Positions 1-64,000 of a stretch of DNA of 64,000 bases are shown here, piece after piece (position 1 is the stretch's first letter; every line of letters starts with the position of its first letter). Both the position numbers and the translations under genes were made by a program. The DNA comes from Terriglobia bacterium (GTDB taxonomy: Bacteria > Acidobacteriota > Terriglobia > 2-12-FULL-54-10): the NCBI GenBank assembly GCA_963666975.2, contig CAXVYR010000002.1:288001-352000 (forward strand), read 5' to 3'. A model generated the notes under the pieces. It made no database searches. It was not told the origin of the DNA and worked only from the letters and a program-made list of their open reading frames with translations.

Positions 1-595
1 CTACTCCCCTGGAGGCGGAACTGGAGGAGGAATCGCTGACTCCAGCCTGCAAGGTGGCCAGCTGGCTGTAGCTGCGGCCGTTCAGCGGAAGGCCCAGCAG
101 CTGGCTTTCATTGATCGTATTTTCTGACGCTTCAGAGGAAGACTCTTCCGCCGTGCTCACAGGGGCCGCCTCTTTTTGTTCTTCTTCTGCCTGCTCTTGT
201 TCCGCAGCTTGCCGGGCTTCGGATTCCAGGGCAAACAGAAGAGCAAGCAATTGACCTGCGCTCAAGTCTAAACTTTCCCGAGCCTGAGGCACAAACCCGG
301 CACGCGAAGCTTGAACGGAATAAGCGCCGGGAGAAAGCAGTTGAATTTCAAAGTTTCCCTGGGTATTGCTTTGAGCTGACAAGACCTGCCCGGTAGCTAG
401 GTTTCTGGCGACGACCGTCGTCCCGGAAAGGGGCTCACCCTTTGCGCCTGTGGCCGTCCCGTTCAGCGTTGTCAACCGGCTAGGCTGGGCCACACGGGCC
501 CGCTGGGACACCCCTGCTGACGGAAAGAAAAACGCCAGCATGAGCACAATAGCCGGGACAAGCCACCCGATTCTGATCACGCGGCGATCTTGCAT
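1..595 (-). CDS. TonB-dependent receptor (Oar-like, carboxypeptidase-regulatory-like N-domain), 5' part; runs off the window's left edge
   Basis: Manual translation from ATG at 595: MQDRRVIRIGWLVPAIVLMLAFFLSV (signal peptide)...LNGTATGAKGEPLSGTTVVARNLATG...GAYSVQASRAGF...INESQLLGLPLNGRSYSQLATLQAGV. The LPLNGR motif is typical of this TBDR class. Not in the ORF track because the stop is outside the window. Confidence 0.85.
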   Translation of the reverse strand, partial: MQDRRVIRIGWLVPAIVLMLAFFFPSAGVSQRARVAQPSRLTTLNGTATGAKGEPLSGTTVVARNLATGQVLSAQSNTQGNFEIQLLSPGAYSVQASRAGFVPQARESLDLSAGQLLALLFALESEARQAAEQEQAEEEQKEAAPVSTAEESSSEASENTINESQLLGLPLNGRSYSQLATLQAGVSDSSSSSASRGV

Positions 596-604
596 ATTTT
601 TCTA

Positions 605-1325
605 GGGGCTGTCCTAGCTAAGCAGATTGCTTAGGGATAGGATGGCGATATGTACGAACGGCGTAGTCGGCTGAGCAAGGCGAAGCGGGATCGGTTGGTG
701 GAGCACTTCGTTGCCGGGACGACGGCACGGGCGGCGGCTGAGCTTGTCGGGGTTCATCGGAACACGGCCGCTTCGTTCTATACACGGATTCGCACGGTGA
801 TTGCCGAGGAGACCCAGAAAGCCTCTTCGGTTTGCGGCGAAATCGAAGTGGACGAGAGTTACTTCGGTGGTCGCCGCAAGGGCAAACGCGGTCGTGGTGC
901 TGGCGGGAAAGTCCCGGTTTTCGGGCTTTTGAAGCGTGGAGGAAGGGTCTACACGGTGATGATCCCCAATGCCCGTACGGACACGTTGATGCCGATCATG
1001 GAGCGCCTGATCCAGCCCGACAGCATCGTCTACACGGATGGCTTTTCGAGCTACGATGCTCTGGATGTGTCGGACTTCCACCATGTTCGGATCAACCACT
1101 CGGAACGGTTCGTCGACGAACGGAACCACATCAATGGGATCGAGAACTTCTGGAACCAGGCAAAGCGGCATCTTCGGCGCTTCAACGGGGTGCCCAAACA
1201 GAGTTTTCACCTCTTCCTGAAGGAGTGCGAATGGCGCTTCAATGGCGGTAACCACCGGACACTGCTTAACCAATTGAAGACATGGATCAAATCGAGACAG
1301 AATCACCCTTAGCTAGGACAGCCCC
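605..1325 (+). mobile_element. IS1595-family (IS1016-like) insertion sequence, apparently complete
   Basis: 18-bp perfect terminal IRs GGGGCTGTCCTAGCTAAG (605-622) and CTTAGCTAGGACAGCCCC (1308-1325); 8-bp target duplication TTTTTCTA at 597-604 and 1326-1333; 721 bp long. Confidence 0.95.
650..1312 (+). CDS. IS1595-family transposase
   Basis: EVDESYFGG...GKRGRG...VYTDGF..YD...HINGIENFW...KECEWRFN motifs, 220 aa. Confidence 0.95.
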   Translation: MYERRSRLSKAKRDRLVEHFVAGTTARAAAELVGVHRNTAASFYTRIRTVIAEETQKASSVCGEIEVDESYFGGRRKGKRGRGAGGKVPVFGLLKRGGRVYTVMIPNARTDTLMPIMERLIQPDSIVYTDGFSSYDALDVSDFHHVRINHSERFVDERNHINGIENFWNQAKRHLRRFNGVPKQSFHLFLKECEWRFNGGNHRTLLNQLKTWIKSRQNHP

Positions 1326-1616
1326 TTTTTCTATTGTCTCACAGGTGTTTCACCGGCAGAGGGTCTTAAAGTTTCTGAATGAGGCGAGCATGTGCGACGC
1401 TTCGCCGTCTTGAGCAACCCCGAGGCGCTGAAGCGCACCGGTAAAATCAGGCGGCAGGAACAAACACGGCCGTCAGCGCAACGCCAGCCGGCTTCTACTG
1501 GAGAAAGCCGATACCGCGAGCATCTGAAAATATCCTGATATAAGACAGGCCCCGCCAGGAGATGTTAGTACTTAATCTTCCAGTCGCCGTTCGCATCCCT
1601 CTCACGGTGCGCGCTG

Positions 1617-2083
1617 TGACCGGCCCCCGGTTTTTTGATCCATTATGAAAGTGAGTTTTGCGGCAGAATCTAATACCAAAAGAAGGGGGACAAGCCGTGA
1701 AACAGAAGCGATTCAGCGTGGAGTAGATTGTAGGAGTGTTGAAGCAGGCAGAGGTGGGGGTGCCGGTAGGGGAGCTGGTCCGGAAGGTAGGGATCTCGGA
1801 GCAGACGTTCCGGGAGGAGTGCCTGAATGTACATTGCTTCACAACACTGGGAGAAGCCAGGCAGTTCATCGAGGCTTGGCGGAGGGAGTACAATGAGAGT
1901 CGTCCTCACAGGGCCCTGGGGGAGAGGACGCCGAACGAGTTCGCCTTTCCGATTGCAGATCACTGCAATCTGAAAGGCCTGGAAACAGCCCAAAACTCAC
2001 CCTGAAACTGGTACAAAAATCCGGGGCCCCTCAAGTGATGTAGACTCTCTCACTGAGACTGGCACAAAAAATCGGTCTGGTCA
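1617..2083 (+). mobile_element. Internally deleted IS3-family element (orfA 5' part fused to orfB 3' part)
   Basis: TGACCGGCCCCCGGTTTTTTG...CAAAAAATCGGTCTGGTCA imperfect TG...CA IRs. orfA-like KQKRFSVE*IVGVLKQAEVG...GISEQTF is joined to orfB-like REECLNVHCF..L.EARQFIEAWRREYNESRPHRALG; the DDE core is missing. Confidence 0.85.
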
Positions 2084-2137
2084 TTCTACCGGCCGGGGAG
2101 GTCAAAATGATGGTAATTCCGGTTAGAGGCACATAGG

Positions 2138-3139
2138 ATGCAAATTGGTTTCCACTTGACGCCGTTTTGGAGCCCCACGGATCGCACGCCCACACAGATC
2201 ATCGACGAAGCCATCGAGGTCGTGCGCGCTGCCTCCACCATGGGCTTCGCCTGGGTTTCCATGGGGCAACATTGGCTTTCCCACCCCACCGTCTGGCCCC
2301 AACCGTACCCCCTTGTCGCCCGTCTGGCTCCCGAGACGGGGTCCATGCAGATCAAGACGTCTGTGCTCCTGCTACCTCTGCTGAACCCAGTGGAGGTTGC
2401 GGAAAACGTCGCCACGCTGGACCACATCACCCACGGCCGCCTGCTGTTGGGTGTGGCCATCGGCTACCGCGAGAAGGAGTTGGAGACCATCGGACTCAGC
2501 CGGAAGGACCGCGTCCCGAAGCTGGAGGAATCCATCCAGCTCATGAAGCGGCTTTGGTCAGGCGAGGAGGTGACGTTCCACGGGCGATATGTGAAGGTAA
2601 CGGAGGGTCGCATGGGGTTCGCTCCCTATCAGAATCCTCACCCTCCCATCGAGATGGGGGCGCAGAGCGAAGGGGCTACTCAGCGGGCCGCCCGGATCGC
2701 CGATAGCGTCTTCTTCGGACCGCAGGTGCCCTGGAGAGACGTCCAGAAGCTGGCGGGCGTCTACCGCCAAGCCCGGCAGGATGCTGGCCATGCTGCAAGG
2801 GGGATCATCGGCGCCTCCCGCAGCCTCATGGTGGGCAAGAGCAGGGAGGATGCCGTCCAGACCGCCCGCCAGTATCTCGAGAAGACCTTTCGCATGTACC
2901 GCACGTGGGAGATGCAGGAATCGGCCATGGTTCCGCTGCAACTCGGGTTTGATCGACCCCTTGACGACTGGACTGTCCACGGTTCGCCCAAGGACTGCGT
3001 GGAGATCCTGCTCCGCGCCCGGGACGAGATGGGGTTGGAACGGATCGGCTTCACCATCTACAATCTCCCCCGCGCGCCCCAGGCACGGATCGAATATCTG
3101 CAGATGATCGCCGAGGAGATCGTCCGGAAGGTGGCTTAA
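2138..3139 (+). CDS. LLM-class (luciferase-like) flavin-dependent oxidoreductase
   Basis: GF..VSMGQHW, LLLPLLNPVEVAENVATLDHITHGRLLLGVAIGYR..E and AARIAD motifs. Confidence 0.9.
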   Translation: MQIGFHLTPFWSPTDRTPTQIIDEAIEVVRAASTMGFAWVSMGQHWLSHPTVWPQPYPLVARLAPETGSMQIKTSVLLLPLLNPVEVAENVATLDHITHGRLLLGVAIGYREKELETIGLSRKDRVPKLEESIQLMKRLWSGEEVTFHGRYVKVTEGRMGFAPYQNPHPPIEMGAQSEGATQRAARIADSVFFGPQVPWRDVQKLAGVYRQARQDAGHAARGIIGASRSLMVGKSREDAVQTARQYLEKTFRMYRTWEMQESAMVPLQLGFDRPLDDWTVHGSPKDCVEILLRARDEMGLERIGFTIYNLPRAPQARIEYLQMIAEEIVRKVA

Positions 3140-3175
3140 TGGAAACGGAGGTCTCCCGTCTTCGTCGGTTCATCT

Positions 3176-4549
3176 CTAGTTTACGATGGGTCGCAGCATG
3201 CGGCCGATCGGCTTACCAACCGGCTCTCCATCCTGCATCTGTACATGGCCGCGGACGATCGTACAGACAGGCATTCCTTTGACCTTCCAGCCGTGCCAGG
3301 GCGTTGGTTTGTTCTTGCTGTGCAGTTTGTTTGCATCAATGACTCCCTCCTTGGCCATGTCTACGATCGTCACGTCGCCGTCCGAGCCGAGCCGAATGGC
3401 GCCCTTTTGGGGATAAAGCTGCCAAACCTTTGCCGGGTTCTCACTAGCAACCTTTACGTACTGATTCAAAGTCAGGCGTCCCTTATTGACCTCTGTCAGT
3501 ATCAGAGGTACCCCGGTTTCGACGCCGCAAAAACCGGAAAGGCAATCCCAAATCACCGGCTTCAGCAGCTTCCCTGTAATGTCAGTTCCCTTCTCTTCCA
3601 TGCTATGAGGAGAATGATCCGTCGCTATCATGTCAACATACCCTTGGAGGAGACCGTCCCAGAGGACTTCGGCATGGTCTTTGGAGCGCACGGGAGGATT
3701 CATTTTCAAAAGGGGCCCCACCTCGGCCATGTCCTTGTACTCGCGCAGCAGATAGTGCGGTCCGGTTTCAGCGGTTACTCTTAGGCCCCGCGCCTTGGCG
3801 TCCTTCACCATGAGCGCGGCCTGTTTGGAACTCATGTGAAGGACGTGCAGCTTGGTGCCAAAGGTCTCCGCAAAAAACAGGGCATGGGCGACAGATTCGG
3901 CCTCGCAAATATCCGGCCTCGACGATTCCCAGTATATGGGGTCGTTCTTCCCTTCGGCCTTGAGCTTGTTTGTGCAATAGTTCATAATCTGGCGGTTCTC
4001 GGCGTGGATACCCAAGGGAAGCTTAGATTGGGCGATAAAAGAAAAGGCCTCCATGCACATCCCGTCATCGGGGCAAGGAAGGTTGCCGATGGTTTCGCCG
4101 AAAAAGATTTTATAACCCACGACGCCCGCTTCAGCCATTGGAAGGATCTGGGCCGTGTTGGTCTGGACAACAACTCCCAGTATGCCAAAGTCTGCCAGCG
4201 ATTTCTCTTCCGCCAAGCGCCGTTTTTCTTCTACCTTGTCCGCGTCCGCCGTGGGGGGGACCACGTTCGGCATATCGATAACCGTCGTCACGCCACCGCA
4301 GACTGCTGCGGTTGATCCTGTTCCAAAATCTTCCTTGTAGGTAAGCCCCGGTTCTCTGAAGTGGACGTGGCCATCGATAATTCCTGGAAGAATGTGTTTC
4401 CCCCTCGCATCGATCACCTCCTTGCCTTCGGGCAGGAAATCATCTGCCCCGATGGCAACAAACTTCTCCTCCCTGATCGCAACGCCTCCTGGGAAGGTTT
4501 GTTCCGGTGTAACCACCCAACCGTTCTTAATGACAAGGTCTGCTTTCAT
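3176..4549 (-). CDS. Cyclic amidohydrolase (allantoinase/dihydroorotase-like)
   Basis: PGIIDGHVHFREPG, AAVCGGVTTVIDMPN, GYKIF (carboxylatable Lys), HAEN, HVLHMS, KMNPPVR and ATDHSPH. Confidence 0.9.
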   Translation of the reverse strand: MKADLVIKNGWVVTPEQTFPGGVAIREEKFVAIGADDFLPEGKEVIDARGKHILPGIIDGHVHFREPGLTYKEDFGTGSTAAVCGGVTTVIDMPNVVPPTADADKVEEKRRLAEEKSLADFGILGVVVQTNTAQILPMAEAGVVGYKIFFGETIGNLPCPDDGMCMEAFSFIAQSKLPLGIHAENRQIMNYCTNKLKAEGKNDPIYWESSRPDICEAESVAHALFFAETFGTKLHVLHMSSKQAALMVKDAKARGLRVTAETGPHYLLREYKDMAEVGPLLKMNPPVRSKDHAEVLWDGLLQGYVDMIATDHSPHSMEEKGTDITGKLLKPVIWDCLSGFCGVETGVPLILTEVNKGRLTLNQYVKVASENPAKVWQLYPQKGAIRLGSDGDVTIVDMAKEGVIDANKLHSKNKPTPWHGWKVKGMPVCTIVRGHVQMQDGEPVGKPIGRMLRPIVN

Positions 4550-4836
4550 AATTCCTGCGGGGAAAATCTGTCAGATTGACTGAACGAGTAAACTCGAAGG
4601 CTCATTATACCGAATTGTGTAAAAGGCGCGAATTTCTTTCCGCTGCTTCACTTCTTAACCGCAAATGCTGCGCGGCGCGGTCGCTACCGGCGGGCTAGAG
4701 TCGGTGACTGGCAGGAGGAAACTCGGCGACGATTGAAGGTGGCGGACGGAGAGGCAAGAACTAGCGGAGAAAGCGGATAATGTGAGGTTGTGGATCACCA
4801 TACAAAAGGTGGCTCAAATTCCCCCCAATTATGCTC

Positions 4837-4864
4837 TTGACAAAGGCAAACCGGACGCCATACT
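4837..4864 (+). promoter_or_regulatory. Possible sigma70 promoter for the coxG-M-S-L-like operon
   Basis: TTGACA-16 nt-CATACT in the divergent intergenic region; a second candidate -10 (TACAAT) lies near 4941. Confidence 0.3.
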
Positions 4865-5061
4865 ACCTGCTGACCCGCCAGGGTCTTGACTCATTGCCAA
4901 GTCCGATTTTTTTGCTTGAGGCTGGTATTCGGTTATGGCATACAATGCGCTCTCCCTTTCAGGTACGGAGCGCGAGTATGCTTGCCGCGGATGGGAGAAG
5001 AGACGTGCCCGACAGAGGGCCGGACCGCGGGGGAGTACCTTGCATCGTTTGAGAGCGTGCC

Positions 5062-5550
5062 ATGAAAATCGAGGAGACCTTCCAGGTTCCCACTTCCGTC
5101 GACCGAGTTTGGGACTTTATTACCGACCCCAACAAGATTGCTTCCTGTCTTCCTGCCGTGCAGTCGGTGCAGATCCTGGATGATCGCCATTATGAGGTTG
5201 TCGTCAAACAAAGGGTCGGCTTTATCTCGGCCACCTTCAAGATCCATACGGAGGTTTTGGAGAAAGAGGCCCCATTTCGAATGGTGCTTTCGAACAAGGG
5301 TAAGACCATCGCAGGAGCCCGCGGGACGTTGAAATCCACCGATACGATTGTCTTGAAAGCCGCGCCCGATCAATCCACCGAGGTTCACGTTGTTTCGGAG
5401 GTGACATTGGGCGGACAACTGGCAATCCTAGGAGCCAAGCTGATTGAAGCAAAGTCGAAGGAATTATTCGTGGAGGCTACCGCGAATCTCAAAGAGAAAC
5501 TGGGGGGGCGTTCCGCGCCGCCTGCTTCAGCACCCGTACAGATGCACTAG
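5062..5550 (+). CDS. CoxG/SRPBCC-family protein
   Basis: F.VP..VDRVWDFITDP..IASCLP...GGQLAILG; located directly upstream of Mo-hydroxylase genes. Confidence 0.85.
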   Translation: MKIEETFQVPTSVDRVWDFITDPNKIASCLPAVQSVQILDDRHYEVVVKQRVGFISATFKIHTEVLEKEAPFRMVLSNKGKTIAGARGTLKSTDTIVLKAAPDQSTEVHVVSEVTLGGQLAILGAKLIEAKSKELFVEATANLKEKLGGRSAPPASAPVQMH

Positions 5551-5649
5551 GGCAAGGCCATTGCGTTTTTGCGACCGCTGCTCCAGAGTTTGAAAGGCCT
5601 GTTCTCCCGCAAATGGATGGTGAAGCCGGAGTGATCCGAGAAAACGTTC

Positions 5650-6531
5650 ATGGGACTGAGAAATTTCGAGTACATTGAGCCTTCCAGCGTTCATGAGGCC
5701 AGCCGGTTTATAGCCGGTCATCCAGAGGAGGCACGCATCTACGCGGGGGGGACTTCCTTGCTTCTTCTCATGAAGCAGGGTATTGTCCGCCCAGCCTACC
5801 TTGTGAATATCAAAAAGATTCCCGGCCTGCGATACATCGAAAACGGGAATTCTACGATTCGGATCGGCAGCCTCACTACCCATCACGACCTGGAGGTTTC
5901 GCCCCTCATCAAACGGTTCGTGCCAGCAATCGCTGAGGTCGAGCCGGAGGTGGCGAACATTCGTGTGCGCAGCACCGGAACAGTGGGCGGAAATCTCGGA
6001 TTCGGAGAGCCTCTCACGGATCTTCCCCCGATCCTCATCGCTCTCGATGCCCGAATCAAAGTTGCAGATCAAAACGAAGACCGTGTTATCCCATTGGAAC
6101 AGCTGTTTGCCGGCTACTATGAAACCACCCTAAAGCCGAACGAACTCATTACCGAAGTCCAGGTAGATCGCATGGCGCCACACTTTGGCCTCAAGTACAT
6201 GAGGTTCTCGGTCGGGTCTGATAAGCCGGCCGTCGGCTGCGCGATCGGAGTGCGGTTGGATCCGCGCACCGGGACGTGCGTGGATGCGCGTTGTGTTTTG
6301 GGGTGTGTTGCTCCGACACCCCTTCGGGTCCGGGAGGCGGAAGAAGTGCTGAAGGGTAAACCGTTTCGCGCTGATCTGGCCGAACAGGCGGCTCGTCTCG
6401 CTTCACAGGCCTGCTCCCCTTTGAGTGATCTGCGCGGATCGGAGCAGTACAAGCGCACCATCGTGGGTGTGCTAATGAGGAGAGCTGTGGGGGAGGCTTT
6501 CCGGAGGGCTGAGAGTCAAAGCGCTGACTAG
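5650..6531 (+). CDS. Xanthine dehydrogenase/CoxM-family FAD-binding subunit
   Basis: FEYIEP, AGGTSLL, VANIRVRSTGTVGGNL and SDLRGS.YKR. Confidence 0.92.
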   Translation: MGLRNFEYIEPSSVHEASRFIAGHPEEARIYAGGTSLLLLMKQGIVRPAYLVNIKKIPGLRYIENGNSTIRIGSLTTHHDLEVSPLIKRFVPAIAEVEPEVANIRVRSTGTVGGNLGFGEPLTDLPPILIALDARIKVADQNEDRVIPLEQLFAGYYETTLKPNELITEVQVDRMAPHFGLKYMRFSVGSDKPAVGCAIGVRLDPRTGTCVDARCVLGCVAPTPLRVREAEEVLKGKPFRADLAEQAARLASQACSPLSDLRGSEQYKRTIVGVLMRRAVGEAFRRAESQSAD

Positions 6532-6538
6532 GTGAACG

Positions 6539-7021
6539 ATGAAGCGAGCCATCCAAGTTACCGTCAACGGTGGAGTCCACGAGTTGAGCGTAGAACCGCG
6601 GGAGACTCTTTTGGAGATCCTTCGAGGGCCGGTGGGCTTGACCGGCACCAAATTGGGATGCGATCAGCAAGTGTGTGGATCGTGTACGGTCTTGATGAAC
6701 GGCCTGCCGGTCAGTTCCTGCTCCGTTCTGGGAGTGGACGCGGCCGGCAACGAGGTCCTGACCATCGAGGGGTTGGCGACCGATGGAGAATTACACCCCA
6801 TTCAGAAGGCGTTTATCGAACACGGGGCTTTCCAATGCGCATACTGCACTTCCGGTCTGATCCTGGCCGTGAAGGCGCTTCTGGATCAGCTCCCTGCACC
6901 GGAGGAAGGCCAAATTCGCCACTTCTTGGCCGGCAACATCTGCCGTTGCGGATGTCATTTGGAAATTCTGCAAGCCGTGCGGTCGCTGCTTCAACAGTCG
7001 CAGCAGCGGAAGGAGGCTTGA
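6539..7021 (+). CDS. (2Fe-2S)-binding small subunit (CoxS/XdhC-like)
   Basis: GTKLGCDQQVCGSCTV...SC and FQCAYC...GNICRC; two 2Fe-2S motifs. Confidence 0.93.
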   Translation: MKRAIQVTVNGGVHELSVEPRETLLEILRGPVGLTGTKLGCDQQVCGSCTVLMNGLPVSSCSVLGVDAAGNEVLTIEGLATDGELHPIQKAFIEHGAFQCAYCTSGLILAVKALLDQLPAPEEGQIRHFLAGNICRCGCHLEILQAVRSLLQQSQQRKEA

Positions 7022-9369
7022 TGGGCAAGTTTTCCGTGATTGGCCAGTCGGTTCCCCGACTGGAGAGCGAGGAGAAAGTAACCGGCCAGTTGAAATTTCT
7101 AGACGATCTCAAGCTTCCCGGACTGCTGTACGGAAAGATTCTTCGGAGTCCCCATGCCCATGCCAAGATTCTGCATATTGATGCCGGGCAGGCAACAAAG
7201 CTTCCCGGGGTCGTTGCCGTTTTGACTCGGGACGACGTCATCGGCAATCAGGCCTATGACTCCCATTACGGGCCGATCCTGAAGGACCAGACCATTGTAG
7301 CTCTTGACAAGGTCCGTTACGTAGGGGATCCAGTGGCGGCGGTAGCGGCAACGAGTCCGTACGTGGCTGAGGAAGCTATGGAACTGATCGAAGTCGACTA
7401 CGACGAATTGCCGGCTGTCTTGGATTCGGAAGAGGCGCTCGCCGAGAATGCACCGCTCCTTCACGAGAAGATTCAGAAGCCCCGCCAGGGTTTTGCGGAT
7501 CTGTCCGATGTCGGGCACGTCGAAGGAACCAATATCTGCAACCATTTTCACTTGAGCAAGGGAGATGTCGAAAAAGGATTCCGGGAATCGGACCACATTT
7601 TTGAGCATGTCTTTACCTCGCCTGCCGCTCAGCACGCGGCCCTGGAATCTTTCTCGGCGGTCGCCAGCTTTGACTCGTCTGGACGACTGACCATCTGGTC
7701 CACCGTACAAAATCCGTTTGTGATTCGGGACCAGATTGCCGAGCTGTTCCATCGGCCACTCTCGAAAGTGCGGGTCATTGCTCTTCACTTAGGCGGGGGC
7801 TATGGCTCCAAGCTTTACCCTAAACTGGAGCCTTTGGTGGCGGCCCTGGCGCACAAGGCAAAACGTCCGGTAGGCGTTACACTGACCCGGGAAGAGGTCT
7901 TTCTTACCATTACAAAGCACGCGGCGAAGATCTACGTGAAGACAGGAGTATCCAAAAACGGCAGGATCCTGGCCCGTGAGTGCCGGGTTGACCTGGACAC
8001 AGGGGCGTACGCGGAGATCGGTCCCAGAGTATCGAAAAAGTCCGGATACACGGCAGCGGGCCCGTATGAAATCCCGAACGTCCTGATTGACTCCTACTTG
8101 CTCTATACCAACAAAGTGCCGGCCGGCGCATTTCGGGGATTCGGAGTGTCACAGTCCAACTGGGCTCATGAATCGCAAATGGACATTATCGCGCGTGCTC
8201 TGAAGATGGACCCTCTGGAGTTGAGGCGAAAGAATCTGCTGGATGAGGGCGGAGAGTTCGTTACGGGCGAACGTGTTCACAGCGCGGCTATGATGGAATG
8301 CCTGAACAAAGCCGCGGCTGCTGTCCGGTGGGGAACGCGGTCCGAGCCCGCAAGCAAATCGGCGGCTCGCGGCAAAGGTCTTGCCTGTCTCATTAAAGCA
8401 ACCATTACTCCTTCCATCTCCTCGGCCCTGGTCCGCCTGAACGAGGACGGAAGCGCCACCGTCTATGTGGGAACCACCGACATGGGTCAGGGCTCCGACA
8501 CGGTGATGGCCCAAATCGCGAGCGAAGAGCTGCGCATCCCTCTGGATCAAATTGGGGTTGTCCACTCAGATACCGATCTCACTCCATACGATCTGACGAC
8601 TTCCTCCAGTCGCTCCACGTTCCACATGGGACGAGCTGTTCAGATGGCCGCCCGAGATGTCAGTGTACAGCTTGCTTGCATGGCGGCCCGGCTGTTCAAT
8701 GTCGGCCCGGAGGAAGTAGTCTGCGAGAATCAGGGAGTCAGACCGGGAGACAATAGCGCTCCGAGCCTGAGTTACAATGCCCTCCTCCTCAAAAACTTCG
8801 GAATCAAAGGGGCTAATCTGATAGGAAAAGGGACCGTGAAGACTCGCTCAACGTTGGACAACGGAGAGCATGTAACGTCCGCTTTTTGGTTCGCTGGGGC
8901 CGCCGCCGCTGAGGTGGAGGTGGATCGCGACACTGGGCAGGTCCGTGTAGTGCGGTATGCGATTGCAGCGGATGTCGGGAAAGCACTCAACCCGTTGTTT
9001 TGTGAACAACAACTCCGCGGGGGCACAATCACCGGAATTGGACTGGCTTTAATGGAACAACTTGTTTACCAGGGGGGGTTACTGATCAACCCTAATTTCC
9101 TCGATTACAATCTGCCCCGCTTTCTGGATGTTCCGGAAGAGATTATCCCCATTCTGGTAGAACGGGCTCATCCGGAGGGACCTTTTGGCGCGAAGGGATT
9201 AGGCGAAACAGCGCTCATTCCCGCTGCTCCAGCGATTGCCAATGCCGTTGAAGATGCCGTAGGCGTCAGGATCACTGAATTGCCGATAACGCCGGAAAGA
9301 GTTTTGTCGGCCTTGCAGCAGAAGCAAGAGGAAAAAGTAAAGAAGTCGACTCTTTCCAGGGTATCGTGA
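7021..9369 (+). CDS. Xanthine dehydrogenase-family molybdopterin-binding large subunit
   Basis: Likely start ATG at 7021 (TGATG overlap, GGAGG RBS). Motifs KVTG, GGGYGSK, AFRGFG, DMGQG, SSRST and GAKGLGE (catalytic Glu). The loop is not the CODH AYxCSFR/AYRGAGR type. Confidence 0.93.
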   Translation: MGKFSVIGQSVPRLESEEKVTGQLKFLDDLKLPGLLYGKILRSPHAHAKILHIDAGQATKLPGVVAVLTRDDVIGNQAYDSHYGPILKDQTIVALDKVRYVGDPVAAVAATSPYVAEEAMELIEVDYDELPAVLDSEEALAENAPLLHEKIQKPRQGFADLSDVGHVEGTNICNHFHLSKGDVEKGFRESDHIFEHVFTSPAAQHAALESFSAVASFDSSGRLTIWSTVQNPFVIRDQIAELFHRPLSKVRVIALHLGGGYGSKLYPKLEPLVAALAHKAKRPVGVTLTREEVFLTITKHAAKIYVKTGVSKNGRILARECRVDLDTGAYAEIGPRVSKKSGYTAAGPYEIPNVLIDSYLLYTNKVPAGAFRGFGVSQSNWAHESQMDIIARALKMDPLELRRKNLLDEGGEFVTGERVHSAAMMECLNKAAAAVRWGTRSEPASKSAARGKGLACLIKATITPSISSALVRLNEDGSATVYVGTTDMGQGSDTVMAQIASEELRIPLDQIGVVHSDTDLTPYDLTTSSSRSTFHMGRAVQMAARDVSVQLACMAARLFNVGPEEVVCENQGVRPGDNSAPSLSYNALLLKNFGIKGANLIGKGTVKTRSTLDNGEHVTSAFWFAGAAAAEVEVDRDTGQVRVVRYAIAADVGKALNPLFCEQQLRGGTITGIGLALMEQLVYQGGLLINPNFLDYNLPRFLDVPEEIIPILVERAHPEGPFGAKGLGETALIPAAPAIANAVEDAVGVRITELPITPERVLSALQQKQEEKVKKSTLSRVS

Positions 9370-9764
9370 ATAGTGGAAAACGGCGGAAGCAGAAGAGGAC
9401 TTTTTCTTTCTCAGTATAGACTAGCTTTTTTGCATCCTAAGATTGTCCGAACAGAGCCAACAAACCGTTATACTTTGCGGCGCATGTAAGGGTTCCTGGG
9501 GCGGTCGGGTCTAACAAATATCCTTATGTCATTTCCGGTTATTGCCGTGTCAGCCAAAGTAGATGGGGGCCTGGGCACTGCAGATCGCCCTGCCGATCCG
9601 GCTCCCCAGAACCGACTCCAATCAGCCCGGCAACAGGCGCGTCGTGTCAGCACAGCATCAGATTCGGAACACTCTTAAAGCATTATTAGCATCGTGGGAA
9701 GGCTTGGCACGGCCGGGCACGCAAGCGGAAAGGGCGACTCCTCAGGAACGTTACAGGAGAATTT

Positions 9765-10979
9765 ATGGGGCTGGTCAGCGTAAAGTGCTCGGGTAAGGCA
9801 TTTGAGATTGGAAGAACACACGGACAGTTCCTCAAGGGTGCGGTTCGCTTCAACACCTCGAATTTCTTGGGAGCATGTTCCAACGCGGGCCTGGACAGGC
9901 CCACGCTGATGCGATCGGCGAAACGGCTTGCTCAGGACTATAGTGACCCGATGCTTGAGGAGGTCCGAGGAATCGCAGAGGGAGCTGATGTGGATGGGGA
10001 TGAGCTTTTGGCGTTCAACCTCTGCCACAGTTGGGTCTTTGCGGATGAGTGCACAGTGCTGTTCGCCATGGGTGATGCCACTGCATCCGGCAAGGTTCTT
10101 TTTCTCAAGAACAGTGACAAAATCGGCTCCTCCTCGATGGTGGGTCCGAACTTTTACCAGAACAAAGAAATTAATGTTGTGCTGGTCATCGATCCGAAGG
10201 ATGGCCCCGGCATCATCGGGGTATCCTCTGCAGGATCAGCAGGCCTGAAGATGGGAGTCAGCGACCTGGGCGTTGCGGCCGGAACGAACATTGTCCGCAC
10301 AAGAGAACTCGGCAAGCGCAAAGTGGATACCACACAAATGAGAGCCCTGGACCGTGTCCAGTTGGCACGCGAGGGGCTCCTGAAGTCGAGCGCAATGGAG
10401 GCGGCAAACTATGTTGCCGGACGTGTCTCCGAGAGCCCAACCGCCACACCGGGGAATATTGAATTCGTGGATTCCACAGCCGGAGCCATAGTGGAAGGGT
10501 CTTACGATCGAGTGGCTCTTCACGTCGTCAAATCAGGGATCGCCTCTCGGTCCAACTCATTTGTCGTATTGCGGGAATTGAACGATCCTACCGATGTTTC
10601 CAGTTACTGCCGGTACGTTCGGACCCAGCAACTTCTCTCAGACCGCATCGGCAAGTTAACTCCTGATCTGATGAAGCAGTTCTCTCAAGACCACGCCAAT
10701 GGTCCGGGTCCCAACTCCATTTGCCGCCACGGAAAGCACTATGAAGAGGAAACTTCGCAATCGGCCATGGTTGCGGAGTTGGACCGAGAACATCCGCAGC
10801 GAACTCGCTTTTGGATCGCGATGGGAAAGCCTTGTCATGCCTGGCAACGGCCTGCCGGCAGCTTGGAAGGGAAAATGGATCAACTGGACCGAATTCCAGA
10901 AGGCTTTCTTAACGGCGACACCTGGAAGCGCTTCCGATCCGAAGAACCGAATCTTGAGGTAGAACTCCTCAAGGCATGA
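9765..10979 (+). CDS. C45-family autoproteolytic Ntn-hydrolase/acyltransferase
   Basis: EIGRTHG...EEVRGIAEGA...LLAFN...DE|CT (N-terminal nucleophile Cys), KNSD, and SICRH...TSQS..V near the C-terminus. Confidence 0.8.
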   Translation: MGLVSVKCSGKAFEIGRTHGQFLKGAVRFNTSNFLGACSNAGLDRPTLMRSAKRLAQDYSDPMLEEVRGIAEGADVDGDELLAFNLCHSWVFADECTVLFAMGDATASGKVLFLKNSDKIGSSSMVGPNFYQNKEINVVLVIDPKDGPGIIGVSSAGSAGLKMGVSDLGVAAGTNIVRTRELGKRKVDTTQMRALDRVQLAREGLLKSSAMEAANYVAGRVSESPTATPGNIEFVDSTAGAIVEGSYDRVALHVVKSGIASRSNSFVVLRELNDPTDVSSYCRYVRTQQLLSDRIGKLTPDLMKQFSQDHANGPGPNSICRHGKHYEEETSQSAMVAELDREHPQRTRFWIAMGKPCHAWQRPAGSLEGKMDQLDRIPEGFLNGDTWKRFRSEEPNLEVELLKA

Positions 10980-11041
10980 AGCTATAACGGCAGCGGTTTT
11001 CCTCTACCACCACTCGAGATTGCCAAAGCTTGGGAGGTCCC

Positions 11042-12322
11042 ATGAACCAGAACACCGAAAGGTCTAAGAAGTTTCTTACCATCGGCCTTCTGTGGAATGC
11101 CATGGTGTTCTCCTACATGATTCGGTATGCCCTGGGCATCGTGGCCCCCACTCTCATGACGCAGTACGACTTTTCGCCGAGCACCATGGGGTTCATTCTC
11201 TCCGGATGGAACTGGACGTACGCGGGCGCCCAGTTGTTGGTAGGACCTCTCGTCGACCGTTTTGGCGTATGGATCGTTATGGGCGTGGGGTCGGGGATCT
11301 GGGGACTCTCTACCGTTGCTCTACCGGTCGCCACGACGGCTGTTTCTCTGTTCGTAATGCGGGCGATATTCGGCTTGGGGCAGAGCATGCTCATTCCCGC
11401 AAACGCGGCTGCGATCTCTCGGCGGTTTGATGTCAAAGAGCGTGCGAGGGCTATTGCTGTTTCCTTCTCCGGAACCCCGATGGGTCCGGCCATCGGCGCC
11501 CCCATCGCCGCGTTTATCCTGGCCGGGTGGGGCTGGCAAGCCGTGTTCTACTGTCTGGGGGGGGGCAGTTTGCTGCTGACTCTGGCTTGGCTTTGTTTCT
11601 ATCCGGACAAGCAGGTCGGAAGACAATCGGCGCCGCTGCCGGATCGCACAAAGGATCGCAGCGAGCAACGCATTCCGTGGATTTCACTGTTCCGGTATCG
11701 TTCTACCTGGGGCATGGCTTTCGGCCAGATGGGGTATCTCTACGCGTTTTTCTTCTTCGTGAGCTGGCTTCCGGGATATTTGGTCCTGGAGCGAGGGATG
11801 ACCGTGCTGAGGACCGGAATCGTTGCTTCCCTGCCGTTCTGGGCCGGGATACTGGGCACACTAGGTGGCGGCTGGCTGGGAGACTATCTGATCCGGCGTG
11901 GCTTCAGCGTCACGGCGTCCCGAAAGACCATGATCGGCAGTGGAATGGTAGCGGCGACGGTCCTGGTGATTACGGCGGCGTTCGTTGAACAGACTTGGCT
12001 GGCCGTTACACTTCTCACATTCTCGGTAGGCTGCCTGCGGCTGACGACCGGTTCGGTGAATTCGATTGCGATTGACCTGGCGCCCCGATCAATGGTTGGC
12101 TCGCTTACATCGGTCCAGAATTTCTTTGGGAACACCGGAGGTCTCCTGGCGCCCATCGTCACAGGTTTCATAGTGGAGGCGACCGGGTCGTTTGTGGGAG
12201 CCCTGGTTGCTGCCGGTGGAATGGCATTATTCAGCGGCATCTGCTACGTCTTTGTCCTGGGGAAGGTAGAGACTCTTCAGGGGAGGTTCACGACCTCCAC
12301 TCCGGAGGTCCAATCCGCATAG
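11042..12322 (+). CDS. MFS transporter (anion:cation symporter type)
   Basis: About 12 hydrophobic segments; YMIRYALGI, GPLVDRFG, FFVSWLPGYL, GGWLGD and QNFFGN.GG.LAPIVTG. Confidence 0.9.
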   Translation: MNQNTERSKKFLTIGLLWNAMVFSYMIRYALGIVAPTLMTQYDFSPSTMGFILSGWNWTYAGAQLLVGPLVDRFGVWIVMGVGSGIWGLSTVALPVATTAVSLFVMRAIFGLGQSMLIPANAAAISRRFDVKERARAIAVSFSGTPMGPAIGAPIAAFILAGWGWQAVFYCLGGGSLLLTLAWLCFYPDKQVGRQSAPLPDRTKDRSEQRIPWISLFRYRSTWGMAFGQMGYLYAFFFFVSWLPGYLVLERGMTVLRTGIVASLPFWAGILGTLGGGWLGDYLIRRGFSVTASRKTMIGSGMVAATVLVITAAFVEQTWLAVTLLTFSVGCLRLTTGSVNSIAIDLAPRSMVGSLTSVQNFFGNTGGLLAPIVTGFIVEATGSFVGALVAAGGMALFSGICYVFVLGKVETLQGRFTTSTPEVQSA

Positions 12323-12447
12323 TCTCTGTAGAAAAGCATAGCGAAGAACGGCTTGGAGCCAGCTTCCCTCGGGTGAAGAACTCTCCCAAACTCCGATGTC
12401 TGTCTGGAAATGGATACAGGAAGGGTTAATTAACGAACTGCCAGACC

Positions 12448-13809
12448 CTAGACGTAATCGACCGCTTCTACTCCGGGAACTCGAACCTTGGCGAACTTCT
12501 CATTGTTCCGCAAGGGTTTTGTTGCATCGATCCCCCAGCAGGCCGACGTCCGCGGCTCTGGAACCGACGGATCCAAGGTCGAACACGTCAGCCGCGAAAC
12601 AATAATAATGTCCCGGTCCGGTTGCATTCGAGTACTCAAGGCCCACTCCACTTCCACTGGGCTGCGCACGTTGATGTCGTCGTCCACTACAATGACATGC
12701 TTTATTCCGATCCCGCTGGCTAGTAAGGCGAGGATGATATTACGCGCTTCCGCTTCGTGTCGTTTCCGGAAAGAAACCACGACGTGATGGCGGAAACTGC
12801 CTCCCGGCGTAACATAAACATCACGAACCTCCGGCGCCACCCTTTGTACATCCTGCCGAATCCGAGTCGTGTTGGGAAGTTCAATGAGGACATGATTTTC
12901 GGTGACGGGAAATCCGGTCAAGCACGTATGGTAAATCGGGTCGAGCCGCATGGTGATTGCCGTGACCTCAAGCACCGGGGCCTGCTTCGCTTCACTGTAG
13001 CAGCCCGGGTATTCCGCGAAGGGCCCGTCTCCGACCCGCTCTCCCGGAACCGTGACACCCTCGATGACGATTTCCGCGTCTGCCGGCACCCACAAAGGAA
13101 TCGTCTTGCAAGCCACCAGAGCAATCGGCTCTCCCTTCATGCCCCCCGCAATGTGCATTTCATCGATGCCGTACGGCGCCTTCACCTGCGATGCGATCAC
13201 GATTCGCGGATCCGCGCCGATGATCGTGGCGATTGGAAGGCCGTGCCCCTGTTCCTCGGCCTTCAGGATCATGCGTCCCAGGTGGTGATCGGGAGGAGCC
13301 CAAACCGTCAGGCGCTGCTTGTCCAAGACCAGCATGCGATGGATGCTAACGTTTCCTGACCCATCGTCGGGATCAGCCGCAGTTTGTACACCAATCGTGA
13401 TGTAGGCTCCAGCGTCCAGTTCAGAGTGGACAACGATTGGGAGCTGATGCAAGTCCACGTTGTCACCGGTCTTGACTACTTCTTGAACGGCGCCGCCGGA
13501 AACCCGCTCAGGCGGAATGAGCTTTTGCTCAAGACGTTCATAGTGGTCCAACATCTCTTTTTCAGAGACGCTCAGGGCCAGCGCCAGCAATTTGCGAGTG
13601 GCAAACACGCCCGCTGCTACGCGCCAGCCAGGGTAATTCCGGATGTTCTCGTACAGGAGAGCAGGGCCATCGATGTCAGACACCTTGCGGATACCCGCCG
13701 CTATTTCGAAACGAGTGTCAATTTCCCTTTGAACCCGCACCAACTTGCCATTCTTCTCGAGTAAATTCAGAAAATCACGAAAATCCCGATACATGGTTGT
13801 CTCTATCAT
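12448..13809 (-). CDS. UbiD-family (prFMN-dependent) decarboxylase
   Basis: FRDFL..LE..G.L, GPALLYEN, HRM, AEIVIEG, DGPFAEYPG.Y, VVDDDI and DPS...GIDATKP. Confidence 0.92.
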   Translation of the reverse strand: MIETTMYRDFRDFLNLLEKNGKLVRVQREIDTRFEIAAGIRKVSDIDGPALLYENIRNYPGWRVAAGVFATRKLLALALSVSEKEMLDHYERLEQKLIPPERVSGGAVQEVVKTGDNVDLHQLPIVVHSELDAGAYITIGVQTAADPDDGSGNVSIHRMLVLDKQRLTVWAPPDHHLGRMILKAEEQGHGLPIATIIGADPRIVIASQVKAPYGIDEMHIAGGMKGEPIALVACKTIPLWVPADAEIVIEGVTVPGERVGDGPFAEYPGCYSEAKQAPVLEVTAITMRLDPIYHTCLTGFPVTENHVLIELPNTTRIRQDVQRVAPEVRDVYVTPGGSFRHHVVVSFRKRHEAEARNIILALLASGIGIKHVIVVDDDINVRSPVEVEWALSTRMQPDRDIIIVSRLTCSTLDPSVPEPRTSACWGIDATKPLRNNEKFAKVRVPGVEAVDYV

Positions 13810-14030
13810 AGCTCCTCAGCGAGGTTGCAGGCTAACACCGTTGGTTAAAACCCCTCGTCAGGCAGTCGGCATAACGAGAATTCCCAATGGGGTATTTCCA
13901 AAGCAAAATTGCTCACTGACTTTCATCTGAGCGGGTACGAACCATATCCCTCATCCCGCACAATCAATTAGCGTTGAACGAAGATGGATGAGTATATCCC
14001 GGAATACCGGGCAGTATATAGAATTTAAGC

Positions 14031-14336
14031 ATGAAAATGTCATTCCAGTTCGGACGGATCCGCTACGCCTGGGTGGTTGTGGCTGCCGTGACTGTGGTCT
14101 TGATGTTCGGATCGGGCATCCGGGCATCTTTGGGCGTCTTCATCAAACCGATTGAGGAGGAATTTGGTTGGGATCGGGTCTCGTTGTCAACGGTTGCTGC
14201 GCTTTCCTTGTTTCTACATGGAGCGGTTGGCCCTCTGGTGGGGCGGCTGGCGGATCGGTGGGGACCCGGAGGAGTCTTCCTGGCGGCGATCCTTTTGGGC
14301 CCGGGGACTCTAGCCGTCATCACTAGACCTGCCTGA
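14031..14336 (+). pseudogene. Truncated MFS transporter (N-terminal ~100 aa only)
   Basis: YAWVVVAA...GVFIKPIEEEFGWDR...GRLADRWG, then an abrupt stop. Confidence 0.75.
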
Positions 14337-14406
14337 ACCAATTGCTTTCCCCTCTCCCCTCGTGTAATCTTTTCACATTATTTTCAATTATTGGCGGGAG
14401 TAATCC

Positions 14407-14484
14407 GTGCCCATATCCCCAGGTGCCCGTTTTGGCTCGTACGAGGTCCTCGGCCCGTTAGGTGCGGGTGGCATGGGAGAGGTG
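14407..14484 (+). pseudogene. Ser/Thr protein kinase 5' remnant
   Basis: (M)PISPGARFGSYEVLGPLGAGGMGEV is the stereotyped Hanks-kinase start; homology stops after the Gly-rich loop. Confidence 0.7.
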
Positions 14485-14589
14485 CCGGTCGCATTAACCG
14501 GTCTGCGGGTCCTATTACCGCCCATCGAACGACAACGCCAATTGCTGAAACGTTGCCCAGGCTCATGGGGCCTTCGGAGAGGTGCATCA

Positions 14590-16437
14590 ATGAGAATTGC
14601 TTTGTTTTGCTTCTGGATGTTCTCAACCGCGTGTGTGGTGCTGGCACAGGATGGCGCTGCTCTTTACAACAAGCATTGCGCTTCTTGTCATGATTCCAGT
14701 GGCGCGACGCAAGCGCCGAATCGAAGCGCCCTGAGGCAACTGTCCCCGGAGCGGATCGCCGTGGTTCTGGAGGAAGGAGTCATGAGAGACCAGGGCCTTG
14801 AGCGCACTCCTACCGAGAGGCGCGCTATCGCAGAATTCCTCTCCGATAAGCCCTACGGAAGCGAGCCCGCCGACACAATGGCTGCCGAGGCTGCTTGCCA
14901 GGGAGCTCCCGCGAGCTTCGCAGACCCTCTGGCAGGTCCAAACTGGAACGGTTGGGGCGCAAACCTCTCCAACACTCGCTTTCAGACTCCCGATATGGCA
15001 GGTCTCAGCGCCGGACAGGTGCCCCGGTTAAAGCTGAAATGGGCATTTGGATTCCCCGGAGACATCAGGGCTTACGCGCAGCCCACAATCGCAGGCGGAC
15101 GTGTCTTCGTCGGCAGCGCCGGGCGCCGAGTGTATTCGCTGGATGCCGCAACAGGGTGCGTTTATTGGGTGGTCAAAACGGACTCTCCCGTACGAACAGC
15201 AATTAGTATCGGTCCTTTAGCCCAGCGCGGGACAAGGCAGTATGCAGCTTATTGGGGCGACTCGCAGGCGAACGTGTACGCGGCGGATGTCGCGAATGGC
15301 AAGCTCTTGTGGAAGACGCAAGTGGACGACCATACAGCCGCCCGCATCACGGGTGCCCCGCAGTTGCACGCTGGACGTCTGTACGTTCCAGTCTCTTCCT
15401 TGGAAGAGCTCAGCGCCGGTGCCCCCACCTACGAATGCTGCACATTCCGGGGTAGTGTGGTGGCGCTCGACGCCGAAAGCGGCGAACAGATATGGAAGAC
15501 CTATACCATTGCGCAGACTCCGAGGTCTACCGGAAAAAATAAGGTCGGAGTCCAGCTCTGGGGACCGTCGGGAGCGGCCATCTGGTCCGCACCGACTCTG
15601 GACCTACAGCGCGATGTGATCTATGTGGCGACAGGAGATAACTACTCGGACCCGCCCACAGCCATCAGTGACGCCATTCTGGCCCTGGATATGGATTCCG
15701 GCAAGATACTGTGGTTTCGTCAAATGACGGCGGGCGACGCCTGGAACCTGGCGTGCCGGGAAGACCGCGACGAAGCAAATTGTCCCGAATCCGACGGCCC
15801 GGATTTCGATTTCGGCTCCTCGCCCATTCTAGTGGAATTGTCGGGAGGCCGCCGGGCACTGGTTATCGGGCAGAAATCAGGCATTGTTCATGCCCTGGAT
15901 CCGGATCGGGAAGGTGAGATTCTGTGGCAGAGGCGTGTCGGAAAGGGTGGAACTCTGGGGGGGATCCAGTGGGGTTCAGCCGCTGACGAACAGAAAGTTT
16001 ACGTCGCTCTATCGGACATCGCTTTCCGTTGGAGCGGAAGTACACGAGAGCCAGATCCAAAAGTTGGTGGCGGTCTGTTCGCGCTGCGGCTGGCAACCGG
16101 AGAACAGGAGTGGTACAGCCCACCTCCTGCCTGCCCTGAGAACATCTCTTGCAGCCCCGCCCAATCGGCAGCGGTCACAGCCATCCCGGGCGTGGTCTTC
16201 TCCGGGTCGATCGACGGACATCTTCGAGCCTATTCCATGAAGGATGGAAAGATCCTTTGGGATTTTGACACCCTGCGAAGATATGAAACGGTAAACAGAG
16301 TGGAGGCCCAGGGTGGATCTCTGAACGGTCCTGGCGCTACAGTCGCAGGTGGAATGTTGTTCATCAATTCAGGTTACGGTGGTTTTGGTGGGAAGCCGGG
16401 AAACGTGTTACTGGCTTTCTCAGTGGGTGACGAGTAA
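14590..16437 (+). CDS. Periplasmic PQQ-dependent quinohemoprotein dehydrogenase (polyvinyl-alcohol dehydrogenase-like)
   Basis: Start at ATG 14590 (GGAGAGG RBS, signal peptide); N-terminal CASCH heme c site; LKLKWAFGFP, vicinal ECC, W-repeat beta-propeller, GPDFDFG and GNVLLAFS. Confidence 0.88.
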   Translation: MRIALFCFWMFSTACVVLAQDGAALYNKHCASCHDSSGATQAPNRSALRQLSPERIAVVLEEGVMRDQGLERTPTERRAIAEFLSDKPYGSEPADTMAAEAACQGAPASFADPLAGPNWNGWGANLSNTRFQTPDMAGLSAGQVPRLKLKWAFGFPGDIRAYAQPTIAGGRVFVGSAGRRVYSLDAATGCVYWVVKTDSPVRTAISIGPLAQRGTRQYAAYWGDSQANVYAADVANGKLLWKTQVDDHTAARITGAPQLHAGRLYVPVSSLEELSAGAPTYECCTFRGSVVALDAESGEQIWKTYTIAQTPRSTGKNKVGVQLWGPSGAAIWSAPTLDLQRDVIYVATGDNYSDPPTAISDAILALDMDSGKILWFRQMTAGDAWNLACREDRDEANCPESDGPDFDFGSSPILVELSGGRRALVIGQKSGIVHALDPDREGEILWQRRVGKGGTLGGIQWGSAADEQKVYVALSDIAFRWSGSTREPDPKVGGGLFALRLATGEQEWYSPPPACPENISCSPAQSAAVTAIPGVVFSGSIDGHLRAYSMKDGKILWDFDTLRRYETVNRVEAQGGSLNGPGATVAGGMLFINSGYGGFGGKPGNVLLAFSVGDE

Positions 16438-16439
16438 AG

Positions 16440-16770
16440 GGAAGAAACGGCGACGTACACGCGGGGCTTGAGTCCCTCGATGCGCACGGCGATCTTGAGG
16501 AAGGCGCGGCGGATGGTTTCGAACGTCGCCTTGCGCCACAGCGAGCGGCGCGGCCTGGCGAAGCTGACGCAACAGCCAATCAGCGCCGCTGTGCAGGAAC
16601 AGCCGGAACTGGTTAGCTTCCCAGCGGTGGCACGACGTGCGGTCGGACCGGGGGTAGAGCTTGTGCTCCTTGATCATGTTTTCCATTCTGACGCGGGTGC
16701 AATAGACCTCCTCGTAGAGCGCCTTGGCCTTGCCGCTCAGGTTGGTGACGATAAAACGGATGTCGGTTAA
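16440..16770 (-). pseudogene. IS1380-family transposase C-terminal fragment
   Basis: RFIVTNL..KAKALYEEVYC.R..MENMIKEHK...SDRTSCHRWEANQFRLFLH, frameshifted downstream. Confidence 0.75.
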
Positions 16771-17001
16771 TCCCCGCCGTGTAGGCAGCGCGGAGTAGTC
16801 CTGCACTCCCACAGCTTCTGCGTGTGGCGCACATGACGCTTGTGGGTAAGTTGTGCAACCACCAGGCATGGGGCGGCTCTCAGGAAGGTCCGGTACAACC
16901 ATGCGCGTAGCAGCGCGTATAATCCGCAAGTAGTTGTGGGATCATGGCCGAAATAGAGAATAGTCCTAGTGAGATGAGAATTCCGGGTTCGCTTTAGCTT
17001 G

Positions 17002-17122
17002 TGACCGGCCCCCGGTTTTTTGAGCCAAGTTGAAAGTGAGTTTTGCGGCAGATGAGGGGCCCTGGATTTTTGTACCAGTTTCAGGGTGAGTTTTGGGCTG
17101 TTTCCAGGCCTTTCAGATTGCA
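17002..17122. mobile_element. IS3-family end remnants (left end joined to an inverted right-end segment)
   Basis: TGACCGGCCCCCGGTTTTTTGA...GAAAGTGAGTTTTGCGGCAGA matches about 1617-1667. The following TGAGGGGCCC..GATTTTTGTACCAGTTTCAGGGTGAGTTTTGGGCTGTTTCCAGGCCTTTCAGATTGCAG is the reverse complement of about 1964-2033. Confidence 0.8.
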
Positions 17123-17159
17123 GCTAGACCAATTTCACCGTTAGTGTATAGCATATCCA

Positions 17160-18283
17160 CAGTGGCTGAGTTGTCTTTGCGTTTCGACGCGCTCTACGCT
17201 CGGCGGGGACGGCCGTCGAAGCCTCCGGAGCAGTTGATCCGGGCGCTGCTGTTGCAAGTGCTGTATGCGATCCGCAGCGAGCGGCAACTGATGGAGCGGA
17301 TCAAGTATGATCTGCTGTTCCGCTGGTTCGTGGGCTTAGGAATCGATGAGCAGGAATGGGACGCCACGGTATTCACCAAGAATCGGGACCGGTTGCTGGG
17401 CGGCGCGGTCTCGCAACGGTTGCTGGAAGCGGTGCTGGAGCAGGCCCGGAGCCAGGACTTGTTGAGCGAGGAGCATTTCACGGTGGACGGGACGATCCTG
17501 GAAGCCTGGGCCAGCCGGAACAGCTTTGTGCCCAAAGACCCAGCCACGGTGGTGGGGACGGGAGCGCGGGGGAGGAAGTGTTTGCGGGACACGCATGAGT
17601 CGAAGACCGACCCGCAAGCACGCTTATATAAGAAGAGCATGGCGGGCGAAGCCAGACCGAGCTACCTGGGGCATGTGCTGATCGAGAATCGCAAGGGGCT
17701 GGTGGTAGCCGCCTGTGCCACGCAGTCCAGCACGACGGCGGAGCGGGAGGCGGCCCTGGCGATGCTGGACGAGATGGGTCTGCGGCCAGAGAAGATTCCG
17801 CGAACCGGCCGGCGCATCACGCTGGGGGCGGACAAGTTGTATCAGGAGCGGAAGTTTATCGAAGGGCTGCGGCGACGCCAGGTGGTCCCGCATGTGGCCG
17901 AGTACGAGCCCTCGGCGTACTGGCCGAATTTTCTGACCGAGGCGGAACGGAACGCTCCGGGGTTTGCACTCAGCCAGAAGAAACGCAAATTGGTGGAGAG
18001 AGTGTTCGGTTGGGGCAAGCTGGACAGCGTCATGCGCAAAATCAAGTTGCACGGACTGGCTCGGGTGGACTGGTTCTTTCGTTTCCTAGCCACCGCCCAC
18101 GATCTGGTGCGGATGGTGAAGTTGGTTCCGGCGCAGTAAGCGCAGGGAGTAGTGTCTCTGCACGGAGGAAATAGGCCCGTGCCGAGGTGGAAATCCTATG
18201 CAGAACTGCGGCAAAACCCGAAGAAAGTGACCACTGAAAAAATCCACAGCCAACGCGAGCGATTTTTTCAGCAGCCTGTTTAG
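17160..18283 (+). mobile_element. IS5-family element, 5'-truncated (transposase ORF ends at 18139)
   Basis: YARRGRPS.PPEQL.RALLLQ..Y.IRSERQL, FTVDGT, TDPQARL, LGADK.Y and RKLVERVFGW; right-end-like TTTTTCAGCAGCCTGTTTAG at about 18264-18283; the N-terminus is missing. Confidence 0.85.
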
Positions 18284-18358
18284 CCGCTGAGGTTCATATG
18301 TTTCTATCGGGTCCCGTCAGGGGTTAAAACCCCTGACGGCTGGCCTCGTTGCGGCACG

Positions 18359-18411
18359 ACTGAAGTCGTGCCCTGACGAACCCCTATACATCAATCCGTA
18401 AAATGCTGTAG
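18359..18411. repeat. REP-associated repeat ending AAATGCTGTAG (copy 1)
   Basis: 53 bp matching 54815-54867 with one mismatch; preceded by the palindromes TCAGGGGTTAAAACCCCTGA and GGCACGACTGAAGTCGTGCC. Confidence 0.8.
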
Positions 18412-18637
18412 ATTTTTAATGGTTGTGGCCTGCTCGTTGCCGCTCCGCCCGACAAACCATGCATAAGCGAAAAGGAATCGCTACGGGCTCCATTCAGAGC
18501 GAATGCAGGCCCCACCAAACATTAATTTATAGCTTCCTTGGTGAACTAGGCCGAAGCCTGCCCGGTGTATCAGTCTAAATTGAGATGGCAGGCTGGGAGA
18601 AAACAAAGCCTCTTCCCTTTGCCAACGAGAAGCCCTC

Positions 18638-20530
18638 TCACCATTGCGCGGCCTGCCCACCAAGCTCTACCTGGGCTCCGGTCGGCTCCATGTTCCACTC
18701 GCGTGCCAAAGAGGGAACCAGGTGTACCAGCTTGCCACCCACCATCGTCATCAAAACCCGCAGCTTGGGGATGTCATCCACCGGAACCGTCAGGTAGTCC
18801 CTATTGAGTACTGCCAAGTCCGCCCATTTACCCGGCTCGAGCGACCCCAGCACATCTTCCCGCAGCGTCCCGTAAGCCGCCCAGAGCGTCGCCGACTTCA
18901 ACATCGCTTCCCGGCTGATTGCCTGCTGAGGAGCTATGACGTTCCCGTTCATATCCTTTCGGGTTATGCCGGAATAGAGAACCTGGAAGTAGGTTAGGTC
19001 CGTGTATCCAATCGGCCGGTCAATTTCCACACTATTCATGATCCCGGCATCATAGAGAGCTTTGCGCGGAACTACTTGGTTGGCTCCTCGCTCCCCATAA
19101 TCGTCCATGATCTTCTTTCCGCTTCCTTCCCAAATGTAGAAGTCCCAACCACTGCCCATAATGCCCAGCTTCTGGTAGCGCGGAATCTGGTCCGGGCGGG
19201 GATACATTGCCATATGCTCAGTGACGTGGCGCTTGGCGCGGATCTCATCCAGTGTCATGCCAGCATCTTTGCTGGCCTTTTCGATGATGTCGAGGATGAG
19301 ATCAATTTCCCCGTCGGCCATGATGTGATCCCCGGCCAGCCGTCCGCCAGCTTTTATATATTCATAAAGCGCTCGCGAAACATCGGGGTTGGTATATTGA
19401 CACTTTCTTTCGCGCTGCTTCACTTTCGGCGAAGTGCCGGGGAGCTTGCTGCAATTCATGCCCATGTTCGGAACCATTCCTGTCGTCCAGAAGTAGTCCG
19501 AGCCATGTCCGAGCCGGCTGGCTTGAGCCCGGACAAAGTATGGATCGAAAAAGAAATCATTTCGGTACGGCCAAAACCAAGCCCACGCAAACCGGATAGA
19601 CATCTGGCCCTGACGGGACAGCGAGTCATAAGCTTGAATCGCACCTCCCGTATAGAGCGCCGTGGCATTGAGGGTCTGCCCGTAACCCGCCATCCAGGAC
19701 AGTCCCAGCCGATAAATTTCCTTCAGAACCTCGGGGGGGTAAAGAACATCTTGTTCGGGATAGCGATAGCAGACGGCACAGTAACCAGTTTTTTCAACGC
19801 TTCCTTCCCCCGCGCGGGAACCCACCAAGTCATCCAGAGTTCCTGCCTCCGGCTCTGGAAGAAAATAATTTATTTGATCTCCATAGAATTTCTTGGTTTC
19901 TTCCAGCGCCCTCTGGTTCAACACCGCCCCGACAAAACCACCGCGCACAATCACCGGATTATCGGGAGCAGCCAGATCCAGGTGCTCCTTGGTGATCTGC
20001 TGCCCTAAAATACCCATAATCTGGTCTCGCCACTGATATTGTTTCCCATACAGCATACTGATCCGAATCCACTGGCCGGGCTTGGCCTTGAGGACCGCCT
20101 CCTCCAAAACACGCGGAAATTTTTGCAACTGCTCGTCGGGTGGATCTTCCAAGAACCGCTCGATGTGTATATCGTCGGTGACCACTTTTTTGATTATATA
20201 CGGATTCAGCAGGTCCCAGTCCTGCGGGTGATCGTGCGTCGCCCCGAAGCCCGGAGTTACCGTCCTCCCCTTCAGGTCAATGGATCGGGTGCCGCTGCCC
20301 GCCAGGCGGCGAACCTCGGCGTTGCTTCCCACCGCGACGATTTTTCCATCCCGAATTGCAATCGCCTGAGCAATGGTCCCTATGTTCGCATTGACCTCAT
20401 GGTTGTCCACCGTCACGATCTTTCCATTGTGCAGAATCGTATCCGGCGCCTGCTGGGCCCAAACGGGGCTCTGTGCAGCCCAGACAACACACACCAATAT
20501 CGCCATTCCCCAAAAGAGTGGACTCTTCAT
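18638..20530 (-). CDS. Secreted amidohydrolase-3 (YtcJ-like) paralog A1, last of the tandem array
   Basis: Signal peptide ending VWA-QQ; ILHNGKIVTVD, IDLKGRTV.PG, THDHP, CAVC, RHVTEH, EIDRP and GSLEPGKWADL. Confidence 0.88.
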   Translation of the reverse strand: MKSPLFWGMAILVCVVWAAQSPVWAQQAPDTILHNGKIVTVDNHEVNANIGTIAQAIAIRDGKIVAVGSNAEVRRLAGSGTRSIDLKGRTVTPGFGATHDHPQDWDLLNPYIIKKVVTDDIHIERFLEDPPDEQLQKFPRVLEEAVLKAKPGQWIRISMLYGKQYQWRDQIMGILGQQITKEHLDLAAPDNPVIVRGGFVGAVLNQRALEETKKFYGDQINYFLPEPEAGTLDDLVGSRAGEGSVEKTGYCAVCYRYPEQDVLYPPEVLKEIYRLGLSWMAGYGQTLNATALYTGGAIQAYDSLSRQGQMSIRFAWAWFWPYRNDFFFDPYFVRAQASRLGHGSDYFWTTGMVPNMGMNCSKLPGTSPKVKQRERKCQYTNPDVSRALYEYIKAGGRLAGDHIMADGEIDLILDIIEKASKDAGMTLDEIRAKRHVTEHMAMYPRPDQIPRYQKLGIMGSGWDFYIWEGSGKKIMDDYGERGANQVVPRKALYDAGIMNSVEIDRPIGYTDLTYFQVLYSGITRKDMNGNVIAPQQAISREAMLKSATLWAAYGTLREDVLGSLEPGKWADLAVLNRDYLTVPVDDIPKLRVLMTMVGGKLVHLVPSLAREWNMEPTGAQVELGGQAAQW

Positions 20531-20569
20531 AATTCACCACCTTAAATTTAAGCAGTTTGCTAAAAAAGA

Positions 20570-20602
20570 CAGGCCGGACGGAATGCCGCTTCCGTCCGCC
20601 TG
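20570..20602 (-). terminator. Intergenic stem-loop followed by a U-tract (terminator/attenuator-like)
   Basis: Minus strand reads CAGGCGGACGGAAgcggcaTTCCGTCCGGCCTG-TCTTTTTT; homologous spacers at about 22560-22650, 24680-24820 and 26720-26780. Confidence 0.55.
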
Positions 20603-20672
20603 CGGACCCGTACCCTCAAACCCCGAAATCCAACTGATCACTGCCCCGACTACCTCGTTCTACCAGGAAAAC

Positions 20673-22544
20673 CTACCATTGCGCAGCGAGTCCGCCAAGC
20701 TCCACTTGGGCTCCGGTCGGCTCCATGTTCAACTCGCGGGCCAGAGAGGGAACCAGATGTATCGTTTTGCCACCCACCATGGTCATCAAAACCCGCAGCT
20801 TGGGGACCTCCTCTACCGGAACCGTCAGGTAGTCCTTGTCGAGCACCACCAGGTCCGCCCATTTACCCGGCTCCAGCGACCCGAGCACATCTTCCCGCTT
20901 CACCCCATAGGCCGCCCAGAGCGTCGCCGACTTCAACATCGCCTGCCGGTCCACCGCCTGTTGCGGCGCGGTTACCTTCCCGTTCTGATCCTTCCGGGTA
21001 ATACCGGAATAGAGAACCTGGAAGTAGGTCAGGTTGGTATATCCGATGGGCCGGTCAATCTCAACACTGTTCATGATCCCAGCCTCATAGAGACTCTTGC
21101 GAGGCACCACCTGCATCGCGCCCCGCTCGCCGTAATCCCGCAGGACCTGCTGCGCGCTTCCTTCCCAGATGTAGAAGTCCCAGCCGCTGGTCATCATGCC
21201 CAACTCTTGATACCGGGGGATTTGGTCCGGTCGCGGATACATAGCCATATGTTCGGTGATATGGCGCTTAGCCCGAATCTCCTCCGGCGTCATGCCGCCA
21301 TCTCGGCTCGCCCTCTCGATGGTGTCCAAGACCAGATCAATTTCTCCATCTCCCATTTGATGATCTCCGAACAGCCGTCCGCCCGCCTTGATGTATTCAT
21401 AAAGAGCTTTCACCATTTTAGGATTGGCGAACCGGCATTTGGCTTCCCGCTGCTTGACCTCCGGGGAAGTGCCGGGCAGCTTGCTGCAGCCGCCGCCCAT
21501 CATCGAAGTCATGCCGGCCACCCAGAAATGATCCGTGCCCGTGTCCTCCCGGCTGACGGCGGCTTGCACAAAATAAGGATCAGAGAACAAGTCATTTCGA
21601 AACGGCCAGAACCAGCCCCAGGGAAGCCGAATGGCCATCTGATCCCGGCGATCCAGGCTGCTGTAGGCGCGAATCGCGCCTCCCGTGTACAGCGCCGTCG
21701 CATTGAGGGTGACCCCATACCCCCCCATCCAGGACAACCCCAGGCGGTAGATATCCTGCAATACCTTGGACGGGTAGAGCACGTCCTGTTCGACATACCG
21801 ATAGCAGGTGGAACAAACCCCCGATTGATCGAAGTCCGTCGGGGCGCCCCCGAGATCCCCCAGCGGCGAGTAGAGAAACTTGTCCCATTCCCCCGCATAG
21901 AACTTTTTCGTCTCCTCAATCGCTCTCTGGTTCATCAAAAGTCCGACAAACCCCCCGCGCACAATCACTGGATTCTGAGGAGCCGCCAAGTCCAGCATCT
22001 GTTTGTTAATCTGCCGGCCTAAAAACGCTGAAACCTCCTCTCTCCACCTGTATTCCTCTCCGTACAGCATACTAATCCGAATCCATTGGCCGGGCCTGGC
22101 CTTCTGGACTGCCTCCTCCAAAACCCGCGGAAATTGTTGCAACTGTTGCTGAGGAGGATCGTTCAAGAAACGCTCGATGTGCATATCGTCGGTGACTACT
22201 TTCTTGACGATATACGGGTTCAGGGGGTCCCAGTCCGCCGGATGGTCGTGCGTCGCGCCAAAGCCCGGAGCCACCATCCTCCCTTTCAGATCCAGGGACT
22301 GCGTGTTGCTGCCCGCCAGGCGGCGAATCTCGGCGTTGCTGCCCACCGCGACGATTCTTCCATCCCGGATTGCAATCGCCTGAGCAATGGTCCCCAAATT
22401 GGAATCGACTTCATGGTTGTCCACCGTCACGATCTTTCCATTGTGCAGAATCGTATCCGGCGCCTGCTGGGCCCAAACGGAGCTCTGTGCAGCCCAGATA
22501 ACACAAACAAGTATCGCAACTCCAAAAAGACGTGTGCTTTTCAT
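20673..22544 (-). CDS. Secreted amidohydrolase-3 paralog A2
   Basis: Same architecture as A1; THDHP, CSTC, RHITEH, EIDRP. Confidence 0.88.
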   Translation of the reverse strand: MKSTRLFGVAILVCVIWAAQSSVWAQQAPDTILHNGKIVTVDNHEVDSNLGTIAQAIAIRDGRIVAVGSNAEIRRLAGSNTQSLDLKGRMVAPGFGATHDHPADWDPLNPYIVKKVVTDDMHIERFLNDPPQQQLQQFPRVLEEAVQKARPGQWIRISMLYGEEYRWREEVSAFLGRQINKQMLDLAAPQNPVIVRGGFVGLLMNQRAIEETKKFYAGEWDKFLYSPLGDLGGAPTDFDQSGVCSTCYRYVEQDVLYPSKVLQDIYRLGLSWMGGYGVTLNATALYTGGAIRAYSSLDRRDQMAIRLPWGWFWPFRNDLFSDPYFVQAAVSREDTGTDHFWVAGMTSMMGGGCSKLPGTSPEVKQREAKCRFANPKMVKALYEYIKAGGRLFGDHQMGDGEIDLVLDTIERASRDGGMTPEEIRAKRHITEHMAMYPRPDQIPRYQELGMMTSGWDFYIWEGSAQQVLRDYGERGAMQVVPRKSLYEAGIMNSVEIDRPIGYTNLTYFQVLYSGITRKDQNGKVTAPQQAVDRQAMLKSATLWAAYGVKREDVLGSLEPGKWADLVVLDKDYLTVPVEEVPKLRVLMTMVGGKTIHLVPSLARELNMEPTGAQVELGGLAAQW

Positions 22545-22655
22545 AAATTACCACCTTGAATTATAAGCAGTTTGCTAAGAAAGCCAGGCCGAACGGAATG
22601 TCCGCTTCCGCTTGGCAGTTTGTGACTTCAAACCTCCGAGAGCCAACTAACCTTT

Positions 22656-22735
22656 AGTAGGTTGTTGAAAAACACCATTTACCCGCTCCCTCACCCCTCG
22701 GCTTCGCTCGGGGCAGGTTTCGCGGCCCGGACTAT
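22656..22735. repeat. REP-like insertion in the A3-A2 spacer
   Basis: TAGTAGGTTGTTGAAAAAC...CCGCTCCCTCAC...TCGCGGCCCGGA is absent from the homologous spacers and resembles the CCGAGCCGCG...GGGAGCGG REPs at 43 kb and 62.9 kb. Confidence 0.5.
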
Positions 22736-22788
22736 ACACGAACTGTGAAAGTGCTTTAATTACTCGTTCCAATTCCTCGCCGGAAAAC

Positions 22789-24669
22789 TTACCATTGCGC
22801 TGCTGCCCCCCCCAGTTCTACCTGGGCTCCGGTCGGCTCCATACCCCATTCGCGGGCAAGGGATGGAACTAGATGGATCGGTTTGCCGCCCACCAGGGTC
22901 AGCAGCACGCGCAGTTTGGCAATCTCTTCCACTGGAACCGTCAGGTAGTCCTTGTCGAGCACCACCAGGTCCGCCCATTTGCCCGGCTCCAGCGACCCTA
23001 GCACATCTTCCCGCATCACCCCGTAGGCCCCCCAGAGAGTCGCCGACTTCAACATCGCCCGCCGGTCCACCGCCTGTTGCGGCGCGGTTACCTTCCCGTT
23101 CTGATCCTTCCGGGTGATGCCGGAATAGAGAACCTGGAAGTACGTCAGGTCGGTGTATCCGATGGGCCGGTCAATCTCGACACTGTTCATGATCCCAGCC
23201 TCATAGAGAGCCTTGCGAGGCACCACCTGCATCGCGCCCCGCTCGCCGTAATCCCGCAGGACCTGCTGCGCGCTTCCTTCCCAAATATAGAAGTCCCAGC
23301 CGCTGGTCATTATGCCCAGCTTTTTGTATCGCGGGATCTGGTCCGGCCTCGGATACATGGCCATGTGCTCGGTGACATGGCGCTTGGAATGAATCTCTTC
23401 CAGCGTCATGCCGGCATCTTCGCTGGCCTTCTCGATGATGTCCAGGATGAGATCAATTTCCCCATCCGCCATCACGTGATCTCCGGCCAGCCGTCCGCCC
23501 GCCTTGATGTATTCATAAAGAGCCTTCGAAACTGTCGGGTCGGCAAATCCGCACTCCATTTCCCGCTCCTTGACCTCCGGGGAAGTGCCGGGCAGCTTGC
23601 TGCAGTCCATCCCCATGTGAGAAGTCATTCCACTCGACCAGAAATAGTCCGAGCCCGTGCCCACGCGGCTGACTTCAGCTTGAAGAAAGTAGGGGTCCGA
23701 AAAGAAGTCGTTTCGATAAGGCCAGAACCAGCCCCAGGCAAAGCGAATGGCCATCTGCTCCCGGCGATCCAGGCTGTTGTAGGCGCGAATCGCGCCACCT
23801 GTGTACAGCGACGTCGCGTTGAGGGTAACCCCGTACCCCCCCATCCAGGTCAGCCCCGCACGGTAGATTTCCCGCAACACCTCGGGCGGGTAGAGCACAT
23901 CCTGTTCCACCTGCCGGTAGCAGACGACACAGGTTCCTGTTTTCTCAAAGCTTTCCAGCGTTACACCCATACCCACAAGGTCTTCCAGCGGATGGTAAGA
24001 AAACTTCTTCGCCTCCCCTGCATAAAACTCTTTTACCAAGTCAATGGCTTTTTGGTTCAACAAAGCTCCGACAAATCCGCCTCGGACCAGCACCGGATTG
24101 TTGGGAGCAGCCAGATCCAGCATCTGTTTGTTAATCTGCCGCCCCAGAAAGCCTGAGATTTCATTTCCCCACCGGTATTCTTTCCCATAAAGCAGACTAA
24201 TTCGGATCCATTGGCCGGGCTTGGCCTTGCGGACTGCCTCCTCTAATACCCTCGGAAATTGTTGCAACTGTTGATCGGGCGGATCGTTCAAAAACCGCTC
24301 AATGTGCATATCATCGGTGACCACTTTTCCTACGATATGCGGGTTCAGCGGGTCCCAGTCCTGCGGGTGATCGTGCGTGGCCCCAAAGCCCGGAGCCACC
24401 ATCCTCCCTTTCAGATCCAGGGACTGCGTGTTGCTGCCCGCCAAGCGGCGAATCTCGGCGTTGCTGCCCACCGCGACGATTTTCCCATCCCGGATTGCAA
24501 TCGCCTGAGCAATGGTCCCCAAATTGGAATCGACTTCATGGTTGTCCACCGTCACGATCTTTCCATTGTGAAGAATTGTATCCGGCGCCTGCTGGGCCCG
24601 AACGGTGCTCTGTGCAGTCCAGATGACACACACTAATACCGCAACTCCCCAAAAATGTAGGCTCTTCAT
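22789..24669 (-). CDS. Secreted amidohydrolase-3 paralog A3
   Basis: Same architecture; THDHP, CVVC, RHVTEH, EIDRP. Confidence 0.88.
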   Translation of the reverse strand: MKSLHFWGVAVLVCVIWTAQSTVRAQQAPDTILHNGKIVTVDNHEVDSNLGTIAQAIAIRDGKIVAVGSNAEIRRLAGSNTQSLDLKGRMVAPGFGATHDHPQDWDPLNPHIVGKVVTDDMHIERFLNDPPDQQLQQFPRVLEEAVRKAKPGQWIRISLLYGKEYRWGNEISGFLGRQINKQMLDLAAPNNPVLVRGGFVGALLNQKAIDLVKEFYAGEAKKFSYHPLEDLVGMGVTLESFEKTGTCVVCYRQVEQDVLYPPEVLREIYRAGLTWMGGYGVTLNATSLYTGGAIRAYNSLDRREQMAIRFAWGWFWPYRNDFFSDPYFLQAEVSRVGTGSDYFWSSGMTSHMGMDCSKLPGTSPEVKEREMECGFADPTVSKALYEYIKAGGRLAGDHVMADGEIDLILDIIEKASEDAGMTLEEIHSKRHVTEHMAMYPRPDQIPRYKKLGIMTSGWDFYIWEGSAQQVLRDYGERGAMQVVPRKALYEAGIMNSVEIDRPIGYTDLTYFQVLYSGITRKDQNGKVTAPQQAVDRRAMLKSATLWGAYGVMREDVLGSLEPGKWADLVVLDKDYLTVPVEEIAKLRVLLTLVGGKPIHLVPSLAREWGMEPTGAQVELGGAAAQW

Positions 24670-24823
24670 AATTCACCACCTCGAATTGTAAGCAGTTCGC
24701 TAAGAAAGTCAGACCAAACGGAATGCCGCTTCCGTCCGCCTGCAGACCGTGCTTTCAAACCTCGAAATCCAACGGATTTCTGGCCCGGCTATCTCGGTTC
24801 TACCAGGGTTCTACCAGGAAAAC

Positions 24824-26701
24824 CTACCATTGCGCAGCCGGTCCGCCGAGTTCTACCTGAGCCCCCGTGGGTTGCATGCCTAACTCGCGGGCCAGGGATG
24901 GAACCAAATGGACCACTTTGCCGCCCACCATAGTCATCAGGACCCGAACATTCAGAATGTCATCCACGGGAATGGTCAGGTAGTCTCTGTCCAATATCAC
25001 CAGGTCTGCCCATTTATTGGGCTCCAGGGAGCCCATGCGATCCTCGCGCATAGCATAATAAGCTCCCCAAATCGTCGCCGACTTGAGTATGGTTTCGCGG
25101 TTCACCGCCTGATTGGGGGCCGTTATATTGCCATCCTGATCCTTCCGGGTAATCCCTGCATAGAGGACTGTGAAGAAAGTCAGGTCGGTGTATCCAATGG
25201 GCCGGTCAATTTCGATGCTTGTCCTCACGCCGGCATCGAGCAGACTCTTCCGCGGGATCACCCATTGTGCCGCCTCCTCTCCATAGTCCCTCAATACCTC
25301 CTGCCCTCTTCCTTCCCAAATGAACAGGTCCCAGCCGCCCGTCTGTATACCCAGGTTCTTGATCCGAGGGATCTGGTCGGGACGAGGATTCATCCCCATA
25401 TGGTCATAGGTGTGCCGCTTCGCCCGAATCTCCTCTATTGTCATGCCCGCGTCTTTGCTGGCCTGCTCAATAATATCCAGAACGTGATCGATCTCCTTGT
25501 CGCCGACCATATGCGCTCCGGCGTAGCGGCCGCCGTCCTTGATGTATGCATACAAGATATCCCGATTCTCCTTGCCGCTGGGAGTATCCGGATCAAACTT
25601 GCAACTACCTTCCCGCTGTTTCACTTCGGGGGAGGTGCCCGGAAGCGTGCTGCAATTTCTGCCGTAGTCGGATGGGATGGCTCCGTTCAGCCAGAAGTAA
25701 TCTGATCCTCTGCCCTTCATGGTGATTATAAGCCTGCGAAGATAGGGGTCGAAGAGGATATTCTTCCGTTCCGGCCAGAAGTAAGTCCAGGGAAGCCGGA
25801 GCGACATCTCTCCGCTGCGGTCCAGCGCATCGTAGGCCGCAATCGCCCCGGCCGTATACATATTCGATGCGTTCATGGTGACTCCATAGCCTGCCCACCA
25901 GGATGTCCCCAAACGGTAGATTTCCTGCAACACATCCGGCGGGTAGAGCACGTCCTGTTCAAACTCCCGGTAACAGACCGCGCAGGTTCCGGTTTCCTCC
26001 ATGCGCGCGTTCACCGGCCTGTCGATCATGTCAAACTTTTCCCATTCCGCACCGTAATACTTCTTTACTTCGTCAATGGCATTCTGGTTTGCCACCATCC
26101 CGACAAAGCCCGCACGAACGATCACCGGATTATTGGGAGCAGCCAGATCCAGCATTTGCTTGGTTATCTGGCGCCCGAGATACCCGGAGATCCTCGTCCT
26201 CCCCCGATACTCTTTCCCGAACAGCATGCTGATCCGAATCCATTGGCCGGGCCGGGCCTTCCGGACTGCCTCCTCGAGAACTCGCGGAAACCTCTGGAGT
26301 TGCTGCTCGGGGGAATCTTCCAGGAACCGCTCCAGGTGCAGATCGTCTGTGACCACCTTTTTTACGATGTAGGGATTCAACGGGTCCCAGTCGGTGGGGT
26401 GATCGTGTGTGGCTGCCATGCCCGGCAGCACCGTCCGCCCCTTCAGGTCAATGCTCCGGGTATTGGGGCCCGCCAAGGCCCGAACCTGAGCGTTGGTTCC
26501 CACGGCCAGGATCGCATCTCCCCGGACAGCCAAAGCCTGAACGATGGCGCCTATGTTTGCATTGACCTCATGGTTGTCCACCGTCACGATCTTTCCGTTG
26601 TAGAGAATGGTATCCGGCGCTTGCTGGGCCCGGAGGGGACTCTGCACAGCGCAAAGGACACACATTGTTACCCCAACCCGCCAAATCCATCGACTTATCA
26701 T
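24824..26701 (-). CDS. Secreted amidohydrolase-3 paralog A4
   Basis: Start reassigned to ATG 26701 (MISRWIW..., signal peptide aligns with the paralogs); THDHP, CAVC, RHTYDH, EIDRP. Confidence 0.88.
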   Translation of the reverse strand: MISRWIWRVGVTMCVLCAVQSPLRAQQAPDTILYNGKIVTVDNHEVNANIGAIVQALAVRGDAILAVGTNAQVRALAGPNTRSIDLKGRTVLPGMAATHDHPTDWDPLNPYIVKKVVTDDLHLERFLEDSPEQQLQRFPRVLEEAVRKARPGQWIRISMLFGKEYRGRTRISGYLGRQITKQMLDLAAPNNPVIVRAGFVGMVANQNAIDEVKKYYGAEWEKFDMIDRPVNARMEETGTCAVCYREFEQDVLYPPDVLQEIYRLGTSWWAGYGVTMNASNMYTAGAIAAYDALDRSGEMSLRLPWTYFWPERKNILFDPYLRRLIITMKGRGSDYFWLNGAIPSDYGRNCSTLPGTSPEVKQREGSCKFDPDTPSGKENRDILYAYIKDGGRYAGAHMVGDKEIDHVLDIIEQASKDAGMTIEEIRAKRHTYDHMGMNPRPDQIPRIKNLGIQTGGWDLFIWEGRGQEVLRDYGEEAAQWVIPRKSLLDAGVRTSIEIDRPIGYTDLTFFTVLYAGITRKDQDGNITAPNQAVNRETILKSATIWGAYYAMREDRMGSLEPNKWADLVILDRDYLTIPVDDILNVRVLMTMVGGKVVHLVPSLARELGMQPTGAQVELGGPAAQW

Positions 26702-26870
26702 AACTTTTAACCTTTCAGCTATTGTGGGCAGCCTACTAAGAAAACCAGGCTGGCAGGATGCCGTTCCCACCAGCCTGGCGAATTGTGACTTCAAAGCTCC
26801 CCGGCTAACTCCCGGCTAACTCGATTGTTAATCTCTCGGTTAATTTCTTGCTACCGTCCTCAGGGGAAAC

Positions 26871-28736
26871 TTACCATTGCGCGGCCAACCCGCCAAGTTC
26901 CACCTGGGCCCCCGCAGGCTGCATGCCCAACTCACGGGCCAGGGAGGGAACCAAGTGTACCACCTTGCCGCCGACCATGGTCATCAAAACACGGAGGTTG
27001 AGAATGTCATCCTCCGGAACCGTCATGTAGTCCTTGTCGAGCACGATCAAGTCCGCCCATTTGCCTGGCTCCAGGGAGCCAAGCTGATCCTCTCGCATGG
27101 CGTAGTAAGCCCCCCAAAGCGTGGCGGACTTTAACATGGCTTGCCGGCTCAACGCCTGCTGCGGTGACGTAATAGCGCCGTTTTGATCCTTTCGGGAAAT
27201 TCCTGCATAGAGGACCGTGAAGAAGGTCAGGTCGGTGTATCCAAGGGGCCGGTCAATTTCGACACTCGTCCTGACTCCGCCATCGAGCAGGCTTTTTCGC
27301 GGGACGACCCATTGAGCCGCCTCCTCTCCGTAGTCCCTTAACACCTCTTGTCCTCTCCCTTCCCAGATGTAAAAGTCCCAGCCGCCTGTTTGCATGCCCA
27401 GATTCTTGAGCAGCGGGATCTGGTCCGGACGAGGATTAATTGCCATGTGGTCATAGGCGTGCCGCTTGGCCCGAATCTCCTCCAGTGTCATCCCCGCATC
27501 CTTGCTGGCTCGCTGGATGATCTCCAGAACGTAATCGATGTCCTTGTCGCCGCCGGTGTGCATCCCGGTAAATCGGCCGCCTGACTTGACGAGGTTATAT
27601 AAGGCCCGCTCAGCTGCGCTGCCTGGCACAAAACTGCATTCGGGTTCCTGCGCTTTTACCTCCGGGGAAGTGCCCGGCAAGGTGGTGCAGTCGGTGCCGA
27701 TCCCAGCCGGCCAGACTCCACCCATCCAGAGGTGATCCGATCCTATTCCCTGCATGAGGTTCATGGTAGCTCGAAAATAGGGGTCGGCAAAGTGGTCCGT
27801 TCCGTTCGACCCGAGCCAGGTCCAGGGAATTCGAATCACGATTTCGTCATTCCGGTCCAGGGTGCTGTAAGCGTTTAGGGCAGCGGCCGTGTAGATGGCC
27901 GATGCGTTTAAGGTCACCCCATAGCCAGCCCACCAGGAGGTCCCAATGCGGTAAATCTCCCGCAAAACATCATTCGGGTAGAGCACGTCCTGTTCTACAC
28001 CGCGGAAGCTGACGCTACCGAGTCCGTTTTGCTCAACCTCCGGCCCCAGAGGCCCCCAATGAGGCATGTTATCGCCCCCGTTCTCTTTGTACCACTGATT
28101 GGTCAGCTCATACGCCATTTGGTTGACCACCATTCCGACGAAGCCAGCGCGCACCAACACCGGGTTATCAGGAGCCGCCAGATCCAGTTGCTGCTTGGTA
28201 ATCTGCCGCCCCAGGAACCCTGTATTCTCTCTCATCCCTCGATATTCTCTGCCATGAAGCAGGCTGATCCGAATCCATTGGCCGGGCTTGGCCGCCCGAA
28301 CCGCCTCCTCCAAAACACGCGGGAATTGTTGGAGGTTCTGAGCCGGTGCTTCATTCAAGAAGCGCTCAATGTGCATATCATCGGTGACCACCTTCTTGAC
28401 AATGTAGGGATTCAGTTGGTCCCAGTCCATCGGGTGGTCGTGGGTGGCGGCAAAGCCCGGCAGCACGGTCCGACCTTTCAGGTCATGGGACTGGGTGTTA
28501 CTGCCTGCCATGCGGCGAATCTGTGTGTTGCTTCCCACGGCAACGATATCTCCATCCCGGATCGCAATCGCCTGTGCGATGGTGCCTACGTCTGCATTGA
28601 CCTCATGGTCGTCCACTGTTACGATCTTCCCGTTGTAAAGAATGGTATCCGGCGCTTGCTGGGCCCAGAGGAGGCTCTGTCCGGCCCAGAGTACACTTAC
28701 CATTACTGCAAATTGCAAAATCCATACCCGTCTCAT
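26871..28736 (-). CDS. Secreted amidohydrolase-3 paralog A5
   Basis: Signal peptide; THDHP, HTGGD, RHAYDH, EIDRP; the CxxC position reads GSVS. Confidence 0.88.
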   Translation of the reverse strand: MRRVWILQFAVMVSVLWAGQSLLWAQQAPDTILYNGKIVTVDDHEVNADVGTIAQAIAIRDGDIVAVGSNTQIRRMAGSNTQSHDLKGRTVLPGFAATHDHPMDWDQLNPYIVKKVVTDDMHIERFLNEAPAQNLQQFPRVLEEAVRAAKPGQWIRISLLHGREYRGMRENTGFLGRQITKQQLDLAAPDNPVLVRAGFVGMVVNQMAYELTNQWYKENGGDNMPHWGPLGPEVEQNGLGSVSFRGVEQDVLYPNDVLREIYRIGTSWWAGYGVTLNASAIYTAAALNAYSTLDRNDEIVIRIPWTWLGSNGTDHFADPYFRATMNLMQGIGSDHLWMGGVWPAGIGTDCTTLPGTSPEVKAQEPECSFVPGSAAERALYNLVKSGGRFTGMHTGGDKDIDYVLEIIQRASKDAGMTLEEIRAKRHAYDHMAINPRPDQIPLLKNLGMQTGGWDFYIWEGRGQEVLRDYGEEAAQWVVPRKSLLDGGVRTSVEIDRPLGYTDLTFFTVLYAGISRKDQNGAITSPQQALSRQAMLKSATLWGAYYAMREDQLGSLEPGKWADLIVLDKDYMTVPEDDILNLRVLMTMVGGKVVHLVPSLARELGMQPAGAQVELGGLAAQW

Positions 28737-28920
28737 AAATTTACCTCATCCTTTCATGTCGCAGCCTTTTAAAAATATGCGAGAAGTCGTGGACATCTTT
28801 ATCCTTGTCCTTAGATTGGCAAGAGGCCCCCGCATAGGGAGTACGTGGAAGAGTTGGAGAATGCGGAGACGTATCGTTCCCTTATCTGAGAGACCTCTAG
28901 CCGAAGCGTTGGAAAAGTGT

Positions 28921-28944
28921 AGGAGGAAGCCGAAGCTTCCTCCT
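28921..28944 (-). terminator. 10-bp stem with a C(UUCG)G tetraloop just downstream of the A6 stop
   Basis: Minus strand AGGAGGAAGC-TTCG-GCTTCCTCCT; weak U-tract, so possibly an mRNA stabiliser rather than a terminator. Confidence 0.55.
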
Positions 28945-28968
28945 TGCAAAACACCCTACTTACCATAG

Positions 28969-30831
28969 CTACCATTTGGAAGGTAATCCGCCGAGCTCCA
29001 CCTGTGCCCCCATGGGCTGCACCCCGATCTCGCGTGCCATCGAGGGAACCAAGTGCACGATCTTGCCTCCTGTCATGGTCATCAACACCCGCAGCTTCGG
29101 AATGTCATCCACGGGGATGGTCAAGTAATCTTTGTCTAAAACGATCAGGTCTGCCAACTTGCCGGGCTCCAACGAGCCGAGGTCATCTTCCCTGAATACA
29201 TAATAGGAACCCCAGGTTGTGGATACCTTCAGCATCGTTTCCCGGTCCACCCGCTGCTCGGGAGCAATCACATTTCCGTTCATGTCCCGGCGGGTAATTC
29301 CGGTGTGAAGGACCTGGAACATGTTCAGGTCGGTGTAACCCAAAGGCCGGTCCAACTCCAGCGTATTCATAATCTGGTTGGTAAGCAACCTCTTCCGGGG
29401 TGTCACCCATCCCGCAGCTTTTTCCCCGTACTCGCGCAGGATTCTCTCCCCGTTGCCTTCCCAGAGATAGAAGTCCCAGTTGCCCACCATCATACCCAGA
29501 TTCTTGATGCGCACCGCCTGATCATCCCTGGGAGACATCTGTCCATGATCGTAAGCATGCCGTTTGTCCCGAATCTGCGCCAGCGTCATCCCGGCGTCCT
29601 TGCTCCCCTGCTCGATGACATCCAGCAGGTGATCAATGTCCTTGTCCCCGCCGGTGTGGATGAGCGCGATCCGTCCGCCTGCCTTGACAAAGTTGTAAGT
29701 CCATTTGCGCATATCCGAACCGGGGGCGAGGGTGCAACCCGGCTCTCTTGCCTTCACATCCGGGGAAGTGCCCGGCAAGGTGGAGCAGTCAAAGGTCATC
29801 ATGGGAGAGGCGCCGACAAACCAGAAGTAATCCGTGCCTTCTCCCTGGCGAGTCGCGATATCAGCCAAAAAGTAGGGATCTTCGAAAGCTTTGTTAAAGG
29901 GCGGCCAGAAATATCCCCAGGGCAGGCGTATGGGCATTCTGTCTTCCCTTTGCAAGGTCCGGTAGCCGCGGATCTGCGCCGGGGCGTACAACATAGTGCC
30001 GTCGGTGGTGACGCCGTAGCCAGCCAGCCAAGACAGGCCATACTCGTTCATCTTCGTCCATACTTCGGGGTGATCCTTGTAGTAGATGATGTCCGGCTCG
30101 ATGAAGCGATAGATGACAGAGCCAGTGCCTGTCTCCTCGAAATTCCGTTCGGTGGCGAAAATATCCCCGACCCCGTCTCCCCAGAATTTTCTCATCTCCT
30201 CCAGGGCCCGTTCGTTGACCACCGCTCCCACAAAGCCGGCGCGGACCAGCACCGGATTATTCGGAGCCGCCAAGTCCAGATGCTGCTTGGTAATCTGGTT
30301 CCCCAACAGCGCTGTAATCTCTGCCCTATACCGATACTGTCTTCCAAAGGTCAGCGTAATGCGAACCCATTGACCCGGCTTGGCCGCACGGACCGCCTCC
30401 TCCAAAACACGCGGGAACTTCTGCAACGTCTCATCAGGAGGATCCTCCAAAAACCGTTCAATGTGGATATCGTCGGTCACCACTGCTTTTACAATGTATG
30501 GATTCAGCGGGTCCCAGTCCTGCGGGTGATCATGCGTATTGATGATGCCCGGCATAACCATCCGCCCTTTTAGGTCAATCACCTTCGTGCCCGATCCCGC
30601 CATGGCTCGAATCCGGGTATTGTTGCCCACGTGCAAGATTTTTCCATCCTTGATATGGATGGCTTGCGCAATGGTGCCCAGGTTCGAGGTGAACGATACG
30701 TTATCCACTGTCACAATTTTCCCGTTGTAAAGAATCGTATCCGAGCTTTGTTGGGCGCTCACCGGGCTACCTAGAAACGGTAACCAGACGCTGATCCACA
30801 ACACAAAAGCAGATAACTTATTTATACTCAT
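28969..30831 (-). CDS. Secreted amidohydrolase-3 paralog A6
   Basis: Signal peptide; THDHP, HTGGD, RHAYDH, ELDRP. Confidence 0.88.
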   Translation of the reverse strand: MSINKLSAFVLWISVWLPFLGSPVSAQQSSDTILYNGKIVTVDNVSFTSNLGTIAQAIHIKDGKILHVGNNTRIRAMAGSGTKVIDLKGRMVMPGIINTHDHPQDWDPLNPYIVKAVVTDDIHIERFLEDPPDETLQKFPRVLEEAVRAAKPGQWVRITLTFGRQYRYRAEITALLGNQITKQHLDLAAPNNPVLVRAGFVGAVVNERALEEMRKFWGDGVGDIFATERNFEETGTGSVIYRFIEPDIIYYKDHPEVWTKMNEYGLSWLAGYGVTTDGTMLYAPAQIRGYRTLQREDRMPIRLPWGYFWPPFNKAFEDPYFLADIATRQGEGTDYFWFVGASPMMTFDCSTLPGTSPDVKAREPGCTLAPGSDMRKWTYNFVKAGGRIALIHTGGDKDIDHLLDVIEQGSKDAGMTLAQIRDKRHAYDHGQMSPRDDQAVRIKNLGMMVGNWDFYLWEGNGERILREYGEKAAGWVTPRKRLLTNQIMNTLELDRPLGYTDLNMFQVLHTGITRRDMNGNVIAPEQRVDRETMLKVSTTWGSYYVFREDDLGSLEPGKLADLIVLDKDYLTIPVDDIPKLRVLMTMTGGKIVHLVPSMAREIGVQPMGAQVELGGLPSKW

Positions 30832-31104
30832 TGCTTCAGTACCTTTCCTAAACTAAGCTGCAGGTTGTTCGCCGCCTTGCAGAAAAATCGCCGGGCAATC
30901 GGAGAGATTTGCCCGTAGCCGGACTAAAGGACGCTCAGAAAGTATACCACTAATCCATGTCTTTTAGCGCATTAGGGCAGAGGAGATTTCTTCCCCGATC
31001 CCCGCTTGGATAGATGCCGAAATTCCTGTCTGCTTCGCCGGCGTATTGGAAGAGGCTGCTCAAGCACAAACCGAGGCCGGCACATTAAGGAAAGAATTTT
31101 TCAT

Positions 31105-32985
31105 TTACCACTGAGCAGCAGGACCAAGTAAAGCTTGGGCACCGGTCGGTTGCATGCCAATTTCCCGAGCCACCGACGGAACCAAGTGAACGGCTTTGCC
31201 TCCCACCACGGTCATGAGCACTCGGATGTTCTCAATGTCGTTTTCGGGTATTGTCAAGTAATCCCGATCGAGCACGATGAAATCGGCCCACTTCCCGGGT
31301 TCAAGCGAACCCAGTTCGTTCTCTTTCAGGATGTAATACGCACCCCAGGTCGTCGCCGTTTTCAGGGCGAGTTCCCGGCTGATCTTTTGATTCTGCCCGT
31401 AGACTTTGCCATCCCACGCCTTCCGATTGATCACACGCGCCAATGTCCAGAAGATGGTCAGATTGGTTGTGGACAATGCCCGATCGACTTCAAAGCCGCT
31501 GGGGATTTGGGCCTCGATCAACGACTTTTTCGGAACCACCCACTCCAGCGCTTTTTCCCCATAGGTTTCCAATATGCCAGGAGAGGCCTGATAGATTTCA
31601 AAAGCATCTCCCCCCAGGACCAGACCCAATTCCTTAATGAGCGGCAGCTGATCCGGCCGGGGGGACATCACATTGTGGTCGAACGTGTGTCTTTTGGCGC
31701 GGATCTGTTCTGGTGTGAAACCAGCCTCCTTGCTGGCTTTTGAAATAATATCGATTATGTTGTCGATGTCTCTGTCACCCACAGTATGGGTTACCGCGTA
31801 CCGGCCACCCATTTTCACCCACTGATACAGCATTTCGTAGTTTCTGGTTCCGGGATCATAAGCGCATGTTCGACGGCGTTGGGCTGCTTGCTCCGACAAG
31901 TCCACACGGGGCACCAAAGTGGTGCATCCAGCACCTACGGTTTGGGCGCCCCGGGAGCCGCTGTGCCAAAAATAGTCATTCCCGTTGCCGTTCATGGAAA
32001 TCAGCGCACTCACGTAGTACTCGTCATTATTGAAAAAGTCTTCGCGCCAATTCCAGGCCCACATGTTCCGGACCGGCATCTGCCCGCTTCGGGACAGGTC
32101 GTCAAACACCCTCAGGTTGGCCGGATCGTATGCCTGCGAGGCAAAGGCGGTCATTCCATAGCCCGCCCACCAAGTCAGGCCCAGGCGCTGGACCTCCTTC
32201 AACTCTTTATAGTGGTCCCGCATGACCACATCACTGAACATCCAGCGCATGGGGTTTGCCCCACCGGCCCCAGTCTCATGATCAATTTGACTGGCTACAT
32301 CCTCCGGGAATGTCCGGTCAGCTATTTCCAGCGCCTTGGAATTCAAAACGAAACGAGTAAAAGCGTCCCGCAACAGGACCGGATTGTTGGCAGCCACGGC
32401 ATCCAGTTGTGCTTTTGTGATCTTGAGAGGGGTACCGAACAAGCTATCGTCGAACTGGCCGAATCCGCCATTCCCTCCCGTGCTGTACTCATAGTTCTTA
32501 CCCAAGGGGAAGACCAGGTAAACCCACTGTCCCGGCTTGGCCTTGCCGAGAGCTTCCCGCAAGATTGCGGGATACGCCTGGAGTTGTTCCTGGGGACTGC
32601 CCTCCAGAACCCGTGTAACTACAATATCGTCCGTGAGGACATGCCGGATGACGTAGGGATTGACGGGGCTCCAATCAAAAGGGTGTTCGTGAACGCTGAT
32701 CAGTCCGGGCAGAACCGTGCGGCCCTTCAGGTCAATCACCCGTGTGTTGGGCCCGGCCATAGCCCGAATCTCGGCGTTGTTGCCCACATGCAGGATCGTA
32801 TCCCCTCTGACGTGCATGGCCTGCGCAATGGTTCCGAGGGAAGAGGTGTAGCTCGTGTCGTCCACCGTGACAATTTTCGCGTTGAAGTAAATCGTGTCGG
32901 AATCTTGTTGTGCCTGGCTGACGCGCCCAGACAACAGCAAGATACTCAGCAGAAGCAAAAAACACCCGCTCCTTCTGTTACGCAT
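31105..32985 (-). CDS. Secreted amidohydrolase-3 paralog A7 (first and most divergent of the array)
   Basis: Start at ATG 32985 (AAGGAAG RBS, MRNRRSGCFLLLL signal peptide); VHEHP, HTVGD, RHTFDH, EVDRA. Confidence 0.88.
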   Translation of the reverse strand: MRNRRSGCFLLLLSILLLSGRVSQAQQDSDTIYFNAKIVTVDDTSYTSSLGTIAQAMHVRGDTILHVGNNAEIRAMAGPNTRVIDLKGRTVLPGLISVHEHPFDWSPVNPYVIRHVLTDDIVVTRVLEGSPQEQLQAYPAILREALGKAKPGQWVYLVFPLGKNYEYSTGGNGGFGQFDDSLFGTPLKITKAQLDAVAANNPVLLRDAFTRFVLNSKALEIADRTFPEDVASQIDHETGAGGANPMRWMFSDVVMRDHYKELKEVQRLGLTWWAGYGMTAFASQAYDPANLRVFDDLSRSGQMPVRNMWAWNWREDFFNNDEYYVSALISMNGNGNDYFWHSGSRGAQTVGAGCTTLVPRVDLSEQAAQRRRTCAYDPGTRNYEMLYQWVKMGGRYAVTHTVGDRDIDNIIDIISKASKEAGFTPEQIRAKRHTFDHNVMSPRPDQLPLIKELGLVLGGDAFEIYQASPGILETYGEKALEWVVPKKSLIEAQIPSGFEVDRALSTTNLTIFWTLARVINRKAWDGKVYGQNQKISRELALKTATTWGAYYILKENELGSLEPGKWADFIVLDRDYLTIPENDIENIRVLMTVVGGKAVHLVPSVAREIGMQPTGAQALLGPAAQW

Positions 32986-33043
32986 GGTCACTTCCTTAAA
33001 CTTCAGATGTAATGAACGGAGTTTGTAAACCGATTCTCTGTGC

Positions 33044-33085
33044 AAAAAAGGTGGGCAAAGATTTGGCTAACCAAATCTTTGCCCA
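33044..33085 (-). terminator. Strong hairpin plus U-tract between the TBDR and the amidohydrolase array
   Basis: 15-bp perfect stem TGGGCAAAGATTTGG-ctaa-CCAAATCTTTGCCCA (33052-33085), followed on the minus strand by CCTTTTTT. Confidence 0.7.
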
Positions 33086-33102
33086 AGCAAGGCCCAATCC
33101 AA

Positions 33103-36100
33103 TCAGAAGGCGAACTTCAACCCGAACTGGATCTGCCGTGTCGGCAGGCCGGGGAGGGTTTGTGAGATCACTCCGGCGCCACCCCGATCAATTTGCGCAA
33201 ACGGGGGTCGGAAGTGGGCAGTGTTGGTGAGGTTGAAGAACTCCGCCCGAAACTCAAAGTTTCGTTCCTCGCCAAAGGGGAAATTTTTGACTATCGACAA
33301 GTCTAAGTTACGGAGTCCCGGACCGATGAGCGTGTTTCTGCCCGTGGTCCCGTAGAATCCCGTCGTTTGCGGTACGAAGGAACTGGGGTCAAAGTACTGA
33401 TCGATACTTCCCCCCGTCGGGTTATTGTCGGCCCCCTGTACGAGATCCGGGCGGGTGCTGTGAATGATCGCGCCATTATTGGATCGGTTGGTACCCATTC
33501 TTACCGTAAACGGGTTGCCCGGCGATAGCTTCACGATTCCATTTAATCGCCAGCCGTTAATCAATCCTCTGGCGAATAGGTTATCGAAGTCGCCGGTGGG
33601 AAACTCGTAACCAAAACTGGTCACAAAGTTGTGTCCGATGTGATAACTAGCCAAGCTGCGATCGTTCTTGTGGTCATCCGGGTCCTGAGAGCCACCGACC
33701 CCATTGGTAGCGGACGATATTGTATCCCATCGATCAAAACTCTCATCGATAGTCTTGGACCAGGTATAAGCGACCGCCACTTGAATTCCCGACTGGAAGC
33801 GGCGATTCAAATTCACTTGTAACGAGTTGTAAAACGACTGCGCCCAACTGGATTGCCGTGCATCCCAAATAACGCTGGAATTTCGACGGACTGTGGTGCC
33901 GCCGGCGCACCCATCCATTGGTTGAAAGCACCTGCGGCCATCAGAAAACGTCCCCGGTTCCTTAGTGTTGGCAGCTCTCAGAAAGTCCAGGTGATTTCCT
34001 CTGGACCCTGCGTAAGCCACTGTCAATGAAGTGCCCGGTATTAGCTCGCGCTGCAGCGTCAGGTTGTACTGCATGAGGTAGGCGTGGTCGCGGTCATAAT
34101 CCATTGTCTGAACTCCCGGCCTTCCGGCAGCGCGAGGGTCTATCCCTCGGAAGACTCCCAAGAAGGTCGGGTTAGTGACGTTCCCAATGGTGTAAATGGG
34201 AGGTTGGCGAACCGCCGTGATGAACCAAGTGTTGGAAAGCATATGCATTCGGAAGGTTCCGAACCCCCCGCGCAGAGCGGTCTTGCCGTCTCCTTTCAAA
34301 TCCCAGGCGAAGCCGACGCGCGGCTGAATATTGATGGCCTGCGAGGCGTTCTTATAGTACGGTCCGATGGTGGGCTCTAGAGCCCGTACGTGCCGAAAGT
34401 TTGCTAAACGGTTATGATTTTCTGTTGGAACCGTGGACATCTCCCATCGCACGCCCAAGTTCAAAGTGAAGCCCGGTTTCACTTGCCAACTATCATCGAT
34501 AAACGTCCCAATCATCCACTGGCGCATACTCCGGACCGCGGCGCCCCTGGGGTCTCCACTCCCCAAGGCACCCTGCCATAGATCCGGCATGCCTTGCAAG
34601 AACGCCACCACATTGGGAAATCGGTAGGCTCCTCCCAAATTCTGGGGTGCGGCGAGATTGCTCTGATATCGCTTGAGGAGCGCTCCAAATTTAAGCTGGT
34701 GTGACCCTTGGGTGGTAGTCAGGTCGTCCTGGTAATGGAAGTTGTTTGCTATGTAGATCTTCGGCAAGTTGGTAGCAGTCCCAATAGACGTCAGAGCGCC
34801 ACCCAGGAAACCGATGCCGGCACTTTGGCCAAAGGGGAGCCCGGTGGGCGGATTAAAGGAAGGCAGGCCCTCCGCGAAAAGCGGTTCGTCGTCCACATTG
34901 TAGTTCATGCGGGTGAAGCCAACCCTAGCCGTATTGATCCATGTGGGAGAGAAGATGTGGTTCCACTCCGCCGTAGCGTACTGCCATCTGTTTCTTCCCA
35001 AGCCCTCGGCTATAGCGATGTTATTACTCGGAAATTTCTGGGTGGAGTGGTCAAAGGTGTAGCGGACAAAGAAATTATCGGAATCCGAGAAGCGGTGATC
35101 CACGCGGGCCATCCAATAAAATTGATCGATCGGCTCGCTAAAAGAGCTTACAAACTGTGCTGTGCCATCCCCAAAATTTCTCCCATTCGCCTGCGGCGTG
35201 AGAGCGATGAACGGCGCGATATCCGGAGCGACACCGACATTCCCACCTGCCGAATCCGGAAGGATACCCATCCGGGCGTTGGCATCCAGGACTCTCCCTA
35301 TGACGGCTTCGCCCCTGCGTTGCCGCAAAAGTTCAACCGTCGAAAAGAAGAACGTCCGGTCTTGGATAACGGGCCCTCCCACAGCGCCCCCGAACTGGTT
35401 GCGCTTAAACCCTGGCCTTTCCTTGCCGGCGGCATTGAGGAAATAGTCGTTGGCATCCAACTGGCTGTTGCGGTGAAATTCGAACAACGAGCCGTGAATC
35501 GAATTGGTGCCGGACATCGTGACCGAATTGACTACCGCTCCGCCCTGGCTGGGGTGGGCGGCGCTGTAGCTATTGGTCAACAGAGAAAACTCTCGAACAG
35601 CTTCGATGCCCAATCCGCCGCCCGTCACTGCTCCTGGGGTTTGACGGTGAACATCCATGACCTCCGTTCCATCCACCAAGTACAGATTGGCGCTCACCCT
35701 GGCCCCGCTTACGGAAATTCTTTTTCCGGAACCGGTGCCGGTGTTTTGCCGAGTCGTACCTCCCGTGCTCAATGCCTGATTCGCGCCCGTTTGCAGGAGC
35801 ACAAGCTGGGTAAAATCGCGGCCATTCAAGGGCAAATTGCGAATCTGTTCATCGTCAACCAGAGCCGAAAGAGTGGAGGTTGTGGTCGCCACCACGGGAG
35901 CTTCTCCTGTTACCTCCACACTCTCCGTGACCGCCCCTACGCGGAGCGAGATATTGACGGTCGCTTCCAGGCCAACCGTTAATCTGATCCCTGGCCGAAC
36001 AGCAGCTTGAAATCCCTGCAGTTCCACTCTCAGTTCATAGGTTCCAACCGAAAGCAGCGGCAGGTGATAGACACCTCTGGCGTCTGTCTCCGCGCTGCGC

Positions 36101-36282
36101 GTGGCCCCGGTGTTTTCATTTGTGGTGGTCACAGCCGCCCCAGGAATGACTGCCCCGGTGCCGTCGGTAACCGTGCCGGAAAGCGTTGCGCTGGTTACTT
36201 GGGCATGCCCGATAGAGAAGGGGAGCACCAAAAGAAGCGTCAACAGAATCGGAGTGAAACGCAAAATCCGCCGAGTAGACAT
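33103..36282 (-). CDS. TonB-dependent receptor (Oar-like), complete
   Basis: Start at ATG 36282 (GGAGG RBS); signal peptide; LSGTVTD.TGAVIPGA, LPLNGRDF, SGTN.IHGSLFEFHRN, RNQFGG, FRAEFFN and C-terminal RQIQFGLKFAF. Confidence 0.93.
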   Translation of the reverse strand: MSTRRILRFTPILLTLLLVLPFSIGHAQVTSATLSGTVTDGTGAVIPGAAVTTTNENTGATRSAETDARGVYHLPLLSVGTYELRVELQGFQAAVRPGIRLTVGLEATVNISLRVGAVTESVEVTGEAPVVATTTSTLSALVDDEQIRNLPLNGRDFTQLVLLQTGANQALSTGGTTRQNTGTGSGKRISVSGARVSANLYLVDGTEVMDVHRQTPGAVTGGGLGIEAVREFSLLTNSYSAAHPSQGGAVVNSVTMSGTNSIHGSLFEFHRNSQLDANDYFLNAAGKERPGFKRNQFGGAVGGPVIQDRTFFFSTVELLRQRRGEAVIGRVLDANARMGILPDSAGGNVGVAPDIAPFIALTPQANGRNFGDGTAQFVSSFSEPIDQFYWMARVDHRFSDSDNFFVRYTFDHSTQKFPSNNIAIAEGLGRNRWQYATAEWNHIFSPTWINTARVGFTRMNYNVDDEPLFAEGLPSFNPPTGLPFGQSAGIGFLGGALTSIGTATNLPKIYIANNFHYQDDLTTTQGSHQLKFGALLKRYQSNLAAPQNLGGAYRFPNVVAFLQGMPDLWQGALGSGDPRGAAVRSMRQWMIGTFIDDSWQVKPGFTLNLGVRWEMSTVPTENHNRLANFRHVRALEPTIGPYYKNASQAINIQPRVGFAWDLKGDGKTALRGGFGTFRMHMLSNTWFITAVRQPPIYTIGNVTNPTFLGVFRGIDPRAAGRPGVQTMDYDRDHAYLMQYNLTLQRELIPGTSLTVAYAGSRGNHLDFLRAANTKEPGTFSDGRRCFQPMDGCAGGTTVRRNSSVIWDARQSSWAQSFYNSLQVNLNRRFQSGIQVAVAYTWSKTIDESFDRWDTISSATNGVGGSQDPDDHKNDRSLASYHIGHNFVTSFGYEFPTGDFDNLFARGLINGWRLNGIVKLSPGNPFTVRMGTNRSNNGAIIHSTRPDLVQGADNNPTGGSIDQYFDPSSFVPQTTGFYGTTGRNTLIGPGLRNLDLSIVKNFPFGEERNFEFRAEFFNLTNTAHFRPPFAQIDRGGAGVISQTLPGLPTRQIQFGLKFAF

Positions 36283-36363
36283 AGACTGACCTCCAACATT
36301 AGATAAGATTTTCAATGCTTTTACCAATTATACATATAAAATGTCAAGCTCTTTATCCTCATT

Positions 36364-36415
36364 TGTCGTTAGCATATGATATGTCCGGTGGAAATAGCAA
36401 GTGAAGTGTCCGCTT
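36364..36415 (+). mobile_element. Possible IS terminal remnant (IS481/ISNCY-like)
   Basis: TGTCGTTAGCATATGATATGTCCGGT...TAGCAAGTGAAGTGTCCGCT: TGT start with internal TAGCA...TGTCCG repeats, at the point where a TBDR fragment begins. Confidence 0.4.
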
Positions 36416-36499
36416 GGAAGGCGGTCTGGGGTAAGAGCATCTATCCAGGAGGTGGAGATGGAGTCATACCCGAGGGCCGCGATGGAGCGGGCAATGAAG

Positions 36500-38257
36500 A
36501 TACAAGAAGTAATCTTTTCGTCCCTCCAGAGGGCAATATCATGAATACCTTTCAGTTTGCCGACGATGTAGTGCTCCAGAAGGGAGCCCACGCGCTGAAG
36601 TTTGGATTGGAAATTCATCGCTATCGCTGGCACGTGTTCTCGAACTGGGCCAGAGCGGCTCAATGGTCATTCAACAGCCTGGACAGCTTTCTCCAGGGAG
36701 GTTTGCCGACGATGTAGTGCTCCAGAAGGGAGCCCACGCCTGGAAATTCATCGCTATCGCTGGCACGTGTTCTCGAACTGGGCCAGAGGGACCCGCTTGA
36801 CGGTGGCGTTACCGGGCTCGGACAACAGATAAAATTACCGGCAAACTCTGATGGGTTTCTATTTCCAGGATGCCTATGCAATGAGTCCGCGCCTGAAACT
36901 CAATTTGGGCCTGCGCTACGAGTTCACCACGCTCCTACACGACAAATTCGGCAAGAGCATTTTTCTTCCTGACCCGGTGCGGGATTCCAATGTACAGATT
37001 GGGCCTCTCCTGGAGGGCAATCCTTCGCTACGCAACTTTTCACCCCTCCTGGGCATTAGCTGGTCCCCGGGGAGCAGCGGCAACACAGTGCTCAGCGCTG
37101 GTTTTGGCGTTTACTACGATCAACTGCTGGAGTATGTGGTAGACCAGCTGAAAAGTACGGTCCCATTTTATAGCGTGGTGGTCAGAAACAACTTTGATTC
37201 CTCCACGACGTTTCCCGACGCGGTCGCGGCTGCGGCCGGAACACCGTTCCAGGCTCAGGGCCTGGATTACCGAAACACGACTACCCCGATGGTGTTGCGC
37301 TACAACTTTGCGGTTCAACAGCAGCTTCCGGGTGGCTGGCGTCTGCGGACATCTTATGTGGGAGCCAGGGGCAACCATTTGTTTCGCAACTATGAAGCGA
37401 ACCTCTTCCCGGTTCCCATCACCGAAGCCGACGGCTCGCTTTTCTTCCCACCCAATGAAGGCCCGGTAAATCCTGCTTTCGGAGGAATTAGAATTACCAG
37501 CAGTGATGCGCAATCTCTCTACAATTCGCTTCAGCTTTCTGTGAACAGGCGCCTCAGCCAAGGGATTTCTTTTCAAGCCGGCTACACTTACAGCAAGTCC
37601 GTGGATGACGCTTCTTCCTCCGGGCCTGAAACGGACGCTTCCCAGTACGGGTTGTTACGAACTCAGGACCGAAGCCTTTCGGATTTCGACATTCGCCATC
37701 GTCTCGTGATCAACTACTTCTACACCCCTCCCCTGGGAGCCGGGCGGGGACGGTGGGGTTCCGGCGTCTTTTCGCACATATTGGGAGGCTGGACTTTGGG
37801 AGGGATCACGTCGCTTCGCACCGGGGTTCCTTTTACTCCGCTGGTCCAAGTCCGTACGCCGGGATTCTTATTCTCAGCCCGCCGGCCCAACTTGCTTCCC
37901 GAACGGAAAACAAATCCCGTCCTCGGCGAACCCGATCAATATTTCGATCCCTTCGCCTATAGCTTGCCTCCGCCGGGAACCCTCGGCAATGCTGGGCGTA
38001 ACACTCTGATCGCGCCGACCGTCTTCAATATGGATGTTTCCCTCCAGAGGGAATTTTCCCTGGATGCGAAAAGGCGGCTCCAATTCCGGGCAGAATTTTT
38101 CAATTTGCTGAACCACACCAACTTTGCTCGTATTTCTGGGGGTTCGAACAACATCTTTGTGGGTGCTTCTGGCCGCCGCAATCCCACTGCCGGAAGACTG
38201 CACAGCACTGCCACCACCGCGCGCCAGATCCAGTTTGCCCTGCGGTTTTCCTTCTAA
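36500..38257 (+). pseudogene. TonB-dependent receptor C-terminal half (5' missing, local duplication and frameshift)
   Basis: NTFQFADDV...GAHALKFG.E, YFQD...LNLGLRYEF, FRAEFFN and RQIQFALRFSF; no signal peptide or plug domain. Confidence 0.8.
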
Positions 38258-38350
38258 ACAAACGAAGCCATTGCTAAGCGGCGGCTTATTCTTCCGGAAG
38301 CAAGCTGCTTCGGCAAAGTATTGAAAGCCGCAGAAGCTCCCGTTCTCCGG

Positions 38351-38773
38351 TTACTTTTCTCCCTCAATCTCTACCGCATACCCGTCGGGATCCTGAAGGG
38401 AAAATGCCCATCCCCAGGGATGTTGTTCGGGAGGATGGGGAATGTTCACGCCCCGCCGTTTCATCGTTTGGTAAGCGGCGTCGACAGAATCCGCGTGAAT
38501 CCCGATAGTGATCGAGTTCGTCTGGATGGGCTCGGAAAATCTAGCTTTCCCGAACCATAGACCGCCCCCTTCGAATTCCACAGACTGTTCTGCACTTTCG
38601 GAGGTCACCTTGAGACCCAGCTTGTCGCGGTAGAAAGCTGTGGTTCGGCTTATATCCTTCACCCAGATGTGAATGTGCCGCACCTTCAGTTGCGTCGAGC
38701 CGGTTTGAGGGCTGGCAACGGTTGCCAGCATCGGAATCAGGAAACTTGCCAGAATTGCTGATCGAACAAACAT
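38351..38773 (-). CDS. Secreted VOC/glyoxalase-family protein
   Basis: Signal peptide; HIHIWVKD...FYRDKLGL...PWG...DPDG..VEI. Confidence 0.85.
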   Translation of the reverse strand: MFVRSAILASFLIPMLATVASPQTGSTQLKVRHIHIWVKDISRTTAFYRDKLGLKVTSESAEQSVEFEGGGLWFGKARFSEPIQTNSITIGIHADSVDAAYQTMKRRGVNIPHPPEQHPWGWAFSLQDPDGYAVEIEGEK

Positions 38774-38968
38774 GCTATTTACCTCCTTTTTGAAATTCCG
38801 AAGGCCCGGGAAACGCTACATAATTCCCATCGGCCACCCATGAAAGCATCCTCTCCAAACAGGCGGAAACCAACTATTGTCAGTTGAGTGGCTACAAGCT
38901 GGAAATGCCCGCGCTGAGAAAGGTGTCAGTGATCTTTGGGTCCTTCCTGAAGACAACAATGCAGGGCC

Positions 38969-40822
38969 TCATTTTTCTCTTGAGGCCACTATTCTATCCA
39001 TCTCCCTCGTAGGACCCACCACCTCCGCGGCAAAGCTGACCAACTCCACCGCCAGTATGTCGTCGACAAGCCCAATGGAAGGTTGACCGATGCCCTCCAT
39101 GTAGCCGATGGGGCAGCAGTGCGCGCGGTCCATGATCTCGACCAGCCGGGCCTGCAAACCCCGCTTCATAAACTCGCTATAGAACCGATGGGCCTGCTCG
39201 GGAAGAAGATAGAGGTCATGGTCGGTATAAGTGATCAGAAACGGCGGGGCGTCCGCCCTCAAATAGCGGATGGGCGAGGCTTCCGCCAGCGCTTCCCGTT
39301 CCGTGCCAAAGCCTTGCTCCCTGCCGGTCGGCACCTGTCCTGGCTCGGGCCAAGCCGCGAGATCATAGATTCCGCTGGTTGGGATTACCCCCTTGACGGC
39401 GCCCGGCGGCACCCCTTCCTGTTCCAAGTACTTCGTATTTAACCCCAACAAGGCCACCAAGTGTCCGCCAGCTGAGCTGCCGGTGATGACCATCCGATCA
39501 CGGTCGATGCTGTAGCGGGAGGCGTTTTTGTAGATCCATGCAAAGGCGCGAGCTACATCCTGAATGTGGGCCGGGTGCTTCACCGCCGGGGAGAGCCTGT
39601 AATTGGTGGACACGATCCCCCATCCCAGCCGACCGAACAGGTTGACCAAGGTCTCCAGATTGCCTTTGTCCCCGACTCTCCAGCGGCCCCCGTGCACAAA
39701 GAAAAGGACGGGGAAGTTCGTCTTTCCTTCCGGCAGGTAAAGGTCCAAAGCATGGAGCTTCGGGTCAGCGCCCGGCCCGTCGTAATACTGCACATCCCGG
39801 ACGACCTTCATCGCTGGAGCAGACATCTTGGGCACTGCCCTCGGCCCGCCCTCGGGCCACACCGCGTGGAAGCTGCTTGCAAACGAGCCGTCCTGCACTG
39901 TATTCACAAAGCGCGCCAGCGCCGGCCCCAGTAAATCTTCCACCGGGACAATCGGCATGCCGTTGATGTCATTTATAGTCACTTGCTTCCCGATTTCGGA
40001 AATCACATCAAAATGGTTGCGTGCCGGGATTTTAACCAAGTGCGCCGGAAGGTTGTTGTGCAGAAACTGCGAATAGAACGTCTTGGCCTGCTCGGCAAGA
40101 CCAAACAGATCGTTGTCGGTGTAGGTGATCAGGAACGGAGGCGTAGCAGGGCCAGCGGCGCCCACTTTCAAGGATGGCGAAGCATCCCGGAGAATCTCCT
40201 GTTCGGTCCCAAACCCCTGCTCCATCCGGCTCGGCACGACACCGGGCTCATAAAAATCCGCCAGGTCGTACACGCCGCTGCTCGAAACCACCCCTTTGAT
40301 CGCTTCCGGAGACAATCCTTCCTGTTTGAGATACTTTGGTTCGAGCGCCAGCAAGGCAACCAAGTGGCCGCCTGCCGAATGCCCCGCGACAAAAATGTTA
40401 TCGGCGTCCACGCCGTATTGAGCGGCGTTGTTGCGTATCCATGCAAAGGCACGCGCTACGTCCTGGATGTGCGCCGGGTGCTTAACAGCCGGCGAGAGCC
40501 GATAGTTCACAGAGGCAACCGCCATCCCATGACGGAGGAACAGATCGATAAACGTCCCCAGCCCCTCCGGGGACTTGTCTCCAACTCTCCATCCGCCCCC
40601 GTGCACAAAAAACATCAGAGGGACGCTGGATTTTCCCTCCGGTAAATACAGATCCAGGGAGTGAAATTTCGGATTGGCCGCCGGACCCCTGAAATACGGG
40701 ACATCCCGCACAACCCGCATCGCGAACTGAGATGGGAGGTCTTGCGCTGCAGCCAGACCCCAGAAAGCGCCTGCAACTACAATGGCAAATGCTTGCAAGA
40801 GCCATTTTCTCGGTTGCCTCAT
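38969..40822 (-). CDS. Secreted tandem two-domain alpha/beta-hydrolase (carboxylesterase, BD-FAE-like)
   Basis: Start at ATG 40822 with a signal peptide. Two homologous domains, LDLYLP...FVHGGGW...GHSAGGH and LDLYLP...FVHGGRW...GSSAGGH, each with a downstream Asp and His. Confidence 0.85.
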   Translation of the reverse strand: MRQPRKWLLQAFAIVVAGAFWGLAAAQDLPSQFAMRVVRDVPYFRGPAANPKFHSLDLYLPEGKSSVPLMFFVHGGGWRVGDKSPEGLGTFIDLFLRHGMAVASVNYRLSPAVKHPAHIQDVARAFAWIRNNAAQYGVDADNIFVAGHSAGGHLVALLALEPKYLKQEGLSPEAIKGVVSSSGVYDLADFYEPGVVPSRMEQGFGTEQEILRDASPSLKVGAAGPATPPFLITYTDNDLFGLAEQAKTFYSQFLHNNLPAHLVKIPARNHFDVISEIGKQVTINDINGMPIVPVEDLLGPALARFVNTVQDGSFASSFHAVWPEGGPRAVPKMSAPAMKVVRDVQYYDGPGADPKLHALDLYLPEGKTNFPVLFFVHGGRWRVGDKGNLETLVNLFGRLGWGIVSTNYRLSPAVKHPAHIQDVARAFAWIYKNASRYSIDRDRMVITGSSAGGHLVALLGLNTKYLEQEGVPPGAVKGVIPTSGIYDLAAWPEPGQVPTGREQGFGTEREALAEASPIRYLRADAPPFLITYTDHDLYLLPEQAHRFYSEFMKRGLQARLVEIMDRAHCCPIGYMEGIGQPSIGLVDDILAVELVSFAAEVVGPTREMDRIVASREK

Positions 40823-40995
40823 GCCAAAATCCTCCTTCTTTCGTTTTGGGCAGGCCCCGAGGCGTGGCCTGCCCAAAACAAAGCGATACGCGCACCGTTC
40901 ACGCGGAAGCAAAAGACCGGCACGCGCGACACGCAGTATCTGCTGCGGCTACTGGTCGAGAAGCGGTTCCCTCTAATCCAGGAGCCCATCCAGAT

Positions 40996-42927
40996 TTAAT
41001 AGCCTGGGGCCTTGTACACTGTCTTCCCGCCCACAGAGGTTAACAGAGTCTTGATGGTGCCGATCTGGTCCGCGGGAATTGCAAAATAATCCTTGTCAAT
41101 CACGATAAAGTCAGCCAGCTTCCCCAACTCCAGCGAGCCGATATTTTCCTCGTTCATCGCCTGCTCGGCTCCCCAAATGGTAGCCGCTTTCATCAGCGTC
41201 ACCTTATCCAACATCTCGCTCCGGTTGTAGGTGATTCCGTCGTGAGGCATCACGCGGGTGGCGAAGAACTCCATAAAACCCCAGATGTTCCCGTCCCACT
41301 GCGACGGGTAGTCCATGTCCTTCGATTCGGGAAGCACCTTGTGCAAGTGCGCGTCGGTGTTGAACACCACCTTCACGCCGGCATCCGCCAGAGTCTTCAT
41401 CGGGGTCATCCAGGGCATATATTGCTCGCCGTAGGCCTTCAGGAAAGCTCCGCCCTTGATGTCGCCCTGAACCTGGTAGCCGTTGAAACCGGGCATGACC
41501 CCGTACAGGGCCATCTTCGCAGCCTGGTCGGGGCGAAGCATCGGATTGTGTTCCGTGCTGATCCGCGCGGCGCGTACTTGCTCCAGTGTCATTTTGCCCT
41601 CGGCGATCGACTGCTCAATCAGGTGCAATAGAGCATCCATCGATCCATCGCTGTAGACGTGCAGATATCCGATCCGAAGACCGGCTTCCAGCGCCGCCTT
41701 CACATTCCGATAGCCGCCGTACTGCTCGTAGCTAGCCTTTGGATCCGAACAGGACATGAAAAGTTCCACCGGGTTAGCGGGGTTCGGCTCGGCGGCGGTG
41801 CAAGTGCCTATACCGCCTTCACCCTGAGGTCCCCATTCCCAACCTTCATCGGCCACCCCGGCGTTCCAAATGTAGTCGTTCCCAATTCTTTGGAAGTTTC
41901 CCAAATTACGATACGTGAGACTGAGATCGTAATCGCTGCTCCAACCCTGTCCGCCGCCGCCCATGTACCAAGCCCACCGGACGGGCAGTTCACCCCGTTG
42001 GTAGAGCAAATTATAGGTCTCCATGATGGAGGGGGAGCCGTAGTAATGGTTCCCGAAGGTGGTGATTCCCTGGGCCGCTATACATTCGAGCAGCTCCCGC
42101 TTGAGGAAGTCCATCTTCTCCTCGGTTCGCCCCTGGAAAAGAATGTCGTAGGTGACCGAAGTGCGCGCGTACAACCCTACTCTTTCCATACCCAGAATCC
42201 TCAGCATCTCCTCCCTGGCTCTGGTGTTGTTGGCGCCGGGCCCGATGGCCTCTCCAACCATCACCATGAGGGGGTTGTTCGGGGCCAGCGTATCCAGGAA
42301 TTCCCGGGTCAGGGGCGCGCTCGCACCACCCTGCTCATAGCGAGGATCCAAATTCGGAAAGAGAGCGTAGACAATCTTTCTCGACTCGACCAAGCTGTTC
42401 CCCCCAAACAAGCTGACCCAAATCCACTTGCCGGGGCCCAACAGACTGGTCCGCTCCCGAACAATCCGCTCCAGCTCCCGTAGCACCGTAGCCTGGTCAT
42501 TGCCCTTGGCATAGAAGATCTGCAGTTGGGGATCGTTGTACCTCTTGGCCGCAAAATCCCCTTCCGAACCGAGCCAGTGCTCCACAGCCCAGAGGTGCGG
42601 ATGGGTGTGACCGTCAATCAGACCCGGCAACACTCTCCGTCCTTTTGCGTCCAACACCTCTGTGTTGGGACCGGCCAGAAACCGTATCTGGTCATTGGTT
42701 CCCATCTCCAGAATCCGGTTGTTCTTCACCGCCATAGCCTCGACCTCGGTCAGCCGCTCATCCATGGTGGAGATCTTGCCATTGACAACGATGATCTCCG
42801 GATAGGCCTGAAGTCTTTCCAGCTTGCTCCTCAAATCGCCTGCGCTTTGCCCTTGCGCCCTCCCCGGCACCAAAAGAAAAACCAGAGCCAGCAAAATCGC
42901 GTAGCTCGAAGAAGTAGTTCTTTTCAT
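40996..42927 (-). CDS. Secreted amidohydrolase-3 family protein A8 (distant relative of the array)
   Basis: Signal peptide; VNGKISTMD, LPGLIDGHTHP, LHVYSDG, STEH, NTDAH and GSLELGKLADF. Confidence 0.87.
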   Translation of the reverse strand: MKRTTSSSYAILLALVFLLVPGRAQGQSAGDLRSKLERLQAYPEIIVVNGKISTMDERLTEVEAMAVKNNRILEMGTNDQIRFLAGPNTEVLDAKGRRVLPGLIDGHTHPHLWAVEHWLGSEGDFAAKRYNDPQLQIFYAKGNDQATVLRELERIVRERTSLLGPGKWIWVSLFGGNSLVESRKIVYALFPNLDPRYEQGGASAPLTREFLDTLAPNNPLMVMVGEAIGPGANNTRAREEMLRILGMERVGLYARTSVTYDILFQGRTEEKMDFLKRELLECIAAQGITTFGNHYYGSPSIMETYNLLYQRGELPVRWAWYMGGGGQGWSSDYDLSLTYRNLGNFQRIGNDYIWNAGVADEGWEWGPQGEGGIGTCTAAEPNPANPVELFMSCSDPKASYEQYGGYRNVKAALEAGLRIGYLHVYSDGSMDALLHLIEQSIAEGKMTLEQVRAARISTEHNPMLRPDQAAKMALYGVMPGFNGYQVQGDIKGGAFLKAYGEQYMPWMTPMKTLADAGVKVVFNTDAHLHKVLPESKDMDYPSQWDGNIWGFMEFFATRVMPHDGITYNRSEMLDKVTLMKAATIWGAEQAMNEENIGSLELGKLADFIVIDKDYFAIPADQIGTIKTLLTSVGGKTVYKAPGY

Positions 42928-42982
42928 TAGTTTTTTCCTCCCCTCTCAGATCTTCATCGTGCGAAATAGTATATTGACTCGA

Positions 42983-43158
42983 CAGATTGTTGAAAGAATG
43001 GTCTCATGAATCGCTTGATAACGCGCGTGGCTTGGTGAATGCCGAAATATCAATCCTCCCATTCCGAGCCGCGACCGGAGTGGGATCCCCAGCGCGCCGC
43101 TTTCAGCGCGTTGGGGTGCTCGTAAGGGAGCGGTTTTCCGGGGTTCCTCAGCAAGCTG
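42983..43158. repeat. REP/REPIN-like composite element
   Basis: Imperfect terminal IRs CAGATTGTTGAAAGAA...TTCCTCAGCAAGCTG enclose CCGAGCCGCGACC...GTAAGGGAGCGG with an inner palindrome CCCCAGCGCG...CGCGTTGGGG. Confidence 0.5.
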
Positions 43159-43382
43159 CCAAGAAACACTTGCCCACTCTAGAGTCTTCCGTGCAGTTGC
43201 AAGCAGAATTCCCTACTCTCAATTTTCGTCTTGGTAGATAATGATACACTCAGTTTCTCAGCTGTCCTAAAGGTTTTTCTTGCCTTCATCCCCCTCCGAG
43301 TTTGCCAGGCAACTGGCAAGGGCTTCTGCAAGAAGGCAGCAACATGAATCCCAAGGGACAAACTCCTGACCAAGCGCCTGCT

Positions 43383-44112
43383 AAGGTTTCCCAGTCTGCT
43401 TAGTCTCGCAATGGTGGCAGGGTCTTGGTGATCCAATATTCACTGTGTAAATTAGGAAGAGGTGCAGGTGTTTTTTTGCATCAAGCAAGACCGCTTCCTA
43501 TTGAGGACCTCATAATATATAGTGAATCTTCTCTGTCCTGCTGGAGTCTTCTGTGGGATGGGAAATTCAGCCGGAGTGTAACGAGACTTCACCTGCGATT
43601 CCGAACGCCTGGCGCGCTTTCAGCGTTAGGCATGACGGGTTAGCCTCGCTGAGCCATTTGCTCTGCGCGAGATGACGGGTGGGTGAAATCCGGAAGATCA
43701 ATCAAACCTCGCCCGGCCCGATCAATCACCTCATGCTATGATCCACAATCTGGAAGATTCAGCGGTTTGCGCCTCCTTCTCGAGGCGCCTTACCCGCCGG
43801 TGGGTTAAGGTTTCCCAGTCTGCTTAGTCTCGCAATGGTGGCAGGGTCTTGGTGATCCAATATTCACGGCAGGTGTTTTTTTGCATCAAGCAAGACCGCT
43901 TCCTATTGAGGACCTCATAATATATAGTGAATCTTCTCGTCCTGCTGGAGTCTTCTGTGGGATGGGAAATTCAGCCATAACGAGACTTCACCTGCGATTC
44001 CGACGCCTGGCGCGCTTTCAGCGTTTGACGGGTTAGCCTCGCTGAGCCACCATTGCTATGATCCACAATCTGGAAGATTCAGCGGTTTGCGCCATCGACG
44101 CCTTACCCGCGG
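43383..44112. repeat. Imperfect tandem duplication (about 43383-43802 vs 43807-44112)
   Basis: The second copy repeats the first with many small deletions. Confidence 0.85.
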
Positions 44113-44160
44113 TGTTACCGGACGAGGCGGCGTGTGTAGCAAATCCGTCATGGGAGGAAC

Positions 44161-46065
44161 ATGAGGAGAGGCGCTTTTCAGGCCGCATTTGATCGCTCCA
44201 TCAGAGATCCGGAAGGTTTCTGGGGCGAAGCGGCAGAGGCCGTCCATTGGTACAAGAAGTGGGACAAGGTCCTGGACGACAGCAACAAGCCATTTTATCG
44301 CTGGTTCGCCGGCGGCGTGGTGAATACATGCTACAACGCGCTCGACCTGCACGTTGAAAATGGACGGGCGGACCAGCTCGCGCTGATCTGCGACAGTCCC
44401 GTCACCGGAAAAATCCAGACGTTTACTTACCGTGAGCTGCGCGACGAGGTGGCCACTTTTGCCGGCGTCCTCGCCGGACTGGGCGTGGGTAAAGGCGACC
44501 GTGTCATCCTCTACATGCCCATGGTCCCTCAGGCGGTCGTGGCGATGCTTGCCTGTGCGCGCCTGGGCGCGGTGCATTCCGTGGTGTTCGGCGGTTTTGC
44601 CGCCAACGAGCTGGCGGTGCGCATTGATGATGCCAAACCGAAGGTTGTTGTTTCCGCTTCCTGCGGCATCGAAGTCAGCCGGATCATTTCTTATAAGCCG
44701 CTGCTCGATGAAGCGATTCGGCTCGCCAAGCACAAGCCTGAAAAATGCATCATCTTGCAGCGCCCTATGCAGCCCGCCGAAATGATCGCGGGCCGCGACC
44801 TGGACTGGGAAGAAGGGATGGGGGCGGCAAAGCCGCACGACTGTGTGCCGGTCGAGGCGACTGCTCCTCTTTATATTCTCTATACTTCCGGAACGACCGG
44901 GCAGCCGAAGGGTGTGGTGCGCGACAACGGAGGCCACATCGTGGCCTTGAAGTGGACCATGAAAAACATTTATGGCGTCGATCCCGGCGACGTGTACTGG
45001 GCGGCTTCCGACATCGGCTGGGTGGTGGGCCATTCCTACATCGTCTACGGGCCGTTGTTCCACGGAAACACGGCGATCCTCTATGAAGGCAAGCCGGTCG
45101 GGACGCCGGACGCCGGAGCATTTTGGCGCGTCATCTCGCAGCACAACGTAAAAGCGCTGTTTGTGGCTCCCACGGCCTTGCGCGCCATCAAGAAGGAAGA
45201 TCCCAACGGCGAGCTTCTAAAGAACTATGACCTCTCCGGTTTCAAGACATTGTTTCTGGCGGGCGAACGCGCCGACCCCAACACCCTGCAATGGGCGGAA
45301 AGCCACCTCAAGGTGCCGGTCATCGACCACTGGTGGCAGACCGAAACCGGCTGGCCAATCTGTTCCAACTGCCTCGGCATCGAGCCGCTGCCGATCAAGC
45401 ATGGATCTCCCACCAAACCAGTGCCCGGCATGGACGTGCGCGTTGTGAACGCGCAAAACCAGGAGGTGAAACGCGGCAAGATCGGCGCCCTGGTCATCAA
45501 GCTGCCGTTGCCGCCGGGAACGTTTCCGACACTGTGGAATGCGGATGAACGCTTCGTGGAGTCCTATCTTTCTGAATTTCCCGGCTACTACAAGACCGCC
45601 GACGCAGGATACATAGACGAGGACGGATACGTGTATGTGATGTCACGAACCGACGATATCATCAACGTGGCAGGACACCGCTTATCCACGGGCGGAATGG
45701 AAGAAGTCCTGGCCGCGCATCCGGACGTGGCCGAGTGTGCCGTGATCGGCGTGAATGATGAGATCAAGGGCCAGGTTCCGCTCGGATTCCTGGTGCTGAA
45801 GGCCGGGGTACACCGGGATCAAAGCGAGATCCTCCAAGAGGCGGTGCAACTGGTGCGGACGAAAATCGGCCCCGTCGCCGCTTTCAAGACTGCAACCATC
45901 GTCGAGCGGCTTCCCAAGACCCGTTCCGGCAAAATCCTGCGCGGCACAATGCAGAAGATCGCCAATAGCGAGCAATACACTATGCCCGCTACTATTGAGG
46001 ACCCGGACACTCTGAGCGAGATTATGGAAGCATTGAAACAAGCAGGGTACGCTAAACCCACATAA
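44161..46065 (+). CDS. prpE: Propionyl-CoA synthetase
   Basis: YRWF.GG..NTCYNALD.H, YTSGTTGQPKGVVRDNGG, DHWWQTETGW, DDIINVAGHRLST and PKTRSGKILR. Confidence 0.88.
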   Translation: MRRGAFQAAFDRSIRDPEGFWGEAAEAVHWYKKWDKVLDDSNKPFYRWFAGGVVNTCYNALDLHVENGRADQLALICDSPVTGKIQTFTYRELRDEVATFAGVLAGLGVGKGDRVILYMPMVPQAVVAMLACARLGAVHSVVFGGFAANELAVRIDDAKPKVVVSASCGIEVSRIISYKPLLDEAIRLAKHKPEKCIILQRPMQPAEMIAGRDLDWEEGMGAAKPHDCVPVEATAPLYILYTSGTTGQPKGVVRDNGGHIVALKWTMKNIYGVDPGDVYWAASDIGWVVGHSYIVYGPLFHGNTAILYEGKPVGTPDAGAFWRVISQHNVKALFVAPTALRAIKKEDPNGELLKNYDLSGFKTLFLAGERADPNTLQWAESHLKVPVIDHWWQTETGWPICSNCLGIEPLPIKHGSPTKPVPGMDVRVVNAQNQEVKRGKIGALVIKLPLPPGTFPTLWNADERFVESYLSEFPGYYKTADAGYIDEDGYVYVMSRTDDIINVAGHRLSTGGMEEVLAAHPDVAECAVIGVNDEIKGQVPLGFLVLKAGVHRDQSEILQEAVQLVRTKIGPVAAFKTATIVERLPKTRSGKILRGTMQKIANSEQYTMPATIEDPDTLSEIMEALKQAGYAKPT

Positions 46066-46141
46066 CGCAGTTCACGAAACCAGGCCTCAAATCCCCCATG
46101 AAGTAAAACAACAACAGGAATGAACGGTGATAAACGATATT

Positions 46142-46571
46142 GACCTGCCCCCATAAAACGGTCCAGTTGATAAGTTAGAGTTTAAGGTTTGGACTGAACT
46201 TGGAAAGGGGGCGAGGATGCCGAAGAAACGATATACAGCCGAACAGATCATCCGACATCTACGAGAGGCGGAAGTGGAACTGACTAAGGGCCAGACAACC
46301 GGAGAGGTCTGTCGGAAGTTGGGAATCACGGAGCAGAGTTTCGAGACGAGTTTTTGAATGGAGAGATTTTCTACACCTTGCGGGAAGCAAAGGTGTTGAT
46401 TGAGGGATGGCGGCGGGAGTATAACAAGGTTCGCCCGCACAGCGCGTTGGGCTACCGGCCGCCAGCCACGGAAGCGATCCTGCCGTTACCGCCGGGTTCC
46501 GTTCCGCTCCGCCCGGCTGCAACGGCGTATGGACTAACATAGAAAGTGGACCAACAACCCGGGGCCGGTCA
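46142..46571 (+). mobile_element. Second internally deleted IS3-family element
   Basis: IRs TGACCTGCCCC...GGTCCA / TGGACC...GGGGCCGGTCA; orfA MPKKRYTAEQIIRHLREAEV...GITEQSF abuts orfB RDEFLNGEIFYTLREAKVLIEGWRREYN.VRPHSALGY. Confidence 0.87.
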
Positions 46572-46590
46572 CAGTGATGAGGCAGTTCGT

Positions 46591-48219
46591 TTATTGACTC
46601 GGAACCGCCCTTGGATTTAACGGGTAGGGAATCTTTCCCGTTCCCTTGTCATCGACCCGGTATTCGCTGCCTCTTTGCACTGGAACTATATCCTCGACAG
46701 ACAGAGGCACGGCTCCCAATTTGAGAAGCAGATCTGCCGTGCTCTTGTGGAGACGCAGCGAGCCTTGTTGATTTACAACCGGGGCAATGGCCTCAGCAAT
46801 AGTCCACGGCGTCTGCCCGTTGGCAGCCGTTGCGTTCACGCTAGCCCCCTTGTCCACCAAAAACTGCACGATAGAATCGGATCCCGTGAAGGCGGCTGCA
46901 TGTAACGCAGTCTGGCCTGTCCTTCTGACAATCGTAGCTCCGCCACCAGCACCGCCCATCTCCGCATTGATGCTGGCTCCCAGTTCCACCAACAGCTGGA
47001 CGGCTTCTAGTTGGCGGGGTTCCTCTCCCTCCAGGAAATCCTGCGCCCGGCCCATTCCTGCCGCTACCATCAGCGGCGTCACATTTGCCACTGTCCCCAG
47101 GCTTGGATCGGCTCCGCTCGCCAGCAGAACGCGCATGAGGCTGGCATCGCCGGATGTCGCTGCCAGAAAAAGCGGGGTCGCCCCAATCACACTCATTGAA
47201 TTTGTTTGTCGGAAGGGCGCCCGAGTATGTGAAGGATAGTTCTTTGCGATTCGGGCGTTCGGGTTCGCTCCACTCGCCAGGAGCGCCTTGACAAGCTCCG
47301 ACATGTTGGGCGGGGGCAAGCGGTAGGGTGTGTATTCGAAAAAACTAAGGTTCGCAAGTCCTTTCTGTATTGCATAATGTAAAGCAGTTCTTCCATAGGC
47401 GTCCGAAGCGTTTGGATCGGCGCCCTTCTCCAACAGAAATAAGGCTGCCTTTTCATGGCCGCTGGCGGCCACGACCACCAAGGGAGGGCCGTCTTCCGGC
47501 GCGGCCTGGTTCACATCCGCTCCCATTTCGAGCAGAACCCGGATCAATTCCATATCTCCGTTCCGGGCAGCAAACAGCAACGGCGTGAAACCACTTTTTG
47601 AACGGGCGTTGATGTCCGCGCCGTGCTCGACGAGGAGGGGGGCAACTTCCAGATGTCGTTCTGCGACAGCCCACATCAGCGCCGTCTGCCCCTGCCAGGT
47701 TTCCTTCGCGTTCACTTCCGCGCCGTGGGCCACCAGCAATTTCACCGCCCCCAAGCTTCCCGTGCGCGCGCAGGCCATCAAAACCGTCTCAGCCGTGCGT
47801 ACCAACGCCGCGTTCGCATTCGTCCCAGCCCTCAACAGCTTCTCGACGACGGCGGCATTCCTGTTCTGGCAGGCGAGAAAGAGAGGAGTGACGCCGTAGG
47901 CGTTCGCGGCGTTAACGTTTGCCCCAGCCCGAATCAGCAGTTCCACCACCTCAAAATCATCCCAGTGGACCGCCCAATGGAGCGCTGTCGAGCCATCGGC
48001 AAGGGGTACGTTTACGTCGGCTTTCTGGTTCAGCAAGGAAAAGACTGCGTCCTTCCTGCGTTCTTTGACCGCCTCTACCAGCCGAAGATCACCGCTGGCG
48101 AAGGCAAGAGCGGCAAGACTAAAACTCCACGCGAGGACTACCACCAACCCGCCACGCAGATTCCTGAGCATCATCGCTAACTCCGCACCCCTCCGACTGA
48201 TCTGTTGGGATTTCATCAT
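46591..48219 (-). CDS. Secreted ankyrin-repeat protein
   Basis: Multiple G.TALHWA/G.TPL..A...GADVN repeats; signal peptide (the true start may be about 45 nt downstream). Confidence 0.9.
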   Translation of the reverse strand: MMKSQQISRRGAELAMMLRNLRGGLVVVLAWSFSLAALAFASGDLRLVEAVKERRKDAVFSLLNQKADVNVPLADGSTALHWAVHWDDFEVVELLIRAGANVNAANAYGVTPLFLACQNRNAAVVEKLLRAGTNANAALVRTAETVLMACARTGSLGAVKLLVAHGAEVNAKETWQGQTALMWAVAERHLEVAPLLVEHGADINARSKSGFTPLLFAARNGDMELIRVLLEMGADVNQAAPEDGPPLVVVAASGHEKAALFLLEKGADPNASDAYGRTALHYAIQKGLANLSFFEYTPYRLPPPNMSELVKALLASGANPNARIAKNYPSHTRAPFRQTNSMSVIGATPLFLAATSGDASLMRVLLASGADPSLGTVANVTPLMVAAGMGRAQDFLEGEEPRQLEAVQLLVELGASINAEMGGAGGGATIVRRTGQTALHAAAFTGSDSIVQFLVDKGASVNATAANGQTPWTIAEAIAPVVNQQGSLRLHKSTADLLLKLGAVPLSVEDIVPVQRGSEYRVDDKGTGKIPYPLNPRAVPSQ

Positions 48220-48408
48220 TTAGCCTGCTTCTAGCCTGCTTCCGCTTCTATCGCCCTCCGCATGCTAAATATTGAAGCTGATTCCCGGCGCGACGCGTGA
48301 TTTCCACGCACGTCTCTCAACTGGAGTTGGTTTGCCACGGCAAACCTGATACCCGCCGTATGCCAACAAAACCAGAATCCGCGACCCTTCGACCCTTCTA
48401 TCCAACTA

Positions 48409-49752
48409 TCAAACCGAGATCAGATCGAGCTTCCCCTTGCTGTCGCCGAAGTTTTCCAAAGCAATACCGAGCTTATCCAGCATCGTCAAAAAGAGATTGG
48501 ACATCGGCGTGTTCTTTGGATACCGCAGGTGACGTCCTCCTTTGATCCGGCCCGACGCGCCACCTACCAACAGGGTCGGCAGGTCCTGGTGCAAATGAGC
48601 ATTCCCGTCGCTGATTCCGCTACCGTAGAGAATCATGGAATGGTCCAGAAGGGATCCATCCCCATCGGGCGTTGCGCGCAGCTTTTCCAAGAACTCAGCG
48701 AACAACTTGGCGTGAAAGATGTCGATCTGGATCACCTTCTCGATCTTCGCAGGATCACCCGCGTGGTGCGACATCGGATGATGTGCATCAGGAATTCCGA
48801 TCTCGCGGAAGGTTCGGTCGCTTTGTTCGCGGCCCATCATAAAGGTGATGACGCGGGTCAGGTCGCTTTGGTACGCCAAGACCATCAAATCAAACATTAA
48901 CCTTGCGTGGTCATCAAATCGGGCCGGAATGCCCGCCGGCCGGTCCACCACCGGCAACTCCCGCGCCGACTGTTCCTCCGCCATCTGGATACGCCGCTCG
49001 ACATCGCGAACGGCATCCAAATACTCGCTGAGCTTGGCGCCGTCCCTGGCGCCTAGTTCCCCTATGAGATGCGCTGCAGCCTCTCTCACAGAGTCCAAAA
49101 TGGTGGCATCCTTCTTGATTCGAGCGAGTCGCTCTGCCGTGTCCGTACTGTTGGTGTCCCCGAACAGGCGTTCGAACAACGCACGGGGCTGGTTTTCAAC
49201 GGGCAGTGGGGTCGTGGGCGTCCGCCAAGAGAGCGTGTGGCGGAAGGCGCAATTCCAGTTGCGTTCGCATTGGCCTATGACATTGTTGATGTCTAACCCG
49301 AGTTCCAGCGACGCGAGCTGAGTTTGCCTGCCCATCTCCTTCGCAGCAATCTGGTCCACCGAGATTCCCGCAATGCCTTCCCTCTTCACATGAACGCCCG
49401 TCAGATAGGAAGCACTGGCGCGGTCATGTGGCGCGACTTCGCCTTCACCGGGGAAAGGATCCGCCATATCGTGGTCCAGCCCGGTCAGCACAAGAAATTG
49501 ATCCCGAAACGAAGCCAGCGGTTCCAGAATCTCGGTTAAATCAAAATTCGCGCCGTCCGTCGCCGGGGTCCATTTAGACATGATCTGCCCGTTCGGAACA
49601 TAAACGAACGCCAGGCGAGTCGCCGGGTTTGCCGCTTTGTCAATCCCGGCGCCTAAAGCCGGAACCATTGAATCCAGCAGCGGCAAGGCCAACGTTGCGC
49701 CGACACCGCGCAAGAACGTCCGGCGCGGGATGGATTTCCTGAAGATCATCAT
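48409..49752 (-). CDS. DUF1552 (HSP70-associated) family protein with a Tat-like signal
   Basis: RRTFLRG.G..LALPLLDSM, FVYVPNG, SVDQIAA, SLELG, P..LFERLFG, D.TRV.TFM, HH.MSHH and DG.SLLD. Confidence 0.88.
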   Translation of the reverse strand: MMIFRKSIPRRTFLRGVGATLALPLLDSMVPALGAGIDKAANPATRLAFVYVPNGQIMSKWTPATDGANFDLTEILEPLASFRDQFLVLTGLDHDMADPFPGEGEVAPHDRASASYLTGVHVKREGIAGISVDQIAAKEMGRQTQLASLELGLDINNVIGQCERNWNCAFRHTLSWRTPTTPLPVENQPRALFERLFGDTNSTDTAERLARIKKDATILDSVREAAAHLIGELGARDGAKLSEYLDAVRDVERRIQMAEEQSARELPVVDRPAGIPARFDDHARLMFDLMVLAYQSDLTRVITFMMGREQSDRTFREIGIPDAHHPMSHHAGDPAKIEKVIQIDIFHAKLFAEFLEKLRATPDGDGSLLDHSMILYGSGISDGNAHLHQDLPTLLVGGASGRIKGGRHLRYPKNTPMSNLFLTMLDKLGIALENFGDSKGKLDLISV

Positions 49753-52220
49753 AATTCTCTCGACCTCCTCATCTGAAACGGTGGGCTCTTCACTATAGCC
49801 TGAACCAGCGACGACCAGCGGTAGCCGCTGGGAGCGGTCTCTCGCTTGATCCTCCGGATGGCCGGAGCGTCGTAATATTCCACTCCCCGGCCCAGCGCGT
49901 ACGTAAGAAGCTTTTCTGTGAAGGTGGAGACAAAACCCTCCTGTTTGGTCAGCAATACTTCACGAAGACCGGCCGGGCCTTCAAACTGGGTGCCGTCGGG
50001 GAGTAATCCAGACGGATCGATAGCCGTGATTCCCTCGGTGGTTCTCCACCGGCCGATCGCATCAAAGTTTTCCAGCGCGAAACCCAGCGGGTCCATCAAC
50101 TTGTGGCAACTCGCGCAGACTGGATTCTTTCTGTGCTCCTCCATCCGCTGGCGCATGGAAAGGCCCATCACAGCCTTTCCTTCCGGCAGAGACGGAACGT
50201 TGGGCGGCGGCGCCGGCGGCGGCGTACCCAGGATGTTCTCCAGCACCCACTTGCCGCGCAGAACCGGGGAGGTCCGGTTGCCGTATGACGTCACCGTCAT
50301 GATGCTACCTTGGCCTAGCAATCCTCTTCGATTGGGATCGTTGAGCACGACGCGCCGAAAATGGCTGCCATAGACGTTCGGAATCCCATAGTGCCGGGCG
50401 AGGCGTTCGTTCACGAACGTGTAATCCGCCTCCAACAAGTCCACCACGCTACGATCCTCTCGGATAATGCTTTCGAACAAAAGCTCCGTCTCGCGCTGGA
50501 ATGCCCGGCGCAGGTTATCGTCAAATTCTGGAAATATCTCTGGGTCTGGCCTGACTGCATGCAGATTGCGAAGATACAGCCACTGATCGGCGAAATTGGC
50601 CACCAGGGCTTTCGAACGCGCGTCGGCGAGCATGCGCTGCACCTGCTTCTCCAGAATCGCTGGTTCTCTCAGCTTGCCGCGTTCTGCCAAGTCCAGAAGC
50701 TCGTCGTCAGGTATGCTGCTCCACAAGAAGAACGACAAACGAGAGGCCATCTCCAGGTCGCTGACTGGGTAGGGAGTGTCTGGCGGGAGGTTCGCCGGAT
50801 CCCGTTCAATGCGGAACAAAAATTCCGGACCCGCGAGTATCCTTTCCACCGCCATACCGATTCCCGCTTCGAAGCCGCCGCTGTTCTGCCCGGTCTTGAA
50901 CAAGCTGAAAAGAGGTTTCATGTCCTGGTCAGTGACAGGGCGCCGATAAGCTCGGCGTGCCAGCGTGGCGAGAATCTTTCGAGCGCAAGGCTCTTCCTTG
51001 TCGCTAGTGTCTGGGTAACACAGAAAAATCTTGCGGCGGCTGGCTGTGTCCCCAACCCCTTTTAGATCGTAAGGCCCACCGATAGCAACGCTGTCTACTT
51101 CAGGCTCCCCCCCCTTATAGGAAGCTTGGTCGATTTCTGGAAGGCGCGGAAGAGATTCCGGCTTGCTATCAACAAATTGAAGCGCGCCTTCACGCGCCCA
51201 TGTCTCCTTGAGAAAAGTTACCCCAACCACCTGCATACCCGCCTGGGCCGGAAAGCGAACCTCTAAGACTTCGTCCGCCGTAAGTTCATATTCTTCCTGA
51301 GCAGGATCCCCTTGTCCCGCGGTTGAGAACACTGGAGCCGACTTGCCCCTCCTCTCACCCCCGATGGCGAATAGTTTAATTCTGGCGCCATCCAAGCGCA
51401 CATCGAGCTCGTAGAGGTCGCCCAGACCACGGATACGATCTCGGTTGTCTCTTTGCAGCCGGATCTTGATGACGTACTGGCCGTCCGCCGGGAAGTAATG
51501 CCGAATGGCAATTCCGCCCCGCGACCCGAACGGGAGATCTTCACTCATGCGGGCTTCCTGACTGAGATACTTGGACAACTCATACGTCTCGATCACAGGA
51601 CGAATGGCTGCATCTCCTATTGCGAGACGGCTAATCTTCTTTGCCGCTGACAGGTACTTTTCCATCCGCAGCGGCGACACCGAAAGCGCGTCACCGATGT
51701 TGTCAAAACCATAGTTCGATTCGTCGGCAGGAAGAAGCGAGCCGACGTCAATCACGACTGCGAGCAAGTCCCGGATGGCGTTCTTGTATTCGGCCTGATT
51801 GAGGCGATGAACGGCCGCTGATCTGCCGGGATTAGGCTTGGCAGCGGCGGCACGGTCAATTTCGGTTTCCAGGTACGTGATGAGGGACTCATAGGCGGAC
51901 CTGTCTGGTCTCGGCATACCCGGAGGCGGCATGGAACCGGCTCGCAGCTTGCGGATGGCTTTTTCCCACACTTCCGCACCCGCCGGAACCTGCTTGAGAT
52001 CCATCTTGTCGAGCATCAGCCCCGCTGTTTTTAATCTCTCGTTGTGGCAGGTGACGCAATATTGGTTGACAACTGTACGGTACGCCAAGGAAGGTTCTGC
52101 TGCTGGGCTCGCGGACTCCGGCATCGCAGCCTGAAGAGAGCCACTCCCCGCGATGAGTATCCCCATCAAGCCCAGGAACATTCGCAACATCATGCCCGCC
52201 TCCCGTCCTGCCATCCCCAA
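49749..52220 (-). CDS. DUF1592-family protein (cytochrome c + DUF1587/1595/1592/1588/1585)
   Basis: CVTCH and CASCH heme motifs; RLN..EY.NAIRDLL, ASRLSFFLWSS.PD, RTSPV.RGKW and DPLGFALENFD. Confidence 0.9.
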   Translation of the reverse strand: MGMAGREAGMMLRMFLGLMGILIAGSGSLQAAMPESASPAAEPSLAYRTVVNQYCVTCHNERLKTAGLMLDKMDLKQVPAGAEVWEKAIRKLRAGSMPPPGMPRPDRSAYESLITYLETEIDRAAAAKPNPGRSAAVHRLNQAEYKNAIRDLLAVVIDVGSLLPADESNYGFDNIGDALSVSPLRMEKYLSAAKKISRLAIGDAAIRPVIETYELSKYLSQEARMSEDLPFGSRGGIAIRHYFPADGQYVIKIRLQRDNRDRIRGLGDLYELDVRLDGARIKLFAIGGERRGKSAPVFSTAGQGDPAQEEYELTADEVLEVRFPAQAGMQVVGVTFLKETWAREGALQFVDSKPESLPRLPEIDQASYKGGEPEVDSVAIGGPYDLKGVGDTASRRKIFLCYPDTSDKEEPCARKILATLARRAYRRPVTDQDMKPLFSLFKTGQNSGGFEAGIGMAVERILAGPEFLFRIERDPANLPPDTPYPVSDLEMASRLSFFLWSSIPDDELLDLAERGKLREPAILEKQVQRMLADARSKALVANFADQWLYLRNLHAVRPDPEIFPEFDDNLRRAFQRETELLFESIIREDRSVVDLLEADYTFVNERLARHYGIPNVYGSHFRRVVLNDPNRRGLLGQGSIMTVTSYGNRTSPVLRGKWVLENILGTPPPAPPPNVPSLPEGKAVMGLSMRQRMEEHRKNPVCASCHKLMDPLGFALENFDAIGRWRTTEGITAIDPSGLLPDGTQFEGPAGLREVLLTKQEGFVSTFTEKLLTYALGRGVEYYDAPAIRRIKRETAPSGYRWSSLVQAIVKSPPFQMRRSREL

Positions 52221-52498
52221 CTCTTACACTCGGGTATTATAACCGTGAAACAATACGAAGGGCGACTCCTCTTGATGAGCACTCGGACTCTTCGTTTCTC
52301 TCTGGCTTCCAAGCCCTTTTCGCCCTCCCGCAAGCGAAACAGGTGCCTTGATCGTATAGCGTTACGGGCCTTTCCGCAAATGCTAAATTTATATTTTTTG
52401 AGGTTTTGTTCAGGGAGATTTGAAATCGGCTGTCTTTGGCGGCCCGGCAGTTTTTCCCTGTCGTTTTAGATTTTCTATGCGTACAATTCCCTTCGGAT

Positions 52499-53200
52499 AT
52501 GCGCAACCTTTTTGACCCATACAAACAACCCGAGAATCGGCTGACACACGCGCTCGTTTCTGCTCTCGGAGCGGACTCAAGACTGCTTGGCAGGTTTGTG
52601 TGATGGATAACAGAAGAAACGGTTCCCGTCGCCAAGAAGCTAACGGTTTTGGAGCAGCGATCGCCTGGAGAGGAAGAGGCTGCAAGCGAAGAGGAAGCTG
52701 AACGATGCAGTTTGCCGGACGCATGGATTCATGACGGGATGGGCTGGGAGCCGGCTTCTTGGTCTCCCGGCTTTCCGAGTGACGTACAGGATTACGTAAA
52801 GAGTTGGGGCTTCGTTGGGGATGGCCGTTTGTTGTTTGCAGAGGTAGAAACAGACGGCCTGACTGCATTTTCTGAGCAGTATTTCTTATTTGCCGCTGTG
52901 CTCTTACTGGATCAAGGGGCCGACTCGTTTTCCAACGATGCGTTATCCGATGAACGACTCCCAGTTGGGGAGCCATTCGTAATCACGGGCAAGAGGATCA
53001 GAACGGAGATTCATGTTAGCGACGCTTTCGAAGCCAGAATTAATAACACAGCGCGAATCAGGGTCAGCTACTATCTGTACTTGCTGCCGCAGACTGCAAA
53101 AGAAGCAAAAATAGCGATGCTTGATGATGGGAACAAGGCCGGTGGACATATCATCGGAAACAGAAGAATCTACGCGGGAAAACCATTGGCCACGAACTGA
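52499..53200 (+). pseudogene. Degraded/chimeric hypothetical gene
   Basis: MRNLFDPYKQPENRLTHAL... has an in-frame TGA at about 52601, continues to LPDAWI (possible PD-(D/E)XK start), then switches to unrelated-looking sequence. Confidence 0.45.
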
Positions 53201-53802
53201 TGTAGATTATTCTGCCCCTGTGCGCCCATGTACTGCCATGCAAGAATTCTATCAACTTTCCCCTGGATGACATTTGTCGATAGCGAGAACCTTGAAAACC
53301 GAGACCACAGGGTCAGGAGGGAAACATGGAATGTTTGCGCAGCACAGGCACGTTGATCGTTGCCGGACCGAGTCGCGATGGTTTGATCATTGCCGCTGAT
53401 CGGTGTGCCACACTCCCTGATGGCCAAAAATACTCCAAACACAATCTGAATTCATAAACATAGCCGACCAATGCGGAGTGGTATCGAGTAGTGTTGCCGA
53501 TACAACCCTAGAAACCTCAGAGAAGGTGTGCGTCGCAATGATCGAACTGGCCGCGAAGACCGCCGCCAGCAGTCGCTATCCGCCATCATCCGGAATAGAA
53601 CCGCCGATAGACGTTCTTTGTATCGGAGAAAAGGCGCCGCCGGTGAAACGCCAATGGGAATCATTCGACAACTAGGCATCTGAGAAATATTAGATTGAGC
53701 CGGCCAGGCGGCGGGCGTATGCTTTTGGGGGAAGGTGAAGCTCAAAATGGAAATTCCGGCTTACAGGCATGGTGCGACATCCGGAATTATTTCGGGCAAG
53801 AA

Positions 53803-54660
53803 ATGCAACTAGGAGACTTCGAGATTTCAGCAGTGACCGACGGCCACTTCCGTCTTGACGGCGGATCGATGTTCGGAATTGTTCCGCGCGTTCTTTGGGA
53901 AAAAAAGATCGCTCCGGATGACCGGCATCGCATTCGTCTCGTAGTGCGATGCCTGCTGGTGCGCAATGGCAAGCGAACCGTCCTGCTCGATGCAGGCCTG
54001 GGCAACAAATTCTCCGATGAGTTTCGCGACCGTTACGCCGTGGAGCAGCCGGTTACTCTGATTGAGAACCTCCAGAAGGCGGGAGTTCGCCCGGAGGATG
54101 TGACCGACGTCATCAACTGCCACCTTCATTTCGACCACGCCGGCTGGAACACGATACGGAAAGACGGCCAGCTTGCGCCGACCTTTCCCAATGCACGGTA
54201 TTGGTCCCAGCGCGACGAATGGGAACGGGCGCGGGACTATGCCGCGCAGCGAGACCGGGGCAGCTTTTCCCCTGACGATTTTCTCCCGCTGGAAAGAGAA
54301 CGCTGGGAGCTGGTAGAAGGCGACCATGCAATCCTGCCGGGAATGGAGCTTCTGGTCCTGCCCGGCCATACGCCTCACACGCAAGGGGTCTTGCTGACCG
54401 CCGGAGAACAGAAAGTAGCCTTTCTGGAGGACTTGATTCCCACTGCGCATCACGTTCCCTATGCCTGGATCATGGCCTTCGACCTGCACGCAGCCGGAAC
54501 GCTGGCTACCAAACGTAAAATCTTGCCGCGCGCCGTCCGCGAAAAATGGATCTGTGTCTTCGACCATGACCCTGACTTGGTGGCGGCCCGCATTGCAGAA
54601 GATTCGAGGGGAAGACTGAGTGTGATTCCGGCAGAAGGATTTTCTGACAACTCCGGATAG
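53803..54660 (+). CDS. MBL-fold metallo-hydrolase (YtnP-like)
   Basis: FRLDGGSMFGIVP..LW, HLHFDHAG, PGHT, W.MAFD and FDHDP. Confidence 0.9.
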   Translation: MQLGDFEISAVTDGHFRLDGGSMFGIVPRVLWEKKIAPDDRHRIRLVVRCLLVRNGKRTVLLDAGLGNKFSDEFRDRYAVEQPVTLIENLQKAGVRPEDVTDVINCHLHFDHAGWNTIRKDGQLAPTFPNARYWSQRDEWERARDYAAQRDRGSFSPDDFLPLERERWELVEGDHAILPGMELLVLPGHTPHTQGVLLTAGEQKVAFLEDLIPTAHHVPYAWIMAFDLHAAGTLATKRKILPRAVREKWICVFDHDPDLVAARIAEDSRGRLSVIPAEGFSDNSG

Positions 54661-54814
54661 CATCACTACACAATTTTAGGGCTTATTTCCTTTCTGTTAC
54701 CGTGACCGGAAAACGAAGCTCGAAATCCAGCACGGTCTCACTGGCGATAACGGCAGCTTCCCCCCGAGTGGCCAGAACAACACCCGTGCCAGCACCCGCA
54801 CCGGTAGCTGCGCC

Positions 54815-54867
54815 ACTGAAGTCGTGTCCTGACGAACCCCTATACATCAATCCGTAAAATGCTGTAG
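54815..54867. repeat. REP-associated repeat ending AAATGCTGTAG (copy 2), abutting the integrase break
   Basis: Near-identical to 18359-18411. Confidence 0.8.
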
Positions 54868-55578
54868 TGCCACCTTACGCGCGCGGCCGTTCTTCGCCTC
54901 TGATCCACGTAGCTGGATCATTCGAGCTTCTATGTCCAGGTCAGCCCAGGACAGGGAAGCAATCTCGTCCCGCCTCCAGCCGGTGAGATATCCGAAGTGG
55001 CAAAAGTCCCGCACGTAATCTGGGAGCTTTTCTACCATGGCCATAAAACCCGCATGCTCAAAGAAACCCATCCTGACGTTATCTGATTCTGAGAGTCGCC
55101 GGATTTTAGGGGCTACGCTCAATCGGCGCCTGTCAACTGCCAGGCGGAAAGCCTGGGCCAACAGCCCGGTCTCTCGGTTCGCGGTAGCCGGCGCCATCCC
55201 TTCCACAAGCCTAGACTCAATATAGTGATCTACGGCTTCGGTTGTGATTACCATTGCCCGCCGGTCTCCGAAAGCAGCCCTTACCTGTTTCAAGTGGGAC
55301 TGTATCCCGGCCAAGCTCCGCACCTTTCTGATTCTCAGATCGGCTTCAAGGGCGTCCAACAATTCGCCTGCCAGCACGCGGTCCTGGCTTGGACCTACAA
55401 ACGCCTTCAGACCGAGCGAATCCGCGCCGACTTCTTTAAGGCGCCGCTTTAACAACCTCTCCGCGTCTTTCCTTTCGGCGGAGCTGCTGGATTCTCTGAC
55501 CTCCTTACCACGATGGCAATATGCAATCCAATAAAAGGTACTGTTCGGTCTCTTGAAAATCCTTCCATTCCCCCTCAT
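54865..55578 (-). pseudogene. Tyrosine integrase, N-terminal part (238 codons)
   Basis: MRGNGRIFKR...WIAY...RESS, PATANRE, TGWRRDEI.SL.W (catalytic Arg) and KNGRARKVAL, then repeat-derived sequence. Confidence 0.88.
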
Positions 55579-55733
55579 TTTGCACCTCCTTTTCGCAGTA
55601 AGTAGTCGCGCAGTGCATCGCCAACAACGTCCTGGAAATCCCGATCCTCGTCAATTGCCCGCTTTCGCCCGTCCTTCCACAGGCTCTCAGGGAAACCGAT
55701 AGAGGTCTTGACCATTTTCTCTCCCAGCATCAT
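55575..55733 (-). CDS. Small ribbon-helix-helix-like protein (52 aa), coupled to the integrase start
   Basis: MMLGEKMVKTSIGFPESLWKDGRKRAIDEDRDFQDVVGDALRDYLLRKGGAK; ATGA overlap with the integrase; AAGGAG RBS. Confidence 0.65.
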   Translation of the reverse strand: MMLGEKMVKTSIGFPESLWKDGRKRAIDEDRDFQDVVGDALRDYLLRKGGAK

Positions 55734-55759
55734 CTTCTTCTCCTTTCGTTGCTCTTTTG

Positions 55760-55811
55760 TGTCCAGGGCGGAGAAACATTAGACCAGCGGGGCGGAGAGA
55801 AATTAGACCCC
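55760..55811 (+). mobile_element. IS21-like terminal remnant
   Basis: TGTCCAGGGCGGAG start with two direct repeats GGCGGAGA..A.ATTAGACC, the multi-repeat end architecture of IS21. Confidence 0.5.
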
Positions 55812-55813
55812 TT

Positions 55814-55941
55814 CTAGAGCATTTCTCCCGATAGTGTATAGGCGGAATGTAGCGCCGCCATTCTGGCGGCCCAATGAGCCAGCGAAGACGCTGGCGCTAC
55901 GTGACTGCCGGAACTCTATACCTACGGGAGAAATGCTGTAG
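55814..55941. repeat. 128-bp MITE/REPIN-like element
   Basis: Terminal IR CTAGAGCATTTCTCCC...GGGAGAAATGCTGTAG encloses the GTAG-type REP doublet GTAGCGCCGCCATTCTGGCGGC...GCCAGCGAAGACGCTGGCGCTAC. Confidence 0.8.
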
Positions 55942-56345
55942 AAGGGGAATTGTGGGAAATCATCGAGCGCCGGGGGAACGAGCGAAGCTACCAGAAGCCC
56001 GACGGAACTGTGGGAATGTCCCTTTATGTTTTCCACCGGAAGGGGCAGCCCATTGGTGATTTCCGAAAGGTATGGGATTCGGCACACAGGGCGGCCGGGC
56101 TTGGAGGAAAACTCTCCCACGATTTTCGCAGAACGGCAGCCCGAAATAGGAGAAGAGCCGGGGTTCCGGAAAAGGTGTGCATGGATCTTCTCGGCCATCG
56201 CACAACGTCCATGTTCCACAGGTATTCCATTACCGATGAGCAGGACATCCGCGAGGCGGTGATTAAAACCCGGCAGTACCTGAAAACCGTGTCGTCAGTA
56301 AAGACTGTGGTGCCCGTCAAGAAAGCCAGTGGAGAAAATTCCTAA
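55941..56345 (+). pseudogene. Tyrosine integrase, C-terminal part (134 codons)
   Basis: EGELWEIIERR...YVFH...HDFRRTAARN...LLGHRT.SMFHRY; carries the HxxR, H and Y catalytic residues. Confidence 0.88.
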
Positions 56346-56454
56346 TGTGCCTTCCCAAGCCTTTTCGGACAGTTTTCGGACAGTTGCACCATTGTGGTGC
56401 AATCCCGCCAACAAGCAATTCCCACCAAGTGATTGAAAAATTACGTGAAAAATT

Positions 56455-56529
56455 TGGCTCCTCAGGCAGGACTCGAACCTGCAACCCTTCGGTTAACAGC
56501 CGAATGCTCTACCATTGAGCTACTGAGGA
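56455..56529 (-). tRNA. tRNA-Asn(GTT)
   Basis: TCCTCAGTAGCTCAATGGTAGAGCATTCGGCT-GTT-AACCGAAGGGTTGCAGGTTCGAGTCCTGCCTGAGGAGCCA; full cloverleaf with encoded CCA. Confidence 0.97.
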
Positions 56530-56649
56530 GTGGCTCGAAAAGATCGGCGTACTTATTGAAGCAGACCGTTCCTTCGCTGTCAAGCTGGCCCTCCTCCTGA
56601 ATTGGCCCCATCACTTGCCCGCCGCATCTTTATGTTATAATTAGCCATA

Positions 56650-58005
56650 ATGTCCAAGTTCGATCCTTTATGGTGCCAAGAGCGCACCTTAGAAGCGGTC
56701 CTCGACAACATCTCCGACGGGGTGCTTACCTATGACCGCGACCTCCGAATCACCGGCGTGAACCGGGCCGCCGAGGAGATTCTGGGGTATTCGGCGGACG
56801 AGATCGTCGGCGGCCAGTGCAAAGAGGTATTTCGCTGCGGAGTCTGCGAGCCTGAATGCGGCTTCGGGGTGGCGCTGGCCAGCCAGCAAAACGTAGCCAA
56901 CTCCACCGTCCGGATTCATACGGCACAAGGCCAGGAACGGCTGGCCGTCATCAACACCGCTCCCATCAAAAACGAAAACGGACATATGGAAGGGGTGGTG
57001 GTGACGTTCAAAGATGTCACCGACCAAGTGGAACCCCAGGACCGCTATTTTGTTACGGAATCTCCCCGCATGCGGCAGGTGCTCGCCTTCGTCCGCAAGG
57101 TGGCCAGCAGTGAAGCCAGCTCCATCCTGATTGAGGGGGAGAGCGGCACGGGCAAGGACCTGATCGCCAAGATGTTTCACTATCAAAGCATGCGGCAGGC
57201 CTATTCGTTCATCGCCATCAACTGTTCCGCGATCCCGGAGAACCTGCTTGAAGCCGAGTTGTTCGGCTACGAGAAGGGCTCCTTCACCGACGCCAAGAAC
57301 CAAAAGCGCGGGCTAGTGGAACTGGCCGACAAAGGCACCCTGCTGCTGGACGAAATCGGCGAGATGCCGCTGCTGCTGCAAACCAAACTGCTCCGGGTTC
57401 TGGAGGACCAGATGGTGCGCCGCATCGGCGGAGTGAAGGATTTTTCGGTGGACGTCCGGGTTATCGCGGTCACCAACCGCAACCTCCAGGAAGCCGTCCG
57501 GGTCGGCGCCTTCCGGCAGGACCTGTATTACCGCCTAAACGTCATCCAGATATATATCCCGACGCTGCGAGAGCGCCCCGAGGACATCCTGCCGCTGGTG
57601 CAGTATTTCATCACCCACTACAACAAAAAGTTCAAGCGCAAGATTCTCGGCGTGTCGCCGGAGGCGGAAAAACTCTTGCAGCGGCATCACTGGCCCGGCA
57701 ATGTCCGGGAGCTTCGCAATGCCATTGAGCGCGCCATGATCCTGGAGGACGATTCCAACCTGCAGGTTTCCAATCTTCCGATTGCGCTCAACCGCACAGA
57801 GATGCCCTCCGCCTCGGTCGGCGTGGAGATCCCCGAAACCGGCCTCTCGCTCGAGGCAACCGAACGAGAGATGATTTCCCGTGCCCTGTCCAAAACGGGA
57901 GGCAATCAGACACACGCTGCCCGCCTGCTCAGCATTACCCGAGATACCCTCCGCTACAAGATGAAAAAATTCAGTTGGGATAACTCCCGGGAGGATTTCC
58001 CATGA
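56650..58005 (+). CDS. PAS-domain sigma-54-dependent Fis-family transcriptional activator
   Basis: PAS (DGVL..D.., NRAAE.ILGY), GESGTGKD, ELFGYEKGSFTDA, LDEIGEM, FRQDLYYRLNV, WPGNVREL and a C-terminal HTH. Confidence 0.93.
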   Translation: MSKFDPLWCQERTLEAVLDNISDGVLTYDRDLRITGVNRAAEEILGYSADEIVGGQCKEVFRCGVCEPECGFGVALASQQNVANSTVRIHTAQGQERLAVINTAPIKNENGHMEGVVVTFKDVTDQVEPQDRYFVTESPRMRQVLAFVRKVASSEASSILIEGESGTGKDLIAKMFHYQSMRQAYSFIAINCSAIPENLLEAELFGYEKGSFTDAKNQKRGLVELADKGTLLLDEIGEMPLLLQTKLLRVLEDQMVRRIGGVKDFSVDVRVIAVTNRNLQEAVRVGAFRQDLYYRLNVIQIYIPTLRERPEDILPLVQYFITHYNKKFKRKILGVSPEAEKLLQRHHWPGNVRELRNAIERAMILEDDSNLQVSNLPIALNRTEMPSASVGVEIPETGLSLEATEREMISRALSKTGGNQTHAARLLSITRDTLRYKMKKFSWDNSREDFP

Positions 58006-58172
58006 ATGCCCACCACATTTCCAGTTTGCAGCAATCACCAACCGAGGGGCGGTACAAATGCTCGAAGTGCTTCTTCGAGATCAACCTGAAGAAAGGGCAG
58101 ATGGTTCCGCCCTGTCCCCGTTGCGGCTCCGGGCAGTACGAAGAGTCCAGCGACACGGCGCCGTGTCCATAG
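58002..58172 (+). CDS. Small zinc-ribbon protein (56 aa)
   Basis: MNAHHISSLQQSPTEGRYKCSKC...VPPCPRCGSGQY...; ATGA overlap with the activator stop; GGAGG RBS. Confidence 0.7.
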   Translation: MNAHHISSLQQSPTEGRYKCSKCFFEINLKKGQMVPPCPRCGSGQYEESSDTAPCP

Positions 58173-58220
58173 GTTAAAATCCCGCATCTGCACGACTGCA
58201 TTCCCTTTGTCGATCTGCGG

Positions 58221-58249
58221 TTGACGAACGATGAAAGAATCATTACGCT
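58221..58249 (+). promoter_or_regulatory. Putative sigma70 promoter
   Basis: TTGACG-17 nt-TACGCT about 25 nt upstream of the dehydrogenase start. Confidence 0.4.
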
Positions 58250-58273
58250 GGGGCAGTTTCGTTCGGGGTCGCC

Positions 58274-59272
58274 ATGCGTATTGCTTTTTTTGAGGTCCAT
58301 GAATGGGAGCGCCAGCATCTCCAAGAAAAGCTCTCCGGACATCAGACTAGCTTTTTCCCAGACAAAATCCAGGAGGCCGATTTCAGCGCCCTGCAGGACG
58401 TGGAGGTCCTCTCGGTTTTCATCTATTCCCAGGTAACCGCACGCGTTCTGGAAATGCTGCCCCGGTTGCGCCTGCTGGCGACGCGCTCCACCGGCTATGA
58501 CCACATTGACCTCGAAACCTGCCGCGGCAGAGGCGTCGATGTCGCCACCGTTCCCAGCTACGGCGAGAACACCGTGGCCGAGCATACCTTCGCGCTGATC
58601 CTGGCCCTATCCCGGCACGTTCATAAGTTTTACGCGCGGGTCTCTGCGGGAAACTTTTCCCGCGAAGGGCTCACCGGCTTTGACCTGAAGGGGAGAACGA
58701 TTGGGGTTCTGGGCGTCGGCCGCATCGGCTTGCACGTCATCAAGATCGCCCGCGGTTTCGGCATGGAGGTGCTGGCGACAGACATTCGGCAGGACGCTTT
58801 TCTCGCCGAGTTGATGAATTTTCGCTATGTGCCGGCGGAACATCTGCTGGCGCATTCCGACATCATCAGCCTCCACATACCCTACACTCCTTCCACCCAC
58901 CACTTTCTGGACCGGGAAAAGCTGGCTCTGGTCCGCAAAGGAGCGCTGTTGATCAACACGTCGCGCGGCGGTCTGGTGGACACCTCCGCATTGCTGGCTG
59001 CCCTGGACGACGGCACGCTAGCCGGCGCCGGGCTGGACGTCGTGGAGGGAGAGCAATACATCTCGGAGGAACAAGCGATGCTCCGCGCCGAGCAGCCCGC
59101 CGAGGTGCTGCGGGAAGTCCTGCAGGATCACATTCTGTTCCGCCGCGAAAACGTTGTCTTCACTCCCCACAACGCCTTCAACAGCCGGGAAGCCCTGCTC
59201 CGCATCCTGGACACGACGGTCGAAAACATTCGCGGCTTTCTGCAGGGCGCGCCCGTGAACCTGGTGGGGTGA
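58274..59272 (+). CDS. D-2-hydroxyacid (D-lactate-type) dehydrogenase
   Basis: RSTGYDHID, VPSYG..TVAEH, GVLGVGRIG, INTSRG, GLDVVEGE and TPHNAF. Confidence 0.9.
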   Translation: MRIAFFEVHEWERQHLQEKLSGHQTSFFPDKIQEADFSALQDVEVLSVFIYSQVTARVLEMLPRLRLLATRSTGYDHIDLETCRGRGVDVATVPSYGENTVAEHTFALILALSRHVHKFYARVSAGNFSREGLTGFDLKGRTIGVLGVGRIGLHVIKIARGFGMEVLATDIRQDAFLAELMNFRYVPAEHLLAHSDIISLHIPYTPSTHHFLDREKLALVRKGALLINTSRGGLVDTSALLAALDDGTLAGAGLDVVEGEQYISEEQAMLRAEQPAEVLREVLQDHILFRRENVVFTPHNAFNSREALLRILDTTVENIRGFLQGAPVNLVG

Positions 59273-59335
59273 ACCATCGGCGGGTCCGCCAATACACTAT
59301 TGAGCCATTAGCGAAGCCCGACTATACTTCAACCC

Positions 59336-60400
59336 GTGAAACCACTCGAAGCTAAGAAAGTCCTTTCGACACTCGAAGAAATCTTGGAATGGTGCCGGAG
59401 CAAGGCACGCATGCGGGTCCCAGGCGAAGGGGGAGAGAGGGCCTTTCGGGGTCGACTTAAGGAAGCACTCCTGGAAAAGGTTTTCGGTTGGCCTCCGGAA
59501 TTCATGTCACTGGGCGAAAAGTTTGACATCTTGCTTTTCGATCCAGCAGGTCAGCCCGTTGTAACCATAGAAACAAAGGAACCGGGACACATCACAACCG
59601 GAGCGGAATACAAGACATTCCTCGCCCGGCTAAAACACTACCCTAGTTTGCGGCAAGCGTATTTGACGAATGGCTCTTATTGGGAGCGCTATGAGATCGA
59701 TGCTGCGCTCATGGATGAGGAAGAAATCACTCCAGAGCACTTTGAAGAGATCGATCCGGGGGGGGACTCCCACTCTCTTTGAGGATTTTGGGGCCAGACA
59801 CAATGTCGGGAAACATGAGGAGTTGGCCCTCAACAATGCCTCTGCATCGCGAGTCGAAGAGTTCTTTACGCCGCTTGCACCTACGCTCTACCTAGACCTC
59901 AGCCGTCCAATTATACTTGCTGGTCACCGGCATAAGCTAAGTCAAGAGAATCCGCATCTGATTGAAGCGTTTAGCGAAGAGTTGCGAGATCAGATTGCCG
60001 AATTCCGCCATCTCTTCTTCAATATATTCAATCACTTCCGGATAGGCGAGGTGGGGTCAGCATTATATTCAATTCACTTCCGGATAGGCGAGGTGGGGTC
60101 AGACGTAGGAACCGTGTGCCGAGCGCCATTCCAACTGTGGTGTGAGCGCAGCTACATCGCTCACCCTGAATCCCTTCACAAGCGCGTAGAAAGGGAGTTC
60201 TCTACAGAAAACGTCTCTGCTAGCCAACTCCTGAGGCTTTTTACTAACGATTTCGGCTTTCCGAGCGAATCTGCAGTAGCAGTAGCCGAATCGCTCTATG
60301 CCGAATATAGAAAAAAAAGGTCTGCCCCAGAAAAGCGTAAAGAACTTCTCTGGCCCCTCTATGAACAGACCATCCTTAACTATGCAACGCAGACTGCACA
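59336..60400 (+). pseudogene. HsdR_N-like restriction-modification gene, frameshifted and truncated
   Basis: FDILL....VVTIETK...AYLTNG..W is typical of HsdR_N/type IIG endonuclease domains; +1 frameshift at the G8 run (59758-59765); cut off by an IS end near 60402. Confidence 0.6.
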
Positions 60401-60401
60401 C

Positions 60402-60510
60402 TGTGCCCCGTCAGGGCTTGTTGGACAGGTAGAGGGTAATAGTTAAGGTGATGTTTTTGGCTCATCGTAGAGACTGAAAGGAACGAAGATGAGACAAAAA
60501 CAAGACGACA
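60402..60510 (+). mobile_element. IS left-end remnant (IS3-like)
   Basis: TGTGCCCCGTCAGGG...TTGGACA followed by an RBS and a few codons (MRQKQD); marks the junction between two truncated genes. Confidence 0.4.
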
Positions 60511-61731
60511 GGGGGGCGCTCAACGAAGCGCTGGCCAAGGCCGGCGACCAGGAAAAAGACGTGAAGTACGTGGCGACAACCGGTATGGGCAGATACAACG
60601 TGCCCTTCCGGAACCTCCAGATCACCGAAATCACCTGCGCGGCCCGGGGAGCTGCTTTTCTATTTCCCAACAGCAAATGCGTCCTGGACGTGGGCGCGCA
60701 AAGCACTCGCGCCATCAAGCTGCGCGAAAATGGCAGGGTGAAGGAGTTCAAATCCAATGACAAGTGCGCCGCCGGTTCCGGGGGATTCCTGGAGCGGGCC
60801 GCCGTCTATCTGGAGATTCCCGTGGAGAAGCTGGGCTCGCTTTCGCTCGGGGCCAAAAACCCGCAGAACATCAGCAGCGTCTGCGCCGTGCTGGCCGAGT
60901 CGGAGATCATCAACCACGTCAGCTCGGGCGCGATAGAAGCTCGCTGGGACTTGATCCTTCCGGAACCTCCAGATCACCGAAAGTCGGCTCACCAAGGCGC
61001 GGCCCGTTGCCGGGAGCTGCTTTTCTATTTCCCTCAGCAAATGCGTCCTCCAAACGGACGTGGGCGCGCAAAGCACTCGCGCCATCAAGCTGCAGGGGGG
61101 CGAAAATGGCAGGGTGAACGTGCCCTTCCGGAACCTCCAGATCACCGAAATCACCTGCGCGGCCCGGGGAGCTGCTTTTCTATTTCCCAACAGCAAATGC
61201 GTCCTGGACGTGGGCGCGCAAAGCACTCGCGCCATCAAGCTGCGCGAAAATGGCAGGGTGAAGGAGTTCAAATCCAATGACAAGTCCGGTTCCGGGGGAT
61301 TCCTGGAGCGGGCCGCCGTCTATCTGGAGATTCCCGTGGAGAAGCTGGGCTCGCTTTCGCTCGGGGCCAAAAACCCGCAGAACATCAGCAGCGTCTGCGC
61401 CGTGCTGGCCGAGTCGGAGATCATCAACCACGTCAGCTCGGGCCAGACGATAGAAAACATTATTCTCGGGGTCCACAACTCTTTGGCCAGCCGCTCCAAG
61501 GGCCTGCTCGCACGGGTCGGCCTGGACGGCGAGGTCACCTTTGTCGGCGGGGTAGCCCGCCAGAGCGGCATGGTAGAGGCTTTGAAAGAAGCCATCGGGC
61601 AGAAGGTCAACGTCAGCGACGACCCCGACTTGGTGGGCGCGATCGGGGCCGCGTTGCTCGCGCTGCAACGGTACCAGAAGCTGCAAAGCTCACCCGCCGA
61701 ACCGCCGGGCGAGCGCGCTGCGCGGAATTAA
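60511..61731 (+). pseudogene. BadF/BcrA-BcrD-type ATPase (acyl-CoA reductase/dehydratase activase), 5'-truncated with internal repeats
   Basis: ATTGMGR, TEITC.ARGA, LDVGAQ..RAI, NDKCAAGSG.FLE, ISSVCAVLAESE, FVGGVA and GAIGAAL; the segment at about 60597-60930 recurs at about 60957-61095 (noisy) and 61117-61443. Confidence 0.75.
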
Positions 61732-61767
61732 CGGGGATTTTTTCCTGGCGGGAGAAGAATTGATTCA

Positions 61768-62793
61768 ATGAAAGCAGCAGTTTTTCACGCCGGTCATGAA
61801 CCGCTCCACCTGGAGGAAATTCCCCGCCCCGAGCCGGGCCCGGGCGAGAATGTGATGAAGGTCGCCGCCTGCGGCGTGTGTCACTCCGACCTGCACTACA
61901 TTGATCACGATGTCAAAACATTCAAAAAGCCGCCGCTGGTGCTGGGCCACGAGGCTTCCGGACATGTTGCGGCCGTGGGCCAGGGAGTGACCTCCCCCAA
62001 GGAAGGGGACGCCATCCTGCTTCCGGCCACCTTTTCTTGCGGCTCGTGCTTTTATTGCCGCACGGGAAGGGAAAACATCTGCGCCAATCTGCGCATGTTC
62101 GGCAACGACGTGGGCGGCAGTTTTGCCGAATACGTCGCAGCCCCCGCGCGGGACACGATCCCTGTGCCGAAGGAGGTTCCGCTGGAGAACGCCTCGATCA
62201 TCGCCGACGCCATCTCCACGCCCTATTACGCCGTCAAGCATCGCGCCGCCGTCAAGTCCGGCGACACGGTCGTCGTGGTCGGCTGCGGCGGCATGGGGAT
62301 CAACGCCGTGCAGTCGGCGGCGGCCTCCGGCGCACGTGTCATCGCCGTGGACACGAGCCCTGACCGGCTCCATGTGGCCAAGCGCCTGGGCGCGGCGGCC
62401 ACGCTGAATCCGTCCGAGCATGAAAAACCTTCCAAGGTCCTCCGACAGATGTCCGGCGGCGGTGCAGACATCGCCATCGAGGCCATCGGCAAGCCGCAGA
62501 CTATCCGTCTGGCTTTTGACTCCCTCCGCAAGGCGGGAAGGCTCTGCATCCTCGGGTATTGCTCCGAGGAGATCATGCTTCCGGCCTCGCGCATCATGTA
62601 TTACGAGATGGAGGTCGTGGGGAGCCTGGGATGCCGCCCTGTCGATTTTCCGCCGTTGCTGGAGTTGGTGCGGCTGGGAAAAATTCAGCTCGAACCCATC
62701 GTCACCAACAAGCTTCCGTTGAGCGAGATCAACAAAGCGCTCGACTACACCCGCCAGGGCGTGGGTTTGCGGACGCTGGTCTTGCCAGGTTGA
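61768..62793 (+). CDS. Zn-dependent alcohol dehydrogenase, Had/BzdX-like (6-hydroxycyclohex-1-ene-1-carbonyl-CoA dehydrogenase-like)
   Basis: CGVCHSDLHY, GHE, CGSCFYC...C, MFGNDVGG.FA, IADAISTPY and GSLGC; adjacent to a BadF-type gene. Confidence 0.8.
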   Translation: MKAAVFHAGHEPLHLEEIPRPEPGPGENVMKVAACGVCHSDLHYIDHDVKTFKKPPLVLGHEASGHVAAVGQGVTSPKEGDAILLPATFSCGSCFYCRTGRENICANLRMFGNDVGGSFAEYVAAPARDTIPVPKEVPLENASIIADAISTPYYAVKHRAAVKSGDTVVVVGCGGMGINAVQSAAASGARVIAVDTSPDRLHVAKRLGAAATLNPSEHEKPSKVLRQMSGGGADIAIEAIGKPQTIRLAFDSLRKAGRLCILGYCSEEIMLPASRIMYYEMEVVGSLGCRPVDFPPLLELVRLGKIQLEPIVTNKLPLSEINKALDYTRQGVGLRTLVLPG

Positions 62794-62833
62794 AGTGTTG
62801 CCAGGTTAAGCCCCCGGCCAGTGAAATCTCTGT

Positions 62834-62976
62834 AGAGCGTGTGTGAAAACTTCGGCGAAGGCAAAGCAATCCGAGCCGCGCGCGTAAGCAAGCGGACCCT
62901 CAGCCTTCGACAGCTTGCCCAGGTTTTGGAGACGTTCCCTGACGGTTGCGGCTCTGATGGTTTTCACACAAACTCT
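62834..62976. repeat. REPIN-like element
   Basis: IRs AGAGCGTGTGTGAAAAC...GTTTTCACACAAACTCT enclose the inverted REPs CCGAGCCGCGCGCGTAAGCAAGCGG and TCCCTGACGGTTGCGGCTCTG. Confidence 0.7.
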
Positions 62977-63068
62977 GTAGGCCTTCCTTTGTGGGCGGCA
63001 TACAGGCTTGTTTATTTCAAACACGGATGAGTCTAAAATAGGTGAGACTGAAGCAGAGCAGAGGAGTT

Positions 63069-63287
63069 ATGCAGTATACGGTCATTTTAGAGCAGGAGCC
63101 TGATGGCGGCTATGTCGCAAACATCCCTGCTCTCCCTGGCTGCGTGTCGCAAGGCGATACTCGCGAGGAAGTTATGGCGAATATCCACGAGGCCGCAGAA
63201 GCCTACATTGAAGATTGCATCCAGGCTGGCGACCCAGTTCCCACCGAAGCCGGCAAGGAATACATCGAACTCGAAACCGGCGCCTGA
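63069..63287 (+). CDS. hicB: HicB-family antitoxin
   Basis: YTVILEQE.DGGY.A.IPALPGC.SQGDTREE...NI.EA. Confidence 0.9.
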   Translation: MQYTVILEQEPDGGYVANIPALPGCVSQGDTREEVMANIHEAAEAYIEDCIQAGDPVPTEAGKEYIELETGA

Positions 63288-63511
63288 TGGCAAAACTACC
63301 CGCCGACCTCTCCGGGCAGCGAGTCGGAAAAGCTCTCGAACGCGCAGGATTCGTTTATACCCGGCAGCGAGGAAGTCACATGGTTTTCCGGCGCGCGGAA
63401 CCCTTCGCGCGAACTGTTGTCCCCGACCACAAGAAGTTGCGCCCAGGAACTCTCCGCCATATTCTCAAGCAGGCGGGTCTGACCGTTGAAGAGCTAATCG
63501 AGCTTCTCTAA
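63287..63511 (+). CDS. hicA: HicA-family toxin
   Basis: LE.AGF...RQRGSH......VVPDH..L..GTL..IL; TGATG coupling to hicB. Confidence 0.9.
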   Translation: MAKLPADLSGQRVGKALERAGFVYTRQRGSHMVFRRAEPFARTVVPDHKKLRPGTLRHILKQAGLTVEELIELL

Positions 63512-63530
63512 CACATACTGAGGCCGCCGG

Positions 63531-64000
63531 TTACATCGCCTCCGGCACTTCAATACCCAGCAGGTCGAGCGTCGCCGTCAGGCGGCTGTCCACCATCCGA
63601 ACCAGCCACAGCAGGAACGCCTTTCGCTCTTTGTCTTGCTCGGTCAAGATGTGAAAGCGGTGGTAGAAGTTGTTGAAGCCTTGCGCCAGTTGAAAGGCGA
63701 ACTTGGCCACCGCCGCCGGCTCGGTGGTGGCGATCGCCATCTCGGCGGCGGCCTCCCACTGGCTGGCCTGCAGCAGCAGTTGCCAGCAGGGGTCGCCCTC
63801 GGGCGGTGAGAGAAAACGCTCCAGCACGGCGGGTGTGACCACGGCCGGATCGTAACTGCCGCCTGCGGCCTCGAGCTTGCGAAAGATGTTGCGGGCGCGC
63901 ACCACCGCGTACTGCACGTAAGGACCGGTCTCTCCCTCGAAGCTCAGCGCCTCCCGAAAATCAAAAGCGATCACCGCATTGCATGTGTACTTCAGCAAGA
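63531..64000 (-). CDS. argS: Arginine--tRNA ligase, 3' end (DALR anticodon-binding domain)
   Basis: FDF..ALSFEGETGPYVQYA.VR...FNNFYH...LDLLGI..PEAM. Confidence 0.92.
   Translation of the reverse strand, partial: LLKYTCNAVIAFDFREALSFEGETGPYVQYAVVRARNIFRKLEAAGGSYDPAVVTPAVLERFLSPPEGDPCWQLLLQASQWEAAAEMAIATTEPAAVAKFAFQLAQGFNNFYHRFHILTEQDKERKAFLLWLVRMVDSRLTATLDLLGIEVPEAM

Follow-up and report, generated by a model that had tools for sequence, protein, structure and literature searches.

The window analysed here is the whole stretch of 64,000 nucleotides from an uncultured Terriglobia bacterium (Acidobacteriota) of soil or groundwater (assembly GCA_963666975.2, contig CAXVYR010000002.1, positions 288,001 to 352,000). 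On its minus strand, a gene for a TonB-dependent receptor is followed by seven genes for amidohydrolases of one family. This arrangement raises the question of what an outer-membrane receptor and a battery of exported hydrolases do together, or whether they work together at all. A sequence-only reading had proposed that the receptor imports amides, N-heterocycles or acylated metabolites and that the enzymes process them, by the logic of a polysaccharide utilization locus (PUL). Much of the organic nitrogen of soils, sediments and waters is held to be amide-bound and, to our knowledge, the bacteria and enzymes that release it are poorly known.

The receptor gene and the seven-gene array

Every element of the proposed layout was found. 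The receptor gene is followed by seven co-oriented genes for exported YtcJ-like proteins of the Amidohydro_3 family (Pfam PF07969; cd01300/COG1574), and the locus contains a receptor and amidohydrolases only. The seven ORFs span 18638-33045 (14.4 kb) or, from the likely ATG of A1, 18638-32985. A further paralog, A0, heads a separate three-gene unit upstream of the array. The genes are as follows.

33103..36282, minus strand: TonB-dependent transporter with Oar-type architecture, 1059 aa from the likely ATG at 36282
31105..32985, minus strand: A1, exported YtcJ-like amidohydrolase, 626 aa from the likely ATG at 32985 (ORF to 33045)
28969..30831, minus strand: A2, exported YtcJ-like amidohydrolase, 620 aa
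26871..28736, minus strand: A3, exported YtcJ-like amidohydrolase, 621 aa
24824..26701, minus strand: A4, exported YtcJ-like amidohydrolase, 625 aa from the likely ATG at 26701 (ORF to 26794)
22789..24669, minus strand: A5, exported YtcJ-like amidohydrolase, 626 aa; residue numbers of the family refer to this protein
20673..22544, minus strand: A6, exported YtcJ-like amidohydrolase, 623 aa
18638..20530, minus strand: A7, exported YtcJ-like amidohydrolase, last gene of the array, 630 aa
40996..42927, minus strand: A0, distant paralog (about 30% identity) with a signal peptide, from a short-tail subfamily

The receptor ORF extends to a TTG at 36327 (33103..36327, 1074 aa). From the ATG at 36282, the protein has a signal peptide that ends in HAQ before V. 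The ortholog in the congeneric genome G001 is also 1059 aa long, and RNA-library contigs from 4 runs stop at 36286-36297, near this ATG. The signal peptide is followed by a CarboxypepD_reg N-terminal extension (PF13620, residues 48-128, 77.5-78.6 bits against a cut-off of 32.3), a TonB-box-like motif, a weak Plug (PF07715, residues 157-258, 15.7 bits, E 0.022, under the Pfam cut-off of 23.9) and an OMP_b-brl_4 barrel (PF25183, residues 269-1067, 584.7 bits). By eye, the TonB-box-like motif 'E(S/T)V.VTGEAP.VETT' and the plug motif 'LPLNGR' are present in most of 16 aligned receptor paralogs. The genome encodes 33 full-length receptors, 31 of which end in F, and five proteins above the cut-off for TonB_C. 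A comparison of the window receptor with PDB sequences gave no match. A decayed receptor remnant (bin 36892-37555) adjoins the locus.

A1 to A7 matched PF07969 with 98-132 bits (cut-off 29.7), which confirms the family proposed from the sequence alone. Their pairwise identities range from 43-47% (A1 against the others) to 76-83% (among A5, A6 and A7), and A1 is the most divergent member. All seven proteins possess a hydrophobic N-terminal signal ending in A-Q-Q and the C-terminal tail (M/V)(E/Q)P.GAQ..LG..W, as had been noticed before. Lipoprotein anchoring was rejected because no lipobox is common to the seven.

An expanded family of YtcJ-like enzymes

Because the genome contains 92 paralogs in total, the array is no solitary oddity. 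The paralogs, 87 of them full-length, are distributed over 57 arrays and occupy 4.0% of the DNA of the 4.23-Mb genome; the window array is the largest. A hydrophobic signal-like N-terminus was observed in 86 of the 87 full-length paralogs. Under a stricter signal rule, 77/87 paralogs were positive as compared with 559/2769 (20%) of the other ORFs. Of the 87, 75 end in W, Y or F, as compared with 5.7% of other ORFs. The family tail is absent from distant relatives. The idea that it is a portable sorting tag was rejected because it is confined to this amidohydrolase family.

The family profile gave full-length alignments with two YtcJ-like structures, 3icj (E 3.6e-42, positions 43-574) and 3igh (E 2.8e-35), both solved but uncharacterised. 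The ligand motifs of the family align to DSHLH, VHAIGD, IEHASL and FSTDSP of 3icj. Thus strand 1 is followed by HxH, strands 5 and 6 each by a His and strand 8 by an Asp, in the canonical order that the available text of PMC4407906 gives for the YtcJ-like group. Among the full-length paralogs, H99, H101 and H435 are invariant (87/87 each), H398 is kept in 86/87 and D500 in 69/87. In contrast to known YtcJ-like enzymes, none of the 87 paralogs retains the beta-4 Lys, and the only Lys anywhere in 339-357 is a single one at 350. The Lys of 'GVKLF' in 3igh and 3icj pairs with Y342 in one register and with position 349 in the other. The loss of this bridging Lys points to a one-metal or differently bridged centre, and variation of the metal centre exists within the group in molinate hydrolase, according to the same text (PMC4407906). 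C356 (80/87) and C373 (66/87), judged from their conservation, may form a disulfide. The present family further differs from known YtcJ-like enzymes in its length (about 620 aa versus about 460-530 aa), a long stretch of variable sequence inserted between HxH and beta-4, the Sec signal and its own C-terminal tail, and it resembles enzymes of known substrate only weakly and in part. The matches to NCBIfam were all partial and far under the cut-offs, so they assign no named subfamily. The wider clade comprises 1,826 clusters at 50% identity (E<=1e-30), and an Atlas look-up with a homolog, P0063, returned solely Acidobacteriota 'amidohydrolase family' clusters.

N-substituted formamide deformylase is among the enzymes given as YtcJ-like. 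Because C-O, P-O and C-Cl bonds are substrates of the amidohydrolase superfamily as well, 'amide' is a best guess for the type of bond hydrolysed here. The known YtcJ-like activities are C-N or C-S hydrolyses of amide-like bonds, by molinate hydrolase (PMC4407906) and by the bile salt hydrolases described next. Enzymes of this type had been taken to be usually cytoplasmic, but this is not general: secreted, metal-dependent YtcJ-like bile salt hydrolases have been reported from Bilophila wadsworthia (bioRxiv 10.64898/2026.04.05.716592). From the portion of that preprint at hand, these enzymes resemble the present family in belonging to PF07969/YtcJ, in their Sec signal and in having several paralogs per genome, and they hydrolyse an N-acyl amide bond outside the cytoplasm. 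However, by description, which is the basis of this comparison, they are 945 aa long, possess extra C-terminal domains and adjoin a type II secretion system instead of a TonB-dependent receptor.

Matches in the PDB included molinate hydrolase and phenylurea hydrolase B. By name, these nearest characterised YtcJ-like enzymes act on pesticides, and the neighbours of the arrays include a glyoxalase/bleomycin-resistance-like protein, a Vgb-lyase-like propeller and a dienelactone hydrolase. Therefore, the panel might serve defence or detoxification instead of nutrition; in the periplasm it would then destroy noxious compounds of the amide, carbamate or peptide type, such as antibiotics, toxins and xenobiotics. 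We consider this role very unlikely. The similarity to these characterised enzymes is weak (E 1e-14 to 1e-8) and confined to the C-terminal part, about 92 copies and 4% of a 4.2-Mb genome are a heavy outlay for defence, and pairing with an energy-dependent uptake receptor suits acquisition better.

The array is old enough to be shared between species. G001 contains a syntenic array with one-to-one orthologs of all seven genes, and the forks of the ortholog pairs have UFBoot/SH-aLRT values of 98-100. The dN/dS values of the pairs were 0.198 (A1), 0.139 (A2), 0.217 (A3), 0.109 (A4), 0.182 (A5), 0.114 (A6), 0.143 (A7) and 0.110 (A0). Thus, every examined copy is under purifying selection. Recent neutral amplification was rejected because the orthologs exist in G001 and dN/dS is low. 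The seven array members do not form a single clade but fall into distinct subclades that also have dispersed copies. Furthermore, 70 alignment columns are constant within ortholog pairs but different among paralogs, and they cluster at 161-260 and 281-400, flanking every ligand motif. These distinct subclades and paralog-differing columns, together with dN/dS of 0.11-0.22 for the array, bear out the suggestion that the paralogs are diversified.

Linkage to receptors and proposed function

A receptor gene lies within 500 bp of 13 of the 57 arrays (32/92 genes), whereas random placement gave a mean of 3.25 and a maximum of 9 in 500 trials. The receptor is the commonest neighbour family (near 25 arrays). 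Viewed from the receptors, 15 of the 33 full-length ones have an amidohydrolase ORF within 500 bp; these 15 include 10 of the 11 closest relatives of the window receptor. The gaps are typically tight (25-420 bp) and the genes are on the same strand. In other assemblies, a same-strand receptor within 200 bp was found at 8 of 79 related loci, from 7 Acidobacteria assemblies. In G137, a genome of the same phylum but a different family, 5 of 14 receptor matches have a match to the amidohydrolase family within 1.5 kb (random mean 1.19; 5 reached in 10 of 2000 trials). In a second locus, a receptor is paired with six Amidohydro_1 genes. Thus, the expected linkage is non-random, and it recurs within this genome, in related metagenome-assembled genomes and in a second lineage. 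However, for 60 of the 92 paralogs the distance from their array to the nearest receptor exceeds 500 bp (for 52/92, it exceeds 2 kb), and therefore homologs are in part scattered without a receptor, which the sequence-only reading had named as counting against it.

The second commonest neighbours of the arrays are IS transposases, of the rve type near 17 arrays and of the Mutator type near 7. Because they are so common, part of the adjacency could mirror plastic regions of the genome. In the extreme case, receptor and enzymes would have no functional coupling: two expanded families would accumulate in recombination- or IS-prone regions, with their adjacency as a by-product. The synteny with G001 stops just past A7, where an IS5-like gene abuts A7, and the decayed receptor remnant beside the locus and the hairpins in the spacers, which suggest separate transcription units, fit the same idea. 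We nevertheless judge it very unlikely, because the adjacency exceeds random placement, is tight and same-strand, is kept between species (G001), recurs with the Amidohydro_1 family and in a separate lineage, and extends to the receptors nearest the window receptor, which also have family members downstream. Other recurrent neighbours are TPR proteins, the dienelactone hydrolase and the Vgb-lyase-like propeller protein. The glyoxalase/bleomycin-resistance-like protein is also among the neighbours.

The comparison with PULs held in part. PULs (SusC/SusD) and TonB-receptor carbohydrate loci likewise consist of a CarboxypepD_reg-type transporter followed by co-oriented exported hydrolases, and PULs likewise come as many modules per genome. 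However, PULs contain SusD, glycoside hydrolases and a sensor/regulator, and the window locus has none of them. Moreover, PUL hydrolases belong to mixed families whereas the window hydrolases are paralogs of one family. A search for SusD (PF07980) gave 0 matches in the whole genome, which is 98.9% complete; the control was positive in Bacteroides thetaiotaomicron. No recurrent regulator or inner-membrane transporter was found near the arrays. Thus, the pairing of a receptor with a battery of exported hydrolases stands, but without SusD, regulator and inner-membrane transporter, with terminator-like hairpins between its genes and with 60 of the 92 copies away from receptors, the locus is not a PUL. 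A search of full texts in the literature found no description of a locus with such a layout, in agreement with the earlier statement.

We propose, with a probability of about 0.5, that the enzymes of the locus form a diversified panel that, coupled to the receptor, hydrolyses organic compounds of the amide type in the periplasm. The locus would be the largest module of a lineage-specific nutrient-scavenging system, in which an Oar/SusC-like TonB-dependent transporter teams with Sec-exported, metal-dependent YtcJ-like amidohydrolases. The substrates would contain bonds of the amide type (C-N, or those of the related carbamates and ureas) and be too large or too scarce for porins. The transporter, energised by TonB, would carry them across the outer membrane, probably inwards. 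The seven paralogs, which would have different pockets, may then cleave different members of the substrate class in the periplasm, and the small products would enter via general transporters. As it stands, a family of uncultured Acidobacteriota spends 4% of a small genome on one exported hydrolase family linked to outer-membrane transporters. If the paralogs are indeed a specificity panel, the locus would define a non-carbohydrate counterpart of PULs, open the way to substrate assignments in a large, uncharacterised clade (1,826 clusters) and offer dozens of natural variants for amide, urea or carbamate hydrolysis.

The receptor could also be read in the opposite direction. In Myxococcus xanthus, Oar with TonB/ExbBD is needed to secrete the periplasmic protein PopC, and the Oar subclass is defined by the PF13620 N-terminal extension, a Plug with TonB box and a barrel (PMC6434023, available text). 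The window receptor has the N-terminal extension and the barrel of this subclass, with a Plug match under the cut-off and a TonB-box-like motif, and in both cases the putative partner is a soluble periplasmic hydrolase. Because Oar, the only studied member of the subclass as far as that text goes, exports a protein, the direction of transport at the window receptor is ambiguous. The Oar-type transporter may export the amidohydrolases to the cell surface or into the medium, where they would act, or a type II system may export them and the receptor import the products. Either form of enzyme secretion is unlikely in our opinion, but worth weighing. The Sec signals would bring the enzymes to the periplasm, and their conserved, family-specific tails, most of them ending in an aromatic residue (W, Y or F in 75/87), could be a recognition element. 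The loci have no inner-membrane transporter, secreted YtcJ-like enzymes are described for Bilophila in the preprint mentioned above, and the genome encodes 4 secretins, so secretion past the periplasm is possible. However, the available text of PMC6434023 offers a single experimental precedent, and PopC is there a subtilisin-like protease without a signal peptide, whereas at the window locus the partners would be amidohydrolases with Sec signals whose genes adjoin the receptor gene. Furthermore, an N-terminal domain of similar kind occurs in SusC-type importers, the majority of the paralogs lack an adjoining receptor, and the tails are missing in distant relatives and may simply belong to the fold. 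If the receptor did export the enzymes, TonB-dependent protein secretion would extend past its single known case.

Periplasmic hydrolysis coupled to uptake, which we prefer, also has a bolder relative. In this speculative and quite unlikely version, Oar-type transporters and exported amidohydrolases would be physical partners, either for export of the enzyme, which would be a second case of TonB-dependent protein export and one that spans an enzyme family, or for docking via the aromatic-ended tails and direct receipt of the substrate. The family of about 90 genes and about 33 receptors would then be an undescribed modular system that mines amide-bound organic nitrogen.

Spacers and RNA

The array genes are co-oriented, but several of their spacers (58-273 bp) contain terminator-like hairpins. 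Because counts of sigma-70 and terminator patterns at the locus showed no excess over shuffles, only individually folded hairpins were counted as evidence. Three were as follows.

33052..33085, minus strand: terminator-like hairpin with a U-run, in the spacer from the receptor stop codon to A1, -24.5/-25 kcal/mol, z -3.48, 0/200 shuffles equally stable
26744..26779, minus strand: terminator-like hairpin between A3 and A4, -29.2 kcal/mol, z -5.52, 0/200 shuffles equally stable
20575..20598, minus strand: terminator-like hairpin between A6 and A7, -26 kcal/mol, z -2.75, 1/200 shuffles equally stable

The hairpin between A3 and A4 falls inside the TTG-extended A4 ORF, which favours a start of A4 at the ATG of 26701. 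The spacers between A4 and A5, A5 and A6, and A6 and A7 hold homologous hairpins. For the hairpin between A6 and A7, a genome-wide repeat was rejected because only 2 matches were found at <=4 mismatches, both within the array. The search of Rfam over 17000-44500 revealed no riboswitch and one sub-threshold, chance-looking match. A search for an operator common to the receptor upstream regions found no 9-mer in at least 5 of 16 regions (control maximum 3-4).

Metatranscriptome contigs from one study span the spacers between the receptor and A1, A2 and A3, and A3 and A4; such contigs do not prove single transcripts. They cannot rank genes either, and therefore depth differences between genes were left unused. 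One joint, at which a contig leaps over 6199 bp (from 18754 to 24954), was distrusted because only 20 letters support it on one side. The bin of the receptor remnant (36892-37555) had zero contig cover in 4/4 libraries and is an internal silent stretch. The locus is present in environmental RNA libraries: in each of the 4 libraries, 26-28 of 30 bins across 18300-38200 were covered by contigs.

Layout and expression of the receptor and enzyme array

The minus strand between 18638 and 36327 carries eight long ORFs, and no other credible genes lie between them. The sequence-only reading had described a TonB receptor followed by seven tandem secreted amidohydrolase paralogs. The ORF, Pfam, signal and tail evidence shows that this description is correct. 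The features are as follows.

17093–18139, plus: IS5-like DDE transposase (DUF772 and DDE_Tnp_1), directly after A7
18638–32985, minus: A1–A7, the seven tandem YtcJ-like genes, A1 nearest the receptor
33103–36327, minus: receptor ORF, with PF13620 CarboxypepD_reg (residues 48–128) and a PF25183 barrel
36851–38257, plus: C-terminal receptor remnant, aligning to residues 606–1074 of the intact receptor with 32% identity
38351–42927, minus: A0 unit, separate, co-oriented, upstream, and syntenic in the congeneric genome G001; it comprises the next three genes
38351–38773, minus: glyoxalase/bleomycin-resistance-like protein
38969–40822, minus: two-domain BD-FAE/alpha-beta-hydrolase esterase with a signal peptide
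40996–42927, minus: A0, a short-tail paralog

The outer-membrane barrel of the receptor matched PF25183 over 838 positions (584.7 bits), and the Plug domain gave a weak match only (15.7 bits, E 0.022). The receptor likely starts at ATG 36282. From this codon the protein has 1059 residues, the same length as its G001 ortholog, and a putative signal peptide ending in HAQ before V. All seven downstream ORFs matched PF07969 Amidohydro_3 (98–132 bits), which confirms by HMM the enzyme family first assigned to them. In each of A1–A7, the N-terminus is charged and hydrophobic and ends in A-Q-Q, and the C-terminal tail is (M/V)(E/Q)P.GAQ..LG..W. Stable hairpins with U-runs are present after the receptor gene (33052–33085), in the A3/A4 spacer (26744–26779) and in the A6/A7 spacer (20575–20598). 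Because terminator-like hairpins fall inside the longer reading frames of A1 and A4, the starts of these genes are probably the internal ATGs at 32985 and 26701.

In four metatranscriptome libraries from one study, contigs covered 26–28 of the 30 bins across 18300–38200. These contigs were mostly at least 99% identical, and the cover takes in the receptor and all seven paralogs. The bin at 36892–37555, within the receptor remnant, had zero cover in all four RNA runs, which argues against plain DNA carry-over. RNA-library contigs terminate at 36286–36297, immediately upstream of the proposed receptor start. Several spacers were spanned by contigs, which cannot prove single transcripts. The remnant itself shares about 70% identity with full-length receptors from other parts of the genome, and a 64-aa trace of it is all that G001 keeps.

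Age and divergence of the paralogs

The G001 neighborhood matches that of the window: acetyl-CoA synthetase, A0, esterase, glyoxalase-like gene, receptor and array. The synteny stops at the IS5-like transposase. In a maximum-likelihood tree, each of A1–A7 and A0 pairs with a single G001 gene in the corresponding position (support 98–100), and the dN/dS values of the eight ortholog pairs are 0.11–0.22. The G001 array (L001/L080 on contig C7) has eight copies, the extra one being between the A4 and A5 orthologs. Because the branch of this copy predates the species split, it was probably lost from the window genome.

Identity climbs along the array: A1 is 43–47% identical to the others, A2 57–59%, A3/A4 62–67% and A5/A6/A7 76–83%. 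In a tree of 87 paralogs, A5–A7 fall together, whereas A1, A2, A3 and A4 are each placed with copies from other parts of the genome; other arrays likewise blend subclades. By this tree, the window array did not arise in one recent burst. Seventy alignment columns are constant within ortholog pairs and different among the seven paralog groups. They are concentrated at 161–260 and 281–400 and flank each metal-ligand motif, a pattern that would fit a panel of enzymes whose pockets differ.

A 113-sequence profile aligned over its full length with the YtcJ-like structures 3icj (E 3.6e-42) and 3igh (E 2.8e-35). Enzymes of known substrate, among them molinate hydrolase, phenylurea hydrolase B, triazine hydrolases and prolidases, gave weak, partial matches only. 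The canonical ligand set in the available text of PMC4407906 is H-x-H...K...H...H...D. All of these ligands are kept except Lys: in either alignment register, every paralog has another residue in its place, which makes a one-metal or differently bridged metal centre likely. The same text gives molinate hydrolase as an example of such variation within the group. C356 and C373 are widely conserved among the paralogs, a feature compatible with an oxidising compartment. A CxxC motif (for example, TGTCVVCYR) at residues ~246–249 (A5 numbering), within the most variable insert, is present in A4–A7 and absent from A1–A3.

Genome-wide expansion and linkage to receptors

The window genome (4.23 Mb, four contigs) is 98.9% complete. 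When an HMM built from the window paralogs was searched against all its ORFs of at least 150 aa, 92 ORFs scored at least 200 bits, and 87 of these have at least 560 aa. The 92 paralogs occupy 169,944 bp (4.0% of the genome). Of their 57 arrays or singletons, 39 are single genes, ten are pairs, three are triplets and three are quartets; the remaining two have five and seven genes, and the latter, the window array, is the largest. About 30 more ORFs matched more weakly, many of them Amidohydro_1-type with signal peptides or lipoboxes. The paralogs include pseudogenes and fragments (for example, the copy at C4:1288677–1290563 is broken into two ORFs), which points to birth-and-death turnover of the family.

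Every one of the 13 other genomes in the family had matches at E ≤ 1e-30, whereas the 17 genomes searched from ten other families in the class had none. In a phylum sample of 120 further genomes, evenly drawn and at least 80% complete, E ≤ 1e-60 was reached by one, G137, where 39 matches are full-length and the longest array has six. Against 1.84 billion representatives, the family profile gave 1,826 matches at E ≤ 1e-30. Uncultured Acidobacteria/Terriglobia MAGs, several of groundwater origin, make up the named relatives. MAGs with the labels Candidatus Acidiferrales, Candidatus Binatia and "delta proteobacterium" carry tandem arrays as well.

As a check, the sequence-only reading had proposed a survey of genomes for linkage between receptors and multi-copy enzymes, and such linkage held in part. 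A receptor-like ORF lies within 500 bp of 13 of the 57 arrays (random placement mean 3.25, maximum 9 in 500 trials) and within 5 kb of 25 (random mean 6.7, maximum 17), and receptors are the commonest neighbor family of arrays. G137 has 14 receptor matches, five of them no more than 1.5 kb from a family match (random placement gave 1.19 on average and reached five in 10 of 2000 trials). Among 79 related loci, eight have a same-strand receptor within 200 bp; they come from seven assemblies, and the genomes compared are kin, not independent samples. However, 60 of the 92 paralogs are outside receptor-adjacent arrays. Viewed from the receptors, an amidohydrolase ORF lies no more than 500 bp from 15 of the 33 full-length ones, and in eight cases it is downstream in the same orientation; of the 11 receptors closest in sequence to that of the window, 10 are among these 15. 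Transposases are also frequent neighbors of arrays; rve-type, Mutator-type and DDE_Tnp_1_4 transposases recur near arrays genome-wide.

A second receptor-linked battery, L090, was found in the window genome.

C4:200000–219999: receptor, then six tandem Amidohydro_1 genes (~490 aa)

These are followed by a gene for CarboxypepD_reg with a Vgb-lyase-like propeller and then by two YtcJ-like paralogs. Some of the Amidohydro_1 genes have lipobox-like signals (LLASC, FLASC) and others do not.

Proposed role of the locus and neighboring genes

The best-supported reading, to which we give a probability of about 0.5, is that the receptor is coupled to a panel of periplasmic hydrolases, which would act on amide-type organic compounds. 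The sequence-only reading had called the locus PUL-like. The logic is analogous, but the locus is not a member of the polysaccharide utilization locus class: SusD was sought in the window genome and not found, and no regulator or inner-membrane transporter recurred among the neighbor families of its arrays.

By in-house heuristics, not SignalP, a signal-like N-terminus is present in 86 of 87 full-length paralogs; a stricter heuristic found a signal in 77 of 87, versus 20% of other ORFs. The available text of a bioRxiv preprint (10.64898/2026.04.05.716592) describes secreted YtcJ-like enzymes of Bilophila that act on an N-acyl amide. Therefore, export of such a family has precedent.

The main rival, secretion of the enzymes across the outer membrane, is suggested by the Oar-type architecture of the receptor, and we consider it rather unlikely. 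According to the available text of PMC6434023, it is the PF13620 extension, present in the window receptor, that defines the Oar subclass, and in Myxococcus an Oar-subclass receptor and TonB are required for secretion of the periplasmic protease PopC. Four secretins are present in the window genome. The last residue is W, Y or F in 75 of 87 full-length paralogs, versus 5.7% of other ORFs. Three subfamilies are separable by their C-terminal tails, and the tail motifs are confined to this amidohydrolase family, not general among distant relatives. Such conserved, aromatic-ended tails would fit a docking or export signal, although they could just as well belong to the fold itself. A C-terminal F is present in 31 of 33 full-length receptors.

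Two further gene groups lie in the window. The cluster at 2138–13809 encodes a luciferase-like monooxygenase, a 457-aa Amidohydro_1 protein, an MFS transporter, a UbiD-family decarboxylase and both the FAD and the large subunit of a molybdoenzyme of the xanthine dehydrogenase family. Its genes may serve the catabolism of N-heterocycles or aromatic compounds. The minus-strand group at 46591–52220 encodes a 542-aa ankyrin-repeat protein, then a DUF1552 (HXXSHH) protein and a pair of PSCyt/PSD (DUF1585/1587/1588/1592/1595) proteins.
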